Assembly: GCA_040904565.1 (NCBI GenBank)
Contig: JBBDTI010000034.1
Location: 1 to 42,676, forward strand
DNA from: Rhodothermales bacterium
Lineage (GTDB): Bacteria; Bacteroidota; Rhodothermia; Rhodothermales; VXPQ01
Reading direction: 5' to 3'
Length of the DNA stretch: 42,676 nucleotides
Part shown: positions 1-42,676 of the stretch, one piece after another
How the letters are laid out: every line of letters begins with the position of its first letter
Numbering within the stretch: the stretch's first letter is position 1
Program-made: the position numbers and the translations under genes
The notes under the pieces: generated by a model
Seen by the model: the letters and a program-made list of their open reading frames with translations, nothing else
Told to the model about the DNA's origin: nothing
Database searches by the model: none

Positions 1-1956
1 GGCCACGACCATCACGCCATGATGGTCGCCGATTTCAAGAAGCGCTTCTGGATCTCGCTCGTCCTTACGATCCCGATCCTTGCCCTGTCACCGATGATCC
101 AGGGGTTCCTGGGCTTCGAAGACGTCTTGCGCTTTCCTGGAGATATCTTTGCGCTCTGGGCGCTCTCTTCCGTCGTCTTCTTCTTCGGCGGCTGGCCATT
201 CCTCAAGGGCATCTATCGTGAACTGACGGACGGCCGTCCGGGGATGATGACGCTCATCTCCATCGCCATCGCGACGGCCTATCTGTACAGCAGCGCCGTC
301 GTCTTCGGGCTCGCCGGCACGATCTTTTTCTGGGAACTGGCCACCCTCATCGACGTGATGCTGCTCGGCCACTGGATCGAGATGCGGTCGGTCATGGGCG
401 CGTCGAAAGCACTGGAGGAACTGGCGCGCCTGATGCCGAGCGAGGCTCACAAGATCGAGGAAGACGGGGCCGTCGTCGACGTACCGCTCGACCGGTTGCA
501 CGCTGGAGACCGAGTATTGATCAAACCGGGCGAAAAGGTACCGGCAGACGGCGAGGTAGTGAAAGGTCAGACGTCCGTCAATGAGGCCATGCTTACGGGC
601 GAGTCGGTACCCGTTCCCAAAAAGGTCGGAAACGCCGTGATCGGCGGGTCCATCAATGGAGAGGGATCCATCACGGTCGAGGTGCAGAAGACCGGCGCCG
701 ACAGCTTTCTGTCGCAGGTCGTCGACCTCGTGCGCCAGGCGCAGGAATCCAAATCGAAGACACAAGACCTGGCGAATCGAGCGGCGCTCTGGCTGACTAT
801 CGTGGCACTCGGTGGCGGTGCGGCGACCCTCTTCGTCTGGATTGTCGTTTTCGGGCAGCCGTTTGACTTTGCCCTAGAGCGGATGGTCACCGTAATGGTA
901 ATCGCGTGTCCGCACGCGCTCGGACTCGCCGTGCCGCTCGTGGTCGCCGTCTCGACCGCCATCTCGGCCCAGAACGGCCTGCTCATTCGAGATCGCACGG
1001 CGTTCGAGGCCGCGCGCAATCTCGATGCCGTCATCTTCGACAAAACGGGTACGCTGACGGAGGGGCGGTTCGGCGTCACCGATACGCTGCTCTTTACGAA
1101 TCCGATCACGGAGGAGGAACTGCTCCGATACGCCGCGGCCGTAGAGGCGCACTCCGAACATCCGATTGCAAAGGGTATCGCGGACGCCGTAGAGGATGCG
1201 CCTGAAGTAGAGAACTTCAATTCGATTCCCGGTAAAGGGGCCGAGGGCGTGGTCGAGGGGCGCAAGGTTCAGGTCGTCAGCCCCGGCTTTTTGAAGGAGC
1301 ACGACATCGCGTTCGAAGATTCACGATACGAAGAGCTATCGGAGCAGGGCAAGACGGTCGTCTTCGTGCTGATCGACGGCGAGTTGGCCGGTGCCATCGC
1401 GCTGGCCGACGTCATCCGCCCCGAGTCGAAGCGGGCCATCGCCGCGCTCCACGCTATGGGCGTCAAGACGATGATGCTGACCGGCGACAACCGCAAGGTC
1501 GCTGCCTGGGTGAGCCGAGAGATCGGACTCGACGACTACTTCGCCGAGGTGCTGCCCGATCAGAAGTCGGAAAAGGTGAAGGAAGTGCAGGGACGTGGGC
1601 TGACCGTCGCTATGACGGGCGACGGGGTCAACGACGCTCCGGCCCTGGCGCAGGCCGACGTCGGCATTGCCATCGGCGCCGGCACCGACGTCGCCGTTGA
1701 AACGGCGGATATCATCCTCGTTCGGAGCAATCCCGAGGACGTCACCGCCATCCTCAAGCTCTCGCGCGCCACCTACAGGAAGATGATACAGAATCTCTGG
1801 TGGGCCGCCGGATACAATATCGTCGCGATACCGCTCGCAGCCGGCGTGCTCTATAGCCTGGGCGTGCTGCTCGGCCCGGCCGTGGCCGCCGTGTTCATGT
1901 CGGCGAGCACGGTGATCGTCTCCATCAACGCACGCTTTTTGAAGCTGGAACGATAG
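1..1956 (+). CDS. copB: P1B-3 type copper-translocating P-type ATPase (CopB-like), 5'-partial
   Basis: IACPHALGLA (CPH), TGES, DKTGTLT, SEHPIA, GDGVNDAPAL and YN...MSAS motifs. The frame is open from base 1 (GHDHHA), so the His-rich N-terminus continues outside the window. Confidence 0.95.
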   Translation, partial: GHDHHAMMVADFKKRFWISLVLTIPILALSPMIQGFLGFEDVLRFPGDIFALWALSSVVFFFGGWPFLKGIYRELTDGRPGMMTLISIAIATAYLYSSAVVFGLAGTIFFWELATLIDVMLLGHWIEMRSVMGASKALEELARLMPSEAHKIEEDGAVVDVPLDRLHAGDRVLIKPGEKVPADGEVVKGQTSVNEAMLTGESVPVPKKVGNAVIGGSINGEGSITVEVQKTGADSFLSQVVDLVRQAQESKSKTQDLANRAALWLTIVALGGGAATLFVWIVVFGQPFDFALERMVTVMVIACPHALGLAVPLVVAVSTAISAQNGLLIRDRTAFEAARNLDAVIFDKTGTLTEGRFGVTDTLLFTNPITEEELLRYAAAVEAHSEHPIAKGIADAVEDAPEVENFNSIPGKGAEGVVEGRKVQVVSPGFLKEHDIAFEDSRYEELSEQGKTVVFVLIDGELAGAIALADVIRPESKRAIAALHAMGVKTMMLTGDNRKVAAWVSREIGLDDYFAEVLPDQKSEKVKEVQGRGLTVAMTGDGVNDAPALAQADVGIAIGAGTDVAVETADIILVRSNPEDVTAILKLSRATYRKMIQNLWWAAGYNIVAIPLAAGVLYSLGVLLGPAVAAVFMSASTVIVSINARFLKLER

Positions 1957-1974
1957 ACTGGACAGGTGGAGTGC

Positions 1975-2364
1975 ATGGATGCTTATATTCAGCCGGTGCC
2001 GAGCCGGGCGCGAGTCGTGAGACTCGACAGAACAACAAAATCCAGAACAGACTCATACGCTCGAGCAGGACGGTTACGTGTCGAATCTAGTCCGGATCGC
2101 TTTAGCGGTACCGTCGCCACGGGTTATGCCGACCGGTTGCACCGCCTACGCAGCGAGCTGGACCTGCTGCTGCTTCAGGCGAAAGACGTCGCAGAAAGCG
2201 AAGTACAGCTGCTCGGCGTAGAATGCTTCTCGCAGGATCTCCATCGGGACGCCCTTCACCTGAACGCCCGTACTCACGGCGTACTGTGCCAGATCGAAGA
2301 TCTCATCCAGACCGTCAACCGGTCGCTCGACAGACTCCAGCCACCCGACGAGGCCTCAAGATGA
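1975..2364 (+). CDS. Hypothetical protein with a helical C-terminal half
   Basis: Fills the gap between copB and the porin. Its TGA overlaps the next ATG (ATGA at 2361-2364). Start uncertain (GTG 1966 or ATG 1975). No family recognised. Confidence 0.45.
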   Translation: MDAYIQPVPSRARVVRLDRTTKSRTDSYARAGRLRVESSPDRFSGTVATGYADRLHRLRSELDLLLLQAKDVAESEVQLLGVECFSQDLHRDALHLNARTHGVLCQIEDLIQTVNRSLDRLQPPDEASR

Positions 2365-3650
2365 CGAACTGCAGGCAAGTATATGTGCACTCGGCCGACA
2401 CGTACGCCGCCATGCCCGAGCAGCGCTCGATACCGACGTATGTTCTTCTGATCCTTTTGCTCGGATCCGTTGTCGGTCCGCACCGCGCCGCGGCCCAGAG
2501 CGGATCGGATACTGAAACCGATGCAGGGCGCTTCTTCCCGAGGCAGGGGTTTATGCTCTCCGGTTATGGTGGTGCCGGCTACGACGTCCTGTTGGCCGAC
2601 GGCAGTCGGCCGAACGACTTCTCTGCCGTCTTTGCGCCGATCATGTTATTCCAGATCTCGGACCGATTTCTGTTCGAGGGGGAACTCGAGTTCGAGATTG
2701 AAGAAGGCGCCACCGAGACCGGACTCGAGTATGCCCAGATCGATATGGCCGCCACCAACAACTTGACCCTGATCGCGGGCAAGTTCCTTCTCCCGTTCAA
2801 CGTGTTCTCCGAGCGGCTCCACCCGACGTGGATCAACCGCCTCGTCAGCAGCCCGGCACTCTATGGCGGGCATGGTGCCCTTACGCCGACGGATCCGCTC
2901 GTGCCGATGCTCTCCGACGTTGGTATTCAGCTTCGCGGCGCCTTCGCCGTAGGACGCTTCAGCACGATCACGGCCGAAGCCTTTGTGACGCAGGGGCCGA
3001 TGCCCGCTGCGGACGAACACGCCGAAGAGCCGGATGAGGCGGGGGACGGCCATCAAGAGGCGCCTGCTGGCGGCACCGTGGCGCCGGACGACCTCGCCTT
3101 CGGCAGTGATTTCACCGACAATAACGAGGACAAGATGATCGGAGGGCGCATCGGCTTCGGCGTCGCACCCCACGTCGAGTTCAACATCTCCGGGATGACC
3201 GGGGCTTTCGACGCCGCCGGCGATCTTCGCTTCAGCGCGCTGGGCGCCCATCTGGAGAGCCGATACCGAAATTTCACGGTGCACGGTGAATTCATTCAGA
3301 CATGGCAGGACGTGGCCGAGGCGGACGCACACGATGAAGAAGGCGGCCCCGGTGGGGCTCCGCCCGACACGGACCGCGCGGAAACAGCCGTCGAAACCCT
3401 TGCTCGGAACGGCTACTGGATGCTCCTCAGTTATCGCTGGAGGAAGTGGCAGCCCGTGGTGCGCTGGACGCAGGTGTTCGAGAGCGACATCGACGGAACC
3501 GTCGTTACGGCAGCCGGACGGCAGCTTGCCATCGGGCTCGACTACTGGTTCGAACCGGCGCTCGCTATCAAGCTCGAATACCTCATCAACGACGAAGAGC
3601 ATCCCGTCGACAACAACCGCCTCGCCGTTCAGCTCGCCTTCGGATTCTAG
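2361..3650 (+). CDS. Outer-membrane beta-barrel porin-like protein
   Basis: Signal peptide (YVLLILLLGSVVGPHRAAAQ), alternating beta-strand pattern (FLFEGELEFE, LEYAQID), C-terminal Phe (AVQLAFGF), acidic His-containing loops. Alternative start ATG 2412. Confidence 0.8.
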   Translation: MTNCRQVYVHSADTYAAMPEQRSIPTYVLLILLLGSVVGPHRAAAQSGSDTETDAGRFFPRQGFMLSGYGGAGYDVLLADGSRPNDFSAVFAPIMLFQISDRFLFEGELEFEIEEGATETGLEYAQIDMAATNNLTLIAGKFLLPFNVFSERLHPTWINRLVSSPALYGGHGALTPTDPLVPMLSDVGIQLRGAFAVGRFSTITAEAFVTQGPMPAADEHAEEPDEAGDGHQEAPAGGTVAPDDLAFGSDFTDNNEDKMIGGRIGFGVAPHVEFNISGMTGAFDAAGDLRFSALGAHLESRYRNFTVHGEFIQTWQDVAEADAHDEEGGPGGAPPDTDRAETAVETLARNGYWMLLSYRWRKWQPVVRWTQVFESDIDGTVVTAAGRQLAIGLDYWFEPALAIKLEYLINDEEHPVDNNRLAVQLAFGF

Positions 3651-3663
3651 CCAGGAGACCCCC

Positions 3664-4296
3664 ATGCGATATCTCTCGCTTACCTTTGTCCCGCTCTTCG
3701 TCCTCTACGCAGCCATGGCGTTCCAGATGCCGAAGACGTCGACGGCCACATCGCGGAACGCGGCCGATACGACGCTGGCCGCGCGCATCAGCCGGGGAGC
3801 GGAGCTCTTCTCTCGCACGTGCCAGCGCTGCCACAACCCGCGGGGTCCGGCTGAACGGACCGATCGCGAATGGGTCATCATCATGCAGCACATGCAGACG
3901 CGGGCGACCCTGACGCGTCGGCAGGCCTCGCTGGTGCGCGAATTTCTACTGGCGTCGAACGATGCGGACCAGGCGCCCGGCCGTGAGCGCCGCGGCCTGC
4001 AGACGCCCGCGAACGTGACGGAGGAGATGATCGAACAGGGCCGCATCGTCTACCATGGTGCCGGAACCTGTTCCGCCTGTCACGGCGATGCACTCCAGGG
4101 CGGGCCCATCGCCCCCAACCTGAACGACGACCGGTGGCAGCGCGCTTCGGGCGACTATGCTTCTATCCTGAACGTCGTCCGAAACGGCGTTTCCGGGACA
4201 GCCATGGCCGCGTACCCGGGCGGAATTACCGACGAGCAGGCCCAGCAGGTAGCAGCCTACGTCTGGGCCGTGGCCGGCGGCCGGACAGAGCCGTGA
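3664..4296 (+). CDS. Diheme c-type cytochrome, exported
   Basis: AGGAGA RBS, N-terminal signal/anchor, two CxxCH motifs (CQRCH, CSACH), candidate distal Met in GTAMAAY. Confidence 0.9.
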   Translation: MRYLSLTFVPLFVLYAAMAFQMPKTSTATSRNAADTTLAARISRGAELFSRTCQRCHNPRGPAERTDREWVIIMQHMQTRATLTRRQASLVREFLLASNDADQAPGRERRGLQTPANVTEEMIEQGRIVYHGAGTCSACHGDALQGGPIAPNLNDDRWQRASGDYASILNVVRNGVSGTAMAAYPGGITDEQAQQVAAYVWAVAGGRTEP

Positions 4297-4358
4297 ACGG
4301 TATGCGGTCCTGCGAGCATTGACCCTTTCTCTAAGAAACACCGTCCGTCCAGTAATAC

Positions 4359-5576
4359 ATGTCGCACGTGCACGTCATCGGAGCAGGTCCGGCCGGACTC
4401 GCCGCCGCGATCTACCTCGCGCGCGAAGGGCTCCGGCCCGTCGTGTTCGAGCAGGCCCCGAACGTCGGCTCGCGGTTCAATGGGGACTACCAGGGGCTCG
4501 AGAACTGGTCCACCAGGGAGGACGTCGTCGAGATACTGGCTGCCCTGGGCATCGAGGTCAACTTCACCTGCGAGCCTTACGACAGCGGCACGTTCTATGC
4601 GCCCTCCGGCCGGCCGCACAGGCTGACGACGAAGCGTCCGATGTTTTATCTCGTGGAGCGCGGCGACGGTCCCGACTCTCTCGATCGAGGTCTTCTGCAA
4701 CAGGCCCTCGACGCCGGCGTCGACATCCGCTTCGGAAGGAAGATCGATCGCGGGGAGGCGGACAAAATCATCGTAGCCACGGGGCCACGCGCGCCGGATG
4801 CCATTGCGCGCGGCGTCGTGTTCGAGACGTCCCATCCCGACGCCTGCTTCGCCTTTCTGGGAGATCACATCGCACCGCGGGGATACGCCTATTTGCTCGT
4901 GCATGACGGCCGCGCGACGCTGGCGACCTGCCTGTTCGACGACTTTCAAGCCGCGCCTGCGTATTTCGAACGCACGCTCCGGTGGGTCACGAACGAAGTG
5001 AGCCTGGACATTCGTAACCCGCACTCATTTGGAGGCTACGTCACCTTCGGCATTTGTCCGCCGTGGTCTCGAAACGACCGACTCTATTTCGTCGGTGAGC
5101 GCGCCAACTTTCAGGATGCTCTCTGGGGCTTTGGACTTCGCTACGCCCTTCAGTCAGGCGTCCTGGCCGCACGGGCAATAGCTCGCGACGAGAACTACGA
5201 TGAGCTCTGTCGCACGCACCTCGTACCACGGCTCGAGACGGCCATTGCCAACCGGACGATCTTCAACCAGCTGGGCAATCAGGGATATGAGTGGATCCTG
5301 AGCCGCATGCCGGATCGCGACGTCATCGAAACGCTTCAATCGCATCATCTCCCGTCGAAGGCGAAGCGGCTCCTGTATGCGGTGGCCGGGCGCCATCTTC
5401 CATCTCACGTCCGGGAGAAGGCGTGCAGCGAGGAGGCGTGCACGTGCCTCTGGTGCGTGCATGGCAAGAACGTGGACACGCCGGCCATGGATCGCTGCGT
5501 GGAGGCCATTGCCTCCACATCGAATTTAAAACATTTAGACCACCCGACGCACGACGCCTCAAAGGCATCGATATGA
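4359..5576 (+). CDS. NAD(P)/FAD-dependent oxidoreductase (geranylgeranyl-reductase-like) with Cys-rich tail
   Basis: VIGAGPAGLAAA FAD-binding motif, IVATG, VGERA...GFGLRYALQSGVLAA; C-terminal CSEEACTCLWCVH. Confidence 0.85.
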   Translation: MSHVHVIGAGPAGLAAAIYLAREGLRPVVFEQAPNVGSRFNGDYQGLENWSTREDVVEILAALGIEVNFTCEPYDSGTFYAPSGRPHRLTTKRPMFYLVERGDGPDSLDRGLLQQALDAGVDIRFGRKIDRGEADKIIVATGPRAPDAIARGVVFETSHPDACFAFLGDHIAPRGYAYLLVHDGRATLATCLFDDFQAAPAYFERTLRWVTNEVSLDIRNPHSFGGYVTFGICPPWSRNDRLYFVGERANFQDALWGFGLRYALQSGVLAARAIARDENYDELCRTHLVPRLETAIANRTIFNQLGNQGYEWILSRMPDRDVIETLQSHHLPSKAKRLLYAVAGRHLPSHVREKACSEEACTCLWCVHGKNVDTPAMDRCVEAIASTSNLKHLDHPTHDASKASI

Positions 5577-6382
5577 ATGACCGTACCGTTTCCAGCCAGG
5601 TATCGACCGCGCCCACGCTCGAAGACTACGAGCGCTTCGTAGGCGCCGAAACCGTCGAGCGCCTGTTATCCAAATCGGCCGCCCTTCGCGACCTTCACGT
5701 GGTCAACGTGAACTCGACCTATTACGGTGGCGGGGTCGCTCAGCTGCTCTCGTCGCTCACGCTGCTAATGAATGCAACGGGAATCCGCACGGGATGGCGC
5801 GTGATCCAGGGTAGACCGGATTTCTTCAGCGTCACCAAAAAACTGCACAACGCGCTTCAGGGCGGGGAGATAAATCTTACGCGTATGAAGCAAGACATCT
5901 ACGAAGAAGTCGTCCGCGAGAACGCGATTCGCATGCACCTCGATCACGATCTCGTGATCGTACACGATCCGCAGCCCCTGCCGCTCATCCACTACTACCG
6001 GAAGAAGGCGCCGTGGGTCTGGCGCTGCCACGTCGATCTTTCGAGGCCGAATTCCGACGTGTGGGACTATCTCCAGCCGCACGTCGAATGCTACGACGCC
6101 GTCGTGCTTTCCCTTCCGGAATATGCAAGAAAGCTGAACACGCCTCAGCGATTCTTCATGCCCGCCATCGACCCCTTCTCTGCGACCAACAAGGAATTGA
6201 CGGACGGAGAGATCGACGAGCGTCTGGAGCACTACGACATACCGACCGACTTGCACTGGTATCTCCGAATCGTACCGAGCCTCGTAATCCCGGGAGGATT
6301 CGAGCTTGCGTCGGGCCTTACCATCAATCCATCCCTTCCCGAGGATGACGCTGCCGTACTTCGCGAGGCATACGCATCTTGA
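5573..6382 (+). pseudogene. treT: Truncated TreT-like GT4 trehalose synthase fused in frame to a GalT-like C-terminal fragment
   Basis: NVNSTYYGGGVAQLL, VTKKLHNALQG, IVHDPQP and WRCHVD are TreT N-domain motifs. After IPTDL (6253) the C-domain is absent and the frame reads HWYLRIVP...GFELASGLTINPSLPEDDA. ATGA-coupled to the upstream gene. Confidence 0.8.
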
Positions 6383-6395
6383 TGGGCGCTGCACC

Positions 6396-7178
6396 ATGAG
6401 ACCACATTCCTTTTGCGACCATCGAACTCGAAGCGTCGCCTGCCGGCTTGTCGTCGCCATGCTTCTGAGCGCGCTGTTTGCACCGGAGGCCCTCTCCCAA
6501 GAAGGTGCAGAAATGCCCCTCCGCCTCGTCGAGGGTAACTCCTATGTTAGGGCGTCTTACGATCAGACCGGTCGGTTAGAGAAACGGCAAGAGATCTCGG
6601 TCGGTCGGATTGAGCGCTCGGATGATCAGATATCAGCTCAGGTAAAATCGTACAGGGTCGACTCCGAGGTGGAGCCGCCCGATACAATCTACACGACAAT
6701 CTCGTGCAGCGTCGACGGCTCCGGTATGGTCATGAATGTTCTTGCCCTGACCGGCTCGGAGGGACGCCGTGTATCCGTTCAAATCACTGGAGGCGACGTC
6801 GGATATCCGCTCCGTCCCGCCACGGGCGATACGCTGGAAGACGTGAGGCTCCAGGTGAGCGTCGAGGAGGGGGTCCTGGGCTTTCTCGGCAGCAACAGTC
6901 GCATCCACATCCGGGACCGCGTCGTCGACGTGCCCTCCGCTCCTTCGCCTGCGGAGGCATCCCATACCTACGTCGTCTCCGCCACGCTGCACGTGCGGTT
7001 CTACGTGCTCGGGCTAAAGGTGCGTGATCGACGGTACGGGCTGGAAGACGTCGTCGAGACGGCATCCGGGCTGCGTCGACAGGTCCTCACCTCTCCAGAC
7101 GGAAGCTACGTCGCCCTCGAGCGGAGGGACGCATTAGACGAGCGCTGGAGACCGTCCGCAAGACCGCCAAACCAATGA
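6396..7178 (+). CDS. Hypothetical exported beta-rich protein
   Basis: Signal peptide RLVVAMLLSALFAPEALSQ, beta-strand-rich mature part, operon position. Confidence 0.65.
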   Translation: MRPHSFCDHRTRSVACRLVVAMLLSALFAPEALSQEGAEMPLRLVEGNSYVRASYDQTGRLEKRQEISVGRIERSDDQISAQVKSYRVDSEVEPPDTIYTTISCSVDGSGMVMNVLALTGSEGRRVSVQITGGDVGYPLRPATGDTLEDVRLQVSVEEGVLGFLGSNSRIHIRDRVVDVPSAPSPAEASHTYVVSATLHVRFYVLGLKVRDRRYGLEDVVETASGLRRQVLTSPDGSYVALERRDALDERWRPSARPPNQ

Positions 7179-7188
7179 ACGCGCCTGT

Positions 7189-8466
7189 TTGCCGTTAACT
7201 CGCCGCACCGAGATCCGACCTTCCAGCAGCCGGCTTCTGCTGCTGTTCTTCACGCTGTTCATCGCCATGATCGGCTTCGGCATTACGCTGCCCGTTCTGC
7301 CTTTCTTCGTCGAGCGTTTGGCGATTGGCGAGGCGGCCGGGGAGGCTACTGTCGCCTTTCACGTCGGAGCACTCACGAGTGCGTACGCCTTGACGCAGCT
7401 GGTGGCGGCGCCGCTCTGGGGACTCTGGTCGGACCGGCACGGTCGCAAGCCGCTCATCGTGATCGGCCTCGGCGGCTTCGCAGCGGCTCAGGCGGCCTTC
7501 GGCCTTGGCAGCTCGCTACCGCTCCTGTATGCGGCGCGTCTGGTCGCCGGTATCTTTTCAGGCGCGCTCCTGACCGGATCGTCCGCTTACGTCGCCGATA
7601 CCCTGCCGGAATCGACCCGCGGGCGTGGAATGGCGTGGATGGGTACGGCACTGAGCCTCGGATTCTTCGTCGGGCCCGTTCTCAGCGGCCTGTTGGCCCG
7701 GCGCGACTGGCACGTGCGGGTTACGGCGGAGCATCTCATCTTCGACGGATTTTCCATTCCTTTCTTCGCAGCCGCGGGGCTGGCGCTCGCGACGTTACCG
7801 TTCGTGTTCGCGGCGCTGCCCGAGTCCCTGGGCGTGGCAGGCCGCACGGACAAGGTACACGACCGCGTGCGATGGACCGGCCTCGGGAGGCGGCTAAAGG
7901 ATCTGCTCGCGCTCGTCTTCTTTAGTCAGGCGGCCCTTGCGCTTTTCGAGGCCGTCTTCGCCCTCTACGCGGATCGGGTCCTTCGCTTCAGACTGGCGGA
8001 GATAGGGTACGCATTTGCCGTCTGCGGCCTCGTGATGGCGCTTTTCCAGGGCGGCACGGTGGGCTTTCTAGCGGGACGCGTGCACTCCCGACAGCAGATT
8101 ACAGCGGGCTTCGGCTTATTCGGAATGGGCATCGGCCTGTTACTCTGGGTTCGTTCCGTCGCAGCCGTGCTGGTCGTCGTCGGCCTCCTGGCCCTTGGCG
8201 TCGCCCTCGTGACGCCAAATCTGCTCACGCTGGTAGCCAATCGTAGTGGGCGCAGTGTGGGGGCGGCGCTCGGCCTGCAAAACACGTTCAGCAGCGTGGG
8301 CCAGATTGCCGGGCCCCTTGCAGGCGGACTGCTTTTCGGCCTGCAGGTCGATCTTCCGTTTCAGGTGACTGCGGGAGGGGCCCTCGTCCTCGCAACCGGA
8401 CTCTGGTGGCTGGGCCGAGGGGCGTCGGACGAGGAGGCTGGTACCTCTTCGGTCGTGGAGAGGTGA
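7189..8466 (+). CDS. MFS transporter (TetA/DHA1-like)
   Basis: About 12 hydrophobic segments, motif A GLWSDRHGRKPLI, GFFVGPVLSG. The TTG start is uncertain; an out-of-frame ATG at 7175 overlaps the upstream stop. Confidence 0.9.
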   Translation: MPLTRRTEIRPSSSRLLLLFFTLFIAMIGFGITLPVLPFFVERLAIGEAAGEATVAFHVGALTSAYALTQLVAAPLWGLWSDRHGRKPLIVIGLGGFAAAQAAFGLGSSLPLLYAARLVAGIFSGALLTGSSAYVADTLPESTRGRGMAWMGTALSLGFFVGPVLSGLLARRDWHVRVTAEHLIFDGFSIPFFAAAGLALATLPFVFAALPESLGVAGRTDKVHDRVRWTGLGRRLKDLLALVFFSQAALALFEAVFALYADRVLRFRLAEIGYAFAVCGLVMALFQGGTVGFLAGRVHSRQQITAGFGLFGMGIGLLLWVRSVAAVLVVVGLLALGVALVTPNLLTLVANRSGRSVGAALGLQNTFSSVGQIAGPLAGGLLFGLQVDLPFQVTAGGALVLATGLWWLGRGASDEEAGTSSVVER

Positions 8467-8667
8467 CCCTTCGTACAACGTGCTTCGAATTATAGCTGGA
8501 GGAGGTGTAGCGCGGTGTACTCTCCTTTCCGGTATCGAAGAGCCGGATCCATCCGGCCAACCGCCCCGTGAGCCTGCAACAGACTGCAGGCGTCCGGTCG
8601 TAGTCGGCGGCGCCAACCTACACCATATCGGAGGAGCTGCACGTTAAGGATTCCCTCCGCCGCTCGC

Positions 8668-8722
8668 CTTAAAGGAAGTTAAGCCCGCGTTCAGTTTCCG
8701 TTAAGGTTCACGGTGGCATTTT
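8668..8722 (+). promoter_or_regulatory. Repeated promoter element, copy 1 (upstream of cfa)
   Basis: CTTAA-aggaag-TTAAG-cccgcg-TTCAG-tttccg-TTAAG-N11-CATTTT. Confidence 0.8.
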
Positions 8723-8828
8723 AGGTGGGTCTCCGATCGATGCACGCGAATATGCAAAGCATCAGGTGACATATACCCCCTTGTATGAAGGACACTGCCT
8801 GCCCTCACCTTATGAAATTCGTACACGC

Positions 8829-10055
8829 ATGCAACGATCGTCGTCGAACCCCAGATACAACAGGAGCTCGCCGGCACCGGCCGGCGACGAACACGCGCGA
8901 CCCGAACCGGCCCATCCGGCGTCGTCGCGCCCTGCGGCGCCATGGGCGGAGCGGGTCGTCCGGCGGCTGGCCGCGAGCGCCGGCCTCGAAATCGGCGGGC
9001 CGGAGCCGTGGGACCTCCAGGTCCACGACGGGCGCTTCTTCGGGCGCGTCCTCCGCGACGGCTCGCTCGGCCTTGGCGAGAGCTACATGGACGGGTGGTG
9101 GGACGCCGAGCGCCTCGACGAGACCTTCTATCGTCTGGTCGGCTCGGACGCCCGCCGTGCGGTGCGCACGCCTACGGTGCTCTTCTCCTCGCTTGCCGCC
9201 GCCCTGGTCAACAAGGGGCGGCCCTCGCGGGCGTACGATGTCGGGCACCGGCACTATGATCTCGGCAACGACCTATTCGAGGCCATGCTCGACCGCCGCA
9301 TGGTCTACACCTGCGGGTACTGGCACGAGGCCGCCACGCTCGACGCGGCGCAGGAGGCCAAGCTCGACCTCGTCTGCCGCAAGCTCGGCCTGCGCGAGGG
9401 CGACCGCGTGCTCGACGTCGGCTGCGGCTGGGGCAGCTTCCTCGCCTTCGCCTCCGAGCGGTACGGCGCGCACGGCGTCGGCGTCACCGTCTCGGAGGAG
9501 CAGGTCGCCCTCGCCCGCGAGCGGTTGCAGGGCCTTCATGTCGAGGTCCGGCTCGCTGACTACCGCGCCTTCGAGGATCCCGTGCCGTTCGACCACGTCG
9601 TCTCGCTCGGGATGTTCGAGCACGTCGACGTCAAGAACTATCGGATGTTCATGCGCGTTGTGCGTCAGCACCTCAGAGACGACGGCCTCTTCCTGCTCCA
9701 CACCATCGGCAGCAACCGCTCCGTCCGCACCATCGACCCCTGGCTCGAGCGGTACATCTTCCCCAACTCGATGCTTCCCTCCAACCGGCAGATCGGTCGG
9801 GCCATCGAGGGGCTGTTCGTGATGGAGGATTGGCACAACTTCGGTGCTCACTACGACCGGACGCTGATGGCGTGGTATGAGCGGTTCACGCGCGCGTGGC
9901 CGGACCTCCGCGCTCGCTACGACGAGCGCTTTCGGAGGATGTGGACCTACTACCTGCTCCAGTGCGCCGGCCTGTTCCGCGCGCGCGATGCTCAGCTCTG
10001 GCAGATCGTCCTCTCAAAAGACGGCGTGGCAGGCGGATACACGTCCACCCGCTGA
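8829..10055 (+). CDS. cfa: Cyclopropane-fatty-acyl-phospholipid synthase
   Basis: GLGESYMDGWWD, HYDLGNDLF, MVYTCGYW, SAM motif LDVGCGWG, RYIFPNS, ERFRRMWTYYL. Start uncertain (GTG 8766 also possible). Confidence 0.93.
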   Translation: MQRSSSNPRYNRSSPAPAGDEHARPEPAHPASSRPAAPWAERVVRRLAASAGLEIGGPEPWDLQVHDGRFFGRVLRDGSLGLGESYMDGWWDAERLDETFYRLVGSDARRAVRTPTVLFSSLAAALVNKGRPSRAYDVGHRHYDLGNDLFEAMLDRRMVYTCGYWHEAATLDAAQEAKLDLVCRKLGLREGDRVLDVGCGWGSFLAFASERYGAHGVGVTVSEEQVALARERLQGLHVEVRLADYRAFEDPVPFDHVVSLGMFEHVDVKNYRMFMRVVRQHLRDDGLFLLHTIGSNRSVRTIDPWLERYIFPNSMLPSNRQIGRAIEGLFVMEDWHNFGAHYDRTLMAWYERFTRAWPDLRARYDERFRRMWTYYLLQCAGLFRARDAQLWQIVLSKDGVAGGYTSTR

Positions 10056-10262
10056 CCACGGACCGTATCTGAAGCCGCGCATACTGTTGACGTTCTGGAA
10101 GTGCGATCCCGGTTCCATCTGCCGTGTCCATTTCCTGCCGTCAGACCATCTCCACATCGTTTCAAATCTGGTTAGCATCTCGGTCTAACTTGTCGTTGTT
10201 TGCAGATGTCAATGAGGTACTGGAAGAGCCTACTGAACATTCACCCGACCCTACGCACTATA

Positions 10263-10523
10263 ATGGATCTTCTCATCATCGCCACGAAGACGTGCCACCA
10301 CCGTCCAGACATGGAGCGTTGGCTCCAGGAGATGGGCCTCGAATACCACACCGTCTACGTGGAGGACGAACCGCGACAGGCCGAGCATTTCGGCATCCAG
10401 CACTCGCCCAACCTGATCATCGATGACGAACTCATCTTCCGGGGTATGCCTTCTGCCGGAGAGTTCGAAGAACGGCTCCATCAAGAGCAGGCGAAGCGCC
10501 GCCTCGAACCCCGCCGGACCTGA
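10263..10523 (+). CDS. Small thioredoxin/glutaredoxin-fold protein, single Cys (CHHR)
   Basis: Beta strand followed by TCHHRP, cis-Pro loop IQHSPNLIIDDELIFRGMP. Confidence 0.75.
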   Translation: MDLLIIATKTCHHRPDMERWLQEMGLEYHTVYVEDEPRQAEHFGIQHSPNLIIDDELIFRGMPSAGEFEERLHQEQAKRRLEPRRT

Positions 10524-10843
10524 CGCCGCCGGTCCCGTCGGCACGAGACAACCCGTTATCGTCTACTGCCGGGATGGCATGCGCGGCTGAATCCCGTCGG
10601 TTTGCCCACCGCAAGTGGAGCATCCGGCGCTTGACAACATCCCCCTCCCATGCAGCATCCGAAAGCCTCATCGCGGACGTGGGGCTGGACCGGGGTTGTG
10701 CAGCGTGGAAAAGCCATCACATACTTTAGTGGTTCTTACTAAACAGCATCGCCGTACGCTCTTCTTCCTTTCAACCACCCTCCAGACGACAGCGGCTGCG
10801 CCAGATCGCCGGAGCACTCGCCCGTCACGGCCTGGGATGGCTC

Positions 10844-12421
10844 GTGCTGGATCTCGGGCTCGGGCGCCTCGTCCCGTTCCACCACGGCATTCTTCGCCAC
10901 TCAGCCCGAAAGGATCCATATACCGGACCGGAACACCTTCGGCTCGCGCTGGAGGATATCGGCGTCACGGCCGTCAAGCTCGGTCAGATTCTGAGCACGC
11001 GCCCGGACCTGGTTCCGCCGGCGATAGCCGAAGAGCTGGCCGGGCTTCAGGACGACGCGCCGGCCATGCCTTTCGAGGAGGTCCGCCGGGTGGTGGAATC
11101 GGAGCTGATGCGCCCGCTAGAGGAGCTCTACACTCATTTCGAACGCGTGCCCCTTGCCGCGGCTTCGATCGGTCAGGTGCACGCAGCGAGACTTTCGGAC
11201 GGCACGGAGGTGGTGGTCAAAGTCCAGCGGCCCGGCGTAGAGGCCCAGGCCGAAGCCGATCTGGCTCTGCTCGACGAACTCGCCCGCGCCACAGCGACGC
11301 GCACGAAGTGGGGTCGTGAATACGACGTCCAGGGATGGGTGCGCGAGTTCACTTTCATCCTGCGCACCGAGCTTGACTACACGGCGGAGGCCAGACACGC
11401 GGAGCAGATTCGGCGCGACTTTGCCGAAGAGCCCGCCCTTTACGTTCCTATCGTCTTCTCGGAGCGCTCAGGCCGGCGGGTACTTACTCTGGAACGGCTC
11501 GACGGCATCAAGGTGGACGACGCCGCCGCGCTCGCGGCCGCCGACGTCGACCGCCGGGAACTGGCTCGGTCGTGCACACGGATCCTGCTCAGGATGATTC
11601 TCCGCAATGGCTTCTACCACGCCGATCCGCATCCCGGCAACGTCCTCGTCCTTCCCGGCGGCCGCATCGGTCTGCTGGACTTCGGAATGGTCGGTACGCT
11701 CGATGTAGGGACGCGTGAAGCACTGCTTCGCATCATTCTTGCCCTCGCCGCAGCCGATACGAACCGCCTCGTTGACGAGCTGACGGCTCTGGGCGTGGCC
11801 GGCCAGGCTGTTGCGCGCGGTCCGCTCAAGCAGGATCTCGAGCAGCTTCGCCGCCGGTACGTCGGGCGTCCGCTCAAGGACATCGCTGCATCGGCGGCTT
11901 TCCGCGACATTATGGATGTCGCCCGGCGCCATCGGCTTCGACTGCCGGCCGAGCTCGTTCAACTGGCCAAAGTGACGGCCATGGCTGAGGGTACGGCCCT
12001 CAGGCTCGATCCCGAGTTCGAGATCCTGTCGTATTCGCTTCCCTACGTTCGCCGGTTCTGGCTTCGCGCGCTCTCCCCCCGCGCCCGCGCACGCCGGCTG
12101 GGCGGATCGCTGTTGGACCTCGCAGGGCTGGGCGAGTCGCTGCCCCACCAGTTGCGTCGATTGAGCAACCAGCTCGATTCAGGCAACCTTCCTCTTTCTA
12201 TCTCCGCCGATCCGTCACCTGAGACGCTGCGCCGCATTGAACGCGCCGGAAACAGGGTGGCATTCAGCGTACTCACGGCGGCCGTCATGGTGGGCGCAAG
12301 CCTCCTCTCTCTCGCCTACCATCCCTTCGGCGGTCACGCAGTTTTCGTGGCCGTGGCAGCGCTTGCCGTCCTTCTCGCAATCGGTCTCGGACTGGCACTC
12401 TGGCGTCGCGGGCGACTCTGA
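10844..12421 (+). CDS. AarF/ABC1/UbiB family atypical kinase
   Basis: VKLGQILSTRPDL, AAASIGQVH, VVKVQRP, ELDY, FYHADPHPGN, LLDFGMVG, two C-terminal TM helices. The conserved-looking N-terminus extends upstream of this GTG. Confidence 0.92.
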   Translation: MLDLGLGRLVPFHHGILRHSARKDPYTGPEHLRLALEDIGVTAVKLGQILSTRPDLVPPAIAEELAGLQDDAPAMPFEEVRRVVESELMRPLEELYTHFERVPLAAASIGQVHAARLSDGTEVVVKVQRPGVEAQAEADLALLDELARATATRTKWGREYDVQGWVREFTFILRTELDYTAEARHAEQIRRDFAEEPALYVPIVFSERSGRRVLTLERLDGIKVDDAAALAAADVDRRELARSCTRILLRMILRNGFYHADPHPGNVLVLPGGRIGLLDFGMVGTLDVGTREALLRIILALAAADTNRLVDELTALGVAGQAVARGPLKQDLEQLRRRYVGRPLKDIAASAAFRDIMDVARRHRLRLPAELVQLAKVTAMAEGTALRLDPEFEILSYSLPYVRRFWLRALSPRARARRLGGSLLDLAGLGESLPHQLRRLSNQLDSGNLPLSISADPSPETLRRIERAGNRVAFSVLTAAVMVGASLLSLAYHPFGGHAVFVAVAALAVLLAIGLGLALWRRGRL

Positions 12422-12553
12422 CAGTCCAGGTTTGCAGCACCACAGGTTGCACGGCATTTTGGGCCGTCTACTCCGCGGTCCGTTGAAGGCACTCTAGACT
12501 CGCCGCGCCGATCGGTACCGACAAGCGACACCAGGAAACCTGACCTGTCGTCC

Positions 12554-12596
12554 TTTAAACAAATTAAGGCTGCGTTAAGGTCGGGCGGTCTAGATT
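12554..12596 (+). promoter_or_regulatory. Repeated promoter element, copy 2 (shortened; upstream of cupredoxin/YceI pseudogenes)
   Basis: TTTAA-acaaa-TTAAG-gctgcg-TTAAG-N11-TAGATT. Confidence 0.7.
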
Positions 12597-12642
12597 TCGA
12601 AACGAAGGATCCGTCAACTTCATCAGCCGAGAATCCCGCATC

Positions 12643-13030
12643 ATGCCGGATTTCGTGTTTCTAGCCGCCTTCCCGACAGCCTTTGTCGCAATCACAGTGT
12701 TACTGTAGTACGTCTCCCGTCGCGATCGACGCGTTGCACCGGAGCCCGATCTCGACGGCGTTCGGGAAGCAATCGTTCATATCGGATTGGAAGGCTTTGC
12801 GCCGGACTTGATCATCGTACCCCAAGGCGAACCGGTACGCATCGTCTTTCAGCGGGACTCGGAAGCCCCCACGTGCACACGACGTGTGCGTCTGACCGAC
12901 TTCGGGAAGGCGGCGTTCATGCTAGAGGACGACGTCAGTGAAGTCGAGTTCGTGCCCGAACGTCCGGGGCGCTATCTGTTCAGCTGCATCAGGCACCGGC
13001 ACCGAGGGCAGATTCTGGTGAGGCCGCGGC
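12643..13030 (+). pseudogene. Membrane-anchored cupredoxin-domain (CupA-like) pseudogene
   Basis: ATG 12643, TM helix, in-frame TAG at 12706 (LL*YV), then GFAPDLIIVPQGEPVRIVFQR...EFVPERPGRYLFSC, similar to 24010-24384. End approximate. Confidence 0.75.
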
Positions 13031-13061
13031 GCAATTCATCCATAGGCGTTCCGTTACGGGA

Positions 13062-13714
13062 GTGCAAATCCGACGAAGCCATCTTCGTTTTGCTTGCCGC
13101 GTTCCTCCTGGCGGGTGCGGGCGGGATCACCGACGCACGTCCCCGGCACTGCTTCATCCTACAGAGCGAGAGCAGCATCCGCATTGAGGGCAGCACAAGT
13201 GTAGCGTCGTTCACGTGCGAGGCCGGTCAGACCACGGGATACCTGATTCACGATGGAGGAGCACAAACGGCACACACCGACGCGAGAGCCGCGCCGGAGG
13301 CTTTCTTGACTGTACCGGTAACGAACGTCCTTCACCTGTGGAGATCGACGCATGGACCGTGACCTGAACCGAGCGCTTAGAGCGAGCGAATTTCCGGAGA
13401 TTGCCTATGAGCTGCTCGACGTGGAGGTGCTCAATGGTCCACCGGATGCCCGCGAAACGCACGAGTTACTTGCCAGGGGAAACCTGACTGTTGGCGGCGT
13501 TACCCGGCGCATCGAAACCCGCGTGAGTGGAAAGCGCCTACCGGATGGACGTCTGCGTGCAGTCGGCGTCCAGGAGTTCATGATGAGCGACTTCGACATC
13601 GAGCGGCCGACGGCGCTATGGGGCCTCATCAAAGCCCGCGACGATCTCGCGATCCGGTTCGATATCATTGCCGGAGCATTACCGGAGTTGGCAACCGGGA
13701 TGTTCGATAACTGA
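13062..13714 (+). pseudogene. YceI family (polyisoprenoid-binding) protein, frameshifted
   Basis: Signal peptide, ESSIRIEGSTSVASFTC. A 4-bp tandem duplication AACG/AACG at 13320-13327 shifts the frame before SFTCGDRRMDRDL...GNLTVGGVTR...MSDFDIERP. Start approximate. Confidence 0.75.
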
Positions 13715-13765
13715 AGAGGCCACCTAGCGGAATTCCGGCGCTATCGTGCGCTCATCAGCTATTCG

Positions 13766-13820
13766 GTTAACGAGATTTAAGCTTGATGTAAGGCTGTCTT
13801 AAGGTTCGGTCCTCGATATT
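13766..13820 (+). promoter_or_regulatory. Repeated promoter element, copy 3 (upstream of type II GAPDH operon)
   Basis: GTTAA-cgagat-TTAAG-cttgat-GTAAG-gctgtc-TTAAG-N11-GATATT. Confidence 0.8.
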
Positions 13821-13861
13821 CATACGCGAGGAATGTTACGAGATGCATAAATGAGATCACT

Positions 13862-14944
13862 ATGAAGAACGAACAGAAGATCCGTGTGGCGGTCAACGGC
13901 TACGGCGTCATCGGAAAACGAGTGGCCGACGCCGTCGCCGTACAGGAGGACATGACCCTCGCCGGTGTCGCTGACGTCGTAACGGACTGGCGCGCACGGG
14001 TCGTCCGATCTAAGAACTATCGCCTCTTCGGTGCAACTGTGGAGCGGACAGATGCCATGGAAGTGTCCGGTCTCGACCCGGCCGGCACGCTCGACGACCT
14101 CCTGGATGGCGCCGACATCGTCGTGGACTGCACTCCGAAGAAGGTGGCCGCCGGGAACGTCGCGCGTTATCGCGAGCGTGGCATAAAGTTCATCGTGCAG
14201 GGCGGCGAGAAACATGCCGTGACGGGCCACTCCTTTACTGCCGAGAACAATTACGACACGGCGCTGGGCCGCGACGCCACGCGCGTGGTCTCCTGTAACA
14301 CGACGTCGACGGTTCGGACACTCTCTGCCCTAAAGCGAGCCGGGCTCCTTCGACGCGCACGCGGCACCCTGCTCCGACGTGCTACCGATCCGTGGGAAAG
14401 CCACCTTGGCGGCATTATGAATACACTCGTACCGGAGGCCGAGATTCCCAGCCACCAGGGGCCCGACGCCCAGACGGTCGATCCCGATCTCGACGTAGTA
14501 ACGATGGCGGTGAAGGTCCCCGAGACGCTCGCGCACCTACACTACTGGAGCGTGCAACTCACCCGGGCGGCCGAGAAACAGGAGGTCCTCGAGGCCCTCC
14601 GCGGCTCTTCTCGCATCGCATTCATCCGCATGGACGACGGTCTCACCGCCCTCAACACCGTCAAAGAGCTGATGGCCGACCTTGGACGTCCGCACGATAA
14701 TCTCTACGAGGTTGCGCTCTGGGAGGACATGCTGGCTGTGCAGGGCGACGAAGCGTTCTATGCCTACATGGTGGATAATCAGGCCATCGTCATCCCGGAG
14801 ACCATTGACGCCATCCGCGCACTGACGGAGCGAGAGCCTGATGGTGAAGCCTCCATCCGCAGGACGAATGCGGCACTCGGCATCACCGGCCGGCTCGTCG
14901 GGGCCGACATGGCGACCGCTTCCAATTCGCGATCAGGCCACTGA
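13862..14944 (+). CDS. gap: Type II (archaeal-type) glyceraldehyde-3-phosphate dehydrogenase
   Basis: VAVNGYGVIGKRVADAV, VDCTP, QGGEKH, catalytic RVVSCNTT, RRATDP, SHQGPD, AIVIPETIDAIRA. Confidence 0.92.
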   Translation: MKNEQKIRVAVNGYGVIGKRVADAVAVQEDMTLAGVADVVTDWRARVVRSKNYRLFGATVERTDAMEVSGLDPAGTLDDLLDGADIVVDCTPKKVAAGNVARYRERGIKFIVQGGEKHAVTGHSFTAENNYDTALGRDATRVVSCNTTSTVRTLSALKRAGLLRRARGTLLRRATDPWESHLGGIMNTLVPEAEIPSHQGPDAQTVDPDLDVVTMAVKVPETLAHLHYWSVQLTRAAEKQEVLEALRGSSRIAFIRMDDGLTALNTVKELMADLGRPHDNLYEVALWEDMLAVQGDEAFYAYMVDNQAIVIPETIDAIRALTEREPDGEASIRRTNAALGITGRLVGADMATASNSRSGH

Positions 14945-15013
14945 ATACGTTAAGGAGACGCGGGCCTGCCCGTCCGTCCGAAGCCCATTCGACCAACATC
15001 AGGAGCGTTCAAC

Positions 15014-15691
15014 ATGAATGAGACCATAGCACACTCGGGCGCGTGGGGTATGGCGGCCATCGTGATCGTAATTGTTTCGTGGGTGCTCTACAAGTACCTG
15101 GCTCCGAAGTCGTGGCGGGAGTGGGCAGGGGCGGGCCTGGTGCAGGCCTTCGTCATCGCGCTCTACGCCGAGATGTACGGCTTTCCGCTCACGATCTACT
15201 TACTCGCACGCGTCTTCAAGCTGGACGGCGGCGGTCTCAATGCCAACCTCTGGTCCACGCTGCTCGGGCAAGGCGAGACGGGCATGGTCATATCCATGCT
15301 GCTAGGATACGGTCTGCTGTTTGTCGGCATAGGTCTCTTTTTCCAGGGCTGGAGGGAGTTGCACCGCGCGCGTCAGGAGAAGAGACTCGCGACGGGAGGG
15401 CTGTACGGCCTGGTCAGGCATCCGCAATACACGGGGCTTTTCATCGCCATTTTTGGTGAGGGGATCGTGCACTGGCCGACCATTTTCTCGGTCGTCGCGT
15501 TCCCCGCCATTGTCCTCACCTACGTCCTGCTTGCACGGAGGGAAGAGAGACAGGTGGCCGAAGAATTCGGCGAGGAATACCGGGTCTATCAGAAGCAGGT
15601 CCCCATGTTTATTCCGCGCCGTGGTCAGTGGATGCAGCTCCTCAAACCCTCTGACGTAGCTGCCGACGACGGAAAACAGGCCGTCCCATAG
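15014..15691 (+). CDS. Isoprenylcysteine carboxyl methyltransferase (ICMT/PEMT) family membrane protein
   Basis: AGGAG RBS, TM helices, GLYGLVRHPQYTG, EE...FGEEYRVYQKQVPMFIP. Confidence 0.88.
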   Translation: MNETIAHSGAWGMAAIVIVIVSWVLYKYLAPKSWREWAGAGLVQAFVIALYAEMYGFPLTIYLLARVFKLDGGGLNANLWSTLLGQGETGMVISMLLGYGLLFVGIGLFFQGWRELHRARQEKRLATGGLYGLVRHPQYTGLFIAIFGEGIVHWPTIFSVVAFPAIVLTYVLLARREERQVAEEFGEEYRVYQKQVPMFIPRRGQWMQLLKPSDVAADDGKQAVP

Positions 15692-15721
15692 GTCCGGCGG
15701 CCGTGCCAGCGTCAAGCCATC

Positions 15722-16429
15722 ATGCAATATCCCTACTTCCTCTGGAGTCTGCTTCTGGTCATTCCGTGGCTTGCCGTGTATGTTCGACTTCCGGATCGGC
15801 AAAGTCGTAAACACTTGCTAACCGTGAGCCTCCTCACGGCGCCCCTCGTAACCGAACCGATCTTCGTGCCGGAGTACTGGCTGCCGCCAACCCTCTTCGA
15901 CCTGGCCGCGCGCACCGGCTTCGACACCGAAAGCTTAATCTTCTCCTTCGCCGTCGGTGGGCTCGCCTCCGTCGGATACGACGTGTTCCTTGTTCGGCAC
16001 CGGGTATCCATCCCCGTAGAAGGAAGACGGACGCGACGACATCGTTATCACCTGCCAGTCCTGCTCTCGGCGCCCGTTCTTTTCGGCATCCTGTATCTCG
16101 CTACGAGCTGGAACCCCATCTATTCGGCCTCTCTCGCCCTGCTGGTGGCGGGAATGCTTACGTGGTACTGTCGCCCTGACCTAGTGCGGTCGATGTTCGC
16201 TACGGGGATACTGTTCGCTTTGTTCTACTTCGTCTTCTTCTTAACCCTCGCTCGTTTTCACCCGCTGTATGTTGAGCAGGTGTGGAATCTCGGCGCGATA
16301 TCAGGTGCACTCGTGGCGGGGGTACCCCTGGAAGAACTTCTGTTCGCTTTCTCGTTCGGGTTCCTCTGGTCCAGCGCCTACGAGCACGCCACGTGGCGGT
16401 CCTACGAGTCGCGAGAGGTGCGGGCATGA
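15722..16429 (+). CDS. Lycopene-cyclase-domain membrane protein
   Basis: Multi-TM protein with a twofold internal repeat ending GFDTESLIFSF and GVPLEELLFAF. Confidence 0.7.
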   Translation: MQYPYFLWSLLLVIPWLAVYVRLPDRQSRKHLLTVSLLTAPLVTEPIFVPEYWLPPTLFDLAARTGFDTESLIFSFAVGGLASVGYDVFLVRHRVSIPVEGRRTRRHRYHLPVLLSAPVLFGILYLATSWNPIYSASLALLVAGMLTWYCRPDLVRSMFATGILFALFYFVFFLTLARFHPLYVEQVWNLGAISGALVAGVPLEELLFAFSFGFLWSSAYEHATWRSYESREVRA

Positions 16430-16488
16430 TTTCGGATCTCCGCTGCCTCACTCGTCCCCCGGGATCAATTGGAGGAAATCGCGCGCGT

Positions 16489-16543
16489 CTTAAGGATTGT
16501 TAAGCCGCCGTTCAGGTTGCCTTAAGACGGCGACTCTTACGAT
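16489..16543 (+). promoter_or_regulatory. Repeated promoter element, copy 4 (upstream of SPW protein)
   Basis: CTTAA-ggattg-TTAAG-ccgccg-TTCAG-gttgcc-TTAAG-N11-TACGAT. Confidence 0.85.
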
Positions 16544-16590
16544 GGCGTCGAATCGGTATCATAACCGAGTAATCTCGTGGAGGCACTGTC

Positions 16591-16911
16591 ATGAAAGGAT
16601 ATGGACGCTTGTCGGTCATTCTTGGATTGTGGGTCCTCGTGACTGCGTTTATCGGATTCAGCCATATGATCGTCTTATTCAGTAATCTGATCGCAGGAGG
16701 GATTATTGCTGTCACCAGTTTGAGTACGGCCAGGATCGGATTCTGGCAGCAGTGGGTGACCGGAACCCTCGGAATCTGGCTCGTAGTGGCAGCATTCGTT
16801 TACGACCTGCACAGCGGCGCCGGGCTTCTGTGGAATAACATGCTCGTCGGACTTGCGATCGCAACGGTTGGTCTGGCTGGAGTCTCCGGATCCGCACCCG
16901 GCGGACGGTAA
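16591..16911 (+). CDS. SPW-repeat-like four-TM membrane protein
   Basis: GGAGG RBS; two repeats LGLWVLVTAF...SNLIAG and LGIWLVVAAF...WNNMLVG. Confidence 0.75.
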   Translation: MKGYGRLSVILGLWVLVTAFIGFSHMIVLFSNLIAGGIIAVTSLSTARIGFWQQWVTGTLGIWLVVAAFVYDLHSGAGLLWNNMLVGLAIATVGLAGVSGSAPGGR

Positions 16912-16935
16912 ATTAGAATGACGAGACAGCGAGCC

Positions 16936-17109
16936 ATGGATCCCAACCTAAAACGCTTTTCCTTCTGGTACTTTTTGCTGGCCTTCATGGGTATCCTGGC
17001 GATCCAATCGCTTCTCTTCAAGCCCCATCAGGAAACCCTCTCCTACTCGACGACAACGGCAACAGTCCTGTACGGTGGTGAAACGCTCTATTTCTGCTAC
17101 CGCATCTAG
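16936..17109 (+). pseudogene. FtsH N-terminal remnant joined to a YHS-domain remnant
   Basis: RFSFWYFLLAFMGILAIQSLLFKPHQETLSYS resembles FtsH TM1 and the start of its periplasmic domain; TATVLYGGETLYFC resembles a YHS core. Confidence 0.6.
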
Positions 17110-17365
17110 TTTACGCGCCGTCTCGAGCTTTACCGTTCCGTCGGGGCGATTGAATGAAGTAAACGCACGCGGCTTGGGTCGATGCTCGAAAGTGCGTGGT
17201 ACCGGCTTCGGCGTTGCGAGCCGGAAGCGAACTCGAGCCGCACTTAGGCCGCACGGCTCAACCAAGGGGGCAAGAAATGCTTTCCGGTCCGCGGCGTGCC
17301 CTTCTTTGCGGGTTGTGGCCTCGGGATGTACAGAGCCAAAAAGCGCCACTCAGAGCACGTTGACG

Positions 17366-18853
17366 ATGCACGCCCTCGTACTGGTCGCCTGGTCGCTCGT
17401 CGTCGTCACGCCCGTGCAGTCAACGCCTCAGGTCGCTCCACCTACGGAAGGCATCGAGGCTGTTGGGTCCGTTCAAGACCCATCCGCTTTGACCTCCGCA
17501 CGGGCACTACCAAGGCAACGAACTGCGTCGTGGCTCGCACTTCCCTTTCTCGTACTTCTTCTGATGATCGCGACCGGACCGGTTTTCTACCCCGGTCACT
17601 GGCACCGGCGCTACGTGGTCTATGCCCTCGCGCTGGGCGCCATCGTCGTCCTGTATTATGTCTTCGCGCTCGGACGGCCGGGAGCGATGGTACATGCCCT
17701 GGAGGAGTACCTCTCTTTCCTCGCATTGGTCGGAGCACTATACGTTGCCTCTGGGGGTATACACGTGCAGGTCAATGCGCCGGGCACGCCGTTGACCAAC
17801 GTTATTCTGCTCGCAGTTGGGGCCGTCCTCGCGAATCTTATCGCCACGACCGGCGCGGCCATTCTCTTGATTCGACCATACCTCAGCCTTAATCGGGGCC
17901 GCATCAGACCCTATCACGTCGTCTTCTTCATCATCATCGTCGGGAATGTCGGCGGTGCCCTCCTGCCGCTCGGTGACCCACCGCTCTTCCTCGGATTTCT
18001 GCGCGGTGTTCCATTCTTTTGGACCTTCTCCCACGCATGGTACGTCTGGTCGCCGTCGCTCCTCCTCCTGCTATCTCTCTTCTATGTAATTGACCGGAGG
18101 AACCAGGCCGTTTCCACGCCGCCAGTAACGGAACGCCCCGTCCTGCGCATCCTGGGCCTCCGAAACTCAGCCTGGGTGGCAGTCATTGTGGCTGCGGTTT
18201 TCGTGGATCCGCAGGTATTCGCGTCGGTCCCTGAGGTTCGCCTTGGCAGCTGGAAGATGCCGTTCGGAGTCCGTGAGCTCGTCATGCTGTTCGCGGCCGT
18301 ATGCGCCTACCGATTCGCCGATCCCACCGCCCTGGCGGGAAACGGGTTTTCTTTCGAACCCATCCGAGAAGTAGGTTGGCTCTTTCTGGGCATATTTGCC
18401 ACGATGGTGCCGGCGTTGGAAATCGCAGGATCGGTGGCGCGGGAACACGCGCACGCGCTCGACCCCTCCACGTTCTTTTGGGCGACCGGCATTCTCTCCG
18501 GATTTCTCGACAATGCGCCAACGTACGTCAGCTTTCTTGCCGCGGCGCTGGGTGAGTTCGAACTCAATCCGGAGATCGCCTCGAACGTACAGACGTTTGC
18601 ACTGCATTCCGGACCGTTCGCTGAAGATACGTGGATCGCCCTTCAGGCCATCTCCCTAGCCGCCGTGTTCTTCGGAGCGCTGAGCTACATCGGCAACGCA
18701 CCGAACTATCTGGTGAAGTCCATCGCCGACGGCAACGGTGTGGAAGCGCCCTCCTTTGCCGGCTATCTGTTTCGTTACGCGATCCCCATCCTTACTCCCT
18801 TATATCTTCTCATCTGGCTCGTGCTGTACAGTCCGTGGGGAGTTCTTTCTTGA
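17366..18853 (+). CDS. Ion transporter (IT) superfamily permease, sodium:proton antiporter/CitMHS-like
   Basis: Many TM helices; LPLGDPPLFLGFLRGVPFFW, FLDNAPTY, YIGNAPNYLVKSIA. Start uncertain. Confidence 0.85.
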   Translation: MHALVLVAWSLVVVTPVQSTPQVAPPTEGIEAVGSVQDPSALTSARALPRQRTASWLALPFLVLLLMIATGPVFYPGHWHRRYVVYALALGAIVVLYYVFALGRPGAMVHALEEYLSFLALVGALYVASGGIHVQVNAPGTPLTNVILLAVGAVLANLIATTGAAILLIRPYLSLNRGRIRPYHVVFFIIIVGNVGGALLPLGDPPLFLGFLRGVPFFWTFSHAWYVWSPSLLLLLSLFYVIDRRNQAVSTPPVTERPVLRILGLRNSAWVAVIVAAVFVDPQVFASVPEVRLGSWKMPFGVRELVMLFAAVCAYRFADPTALAGNGFSFEPIREVGWLFLGIFATMVPALEIAGSVAREHAHALDPSTFFWATGILSGFLDNAPTYVSFLAAALGEFELNPEIASNVQTFALHSGPFAEDTWIALQAISLAAVFFGALSYIGNAPNYLVKSIADGNGVEAPSFAGYLFRYAIPILTPLYLLIWLVLYSPWGVLS

Positions 18854-18864
18854 AACGAACGAGT

Positions 18865-18919
18865 CTTAAGACTTTTTAAGCGTGCTTTCAGCTTGTTTTC
18901 AGGCACGCCGACGGATCTT
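18865..18919 (+). promoter_or_regulatory. Repeated promoter element, copy 5 (upstream of tandem USP gene)
   Basis: CTTAA-gacttt-TTAAG-cgtgct-TTCAG-cttgtt-TTCAG-N11-GATCTT. Confidence 0.85.
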
Positions 18920-19029
18920 AGGGAAAATCCGAACAGCGGCGGCTGGGTCTACCACCGTGACCCGCTCGGTTCAGCTAATCGAAGCTGTTCCCCGTCGGCC
19001 AGATATGGTAACAATATGACGAGCACCTC

Positions 19030-19887
19030 GTGAATGACTATTCCGTTTTTATCCCCGTAGCCCTCCCTTCGTCCGGTCCAGAGCTCCTCCGCGTTGCGCG
19101 CTTGCTCGCCCCGCCGGAGCGGCTCCGAATCACGGCCCTCCACTGCTGGACGGATCGCGAATTTCGATCGGAAGCCTTCGAACACCGCCATGGTGGCGTC
19201 GTCGCAAGCCCGCTGCTCCCGCTGCTGAAATCCGCCGAGGACGTTCAGGTCGACGCCCTCTGCTTCGTGAGCTCGGATATCGGTCAGGATATCCTCTCGA
19301 CGGCCGCTGAACGGCTCGCCGACCTCATCGTGATGGGGTGGCACGGGCCGATGGTTACTGATAATGAGACGCCAGGCCCCATGCACGCCGTCCTCGAATC
19401 GGCGGCCTGCGATGTCGCCATTCTGCTGCCCCGACAGTTTCGAGAGATACGACGCGTGCTCGTGCCGTTCTACGGAGGCATGCACGATCGCCGCGCCGTC
19501 GACATGGCGGTTCGGATGGCAGCGATGCCGGGCCTGCGAGTGACCGTCTTGCACGTCGTGCCCCCGCCGTCGCCGGAGTCCAGCCATGCGGGCCTCCGCG
19601 CCAGGCTCGTAGACGACGTCTCGAACGGTCGTGTGCGAGTGAAATTGGTGGAAGACGACGACCCCGTAAACGCGATCATCCGCGAGGCGTGGATGGGGTA
19701 TGACCTGCTCGTCGCCGGAGCCTCAGAAACGTGGGGAATAGACTCGACGCTGTTTTCCGAACCACTCCGAAGGCTTGCCTTTGCGACGCCGGCATCGCTG
19801 CTGGTCGTGCGCGCAGGCGATTCGGTGCCAGCCGACCGCCGCGCAAAGCGGGGCGCCCCTCAAGGTCGCGCCGAATTAGCGACGTGA
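19030..19887 (+). CDS. Tandem universal stress protein (USP) domain protein
   Basis: Two USP-like domains (IPVA...ADLIVMGWH; RRVLVPFYGG...YDLLVAGA...SLLVVR); paralog of 30781-31644. Confidence 0.85.
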   Translation: MNDYSVFIPVALPSSGPELLRVARLLAPPERLRITALHCWTDREFRSEAFEHRHGGVVASPLLPLLKSAEDVQVDALCFVSSDIGQDILSTAAERLADLIVMGWHGPMVTDNETPGPMHAVLESAACDVAILLPRQFREIRRVLVPFYGGMHDRRAVDMAVRMAAMPGLRVTVLHVVPPPSPESSHAGLRARLVDDVSNGRVRVKLVEDDDPVNAIIREAWMGYDLLVAGASETWGIDSTLFSEPLRRLAFATPASLLVVRAGDSVPADRRAKRGAPQGRAELAT

Positions 19888-19909
19888 CTGCATCACTTGG
19901 AGGTTGTAC

Positions 19910-20551
19910 ATGGACAATGCCGTCGCTCTCGTACGAACCTACCTGCACGTAAACGGCTACTTTACAGTCTGCGAGTACCCTGTGCTCGAAGCGGCCCGCC
20001 GTTCTTATCGGACGGTGACCGATCTGGACGTTCTCGCCGTGCGCTTTCCCGGGGCCGGGCGCTTCGTCGGCGGATCGATCGACGCGCGTCGTGATGTAGA
20101 CAGTCGGTTCGAGCCGGACGCCGTGCTGGGCGTCGCCGGTTCAGCGCCCGACATGCTCATCGGCGAGATCAAGGAGGGACGGCCGCGCCTCAATGAAGCG
20201 GCCACCGATGTGCTGACGCTGCAGGCTGCCATGGTGCGATTTGGATGCTGCTCCGCGGACGAAGCCGCCTCGCTCGCGGACGACGTCGTCCGCCAAGGCT
20301 CGACCCGCTCGCCGCACGGCCACCGTATTCGTCTGGTGATATTCGCCTCAACCGGCGACGCCACGATGCGGGACGGTATTCGAGTCGTCCCCTTGGGTCA
20401 TGTCGTTCACTTTCTAGAGGAGTACCTCGAAGAAAACTGGGACGTGCTCCGTCATGCCCAGTTCAAAGACCCTGCATTCGGATTCCTGATGACGCTCGCG
20501 AAGGCTCGGAGGGCGGGCGGCCCTTCGGGACACGCGGGCAGAACTCCGTGA
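19910..20551 (+). CDS. Hypothetical protein, possible PD-(D/E)XK-like fold
   Basis: GGAGG RBS before ATG; TDLDVLA...LIGEIKEG pattern. Confidence 0.75.
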   Translation: MDNAVALVRTYLHVNGYFTVCEYPVLEAARRSYRTVTDLDVLAVRFPGAGRFVGGSIDARRDVDSRFEPDAVLGVAGSAPDMLIGEIKEGRPRLNEAATDVLTLQAAMVRFGCCSADEAASLADDVVRQGSTRSPHGHRIRLVIFASTGDATMRDGIRVVPLGHVVHFLEEYLEENWDVLRHAQFKDPAFGFLMTLAKARRAGGPSGHAGRTP

Positions 20552-20635
20552 GTCACTGTGTCACTCCGACCCGAAGCCCATCGAATCACCAAATGGACAA
20601 CGACCGTGAACGGGAACACCCTACATAAACTGTAG

Positions 20636-21569
20636 ATGGTGCTCATGCTGATGTTGGGTTTCGTGGCAGGTGCCGCGTGGCAGTTATCGAGTCCGTATTC
20701 CGATCCACACGAAAGCACTCCCCGACCGCCCGTACCGCGTACGGATCTTCCCGTGCCGGAGCGCGCCACAATTTCCCTGTTTGAACAGGCGTCGCCGTCG
20801 GTCGCCTTCATTACAACCACAGGACTTCGGAGAGACCGGTTTAGTCTCCAGCTCACAGAAATTCCTCAGGGAACCGGCTCCGGATTCTTATGGGACAGCC
20901 TCGAGAACGTGGTCACTAATTTTCACGTGATCCAGAACGCGGATCGCGCCCAGGTCACCCTGGCCGATCAGACGACCTGGCCGGCACGGCTCGTGGGTGC
21001 GGCGCCCGAGAAGGATCTCGCCGTCCTGCAGATCGACGCGCCCAAAACTGTGCTCCGCCCCGTTCCGCTGGGGACGTCGGACGATCTGCGCGTAGGTCAG
21101 TCCGTCTACGCGATCGGAAACCCTTTCGGTCCGGACCAGACGCTTACTACCGGAGTCATCAGTACCCTCGGGTGCGTACGCGGGTGTTGGCTTCTCCATT
21201 CCTGTCGATGCGGTGGGCTGGGTCGTGCCTGACTTTATCGAGTACGGTCGGGTGCAGCGTCCCGGCGTTGGCGTAGAGCTCGCCTCTTCCCAGGTAGCTC
21301 AACGATTCGGTCTCGAAGGCGCGCTCGTACTTCACGTGGAACCTGGCGGTCCCGCTGCTGAGGCGGGCATCCGCCCCACCGAGCGGGATCGTCTCGGCCG
21401 TATCGCGCTTGGTGACGCGGTCACAGCCGTAGACGACGAACCCATCCGCTCTCGAGACGACTTCATCCTTGCTCTGGAACGCAGAGAGCCCGGCGAGACG
21501 ATACGGCTCACCATTCGTCGGAATGGCCGTGAGCAGGTGCTACCGATTACGCTCGGCGGTCCCGACTGA
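20636..21569 (+). pseudogene. htrA: HtrA/DegP family serine protease with internal deletion and frameshift
   Basis: GTGSGF, VTNFHV, DLAVL, AIGNPFG, TTGVIS, then a jump at about 21170 to GAYAGVGFSIPVD and a PDZ domain in another frame. The QTDAAINPGNSGG segment is absent. Confidence 0.88.
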
Positions 21570-21652
21570 ACCGATCAGCATCTCTTGTCGAAACCGTCTC
21601 GGTGGTCCGTACCCGAGTGGGATGACAGATCCGGACGGGATGTAACTAACCT

Positions 21653-21705
21653 TTGAACATGTTAAGGCGGTTCTCAGGTTGCGTTAAGGTTACGCCCCCT
21701 AGCTT
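21653..21705 (+). promoter_or_regulatory. Repeated promoter element, copy 6 (upstream of copA)
   Basis: TTGAA-catg-TTAAG-gcggtt-CTCAG-gttgcg-TTAAG-N11-TAGCTT. Confidence 0.8.
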
Positions 21706-21796
21706 TCCCCAAGAACGATGCCTTCCGTCGAGTGAAGCGGCCGGTGGGTCTCGTTGGACTTCGAACGAAACCGACTCACATAAAGCGGTACGGGAC

Positions 21797-24007
21797 ATGA
21801 AAGATCATTCCTGCCACGAGCACGACCACACCGCACCTCACGAGCAGCTGGAATCACCGGTGGTTGCTCCATCGCAGACGCACCGCCGAGCGCAGGCAGG
21901 AAACGAGCCGAACGGCTTGCGTCCGCCGGGCGCTTCCGGCGACGGCGCAGTATCGACCCCGTTGCGGGAGGTCCGAGCAACGGAGGCGCCAACAGAAACC
22001 GAGCATCGGGCAGAGTATCGTAGCCTGATGAAAAAGTGGTGGTTCAGCGCCGCCATTTCCATCCCGGTTATCTTTTTCAGCTATCCGTCGCTCTTCGGCC
22101 TCGGCGACCTCCTGCCGGCGGGCAGCGACGCGCTTCGCCTGGTGTGGGGCGGCTTGGGCCTGCTGAGCCTCCCGGTCCTGCTCTGGGCAGGGAGTCAGTT
22201 TTTCGAGGGCGCGTGGCACGGATTCAAGCACCGTTCGGCTAACATGCATACGCTCATCGCCCTCGGCACGACGGCGGCGTGGATGTATTCCACGGCAGCC
22301 GTGATCTTCCCGGGCATCTTCCCCTCTGCTGAGCTCGCCGAGGTCTATTACGACGTCACCACTGTGGTGGTCGCGCTCGTGGTGCTCGGGCTTGCCCTGG
22401 AAGTAAAAGCCCGCGGGCGAAGTAGCGAGGCCATAAAGAAGCTCATGGGCCTGCAGGCCAGAACGGCACGAATCGTCCGAGACGGAAAGGAGATCGACGT
22501 TCCGGTCGAAGATGTCGTTGTTGGAGATGTCGTCGTCGTGCGGCCGGGCGAGAAAATCCCCGTCGACGGGGAGTTGATTGCCGGTGCGTCGGCAGTCGAC
22601 GAATCCATGGTCACCGGTGAAAGCCTCCCGACCGAGAAGACGCCGGGCGACGAAGTCATCGGGGCCACGGTGAATAAAACAGGGTCGTTCCGGATGCGGG
22701 CGTCGAAAGTCGGAAATGACACGGTGCTCTCTAATATCGTGCGCATGGTGCAGGATGCCCAGGCGACGAAGGTGCCGATTCAGAGAACCGTCGACGCCGT
22801 GGCCGGCTACTTCGTACCCGCCGTACTCATCTTGGGGATAGTCACCTTCGTCCTGTGGTTCGTCTTCGGGCCCGTTCCAGCCCTCGCGTATGCCACCATC
22901 ACGTTTGTGACCGTTCTGATAATCGCCTGCCCGTGTGCGCTGGGGCTGGCAACGCCCATCAGCCTGATGGTCGGCGTGGGAAAAGCGGCCGAGCATGGCG
23001 TTCTCATCCGAGGCGGCGAAGCGCTCCAAGCCTCCCGAACGCTGGACGCAGTCGTGCTCGACAAGACAGGCACGATTACGAGGGGTCAGCCCGCCCTCAC
23101 CGATGTGGTCGCCGCATCCGGCATCGACGAGAAAACAATGCTCAGGCTCGCGGGGGCGCTCGAGAAGAACTCCGAGCATCCGCTGGCCTCTGCCATCGTC
23201 GAGGGCATCGCGACGCACGGCATCGACATTCCCGAGGCAGATCGTTTCGAGGCCGTGCCGGGCCACGGGGTCGAAGGCACCGTTGAAGGCCGCTCCGTGC
23301 TGCTGGGCAACGCCAAGCTGATGCGCGATCGCGCCATAGACGCCGGCGTCCTCGAGCAGAAGGCGCTCCGCCTTGCGGACGACGGGAAGACGCCCATGTA
23401 TGTGGCCGTCGACGGTACGATCGCCGGGCTCGTCGCCGTCGCCGACACGGTCAAGGAAGACAGTGTCGAGGCGATCCGTGCGATGGAGCGTATGGGTCTC
23501 GAGGTCGTGATGATAACGGGCGACAACCGCCGCACGGCCGAAGCTATCGCCCGCCAGGTGGGCATCCGCCGCGTTCTGGCCGAGGTGCTGCCGCAGGACA
23601 AGGCGCACGAGGTCCAGAAGCTGCAGCTCGAAGGAAAGAAGGTCGGCATGGTCGGCGACGGCATCAACGATGCGCCGGCGCTCGCACAGGCCGACGTGGG
23701 CTTTGCCATCGGTACCGGCACGGATGTGGCGATCGAGGCGTCGGACGTCACGCTCGTGGGCGGAAGTCTCAAGGGCGTAGCCCTGGCCATACAGATCAGC
23801 CGTGCCACGATGCGCAACGTGTTCCAGAACCTGTTCGGAGCCTTCATCTACAACTCGGCCGGACTGCCGATCGCGGCGGGCATCTTCTACCCCTTCTTCG
23901 GCATCCTGCTGAGCCCGCTGCTCGCGGCGGCGGCCATGGCCTTTAGCTCGGTCACGGTCGTGACGAATGCGAACCGGCTCCGATCATTCAAACCAGAGGT
24001 GATATAG
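21797..24007 (+). CDS. copA: P1B-1 type Cu(I)-translocating P-type ATPase
   Basis: [46 protein letters not shown]. His-rich N-terminus (HSCHEHDH), no CxxC HMA domain. Confidence 0.95.
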
Positions 24008-24009
24008 CC

Positions 24010-24384
24010 ATGACTGCCAATCTCATCGTCATTCTTACAGGTATCCTGCTGTCGATCGGTGTCGCCTGGTTTTTCTGGGGCGGCAAACGGAAAGGCGTAC
24101 GCGCCGCGCTGACCTCCGGCGGCTACCAGGAGGCCCTCGTACTCGTGAAGGGCGGCTATTCGCCCGACAGGATCATCGTGCAGCGCGGCAAGCCCGTCCG
24201 GTTGTCTTTCCTCAGGGAAGAGTCGAACGCCTGCTCCGAAACGGTGGTGTTTCCCGATTTCCGCAAGTCGGCCAGGTTGCCGGAAGGCAGGACGGTCCCG
24301 ATCGAGTTCATTCCGGACACGGCCGGAGAGTTCGACTTCCAGTGCCAGATGGGCATGTTTCGCGGAAAGCTCGTCGTTCAATAA
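24010..24384 (+). CDS. Membrane-anchored cupredoxin-domain protein (CupA-like copper chaperone)
   Basis: N-terminal TM helix, GGYSPDRIIVQRGKPVRL, NACSE, FQCQMGMFRGKL; starts 2 nt after copA. Confidence 0.88.
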   Translation: MTANLIVILTGILLSIGVAWFFWGGKRKGVRAALTSGGYQEALVLVKGGYSPDRIIVQRGKPVRLSFLREESNACSETVVFPDFRKSARLPEGRTVPIEFIPDTAGEFDFQCQMGMFRGKLVVQ

Positions 24385-24435
24385 GTGCGTCCGACCGCCG
24401 ACCGCATCGGCAAGGCCGGTCAGTCGGCGAACAAA

Positions 24436-24461
24436 AGTCGGCATCGCCCTTGATGCCGACT
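24436..24461. terminator. Hairpin downstream of the copA-cupredoxin pair
   Basis: Perfect 10-bp stem AGTCGGCATC/GATGCCGACT with a 6-nt loop. No U-tract on the plus strand, short one on the minus strand. Confidence 0.4.
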
Positions 24462-24628
24462 GCAAATCAGAAGAAACATGAAGACGCTATCTAGATCACT
24501 CGCGCTCGGCGGCGGATGGCGGGAAGCGAAGCCGGTCTCCGCCTTGTGGCGCTCCATTTAGAGTACCAGCGAATGAATTCGCAGGCCGTGTCACCGACCG
24601 TTCAATCGGAGAGAAGCAACGACCAACC

Positions 24629-26584
24629 ATGCAGCGTCCGAAGATTCAGCTCGCTATCCTATGGCATCAGCATCAGCCGATGTACGCCCACCCAACCGCC
24701 GAGTCGCGGCGAGGTCGCTTCGGCCAACCGTGGGTCCGCCTGCATGCGATCCGAGACTATTATTCGATGGCCGCACTTATCGCCGAGCATCCGGATCTCC
24801 ACCTCACGATTAATCTGACGCCGGTGCTGCTTCGGCAAATTGAAGATTACACGGAAGGCGCTACGGATATCGCCCTCGATCTGACGCGCCGTCCCGCAGA
24901 AGATCTTTCACCGGAAGAACGGGAACGGATTCTTACGACCTTCTTCGACGCAGACTGGCATCACCAGATATTTCCGCATCTTCGCTACAAGGAACTATTC
25001 GAGCGACGCCGAGAAGGTGCTGACTTTACGTCGCAGGAGGTCCGCGACCTTCAGATGTGGTTCAATCTGGCCTGGTTTGGAAAGGAGTTTCGAGACGGGG
25101 ACGTACAGCTCATCACGGGCGAAACTGTGACCGTGAGCCACTTCGTCGAGCTAGGCGAGGGATTTACCGTCGAGCAGATTGGAGCCATGATCGAGGAACA
25201 GCTCAAGATTCTCCGCGCCGTCGTTCCCGTACACCGCGCGTTGCAGGATCGCGGACAGATCGAGGTATCCACAACACCGTTCTACCACCCTATCCTCCCC
25301 CTTCTTATCGACTCCGACTCTGCCACCCTCGACCGCGCCGGTGCCACCCTGCCGAACCGCTTCGCCTATCCGCAAGACGCCGATGCCCAGGTGAAACGCG
25401 CCGTCGACTTCTACACTGCCCGATTCGGCCGCCGGCCTCGCGGAATGTGGCCGGCCGAGGGCGCCGTCAGCCAGTCGGTCGTCCCCATCTTTGCGCGCCA
25501 CGGTGTCGAGTGGATCGCCACGGACAGAGACGTGCTCTTACACTCCGGCCGCTGGGGGTATGAAGCCTATCGGGGAGACGTCCTCTGCCGTCCGTATCGC
25601 GCGGAGGCTGGCAGCCATGCGATCAGCGTCTTTTTCCGGGATCCCGAACTCTCGGACGCCGTGGGGTTCCACTACTACGATTATTCGGATTATCATGCGG
25701 CCGCCAGACACTTCGTAGATACAATGAAGCGCCACTGCGTACACGGCGGTGATCGCATCCACACGGTCATCCTCGACGGCGAGAACGCATGGGGAGCCTA
25801 CCGCGAGGACGCCCGGCCTTTTCTGCACGCTCTATACGGACTGCTCGAAAGCGACCCAGAGATCGTCACCGTTACGCTTGCTGAATACCTGTCGGGGAAT
25901 GCCACACGAGGTATCCGTCCGCATTCGCTGTACGAGCAGGAGAAGGTGCACGATCTTTACAGCGGCTCGTGGATTGATGAGATGGGCTCGGCGCCGGGCC
26001 CGGATCACGGTACGTGGATCGGCGAAGAGGAAGAAAACAGGGCCTGGGAACTGCTGCTCCAGGCGCGCGAGTCACTCGACGCTGCCGGCGCTACGCCCGA
26101 TTCGACCCCGGACGCGTTCGAATCGCTCTACGCTGCGGAAGGCAGCGACTGGTTCTGGTGGTTCGGTGCCGACCAGGACTCCGGACGCGACTGGGAATTC
26201 GACGAGCTCTTTCGAGCCCATTTGCGAAACGTGTACCGCGCCCTCGGCCGTTCCGCTCCATCGGAGCTGGATCGGCCTGTCGTTCCGCACGTTGCCGTGT
26301 GGACGTTTTCCGATCCTATTTCGAGCGTCTGGAAAGGAGACCGGCTGAGCATCCAGACGCACTGCCCGGGCGACCTTACCTGGCACTGGGATGCCGAGCC
26401 GGCGGCCACCACACCTCTCGAACCTGCAGGCGGCGTCATGGCCGGGACCGGCCGCTATTACAAGACCCTCGAGGTACCAATCGGCGCCCACAGACTGCAT
26501 TTCACGTTCGGGTGCACGCACCGAGACTGCGACGAACGAGATGTCTGCTGCCGCGAGGCCTATCAGGTCGTTCAGGTACGCTGA
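24629..26584 (+). CDS. Glycoside hydrolase family 57 (amylopullulanase-like)
   Basis: LWHQHQP, WVRLHA, PFYHPILPL, WPAEGAVS, ILDGENAW, AEGSDWFWW; extra C-terminal beta domain with a Cys cluster. Confidence 0.92.
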   Translation: MQRPKIQLAILWHQHQPMYAHPTAESRRGRFGQPWVRLHAIRDYYSMAALIAEHPDLHLTINLTPVLLRQIEDYTEGATDIALDLTRRPAEDLSPEERERILTTFFDADWHHQIFPHLRYKELFERRREGADFTSQEVRDLQMWFNLAWFGKEFRDGDVQLITGETVTVSHFVELGEGFTVEQIGAMIEEQLKILRAVVPVHRALQDRGQIEVSTTPFYHPILPLLIDSDSATLDRAGATLPNRFAYPQDADAQVKRAVDFYTARFGRRPRGMWPAEGAVSQSVVPIFARHGVEWIATDRDVLLHSGRWGYEAYRGDVLCRPYRAEAGSHAISVFFRDPELSDAVGFHYYDYSDYHAAARHFVDTMKRHCVHGGDRIHTVILDGENAWGAYREDARPFLHALYGLLESDPEIVTVTLAEYLSGNATRGIRPHSLYEQEKVHDLYSGSWIDEMGSAPGPDHGTWIGEEEENRAWELLLQARESLDAAGATPDSTPDAFESLYAAEGSDWFWWFGADQDSGRDWEFDELFRAHLRNVYRALGRSAPSELDRPVVPHVAVWTFSDPISSVWKGDRLSIQTHCPGDLTWHWDAEPAATTPLEPAGGVMAGTGRYYKTLEVPIGAHRLHFTFGCTHRDCDERDVCCREAYQVVQVR

Positions 26585-26713
26585 TCGGCTCCGCTGCTGA
26601 TGCGGCGAAGGATCGCTCTCGCATCGCGGACCTAACTAATCGGTTCTATTTCCCCGAGCGGCTCCCGACAAGCAGTTCGACGCAAGTGTCCTCCGGCCCT
26701 CAGTATCCGCGCA

Positions 26714-26959
26714 TTATATCATCGGTAGCAACCACCTGGCATCCCGGGACGTCAAGGAGTAGCGGTCCCAGCGCCGTCCGGCCTGGACGTCGAACGCTTC
26801 GAGGCAGCATGGACGAACGAATACGATCGTCGGAGCTTCCGGCAGCGCATCGGGATCACTTAGAAGCTGGATGTCCCGATGGTCTTCAACATCCGTCTCG
26901 CATATCGAACAGCAGTAGATCGGTGCTCCCGTTTGAGCATCGCACTTCATTTTGGTCAT
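26714..26959 (-). CDS. Small Cys-rich hypothetical protein
   Basis: MTKMKC...YCCSICE...RPCCLE. It is the clearest ORF downstream of the minus-strand promoter copy. Confidence 0.55.
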   Translation of the reverse strand: MTKMKCDAQTGAPIYCCSICETDVEDHRDIQLLSDPDALPEAPTIVFVRPCCLEAFDVQAGRRWDRYSLTSRDARWLLPMI

Positions 26960-27083
26960 GGTTTTGCCCCGTCTGGTTGGTGCAATGAAGCCCGACACAT
27001 CCGTCACGATGACCGTTGCATCGGCCGTACACCGACTCGGCCCTCCGGGCTCGAGTCGGGAGGTATCTCAACGTTCCTCAAAT

Positions 27084-27127
27084 AGGATACGTGATCGCAC
27101 CTTAAGAGAACCTGAAGCTCATCTTAA
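27084..27127 (-). promoter_or_regulatory. Repeated promoter element, copy 7 (minus strand)
   Basis: Minus strand reads TTAAG-atgagc-TTCAG-gttctc-TTAAG-N11-TATCCT; no inverted first box. Confidence 0.8.
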
Positions 27128-27274
27128 AAACAATCTCCCGACTCATCGCACTCACCAATCAGCGAAGCACAACGATCATCGCTTTCGCCGGCGGATCGTT
27201 ACAATTCGATGACGCGAACGTGGTTTTCCTTCGAGCACGAAGATCTGGCGAGGTCAGGGTGCATACGACGCGAG

Positions 27275-27329
27275 CTTAACGCATTTTAAGCTCGCTTTCA
27301 GGTTGTATTAAGCCATGTCTTCGTTTCTT
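27275..27329 (+). promoter_or_regulatory. Repeated promoter element, copy 8 (upstream of second SPW protein)
   Basis: CTTAA-cgcatt-TTAAG-ctcgct-TTCAG-gttgta-TTAAG-N11-TTTCTT. Confidence 0.85.
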
Positions 27330-27375
27330 GACCTGTAGCATTGGAGGTCACCCGAATTATACCGAGGTACATGAG

Positions 27376-27708
27376 ATGAAAGCCTTTCTACAACGGTATG
27401 CATGGCTCAATGGCATCCTGGGCATTTGGGTTGCCGCGACACCCTTCTTTGGATTCGACCACGTCGTCGTTCTCGCCAGCAATCTTGTCGTCGGTGCTTT
27501 CGCTCTGCTTTCCGGCTTCGCGATCAACACCATCAAACCGTGGCAGGGATGGACGCTGGCCCTCCTGGGATTCTTTCTCTACCTGACCGCCTTCTTCTTC
27601 GAGCTGCACATCGGCTCGAACCTATGGTGGAACAACATCACGGTCGGTGGCCTCATCGCGATTGCCGGCTTTGCAGCCCGGCAGGGGACATCGGCTCGAG
27701 CCTCGTAG
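27376..27708 (+). CDS. SPW-repeat-like four-TM membrane protein
   Basis: WLNGILGIWVAATPF...SNLVVG and WQGW...WWNNITVG; paralog of 16591-16911. Confidence 0.78.
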   Translation: MKAFLQRYAWLNGILGIWVAATPFFGFDHVVVLASNLVVGAFALLSGFAINTIKPWQGWTLALLGFFLYLTAFFFELHIGSNLWWNNITVGGLIAIAGFAARQGTSARAS

Positions 27709-27732
27709 TGACAGGCGGGAAATGGAATGCTC

Positions 27733-27787
27733 CTTAACGAATATTAAGTCGACTTTCAGGATCGTTTCAGCTCCTGCGCCTCATCTT
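27733..27787 (+). promoter_or_regulatory. Repeated promoter element, copy 9 (upstream of USP)
   Basis: CTTAA-cgaata-TTAAG-tcgact-TTCAG-gatcgt-TTCAG-N11-CATCTT. Confidence 0.85.
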
Positions 27788-27838
27788 GGTCTTGGAATAA
27801 GAACGGACGGTTTCACATCCCAAAACGGAGATCTTGCC

Positions 27839-28288
27839 ATGTTGAATCTCAAGAATATCTTAATCGCCCATGATCTCGACCACAGCTCGGATCAAGCCCT
27901 GCGATACGCGACCGACCTCGCCGAGACAACCGGCGCGACACTGCACGTCGTCTATGGCGCGCTAGAGGATGGAGACCCGGACAACGTGCCACCTGAGGCC
28001 GAACTCCCGGATTCCGTGTTTCTTGAGCAAATCAAGAACGGCTCGTCGCCTCTTCCAAGCGGATCGCGCGTGGCAAGCACGATCGATGTGGAGTACGCGG
28101 TCGCGCGCGGTCTAAACCCCGCCGGCGCCCTCGTTCAATACGCAGACGAGCACGCCATCGATCTCATCGTAACCGGTTCGCACGAGCGTTCCACCGTCGG
28201 CCGCTTCCTTAGAGGATCCGTGTCCGAAAAAGTCGCACGGGCTGCATCATGTCCGGTCTCCATCGTGAAGCCCCATGCAAGAGCCTAG
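27839..28288 (+). CDS. Universal stress protein (UspA family)
   Basis: KNILIAHD...ALRYA; IDLIVTGSH...RFLRGSVSEKVARAASCPVSIVK; GGAG RBS. Confidence 0.9.
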   Translation: MLNLKNILIAHDLDHSSDQALRYATDLAETTGATLHVVYGALEDGDPDNVPPEAELPDSVFLEQIKNGSSPLPSGSRVASTIDVEYAVARGLNPAGALVQYADEHAIDLIVTGSHERSTVGRFLRGSVSEKVARAASCPVSIVKPHARA

Positions 28289-28313
28289 CTAACTTGGAGC
28301 ACGGAGACGCGCT

Positions 28314-28907
28314 ATGAAGAACTTCCTCCGATATGCCGCCTGTCTGATGGCCCTCGTGCCGGCCGCCACACCAGCGATGGGACAGCACCATTTATTCGGG
28401 GAGGACGTCGGGGGCTACGTTGGACCGGTCGTGAAGCTCTCGAATATCGACAGGACGCCGGCGTTCTTTATGGGCGCACGAGCGGGTATGACGCTGGGGA
28501 TCGCCGAGGAGGCGCGCCTGAGCGTCGGTGCCGCCATGTACGGGATGATGAACGGCGTGCGGGTCGTAAACCGCGACTACCTTCAGTTTGGCTACGGCGG
28601 CCTCGACCTCGAGTACGCTTGGCGGCCCGACGAAATCCTTTACTTCTCCATCAGGGCGCTCATCGGCGCAGGTACGGCCGATGCCGACAGCGAGGTCCGG
28701 CGACGGGTCTCCCATATGTGGACGAACGGTCCGGCCCTGTTTGTCGCCGAGCCCGGGATCGGTCTTACCCTCAACGCGGCCCCAGGGCTGCGACTTGGTG
28801 GAGCCGTCACGTACCGGAATGTGGGCGGTTCCGCGATCACGTCGCTACGCGGCGCAAGGCTGAGCGGATGGTCGGGACAGCTCGAGCTGATATGGGGTCG
28901 GCACTGA
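28314..28907 (+). CDS. Small outer-membrane beta-barrel protein
   Basis: Signal peptide, Gly/aromatic-rich alternating strands (FGYGGLDLEY, FVAEPGIGLTLN). Confidence 0.7.
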   Translation: MKNFLRYAACLMALVPAATPAMGQHHLFGEDVGGYVGPVVKLSNIDRTPAFFMGARAGMTLGIAEEARLSVGAAMYGMMNGVRVVNRDYLQFGYGGLDLEYAWRPDEILYFSIRALIGAGTADADSEVRRRVSHMWTNGPALFVAEPGIGLTLNAAPGLRLGGAVTYRNVGGSAITSLRGARLSGWSGQLELIWGRH

Positions 28908-29042
28908 CGACGCGCATCGGTCGGTCCTGCGCCGGCCGGGTCCCAGAGCTACGTCCACGAGCAACGTAGCCCACTCGAACGCCAATTCTCGCTTCGCCCG
29001 TACAGGTTCGTCGAAACAGGCAATCGCATCCGCGCGAATAGT

Positions 29043-30497
29043 CTACCGTCGCAGAACGACCGCACTACCCGTATGAACCGTAACACCTGTGTCGAGCACA
29101 TAATGATACGTTCCACTGGGCAGATGTGAGGCATCCAGGACGATCTCATGGCGGCCGGGCGCCGCAATGTCTCTGTCTACACGTACTCGCTCACGACCGA
29201 GCACGTCGAAGACCTTAAGGGTAATATCACGGGCGCCGTCCGCGACGAAACTTACGTGGGTGACCGTTGAGAACGGATTCGGATAAACCCGGGTGGATCG
29301 ATCGTACGTCCGCTGCGGCATATCGATGTGCTCTCGGGAGGTGCTCGTGCTAATCTGCCAGCAGGCCAGGCCGCTCGCCGGGATCACGTCCACCGCTGCG
29401 AAGGAACCGCCGACGTGCAGCATGCCGCCTTGCCCTACGGACAGAGCATGCACGAGGTTGTCGGTCCCGCCCTCAAGAGCGGACCACCGGCCGTCTTTCC
29501 AGCGTGCCACGTGGCGGGCAGATACGTTGCCTGCCCGCGTAAAGTAGCCCCCGATATACAGGGAACCGTCTGCCCCAATAGCCATGGCGTGTACGCCGCC
29601 GTCAACACCTTCGCCCATCGGTGACCAGCGACGACCATCCCAACGAGATAGATACGGAGACGAAAGATCGCCGGCCGCGTCGAAGTTTCCGCCGGCGTAG
29701 AGCCTCCCCCGTGGATCCAGTGCGAGCACCCACACGGGCCGCGCGTCAAAGGGTGGATGAATACCGCCGCCCAGCGCCTCCCATTCCGTGCCGTTCCAGA
29801 GTGCAACCTGGTGCGCCGTCTTACCGCCTGCCGTTGTAAATCCGCCGGCCGCGTAGAGCCTTCCGTCAGGTGCAGGTGCCAGAGCCATGACATTGTGATC
29901 CATGCCGCTGCCGAGCGCCTGCCAGCTCCCGTCTTGCCACATGGCGATGTAGCTCGCAGCAGCATCTCCGGCGCGCGTGAAGGATCCGCCCGCGTAGAGC
30001 GTACCGTCCGGCCCCACGGACAGCGCGTATACCGTAGAGTTCATACCACCTCCAAGAGGTTCCCACGACCGCCCGTTCCAGCTGGCAACGTATCCGATAC
30101 GACGACCGCCCGCCTCAGTAAAGCTTCCTCCAGCGTATAGTGTGCCGCCATCGTCGACGACAAGCGCTTGAACGGCGCCATTGACTCCTGATCCCAGATT
30201 CGAAAAGCGCACCCCGTCCCACATCGCCACTCTATTGACCATCTCAATACCGGCAGTGACGAAGAATCCTCCTATGTAGAGCGTATCGCCATGCACCGCG
30301 AGTGCCATGACATCTCCGTCCAATGCAGGGAACGCACTCGACCAGTGAGTTGACGCGGTCTCGGCTGGAAAATGCTGAGCGGTTGCTCTACCAGACAGAA
30401 ATCCGGCTACGGCCGAGCACACGAGCATCGAAGCGAGTAATCTCAGTCTATACATGCTACGCACCTGGAGAGCCGTCGCCATCGTGAGATACTGCAC
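29043..30497 (-). CDS. Secreted beta-propeller repeat protein with T9SS type A C-terminal sorting domain
   Basis: Signal peptide; six repeats of about 50 aa (LYAGGSFTxAG...VAxWDG..W..LGxG); C-terminal VYPNPFS...LKVFDVLGRE...DASHLPSGTYHY. Start uncertain. Confidence 0.88.
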   Translation of the reverse strand: MQYLTMATALQVRSMYRLRLLASMLVCSAVAGFLSGRATAQHFPAETASTHWSSAFPALDGDVMALAVHGDTLYIGGFFVTAGIEMVNRVAMWDGVRFSNLGSGVNGAVQALVVDDGGTLYAGGSFTEAGGRRIGYVASWNGRSWEPLGGGMNSTVYALSVGPDGTLYAGGSFTRAGDAAASYIAMWQDGSWQALGSGMDHNVMALAPAPDGRLYAAGGFTTAGGKTAHQVALWNGTEWEALGGGIHPPFDARPVWVLALDPRGRLYAGGNFDAAGDLSSPYLSRWDGRRWSPMGEGVDGGVHAMAIGADGSLYIGGYFTRAGNVSARHVARWKDGRWSALEGGTDNLVHALSVGQGGMLHVGGSFAAVDVIPASGLACWQISTSTSREHIDMPQRTYDRSTRVYPNPFSTVTHVSFVADGARDITLKVFDVLGRERVRVDRDIAAPGRHEIVLDASHLPSGTYHYVLDTGVTVHTGSAVVLRR

Positions 30498-30642
30498 GAT
30501 AGTCGCATCAGCTCATGGAATAGTGTGGGCGCAACCCCAATTGATTAGAGGGCGGATGGCGTGATCGTGCGCGGTTCGATCACCTACACGTCCCGCATTA
30601 TTGGTCGAGTAGGTAGGACGTCGCCGGGCTTCCCGTGCACGT

Positions 30643-30698
30643 CCTAACCGCTTTTTAAGCTTGTTTTAAGATTGTCTTCAGGTTGTCCGCCCGAAATT
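30643..30698 (+). promoter_or_regulatory. Repeated promoter element, copy 10 (upstream of second tandem USP gene)
   Basis: CCTAA-ccgcttt-TTAAG-cttgtt-TTAAG-attgtc-TTCAG-N11-GAAATT. Confidence 0.8.
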
Positions 30699-30780
30699 AG
30701 GATTCAAGATGACGATACCTTCATACACCCTCGACATTGCCTGTTGTCCGCGACACACTTCCTACCCGAAGCCTCAGCCT

Positions 30781-31644
30781 ATGCCTGCCGACGCGTTTTC
30801 GAGCGATTTTTCCATTCTGATCCCCGTTGCGCTTCCGTCCTCCGGACCGGCCCTCCTGCGCGTGGCGCGACTTTTTGCGCCGCCGGAGTCGCTGCGGGTG
30901 ACTGCACTCCACTGCTGGGACGAGCGCGAGTTCAGGTCACAAGCGTACGAACATCGCAACGAGGGAATTATCGACAGCCCCCTCGTTCCACTGCTCGATT
31001 CCGCCGACGCCGTCGAAGTGGACCCGCTCTGTTTCGTGAGTGCCGACATCGGGCACGATATCGTATCAATTGCACGGGAGCGATTCACGGACCTCATCCT
31101 TATGGGATGGCACCGGCCGATGACTCACGACGACGAGTCAACCGGCCCGGTCGATACCGTCCTCCAAGACGCGGACAGCGACGTCGCGCTGTTGCTGAGC
31201 CGCCGTTTCAGACCCGTTCGACGCGTACTCGTACCCTATTACGGCGGCCTGCACGATCGCCGCGCTCTCGTTCTGGCCGGGCGAATCGCTCGTGGGCCGG
31301 CGTCGGCGGTAACCGTGTTGCACGTCGTGAATCCGAAGGGCACGGACTCTCCCGGCCTGCGACAAAGCGGCCTCGTCGACAAATCGAACGACGGGGAGGT
31401 GCGCCTCAAGGTCGTCGAACACGACAACCCCGTAGACGCCGCTATACATGAAGCATGGTTGGGCTACGATCTGATTATCGCAGGGGCGTCCGAGACCTGG
31501 GGCGTCAACGAATCGCCATTCTCCGAGGGGCTGCAGAGACTCGCATTCGCTACGCCCGCCTCGCTACTCGTAGTCCATGCCGGTCGCGCACATGCCCCGT
31601 CAAGATGGGCTCCGGAATCCGCAGTCCTCAACACGTCCGACTGA
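30781..31644 (+). CDS. Tandem USP domain protein
   Basis: Close paralog of 19030-19887 (IPVALPSSGP, TALHCW, RRVLVPYYGGLHDRRA, RLAFATPASLLVV). Alternative start 30709. Confidence 0.85.
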   Translation: MPADAFSSDFSILIPVALPSSGPALLRVARLFAPPESLRVTALHCWDEREFRSQAYEHRNEGIIDSPLVPLLDSADAVEVDPLCFVSADIGHDIVSIARERFTDLILMGWHRPMTHDDESTGPVDTVLQDADSDVALLLSRRFRPVRRVLVPYYGGLHDRRALVLAGRIARGPASAVTVLHVVNPKGTDSPGLRQSGLVDKSNDGEVRLKVVEHDNPVDAAIHEAWLGYDLIIAGASETWGVNESPFSEGLQRLAFATPASLLVVHAGRAHAPSRWAPESAVLNTSD

Positions 31645-31660
31645 AGGTGCTTCGCGGTTC

Positions 31661-31715
31661 CTGAAGGGATTTTAAGGCCCGCTTCAGGTTCGCTTAAGCT
31701 AATCGGCCTTTGCTT
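31661..31715 (+). promoter_or_regulatory. Repeated promoter element, copy 11 (upstream of P-II-like gene)
   Basis: CTGAA-gggatt-TTAAG-gcccgc-TTCAG-gttcgc-TTAAG-N11-TTGCTT. Confidence 0.85.
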
Positions 31716-31760
31716 CCGGTAAGGACGGCACGCATCACCTGTAATAGACCGGAGCTTACG

Positions 31761-32078
31761 ATGCGTTACTACAAGATCCACGCCTACGTCCGAAACAGCG
31801 TACGCGAAGACGTCGAAAAGGTGCTTCTAAAGCTCGGAGTCGACGGCTTTACCTTTTACCGTGTCAAAGGCGTCGGCGAATATGCGAATTACTTCAGCCG
31901 CCTGCACCACGTGGAACACACCCAGTTCGAAGTCTTCGTGACGGAAACGGATGTCGACCTGCTGATAGATGCTATTGTTAGCAGCGCCAGCACACCAGCG
32001 AAGGGCGACGGACTCATCGCGGTAATGCCCGTTGACCGCGTGGTCCGCATTCGGAATCACGCGGAGCTCGATGCGTGA
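31761..32078 (+). CDS. P-II family protein
   Basis: KIHAYVR...GVDGFT...VKGVG...ASTPAKGDGLIAVMPVDRVVRIR; GGAG RBS. Confidence 0.85.
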   Translation: MRYYKIHAYVRNSVREDVEKVLLKLGVDGFTFYRVKGVGEYANYFSRLHHVEHTQFEVFVTETDVDLLIDAIVSSASTPAKGDGLIAVMPVDRVVRIRNHAELDA

Positions 32079-32174
32079 CCCCCATCAAAGGAGATTCCGC
32101 CGCGCAGGTCTGTCCCGCTTGTCTGCCTTCTCGATGCGCCGGCAGGGCCGCTCACCCGAACGATGCCGGGCATC

Positions 32175-32229
32175 CTGAAATAATTTTCAGCTTGCCTTAA
32201 GGCTGGCTTCAGACGTGTAGCCGTTCATT
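32175..32229 (+). promoter_or_regulatory. Repeated promoter element, copy 12 (upstream of cusCBA-like operon)
   Basis: CTGAA-ataatt-TTCAG-cttgcc-TTAAG-gctggc-TTCAG-N11-TTCATT. Confidence 0.85.
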
Positions 32230-32282
32230 GGCTTCCGACGATCCTCCACCACGTTACGTAAGCTCCATCCTGCACGTTTGAT

Positions 32283-33593
32283 ATGTTCGTACCGCGCACA
32301 CGGCCCTTCGCGGCGCTTCTTTTTGCATTCGTCGTACTCACCGCACCCGTTGGCGCCCAGTCGCCGACTCCGCGGCTGGAGGCCGATCTACCGCTGCTTC
32401 GCCTGGACGAACTGGTGGAGGAGGTACGCGCGAGCAATCCATCCCTTCGCGCGGCGCATCTCGAGGTGGAAGCCCTCAGTACGGTAGCACGCCAGGTCTC
32501 GGCGCTACCCGATCCGATGATTATGGGCACCTATCAGCCCTTCTCCGTATTGACGGCACGCGGTGCCCAGCGCTCACAATGGCGCATCGAGCAGCAGCTT
32601 CCGTATCCCGGAAAACTGTCGTTGAAGGGTGATATCGCCGACCTGGGTACGGACGTCGCGGCGCACGAAGCGACGGCGTTCGAGATCGACCTCGTGGCGA
32701 GCGTGAAACGCGTCTACTATGAGCTCTATCGCATTCAGGAGCAGCTGGTCCTCATAAACATATTCCAGGACCGCCTCGTGCAGTTCGAAGCCGCTGCCGC
32801 CGAGCAGTACCAGGTCGGTACCGGGATGCAGCAGGCTATCCTCAAGGCCCAGATCGAGAAGAACGCGCTGTCGCAGCGTGCGCTCGACCTGGAGGAACGC
32901 CGCACCACGGCCGTCGAGACGCTGAGCCGGCTGGTCGATCGCCCGATCGAAGGAGAGTTCCGCGTCGAGATCAGCCAGCCCGAGATCGACGGGCTCCAGG
33001 CTGCGGAACTCGTCGACACAGCCCTCAGGAATCGACCGGAAATGAAGGCCGTCGAGTCTGCCGCGGAGCGCGCCGACAAACAGATCGACCTGGCACACAA
33101 GCAGTTCCTGCCCGACTTCGGAGTAAACGTCACGTATTTCGACATCGCGTCCGGGCCCGTGCCACCGACAGCCACGGGACGCGACGCCATAGCGCTGGGC
33201 ATCTCCATCAAGGTCCCGCTACAGCGCGATCGACTTCGAGCCCGGCTAGAAGAGGCGAAGGCGCGGCGTTCCCAGACCGATGCCCGCCGCGACGCGCTCG
33301 CCTCCTCCTTCCGCACGCAGATCCACGATCTCGTCAAGCGGCTCGAGATCGAAACCGAACAACTGGACCTCTACCGTGATCTGCTGATTCCTCAGGCCAC
33401 AAGTACGGTAAATGCCATCCTGAGTGCCTACACCACCGGCCGCACGGACTTCCTGAACCTCCTCGATGCCGAGCGCATGCTGTTCACGCTGCGCTTGAAT
33501 CGCGAAGACGCCCAGGCGCGCCTCCTCAAGGCGTCAGCCGATCTCGAGCGCGAGCTCGCCGTCGACAATCTCTCCGACCTTTCCACGTTCTAA
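32283..33593 (+). CDS. TolC family outer-membrane efflux protein (CusC-like)
   Basis: Signal peptide, NPSLRAA, ALPDP, QQLPYPGKL, YTTGRTDFLNLLDAE; first gene of an RND operon. Confidence 0.9.
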   Translation: MFVPRTRPFAALLFAFVVLTAPVGAQSPTPRLEADLPLLRLDELVEEVRASNPSLRAAHLEVEALSTVARQVSALPDPMIMGTYQPFSVLTARGAQRSQWRIEQQLPYPGKLSLKGDIADLGTDVAAHEATAFEIDLVASVKRVYYELYRIQEQLVLINIFQDRLVQFEAAAAEQYQVGTGMQQAILKAQIEKNALSQRALDLEERRTTAVETLSRLVDRPIEGEFRVEISQPEIDGLQAAELVDTALRNRPEMKAVESAAERADKQIDLAHKQFLPDFGVNVTYFDIASGPVPPTATGRDAIALGISIKVPLQRDRLRARLEEAKARRSQTDARRDALASSFRTQIHDLVKRLEIETEQLDLYRDLLIPQATSTVNAILSAYTTGRTDFLNLLDAERMLFTLRLNREDAQARLLKASADLERELAVDNLSDLSTF

Positions 33594-33607
33594 TAGAATC
33601 ACGCGCC

Positions 33608-35098
33608 ATGTCCATCTGGCCCAACGCGAAGCATACCGTCCTCTGGCTTCTACTTCTCGTCCTCGTCGCCGGGGCGGCATACACGATCGGTCGAACGACC
33701 GGTCCGGGCGACTCGCCAGACGGCACCCTCGAAGCGTCCGACGCGGAGGAAGCGCCTCAGGAAGCCGACCGCGAAATTCTGTACTGGCAGGCGCCTATGA
33801 ATCCGGAGGAGATCTACGACAGTCCGGGGAAATCCAACATGGGAATGGACCTCGTGCCCGTCTATGCGGACGAGGAGCCGACGGAGGGCACCGTGCGGAT
33901 CGATCCCGTCACCGTGCAGAACATGGGCATACGCACGGCGCGCGTAGAACGGGGCCCGTTCGCTCGGACGATACGCGCCGTCGGCAACATCGTGTATAAC
34001 GAGGAGACGCTCTATACCGTGTCGACGAAGATCTCCGGATGGGTCGAGGCCCTCCACGTCGACTACACCGGACAGGACGTCCGGAAGGGCGACGTCTTGC
34101 TCGAGATATATTCCCCGGAGCTCGTTTCGACGCAGAAGGAATACCTCCTCGCTCTACGCACACTGGAGATGGTCGAGAACGGCGGCAGCGAGCAGGCGAT
34201 CGCCGACGCCCGATCGCTCACCGAGTCCGCGCGCCAGCGTCTGCTCTACTGGGACATCGACGAGTCCGTGATAGACGATCTCGAAAGAACGGGTGAGGTC
34301 CTGCGGACCCTGCCGTTGAGGGCGCCGGCAAGCGGCGTGGTCGTCCACAAGAATATTCAGGCCGGCAAGTACATCAGCGCCGGCGTGGACGTGTACCGTA
34401 TAGCGGACCTCTCTACGGTGTGGCTCGAGGCAAATCTTTATGATAACGAGATACCGTGGATTGAGGTGGGTCAGCGAGCTCGCGTGGAGATGTCCTACGT
34501 ACCCGGCAAAACTTATACGGGGCGCGTCGACTTCGTGTATCCCTACCTGAATGAGAACGAGCGACACGTGCGCGTGCGCCTGGTGTTTCCGAATCCCGGT
34601 TACCAGCTCAAGCCGGGAATGTATGCGAACGTGCTGATCGACGTCCCCACGCGTGACGACGTCCTGAAAATCCCGGAACGTGCCGTTATCCGGTCGGGCA
34701 CCCGCAACGTGGCCTTCGTGGCGCGAGGCGAAGGCAAGTTCGAACCTCGTGAGCTAGAACTCGGCGCCGAAGGCGGCGACGAAGAGGTGGAGGTTCTCTC
34801 CGGATTACGAGAAGGCGAAGAGATCGTGACGTCCTCCCAATTCTTGCTCGACAGCGAAAGCCGGCTCCAGGAAGCCATCCAGAAGATGCTGGCGCTCAAG
34901 TCGGAGCCCGCGCGGGCGGATACGGATGCGGGCACCACGCCCGACGTGATCCGCACGCCGGATGCCCCAGACGGCAACGTCGATATGCCGGGCATGGACC
35001 ATGAAGCGTCCGGCGCGGCGGAAAGTGAAACAGTCGAAATGCCGGAGATGCCGGCCGAGACGCGGGAAGAACCCGAGCACGTCCACAGTGACATGTAG
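33608..35098 (+). CDS. cusB: RND efflux periplasmic adaptor (CusB-like)
   Basis: Met-rich metal-binding motif WQAPMNP...PGKSNMGMDLVPVY, IYSPELVSTQKEY, LKPGMYA, SQFLLDSES, Met/His-rich tail. Confidence 0.9.
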   Translation: MSIWPNAKHTVLWLLLLVLVAGAAYTIGRTTGPGDSPDGTLEASDAEEAPQEADREILYWQAPMNPEEIYDSPGKSNMGMDLVPVYADEEPTEGTVRIDPVTVQNMGIRTARVERGPFARTIRAVGNIVYNEETLYTVSTKISGWVEALHVDYTGQDVRKGDVLLEIYSPELVSTQKEYLLALRTLEMVENGGSEQAIADARSLTESARQRLLYWDIDESVIDDLERTGEVLRTLPLRAPASGVVVHKNIQAGKYISAGVDVYRIADLSTVWLEANLYDNEIPWIEVGQRARVEMSYVPGKTYTGRVDFVYPYLNENERHVRVRLVFPNPGYQLKPGMYANVLIDVPTRDDVLKIPERAVIRSGTRNVAFVARGEGKFEPRELELGAEGGDEEVEVLSGLREGEEIVTSSQFLLDSESRLQEAIQKMLALKSEPARADTDAGTTPDVIRTPDAPDGNVDMPGMDHEASGAAESETVEMPEMPAETREEPEHVHSDM

Positions 35099-35145
35099 CC
35101 GACACGCCGCACCTCGCTGCTCGCCGCCAGTCTGTACGAAATCCC

Positions 35146-38100
35146 ATGCTTGAAAAGATCATTGAAGCGTCGGTCAACAACCGGCTACTCGTCATCATCT
35201 TCACCGTCCTCATCGTGGCGGGCGGCATTTACGCGGTGCTCAACACGCCGATCGACGCCATACCCGACCTGAGCGACGTCCAGGTTATCGTGTTCACGGA
35301 ATATCCCGGCCAGGCTCCGCAGGTCGTCGAGGATCAGGTCACCTATCCCCTCACGACTTCGATGCTCGCCGTGCCGTATGCCAAGGTCGTGCGCGGCTAC
35401 TCCTTTTTCGGCTATTCGTTCGTCTACATCATCTTCGAGGACGGTACGGACATGTACTGGGCGCGCAGCCGCGTCCTGGAGTACCTGAACTACGTATCCA
35501 GCCGGCTGCCCGAGGGCGTCACGCCCACGCTGGGCCCGGACGCGACGGGAGTGGGATGGGTCTATGAATACACGCTCGACGGCGGCGACCAATACGACCT
35601 TCAGGAGCTCAGGTCGATTCAGGACTGGTTTCTGCGATATGAGCTGACGAGCGTGCCGGGCGTGGCCGAGGTAGCCGGCGTGGGCGGATTCGTCAAGCAG
35701 TACCAGGTGGAAGTGGACCCGAATAAACTCGTCGCCTACGACATTCCCATCACGAAGGTGCGGGCGGCCATCCGGAACGGAAATACGGATGTCGGAGCAA
35801 AGCTCATCGAGTCGGGCGAAACCGAGTATATGGTCCGCGGGCTGGGCTATATCGAGACGGAGGCCGACATCGAAAACATTCCGCTGGGCGTCCACTCGGA
35901 TGGGACACCCGTCCTGGTGAAGAATGTCGGAACCGTATCTCTCGGTCCGGAGCTGCGGCGCGGGCTGGCCGAGTGGAACGGAGAAGGCGAAACGGTCGGC
36001 GGCATCGTAATCATCCGCTACGGCGAAAACGCGCTCGCCACCATCAATCGCGTCAAGGCCAAGCTGGCCGAGCTCGAGTCTGGGCTTCCGCCCGGCGTCA
36101 CCATCCGGACGGCCTACGATCGCAGTGGCCTTATCGAACGGGCCATCGACAACCTTACGGGCAAGCTGCTCGAGGAAAGCATCGTGGTGGCCATCGTCTG
36201 TCTCATCTTCCTCCTGCACGCGCGCAGTGCATTCGTCGCGATCTTTACGCTGCCCGTCGGCATCCTGATGGCCTTCATCGTGATGTACTTCCAGGGTATC
36301 AACGCGAACATCATGTCGCTGGGGGGCATCGCGATCGCCATCGGAGCCATGGTCGACGCGGCCATCGTAATGATCGAGAACGCGCACAAGCATCTCGAGC
36401 GCGATCGAGGAAAGAAGGATCACTGGCGGATCATTATCGACGCTTCGAAGGAAGTCGGTCCCGCCCTCTTCTTTTCTCTTCTCATCATCACTCTCTCCTT
36501 CCTGCCCGTCTTCACCCTTCAGGCACAGGAAGGCCGGATGTTCAAACCCCTTGCTTATACGAAGACGTACGCCATGGCGGCGGCCGCCCTTTTATCGATC
36601 ACGGTCGTGCCCATTCTGATGGGCTACTGGATCAAGGGTCGCATTCTCGCTGAGGACAGGAATCCGATCAACCGGTTCCTTATCCGAACCTACCGTCCCG
36701 TCATCAACTTCGTCCTCCGTTTCAAATGGTCGACCCTCCTGGTGGGCGTGCTGATCCTGCTGAGCGCGCTGTATCCGCTGCGGAGGATCGGGTCGGAATT
36801 CATGCCGCCGCTCTACGAGGGCGATCTCCTCTACATGCCCACGACGGATCCGGGGCTGAGTATCACCAAAGCGCGGGAGCTGCTCCAGCAGACCGACAAG
36901 ATCATCAAAACGTTTCCCGAGGTGGAATCGGTCTTCGGCAAGGCGGGTCGCGCGGAGACGGCTACCGATCCAGCACCGCTCTCCATGTTCGAGACGATCA
37001 TCAGGCTGAAGCCCGAGGATCAGTGGCGAGAAGGCATGACGAGCGAGAAACTGGTCGAGGAGATGGACGCAGCCATCAACTACCCGGGTCTGACCAATGC
37101 TTGGACGATGCCGATCAAGACGCGCATCGACATGCTCTCGACCGGTATCAAGACACCCGTCGGCATCAAGGTGATGGGGCCGAATTTGCAGACGCTCGCC
37201 GACCTCGGTCAGGAGATCGAATCCGTCGTGCGTGACGTACCCGGCACGCTGAGCGTCTTCGCGGACAAAGCGGTCGGTGGAAATTTCTACGACTTCAAGA
37301 TCAATCGAGCTGAGGCCGCTCGCTACGGCCTGCCCGTCGAAGACGTGCAGAACGTCATCATGTCAGCGATTGGCGGCATGAACGTCACGTCGACCGTGGA
37401 GGGGCTGGAGCGCTATCCCGTCAACGTCCGTTACAGCCGCGAGCTGCGCGACAACCTCGACGATCTGCGCCGCGTGATGATCCGCACACCCGTCGGCACG
37501 GACATCCCGCTGCACTACGTGGCGGACTTGCAAATCAGGAAGGGCCCTCCGGTCATCAAGAGTGAAAATGCCCGACGGACGGCGTGGCTCTACGTGGATC
37601 TGCGCGGCATCGACGTTGGAACGTACGTCAAGAATGCCAGGGAGGTCGTCGATGCGCAGATCGACCTGCCGGAGGGCTACAGCATCGTCTGGAGCGGTCA
37701 ATACGAGTACATGCAGCGGGCACAGGAAAGGCTTCGCCTGGTTATCCCCATCACGCTCCTCATCATCTTCCTCCTGCTTTACTTCAACTTCAAGAACGTT
37801 CAGGAGAGTCTGATCGTCATGCTCTCCCTCCCGTTCTCGCTCGTGGGGGGCATCTGGCTGCTCTACATCCTGGACTATAACCTCAGCGTGGCCGTCGGCG
37901 TCGGCTTTATCGCGCTGGCCGGCGTCGCGGCTGAGATTGGCGTCATCATGCTGACCTATCTCGACTCGGCATTCAACGAGAAACGCTTGCACGGCGAAAT
38001 GCTCAGCCTCCGGGATCTTAAGGACGCGATCATGAAGGGCACGGCCATGCGCATCCGGCCGATCTTCATGACCGTCACGGCCATAACCGCGGGCCTCGTA

Positions 38101-38298
38101 CCCATCATGTGGGGCCATGGCGCGGGATCGGACGTCATGAAGCGCATTGCCGCGCCGATGGTCGGAGGCATGATCTCAACGACGATCCTCAGCCTGATCG
38201 TCATCCCGACGATCTATTATCTCTGGAGGACGCGCCACGTTAAACGCATTGCCGCCGAAGTACACACGGAACAGGATGAGAGCCATGAAGGAAATTAA
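35146..38298 (+). CDS. cusA: CusA/CzcA family heavy-metal efflux RND transporter (Cu/Ag type)
   Basis: DAIPDLSDVQV, YWARSRVLEYL, GPDATGVGWV, AIGAMVDAA; Met residues in LYMPTT, LSMFET and RIDMLSTG match the CusA Met triad. Confidence 0.96.
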   Translation: MLEKIIEASVNNRLLVIIFTVLIVAGGIYAVLNTPIDAIPDLSDVQVIVFTEYPGQAPQVVEDQVTYPLTTSMLAVPYAKVVRGYSFFGYSFVYIIFEDGTDMYWARSRVLEYLNYVSSRLPEGVTPTLGPDATGVGWVYEYTLDGGDQYDLQELRSIQDWFLRYELTSVPGVAEVAGVGGFVKQYQVEVDPNKLVAYDIPITKVRAAIRNGNTDVGAKLIESGETEYMVRGLGYIETEADIENIPLGVHSDGTPVLVKNVGTVSLGPELRRGLAEWNGEGETVGGIVIIRYGENALATINRVKAKLAELESGLPPGVTIRTAYDRSGLIERAIDNLTGKLLEESIVVAIVCLIFLLHARSAFVAIFTLPVGILMAFIVMYFQGINANIMSLGGIAIAIGAMVDAAIVMIENAHKHLERDRGKKDHWRIIIDASKEVGPALFFSLLIITLSFLPVFTLQAQEGRMFKPLAYTKTYAMAAAALLSITVVPILMGYWIKGRILAEDRNPINRFLIRTYRPVINFVLRFKWSTLLVGVLILLSALYPLRRIGSEFMPPLYEGDLLYMPTTDPGLSITKARELLQQTDKIIKTFPEVESVFGKAGRAETATDPAPLSMFETIIRLKPEDQWREGMTSEKLVEEMDAAINYPGLTNAWTMPIKTRIDMLSTGIKTPVGIKVMGPNLQTLADLGQEIESVVRDVPGTLSVFADKAVGGNFYDFKINRAEAARYGLPVEDVQNVIMSAIGGMNVTSTVEGLERYPVNVRYSRELRDNLDDLRRVMIRTPVGTDIPLHYVADLQIRKGPPVIKSENARRTAWLYVDLRGIDVGTYVKNAREVVDAQIDLPEGYSIVWSGQYEYMQRAQERLRLVIPITLLIIFLLLYFNFKNVQESLIVMLSLPFSLVGGIWLLYILDYNLSVAVGVGFIALAGVAAEIGVIMLTYLDSAFNEKRLHGEMLSLRDLKDAIMKGTAMRIRPIFMTVTAITAGLVPIMWGHGAGSDVMKRIAAPMVGGMISTTILSLIVIPTIYYLWRTRHVKRIAAEVHTEQDESHEGN

Positions 38299-38623
38299 AG
38301 CCTACGTCCGCTGCGAAAAGGTCGACGAAGTCATTGACGCGCTTGAACGAGTCGGCATTGAGGGCATCACCGTCATCGACGTAATGGGACTCGGAGTGCT
38401 CGCCGATCCTCATTCCTCGAAATATTCCATGGAGTGCGTGGAACGGTACTCGAAGATCGCAAAGCTCGAAGTCGTCGCTCGCAACGAAGACGTACACCGG
38501 ATCGTCGAGACCGTGCGCGAGAGCGCCTATACCGGCACTCGCGGAGACGGCCTCATCTTCGTCACTGCCGTCGAGATGGCCGTAAAAGTGCGCACCGGTG
38601 CGGTGGGTGAGGCAGGATTATAA
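38285..38623 (+). CDS. P-II family protein
   Basis: MKEIKAYVR...KLEVV...AYTGTRGDGLIFV...KVRTG; overlaps the end of cusA. Confidence 0.88.
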   Translation: MKEIKAYVRCEKVDEVIDALERVGIEGITVIDVMGLGVLADPHSSKYSMECVERYSKIAKLEVVARNEDVHRIVETVRESAYTGTRGDGLIFVTAVEMAVKVRTGAVGEAGL

Positions 38624-38676
38624 AGAGGATTTCGCCACGGCTCGAACTACACGCTTGATTTTACGGAGGAACCAAG

Positions 38677-38904
38677 ATGACTGCAATCGACCCGGTATGT
38701 GGAATGGCCGTCGATACGTCGAACCCACCCGCACACATCCAGCACGAAGGTGACACGGTCTACTTCTGCAGCGAAGCGTGCCGATCTACATTCGCGTGCG
38801 AGCATGGCCTGCCGGCGTCAACTGACCGGCCGAAATCGGACGCTCGAACCTCGCGGGAAGAGCAAGACCGGGACCCCGCGACGGGACCGGCAGGCACGTC
38901 ATGA
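38677..38904 (+). CDS. YHS domain protein
   Basis: GGAGG RBS; IDPVCGMAV...HEGDTVYFCSEACRSTF. Confidence 0.85.
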   Translation: MTAIDPVCGMAVDTSNPPAHIQHEGDTVYFCSEACRSTFACEHGLPASTDRPKSDARTSREEQDRDPATGPAGTS

Positions 38905-39001
38905 CCGAGCGGGCGGCGAAGATCTCGGTTTGCATATCTCGCACGCGCGTGAGAAATTGCGCATCGGGTTGATTCCATTCCCGAGTGACGTTCTGACTGT
39001 C

Positions 39002-40711
39002 ATGGCTTCCGCACCCTACATTATACAGCAAGAAGAAGTTGATGCCATCGTCGTCGGATCCGGCATCTCCGGTGGCTGGGCCGCGAAGGAGCTCTGCGAG
39101 AAAGGGCTCAACACACTCGTCCTGGAACGTGGTCGACACGTCGAACATGGTACGGACTACGTCACGGAGCATATGCCGCCGTGGGAGATGGACCTTCAAG
39201 GTGAGGATAACCTTCGGGAGATCGCCGAAGAATACCCCATGCAGTCGCAGGGACCGCTCAATCCCTATACGAAGCATTTCTACGTCAAGGACAGCGAGCA
39301 TCCGTACCTGACAGAGGAAGGCAAGCCATACCTCTGGATTCGCGGGTATCACCTCGGCGGGCGATCCATTACGTGGGGTCGACAGGTGTACCGCTGGAGC
39401 GACCTCGACTTCACGGCCAACCTGCGGGAAGGCATCGCCGTCGACTGGCCGATTCGCTACGACGACGTCAAAGACTGGTATACGTACGTCGAGCGATTCA
39501 TTGGCGTGACCGGCCAGGCAGAGGGACTCGCACACCTTCCAGATGGTGATTTCCTCCCTCCGATGGAGATGACATGCGTTGAGGCCATGGCCAAGGAGAG
39601 GGTCGAAGCCGCCTTCCCCGAACGCAAGATCATCCACGGCCGGGCCGCCATACTGACCGTGCCGCACAACGGACGAGCCGCGTGCCACTATTGCGGTCCG
39701 TGCGATCGCGGCTGCTCGACGGCGTCCTATTTCTCGAGCCTGGGTTCAACCCTCCCGGCCGCAGAGGCCACGGGCAATCTGACGATTCAGACGGACGCGA
39801 TCGTGCACAGCATCATCTACGACGCCCAGCGCGGCCGCGCCGTCGGCGTTAGGGTCGTCGATCGGCTGACGAATGAGATGCGTGAATACTACAGCCGACT
39901 CGTGTTTCTGTGCGCATCTTGCCTGGGATCCACACAGATTCTGCTCAACTCCACCTCGCCGACCTTCCCGAACGGACTCGGAAACTCCAGCGGCGTCCTC
40001 GGGCACTACCTGATGGACCATCATTTCAGGGCTGGGGCGACCGCTACATTCGACGGTTTTGAAGAACGTTACACATTCGGACAGCGGCCTAACGGCACCT
40101 ACATCCCTCGCTTCCGGAATATCAGTCCGGAGACAAAGCAACAGGACTTCCTGCGAGGTTACGGGTACGAGGCCGGGGCCAGCCGAGCATCGTGGCAACG
40201 TGCCACGCACCTGCAGGGCTTCGGCGCCGCCTTCAAGCATGCCATGCGAGATCCGGGACGCTGGTCGTTCTGGATGACGGCGTTCGGCGAGACGCTGCCA
40301 CGGTACGAAAACTACGTCGAGCTCGATCCGGATGTGAAGGATCAGTGGGGCATCCCCGTTCTAAAATTCCATGCGGATCTGGGGCCCAACGAAGAGGCCA
40401 TGCGCGAGGATATGGCCATCGCCGGAGCCGAAATGCTCGAAGCCGCGGGCGGTAAGAACGTCACGCCGTACATCGACGAATACAAACCCGGCGAAGGTAT
40501 CCACGAGATGGGTACCGCGCGCATGGGCCGCGATCCGGCCACGTCGATTCTCAACGGGCACAACCAGATTCATTCCGTCCCGAACGTATTCGTCACCGAC
40601 GGTGCCTGTATGACCTCCTCGTCATGCCAGAACCCCTCCATCACGTACATGACGCTTACGGCCCGTGCGGTCGACTACGCCGTACAGGAAATGAACCGTG
40701 GGAATCTCTAA
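39002..40711 (+). CDS. GMC family FAD oxidoreductase (sugar/glycoside dehydrogenase large subunit)
   Basis: IVVGSGISGGWAAKEL, LGGRSITWG, CHYCGPCDRGC cluster, LGHYLMDH, IHEMGTARMG, QNPSITYM. Confidence 0.92.
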   Translation: MASAPYIIQQEEVDAIVVGSGISGGWAAKELCEKGLNTLVLERGRHVEHGTDYVTEHMPPWEMDLQGEDNLREIAEEYPMQSQGPLNPYTKHFYVKDSEHPYLTEEGKPYLWIRGYHLGGRSITWGRQVYRWSDLDFTANLREGIAVDWPIRYDDVKDWYTYVERFIGVTGQAEGLAHLPDGDFLPPMEMTCVEAMAKERVEAAFPERKIIHGRAAILTVPHNGRAACHYCGPCDRGCSTASYFSSLGSTLPAAEATGNLTIQTDAIVHSIIYDAQRGRAVGVRVVDRLTNEMREYYSRLVFLCASCLGSTQILLNSTSPTFPNGLGNSSGVLGHYLMDHHFRAGATATFDGFEERYTFGQRPNGTYIPRFRNISPETKQQDFLRGYGYEAGASRASWQRATHLQGFGAAFKHAMRDPGRWSFWMTAFGETLPRYENYVELDPDVKDQWGIPVLKFHADLGPNEEAMREDMAIAGAEMLEAAGGKNVTPYIDEYKPGEGIHEMGTARMGRDPATSILNGHNQIHSVPNVFVTDGACMTSSSCQNPSITYMTLTARAVDYAVQEMNRGNL

Positions 40712-40745
40712 CATTGTATCGCCTCTTAACGTGGACACGAGGAAG

Positions 40746-41318
40746 ATGAATCGCCGGGAAGCTGTCAGGCGCATGACCGCACTCATGGGGGGCGTCCTCT
40801 CCGCACCCACCGTTGCGGGCATCCTCAGTGGGTGCACCGCGTCGACGGACGCGGCGTGGACCCCCGCGACGCTCACTTCCCATCAGAACGACATCGTCAC
40901 GGCCATCGCGGAGCGTATCATTCCGGCGACGGATACGCCGGGCGCCGAAGCGGCGCACGTCAATCGATTTATCGACGCGATGCTGACAGAGAGTTGGTTT
41001 CAGGAGCAGGTGGATGCATTTACGACCGGAATCGACTGCGTCGACGATCGGGCAGAGCGCGATTTCGGAAGTGATTATCTCAATCTATCGGACGAGAATC
41101 AGATTGCCCTTTTGACGGCTCTCGACGACGAGGCGTTCGGGCCCGATGCTGCATTCGACAGCGACGCCCCTCCCTTCTTCCGGATCATGAAGGAGCTGAC
41201 GGTTGTAGGCTACTATACGTCCGAAATAGGTGCCTCTCAGGAACTTCAGATCAACATGGTCCCCGGCCGTTGGGACGGATGCGTTCCGCTATCGGACGTC
41301 GGACGCGCGTGGGCCTGA
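40746..41318 (+). CDS. Gluconate 2-dehydrogenase subunit 3 family protein (Tat/lipoprotein signal)
   Basis: MNRREAVRR...LSGC, IIPATDTPGA, KELTVVGYYTSEIGA, PGRWDGC. Confidence 0.9.
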   Translation: MNRREAVRRMTALMGGVLSAPTVAGILSGCTASTDAAWTPATLTSHQNDIVTAIAERIIPATDTPGAEAAHVNRFIDAMLTESWFQEQVDAFTTGIDCVDDRAERDFGSDYLNLSDENQIALLTALDDEAFGPDAAFDSDAPPFFRIMKELTVVGYYTSEIGASQELQINMVPGRWDGCVPLSDVGRAWA

Positions 41319-41379
41319 CCCCCGTATGCCACCGCATTATGTGAAGATCAAGACCGTGGTTCGATGGCGAGGTGCGTAT

Positions 41380-41710
41380 ATGATGTCGCGCAGCGTGATC
41401 GGTGTTGCGACCCTTATATTTGGTCTCACGGCCGAGGCCCAGGACGTATCGCAGAGAATCGAGTCCTACCTGCAAACATTTCACATATACCGCCTCTTCA
41501 ACGGATCCGTCCTTGTGGCGGAAAAAGGTGAGGTCATCTACGAGGACGGATTCGGTCGTCCGAATATGGCGTGGGACGTGCCGAATTCGAGCCATACGAA
41601 GCATCGTATCGCCTCCACGACGAAGCAATTTACAGCAGCACTCGTCCTTTAGCAGGTCGAAACGGGAGAGCTCGATCTAAATGTAAGGTGGCCGAATATC
41701 TACCCTGGAA
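41380..41710 (+). pseudogene. Serine hydrolase (beta-lactamase class C-like) fragment
   Basis: Signal peptide, FNGSVLVA, RIASTTKQFTA (SxxK), TAG at 41650-41652 followed by QVETGELDL, then a frameshift (KVAEYLP) and loss of similarity. Confidence 0.78.
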
Positions 41711-41867
41711 TCGGACTGTGTGGTGGCTGAAACCATCTCTCTTCCCCTGACGGAGCTGCTGGATCCGGGGAATCCTCCTCCGTCCGAAGTTCGCGTTAGC
41801 ACCGGGGCCATGACTGCGCTCCTCGTGCGACGTAGCGCAGTTCTTCGCCGGTAACCGATAGAATTTG

Positions 41868-42191
41868 TCACCAGATATCGGGAGTATCTGGGGGATCAGA
41901 CACGGGCACTGACTGGGGACCCATACTACCAAGAACGGTGTCGATGTGGAATGCAAAACCAAGATACCACTTTAAGAAGCGCCGCGAATGCTCTTCGCTG
42001 CCTATTCCTGTCGACAAACTTGGCGAAAATGAAATGACCCGCTCACCAGCGAGATCCGCGGCGACGACAGAAAGATTAGAGATGCTGACAATGGCCTCAT
42101 CCCCTCCGTATCTGGCATGGAAGTGCGGAGGATTGTGATCGTCAAAGAACATGCGTATGACGATCCCATAGAACCGGCTCAGTTCAGGCAT
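41868..42191 (-). pseudogene. DUF4160 domain protein, probably 3'-truncated
   Basis: MPELSRFYGIVIRMFFDDHNPPHFHARY is the typical N-terminus; the sequence no longer resembles the family after about residue 47. Confidence 0.7.
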
Positions 42192-42474
42192 GAGACGCAG
42201 GCGTACCGAGACCGGGAAATACGTCTTCGGGTTCTTGGCCGGTGAGCTTCAAATAGAGTGTATCAGCGCATAGGTCCACATCATCTCCACACGAGAGATC
42301 GCCGGCGTCTCCAATGCGAACAGATTTGAAAACGCCAGGCTCCGCCCACGCCCTGAAAACACCTCTTCCGACGGGATGCGAAACGTCAACTTCGCCTTCC
42401 GTTCCGTCAGCATAGCGGAGATGCAGACGGTACTCGGGTAACGCTTTCGCCTCAGCCAGCGAGAAGATGGCCAT
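42184..42474 (-). CDS. DUF2442 domain protein (putative antitoxin)
   Basis: YRLHLRYADGTEGEVDVS...GVF...FKSVRI...DVDLCADTLY; overlaps the DUF4160 start. Confidence 0.8.
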   Translation of the reverse strand: MAIFSLAEAKALPEYRLHLRYADGTEGEVDVSHPVGRGVFRAWAEPGVFKSVRIGDAGDLSCGDDVDLCADTLYLKLTGQEPEDVFPGLGTPASHA

Positions 42475-42676
42475 CGTAGGATTCAAGTCGGTGTGAGTTA
42501 ATGGTTGGACTCACTTGCAGCATCGTTCGTTTCGGAGGAAGATCCTGATCCGAAGAGCAGCTGCGCTGAAAGACATGCAACAGCTCGCGGGTCAACGGCG
42601 CCGAAAGTCGCTTCCAAATTACGAAGTAGTGTTGATGCTCAGCATCTAGCCAGAGAGCTTCGACTTGAGCTCATCA

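Follow-up and report, generated by a model that had tools for sequence, protein, structure and literature searches.

The stretch of DNA analysed here (the window) is the 42,676-nt contig JBBDTI010000034.1 (C34) of Rhodothermales bacterium GCA_040904565.1 (G000), and it has to be read together with the neighbouring contig C33, on which further copies of the same regulatory element are found. On the metal side, the genes of the proposed regulon (see also Table 1) comprise cusCBA, cupredoxins, a pair of copper P-type ATPases and, together with CopB, a multicopper oxidase of copper resistance (TIGR01480, 763.6 bits), while about half of the targets in G000 are not obviously metal genes (three USP, two SPW, cfa, type II GAPDH, GH57, patatin and an HtrA-like protease). 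Several products match specific models above the cut-off, namely Cfa (NF008686, 567.9 bits, cut-off 400), type II GAPDH (NF003251, 444.6 bits, cut-off 185), the ATPase behind the site at 21651 (TIGR01511, 605.8 bits, cut-off 397) and the cusA/czcA-family protein (TIGR00914, 1244.1 bits, cut-off 701.45). The second ATPase, at the beginning of C34, reaches 631.2 bits with TIGR01511; its orthologue and that of the FAD oxidoreductase in another genome, G039 (83% and 67% identity), belong to an operon behind a four-box site, and the genes at C34:19..5576 are probably further members of the set, whose promoter would lie off the contig.

Table 1. Four-box sites, the genes behind them and the candidate regulatory genes in G000
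Feature	Position	Strand	PWM score	Genes behind the site, or remarks
Four-box site, CATTTT	C34:8668..8722	+	49.2	cfa 8766-10055; thioredoxin-like ORF 10200-10523; ABC1 kinase 10844-12421
Three-box variant CTTTA-N6-TTAAG-N6-TTAAG, TAGATT	C34:12553..12596	+	11.2	cupredoxin-like ORF 12787-13362; YceI-like ORF 13352-13714
Four-box site, GATATT	C34:13766..13820	+	47.3	type II GAPDH 13862-14944; PEMT/ICMT-like methyltransferase 15014-15691; lycopene-cyclase-domain protein 15722-16429
Four-box site, TACGAT	C34:16489..16543	+	48.8	SPW-repeat protein 16591-16911; CitMHS_2 permease 17075-18853
Four-box site, GATCTT	C34:18865..18919	+	49.4	USP 19030-19887; uncharacterised ORF 19904-20551; HtrA-like ORFs, Trypsin_2 20636-21232 and PDZ 21213-21569
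Four-box site, TAGCTT	C34:21651..21705	+	43.0	copper P-type ATPase (first ATG past site 21797, end 24007); cupredoxin 24010-24384; GH57 24629-26584
Three direct boxes, box 1 degenerate, TATCCT	C34:27084..27138	-	38.5	Cys-rich 97-aa ORF 27007-26714 (minus strand); site divergent from that at 27275
Four-box site, TTTCTT	C34:27275..27329	+	54.6 (top score of all sites)	SPW-repeat protein 27376-27708
Four-box site, CATCTT	C34:27733..27787	+	46.2	USP 27839-28288; uncharacterised, probably secreted ORF 28314-28907
Four-box site, GAAATT	C34:30644..30698	+	50.2	USP-domain protein 30709-31644
Four-box site, TTGCTT	C34:31661..31715	+	49.3	P-II-like protein 31761-32078
Four-box site, TTCATT	C34:32175..32229	+	46.9	cusC-like 32283-33593; cusB-like 33608-35098; cusA/czcA-family 35146-38298
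Additional site	C33:466	-		
Additional site	C33:6725	-		
Additional site	C33:6876	-		
Probable further regulon members	C34:19..5576	+		second copper P-type ATPase 19-1956; intervening ORFs; FAD oxidoreductase 4359-5576
LTXXQ-family secreted protein	C33:5687-6463	-		LTXXQ PF07813, 28.7 bits; Metal_resist
OmpR-family response regulator (RR)	C33:6995-7696			divergent from the site at 6876; start 86 nt from its box 1
HAMP/HisKA histidine kinase (HK)	C33:7701-9119			adjoins RR

The consensus of the array is CTKAA-N6-TTMAG-N6-TTMAG-N6-TTMAG, followed exactly 11 nt after box 4 by a -10-like hexamer. A preliminary description of the window had treated the CTKAA box as a kind of its own; the box is present, but CTKAA is what TTMAG reads on the opposite strand, and one inverted box together with three direct ones makes up the array. 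The starts of boxes 2-4 follow each other at intervals of exactly 11 bp in 14 sites of this genome, as they do in 83 matches from 22 genomes, across which the inverted box 1 is conserved as well. Single-base variants of the boxes occur at 13766 (GTTAA/GTAAG), 21651 (CTTTG/CTCAG) and 30644 (CTAAC). The twelve copies described earlier resolve into ten full arrays, the minus-strand copy (box 2 starting at 27127), with three perfect direct boxes and an unrecognisable GGAGA at the position of box 1, and the copy at 12554, an inverted-type CTTTA and two perfect TTAAG with TAGATT after 11 nt, which scores poorly in the four-box register when compared with the range of 38.5-54.6 for the other 14 sites. 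Two of the earlier start positions move slightly, from 21653 to 21651 and from 30643 to 30644; the twelve hexamers are as first listed, with a final T in all of them and A at the second position in nine. A scan of window positions 1-8600 with the PWM found no site.

The fixed spacing to the hexamer, from which a promoter element had first been proposed, recurs in 14 sites of this genome and in 17 from others: the pattern nAnnTT occupies positions +16..+21 from the start of box 4, with A at +17 in 11/14 and 14/17, T at +20 in 12/14 and 13/17, and T at +21 in 13/14 and 16/17 of them, respectively, and these positions fall outside the PWM by which the sites were found. We infer that they act as -10 elements. 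The earlier remark that every copy faces a gene extends to all 15 sites, each of which lies between long ORFs and is co-oriented with the ORF downstream, whose start is found 28-53 nt past the hexamer in 9/15 cases (full range 10-183 nt).

When the 4.02-Mb genome was searched (both strands for single boxes), as the preliminary description had suggested, the exact triple box TTMAG-N6-TTMAG-N6-TTMAG occurred 12 times, nine times on C34, three times within C33:1-7000 and nowhere else. With up to one mismatch the window holds 11 triples, as against a mean of 0.00 and a maximum of 0 in 100 dinucleotide-preserving shuffles of it. Box pairs number 34 genome-wide, 26 of them on C34 and C33 and 8 on other contigs, whereas simple arithmetic on the 8849 single boxes of both strands leads one to expect about 10 pairs and 0.01 triples. 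The set of copies described for the island is in this respect real, triples being confined to C34 and C33, but the proposed regulon reaches beyond the window to a second contig with three more sites. Pairwise identity among the copies amounts to 0.85 in the boxes, 0.37 in the spacers plus gap and only 0.27 in the 40 nt upstream and 38 nt downstream; flanks at 0.27 next to boxes at 0.85 mean that the copies are not duplicated DNA, and the view that they are not a mobile repeat is upheld. The element is almost certainly an operator/promoter for a transcription factor.

As had been anticipated, the window itself encodes no such regulator: the genome contains eight Trans_reg_C matches, all of them on contigs other than C34. 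The RR at C33:6995 is the only OmpR-family gene near any site and, with an adjoining HK, a divergent site and orthologues that co-occur with sites elsewhere, it is the likely OmpR/PhoB-family regulator that had been predicted. The best NCBIfam matches of the RR and the HK are the heavy-metal response regulator family TIGR01387 (213.6 bits, below the cut-off of 279.2) and TIGR01386 (253.6 bits, below the cut-off of 292.55), and the RR scores 195.9 bits with the Cu/Ag regulator model NF007346; the pair is, by sequence, nearest to the CusRS/CopRS family, yet below the curated cut-offs. The HK has an FH-x3-H pair following TM1 and a His ahead of TM2, all of them well kept among orthologues (F39-H40 in 17/20, H44 in 18/20, H164 in 19/20). 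Of the large genes that run divergently from the RR, the first encodes the LTXXQ protein, and an LTXXQ gene is found divergent from the two-component genes in G039 and in another genome, G030, too. A paralogous RR on contig C84 (58% identical) is likewise accompanied by a divergent site with this architecture, built of TAAAG-type boxes, which fits the idea that this RR subfamily reads such arrays. Since the RR lies on C33 and the window on C34, their physical linkage is deduced from the shared sites and from synteny with G039.

In a survey of 201 Rhodothermales genomes, which are related to each other and hence not independent samples, the four-box pattern (up to one mismatch) gave 83 matches in 22 genomes, as compared with 3 for the reversed control. 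The RR (E ≤ 1e-60) is found in 18 of the 22 pattern-bearing genomes and in 43 of the remaining 179; these 43 are in part paralogues and in part high-GC orthologues that keep only boxes 1-2. Among the four pattern genomes without an RR match, one has a completeness of just 62% and two have single chance-like matches. A divergent site stands 54-222 nt upstream of where the RR begins in 15/18 genomes, from at least six coded families, while in 3/18 no strict site adjoins the RR. The RR-HK orthologues adjoin a four-box site in G039 (RR about 74-76%, HK 68% identity) and twice in G030, and the surrounding gene content differs among the three islands. The twelve genome_contigs loci L011-L022, with an RR 57-82% identical, yielded a PWM match above 18 in 7/12, and six of these matches are no more than about 230 nt away from the beginning of the RR; no such match occurred in the 28 loci L023-L050, a set outside the Rhodothermales-like records in which 26 loci hold an RR at most 52% identical, L049 and L050 match residues 1-41 only and L043 is a 99-residue fragment. 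The commonest first genes behind 69 sites in 16 other genomes are OEP (9), P-II (5), P-type ATPase (3), USP (3), cupredoxin (3), multicopper oxidase (2) and HMA (2).

Taken as a whole, the data are on balance best read as a metal-responsive activator regulon of the PhoB/BqsR style. The element would be a composite of operator and promoter, with transcription starting about 7 nt past the -10-like element; box centres would then fall near -59, -48, -37 and -26, and an array in these positions covers the place of the -35 element. The HK would be the kinase of the RR, and the phosphorylated RR would bind the array, probably as two dimers, and recruit RNA polymerase, in the way of PhoB with its pho boxes or of BqsR with TTAAG(N)6TTAAG. 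In this way the RR may switch on at least 15 promoters and some 30 or more genes of an accessory island that would span C34:8.7-38.3 kb and C33:1-6.9 kb. The data establish the motif, the rigidity of its spacing, its confinement to the island, its conservation in other Rhodothermales and its linkage to the RR gene; we infer the binding itself, how many RR molecules each site takes up, that the effect is activation and not repression, and which signal is involved: that this RR binds the sites is very likely, that it acts as an activator is to be expected with much the same assurance, and periplasmic Cu(I)/Ag(I) is the most likely candidate for its main signal, which we consider rather probable.

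Tandem half-sites one helical turn apart are familiar from PhoB, with the doubled pho box of pstS among its sites, and from TorR at four tor boxes; in these arrays, of which four-half-site examples exist, the repeat nearest the promoter stops some 10-11 bp short of the -10 and replaces the -35. The array described here resembles them in its helical-turn spacing, in the putative replacement of the -35 and in its four half-sites. PhoB and TorR differ in that their half-site sequences are others and, as far as is known, all their repeats are direct, whereas the distal box here is inverted and conserved as such across genomes. A closer match in sequence is BqsR of Pseudomonas aeruginosa, an autoregulatory OmpR-family activator that, according to excerpts of its description, binds TTAAG(N)6TTAAG overlapping the -35 (PMC4358008). 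The pentamer, the 6-nt spacer and the 11-bp period of the BqsR/CarR box are those of our array, although BqsR uses two direct boxes rather than four with the first inverted, the degenerate position differs (TTAMG against TTMAG), and BqsS senses Fe(II) through RExxE while the HK here is nearest to the heavy-metal Cu/Ag family (PMC4358008, excerpts). No BqsR model appeared among the NCBIfam matches to the RR (best 25 of 83 families). The PmrA/QseB/BqsR-like boxes invoked in the preliminary description were a sound precedent as regards BqsR (PMC4358008, in part), but the sequence of the RR is nearest to CusR/CopR and, at 158.7 bits with PmrA (cut-off 330) and 158.9 bits with QseB (cut-off 345), it falls short of the NCBIfam equivalog cut-off for an orthologue of either.

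The CusRS/CopRS systems (E. coli CusR, P. paraeruginosa CusR/CopR, C. glutamicum CopR) provide the best sequence families for both proteins and share with our locus regulator genes divergent from a copper-resistance operon and multicopper oxidase, P-type ATPase and CusCBA targets (PMC11195947, PMC3140484). Metal-site residues are given as H42/F43/H176 in CusS and H34/H38/H171 in CorS (PMC10100754, in part), which the membrane-proximal His residues of our HK recall; a comparison of its sensor domain with solved structures, CusS included, gave no significant match, and in view of this lack of alignable similarity the equivalence of the His residues is one of position only. The operators are another matter. 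Those characterised for CusR/CopR read ATTCATnnATGTAAT, AAAATGACAAnnTTGTCATTTT or TGAAGATTTnnTGAAGATTT in the excerpts of PMC11195947 and PMC3140484, and neither these three published operators, which are palindromes or a direct repeat, nor the PRODORIC CopR consensus had a match with up to one mismatch on C34 and C33:1-9200; the same excerpts speak of one or very few sites, as against 15 here. Finally, HP1043 (HsrA) of Helicobacter pylori, also of the OmpR family, binds TTTAAG-N5-TTTAAG (PMC5253667, in part), nearly the same hexamer (tTTAAG) with the same 11-bp centre-to-centre distance, but it is described there as an essential orphan regulator that is not phosphorylated; it has two boxes and, unlike our RR, is not tied to metal resistance.

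Another reading keeps the operator and the RR but replaces the signal by general envelope or membrane stress of the Cpx type, or by redox or low oxygen, copper being at most one inducer. An LTXXQ-family gene (CpxP/Spy/ZraP) divergent from two-component genes is the layout of cpxP-cpxRA, the regulon holds an HtrA/DegP-like protease, cfa, a patatin, a PEMT-like methyltransferase, three USP and two SPW membrane proteins, and the sensor of the HK has no detectable similarity to that of CusS, all of which would suit such a signal. We nevertheless regard it as unlikely: the RR reaches only 125.9 bits with CpxR (cut-off 341) and the HK 114.5 bits with CpxA (cut-off 486), far less than with the Cu/Ag and heavy-metal models, no CpxR-type box with up to one mismatch was found on C34 and C33:1-9200, metal-efflux genes are the commonest behind sites across genomes, and the LTXXQ protein consists of Met to 19.7%, a richness in Met that is characteristic of proteins binding Cu(I)/Ag(I).

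It is less plausible that the boxes are read by a different DNA-binding protein, be it another RR or an unlinked factor, and that the neighbourhood of our RR is a by-product of island synteny. The eight OmpR-family genes of the genome, the 58%-identical paralogue among them, offer candidates, three genomes lack a strict site next to the RR, and the adjoining site points away from it. This explanation is improbable, however, given that the adjacency recurs in 15/18 genomes of at least six families in islands of varying gene content (G000, G039, G030), that the paralogue has a different box type of its own, that the scan of island ORFs brought to light no second protein containing a DNA-binding domain, and that none of the 28 loci with more distant RRs has a site. 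A repressor or roadblock released on signal would account for an array that reaches about -24 and would occlude the -35 region, and a weakly conserved TTG between boxes 3 and 4 (T 10/15, T 14/15, G 10/15) could be a residual -35. Yet the spacing between array and -10-like element is the same at every site, in this genome as in others, a rigidity typical of class II activators such as PhoB and BqsR, whereas the position of repressor sites is usually variable and they tend to overlap with the -10 or the transcription start; here no site overlaps the -10-like element, and repression is decidedly improbable. That the copies have no regulatory role and are what is left of a promoter cassette that moved or was duplicated has practically no chance of being right, for although they cluster in one island of patchy occurrence (0/18 genomes of the same family), conservation is limited to the boxes and the -10-like positions with flanks at random identity, every copy sits between genes and points in the direction of a gene, and the same architecture fronts non-homologous genes in 22 genomes.

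A regulon switched on by the RR in response to metal would be ordinary in kind, two-component activators with tandem boxes being well known, but it is undescribed in Rhodothermales and unusually large; a literature search on a copper regulon in Rhodothermales found nothing relevant. It is tempting to go further, albeit tentatively and with considerable doubt, and to suppose that Rhodothermales possess a self-contained, horizontally moving "metal-proofing" regulon, in which a CusRS-like sensor has been wired far beyond efflux by way of an operator undescribed for OmpR-family proteins, whose half-sites, one inverted and three direct, would call for a tetramer of tail-to-tail plus head-to-tail arrangement, and in which new genes join by acquiring a 55-bp cassette, which would explain 15 promoters where the characterised CusR/CopR systems have one site. 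If so, the archaeal-type GAPDH would replace a copper-sensitive glycolytic enzyme, membrane-lipid remodelling (cfa, PEMT-like, patatin), the HtrA protease and the USP/SPW proteins would be among the targets, and the P-II-like signalling protein would gate CusCBA. The more cautious reading already entails a metal two-component system with a regulon much larger than the single-site CusR/CopR paradigms and would assign about 30 genes to one stress response, including such genes without an assigned function as those of the SPW proteins, the P-II-like protein, orf19904 and the Cys-rich small ORF. The inverted first box, seen in 22 genomes, raises a concrete structural question about DNA recognition in the OmpR family, and Rhodothermales, a lineage with almost no experimental data on gene regulation, are provided with a precise cis-regulatory code and a named candidate regulator.

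Ten complete copies of the element in the window read CTKAA-N6-TTMAG-N6-TTMAG-N6-TTMAG-N11-hexamer. The preliminary description had counted twelve four-box copies, among which that at 27127 has no recognisable box 1 and that at 12554 is a three-box variant; the twelve hexamers it gave are correct on reading (final T in 12/12, A at the second position in 9/12). It also had the sequence of box 1 right and missed how this box relates to the others: because CTKAA is the reverse complement of TTMAG, flanks included (ACCTKAAA against tTTMAGGT read backwards), the array consists of an inverted box and, after it, three direct ones, with an 11 bp period throughout. Across the source genome (4.02 Mb, 95 contigs, 61.5% GC), of which the window, C34, is one whole contig, there are 12 exact triple boxes, nine on C34 and three in the first 7 kb of a second contig, C33. 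Arithmetic on the 8849 single boxes of the genome predicts about 0.01 triples and about 10 pairs; 34 pairs are seen, 26 of them on C34 and C33, and the 8 elsewhere are about at chance level. With up to one mismatch allowed, the triple box gives 11 matches in the window against none in 100 dinucleotide-preserving shuffles. A position weight matrix scores 14 of the genome's own sites at 38.5-54.6, a circular result since it was trained on the same sites, and independent support comes from the pattern counts, from foreign genomes and from -10-like positions lying outside the matrix. The scan shows no second locus in the genome, its best match elsewhere (C61:53463, minus strand) scoring 18.3 against at least 38.5 for real sites and being treated as chance. 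Of the spacers, only the one separating box 3 from box 4 is conserved, as gTTg (T in 10/15 and 14/15 sites, G in 10/15), perhaps a remnant of a -35-like TTG or a further point of protein contact.

As previously proposed, the activator is not encoded in the window: a Trans_reg_C scan of the genome gave no OmpR-family protein there, all 8 matches lying on contigs other than C34, one of them at C33:7430-7669. An OmpR-family response regulator with an adjacent sensor kinase is found on the neighbouring contig C33, and this regulator is the candidate for reading the four-box sites. The site at 6876 has its box 1 86 nt from the regulator's start codon and is oriented away from it. On the regulator side, 2-3 nt from box 1, a CAAWGTTTC motif is conserved (C33:6910-6995, locus L001, with equivalents in L003, L011, L012, L022, L067 and L072); it occurs in 7/8 distinct regulator genes of at least 70% identity, that of the source genome included, and is missing from L014 (65%). 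Read on the regulator strand as AAACWTTG, it fits the nAnnTTG -10-like consensus, with just 6 nt between it and the box. It may serve as the promoter of the regulator's own operon, in which case occupation of box 1 might block it.

Features of the four-box system in the source genome (G000); predicted target genes are listed by site
Feature	Contig	Coordinates	Strand	Description
Complete four-box sites	C34	starts 8668, 13766, 16489, 18865, 21651, 27275, 27733, 30644, 31661, 32175		sequence read
Minus-strand copy	C34	27127	-	three perfect direct boxes; box 1 position unrecognisable
Three-box variant	C34	12554		CTTTA-N6-TTAAG-N6-TTAAG-N11-TAGATT; sequence read
Site and targets				cfa, thioredoxin-like ORF, ABC1 kinase
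Site and targets				cupredoxin-like ORF, YceI-like ORF
Site and targets				type II GAPDH, PEMT-like methyltransferase, lycopene-cyclase-domain protein
Site and targets				SPW protein, CitMHS_2 permease
Site and targets				USP, orf19904, HtrA-like protease
Site and targets				copper P-type ATPase, cupredoxin, GH57 protein
Site and target				Cys-rich small ORF
Site and target				second SPW protein
Site and targets				USP, orf28314
Site and target				third USP
Site and target				P-II-like protein
Site and targets				cusCBA
C33 sites and targets	C33	6876; 6725 (second site, after 6876)	-	small membrane ORF, LTXXQ-family gene, methyltransferase, DUF2231 protein, copper-resistance multicopper oxidase, CopB
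C33 site and target	C33	466	-	precedes patatin gene cut by contig end
Response regulator	C33	6995-7696		receiver and Trans_reg_C domains
Histidine kinase	C33	7701-9119		HAMP/HisKA/HATPase, 2CSK_N N-terminus; directly after the regulator
LTXXQ-family protein	C33	5687-6463	-	divergent from the regulator
Type II GAPDH	C34	13862-14944		NF003251, 444.6 bits
HtrA-like protease	C34	20636-21569		Trypsin_2 ORF (20636-21232), PDZ ORF (21213-21569)
97-aa Cys-rich ORF	C34	26714-27007	-	6 Cys (CC and C-x2-C)
Beta-propeller protein	C34	29043-30497	-	Por_Secre_tail
P-II-like gene	C34	31761-32078		own site
Paralogue with its divergent site	C84	38900-39705 (L058:9900-10700)		CTTAA-N6-TAAAG-N6-AAAAG-N6-TAAAG-N11-TATACT; architecture identical, boxes TAAAG-type

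With regard to the signal, regulator and kinase come closest to the heavy-metal families TIGR01387 and TIGR01386, scoring under the curated cut-offs. Close behind TM1 the kinase carries F39-H40 and H44, and close ahead of TM2 it carries H164, kept in 17, 18 and 19 of 20 orthologues; the same membrane-proximal positions are used in CusS, which binds Ag(I)/Cu(I) via H42/F43/H176, and in CorS, which uses H34/H38/H171 (PMC10100754), an equivalence that is positional only because the sensor gave no significant match to solved structures. The LTXXQ-family protein is predicted to be secreted and has a signal-peptide-like N-terminus; methionine makes up 19.7% of its residues, partly in runs like GGMMQGGMMQGGMM. 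Methionine-rich runs are typical of periplasmic Cu(I)/Ag(I)-binding proteins, and the protein might bind Cu(I)/Ag(I) in the periplasm or modulate the kinase. The families most frequent among the first ORFs behind 69 foreign sites in 16 genomes are OEP (9), P-II (5), P-type ATPase, USP and cupredoxin (3 each) and multicopper oxidase, HMA and PEMT (2 each); CMAS, patatin and DUF411 each turn up once. The conserved core of the predicted regulon is Cu/Ag efflux and detoxification. The second copper ATPase operon, at the window start, has no site on the contig, and its orthologue in another genome, G039, lies behind one. The main rival is a Cpx-like envelope-stress signal, with which the LTXXQ gene divergent from the regulator-kinase pair, the HtrA-like protease and the lipid-modifying enzymes of the regulon would agree; the Cpx operator is absent, at up to one mismatch, from C34 and C33:1-9200.

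Several of the genes concerned call for comment in their own right. The two ORFs of the HtrA-like protease are in different frames here and in the same frame in G030, another genome, the split in the source genome being due either to a frameshift or to misassembly. The GAPDH is of archaeal type, directly behind a four-box site in a bacterium, and may stand in for the standard enzyme under stress. The 97-aa Cys-rich ORF, which has no family match, has its own site, divergent from that of the SPW gene 170 bp away. The beta-propeller protein, with its type IX secretion sorting domain, is the only sizeable mid-island gene with no site in front. The P-II-like gene stands immediately before cusCBA, which has a separate site, and the order P-II then cusC recurs in G037 and G030 (L005, L006). 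Among the runs listed as containing window positions 26600-33600 are four DNA runs of one sediment study and no RNA run.

A weaker rival is that a different DNA-binding protein reads the boxes. Of 41 relatives, 6 carry the triple box, which all 18 members of the same family lack. Searched with its inverted box and allowing one mismatch at most, the complete four-box pattern matches 83 times, in 22/201 Rhodothermales genomes, against 3 times for the reversed control; the regulator (E<=1e-60) is present in 18/22 pattern-bearing genomes against 43/179 others, ratios that overstate the statistics as related genomes are not independent, the pattern being nonetheless consistent. Fifteen of the 18 genomes have a site 54-222 nt ahead of the regulator start, always divergent from it. 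In the cultured Roseithermus sacchariphilus the regulator is 76% identical, with a site 151 nt upstream. Among 40 contig loci with a relative of the regulator, 7 of the 12 with 57-82% identity (L011-L022) have a matrix match above 18, within about 230 nt of the regulator start in 6, against 0/28 for the others (L023-L050). G039 has four to five sites within 13 kb ahead of orthologues of island genes, its regulator (74-76% identical) and kinase (68%) being divergent from one of them, and G030 has two regulator copies with a site beside each. High-GC orthologues retain just boxes 1-2, which suggests that this inverted pair is the core site. Some foreign loci are unusual: the closest regulator (82%) and kinase (73%), at L011, come from a metagenomic contig binned as Gemmatimonadaceae while every other close relative belongs to Rhodothermales, through either mis-binning or transfer between phyla; sites on G031:C1 are almost all TTCAG-type and spread over the chromosome, those at 2100466 and 2102130 being near-identical; and in G072 three overlapping matrix matches 11 bp apart (L069:3497-3519) make more than four boxes in register.

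A paralogous OmpR-family regulator, 58% identical to that on C33, lies on a further contig, C84, divergent from a site of its own. The paralogue-type triple ([TAG]AAAG, three times) occurs at that one site only in the genome, which rejects a second large regulon with such boxes; nAAAG-type sites also adjoin paralogues in G003 and G033. The recognition helix reads DNVIDVT with TTMAG boxes and DNAIDVT or DNALDVT with nAAAG or reduced sites, a correlation over few, related sequences that we do not count as evidence.

Counted from the first base of box 4, and outside the matrix, A at +17, T at +20 and T at +21 are found in 11/14, 12/14 and 13/14 strong own sites and in 14/17, 13/17 and 16/17 foreign sites, often with G next. 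This fixed nAnnTT(G) is the hexamer that had been called -10-like, and it is conserved in both sets. It resembles the Bacteroidota -7 box, TAnnTTTG (PMC9723704), but we name it -10-like only, because in a crude count TAnnTTTG is not enriched upstream of long ORFs in the source genome (31 against 43 in the reversed control); there TTGACA (27 against 11) and TATAAT (28 against 18) are mildly enriched. If transcription begins some 7 nt past the element, the box centres fall near -59, -48, -37 and -26, and the array covers the -35 position. We propose that periplasmic copper or silver would activate the kinase, and that the phosphorylated regulator would fill the four boxes on one DNA face, from about -61 to -24, and recruit RNA polymerase to promoters devoid of a -35 element, as PhoB does at pho boxes. 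Activation is argued from the geometry, identical at all promoters; that the regulator acts as a repressor is weaker still as an explanation. Each of the 15 sites sits between long ORFs and faces an ORF, in agreement with the preliminary description, the hexamer being 28-53 nt from the first ORF start at 9/15 sites (full range 10-183 nt). The copies cannot be a non-regulatory repeat. Compared in pairs, they share 0.85 of positions in the boxes, 0.37 in the spacers and 0.27 in the flanks, and the flank value rejects a mobile or duplicated cassette; the preliminary description had likewise set aside a mobile repeat. Rfam families have 0 matches in the window.

Among known systems, the proposed mechanism resembles that of BqsR, an activator whose TTAAG(N)6TTAAG site overlaps -35 (PMC4358008), and the pentamer resembles the HP1043 box, TTTAAG-N5-TTTAAG (PMC5253667). 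The characterised copper two-component systems covered in PMC11195947 and PMC3140484 differ in operator (ATTCATnnATGTAAT, AAAATGACAAnnTTGTCATTTT or TGAAGATTTnnTGAAGATTT) and have one or very few sites each, against 15 promoters here; none of these operators occurs in C34 and C33:1-9200 with up to one mismatch. Literature searches on copper resistance and its regulation in Rhodothermales gave no paper bearing on this lineage. Comparative genomics supports the regulon reading, and the observation on which it was built holds. The system appears to be a two-component activator with phased tandem boxes, of a well-known kind; what would distinguish it is the conserved inverted first box, the predicted use of a BqsR/PmrA-like box by a CusR-like regulator, and a predicted regulon that has 15 promoters and takes in much besides metal efflux.
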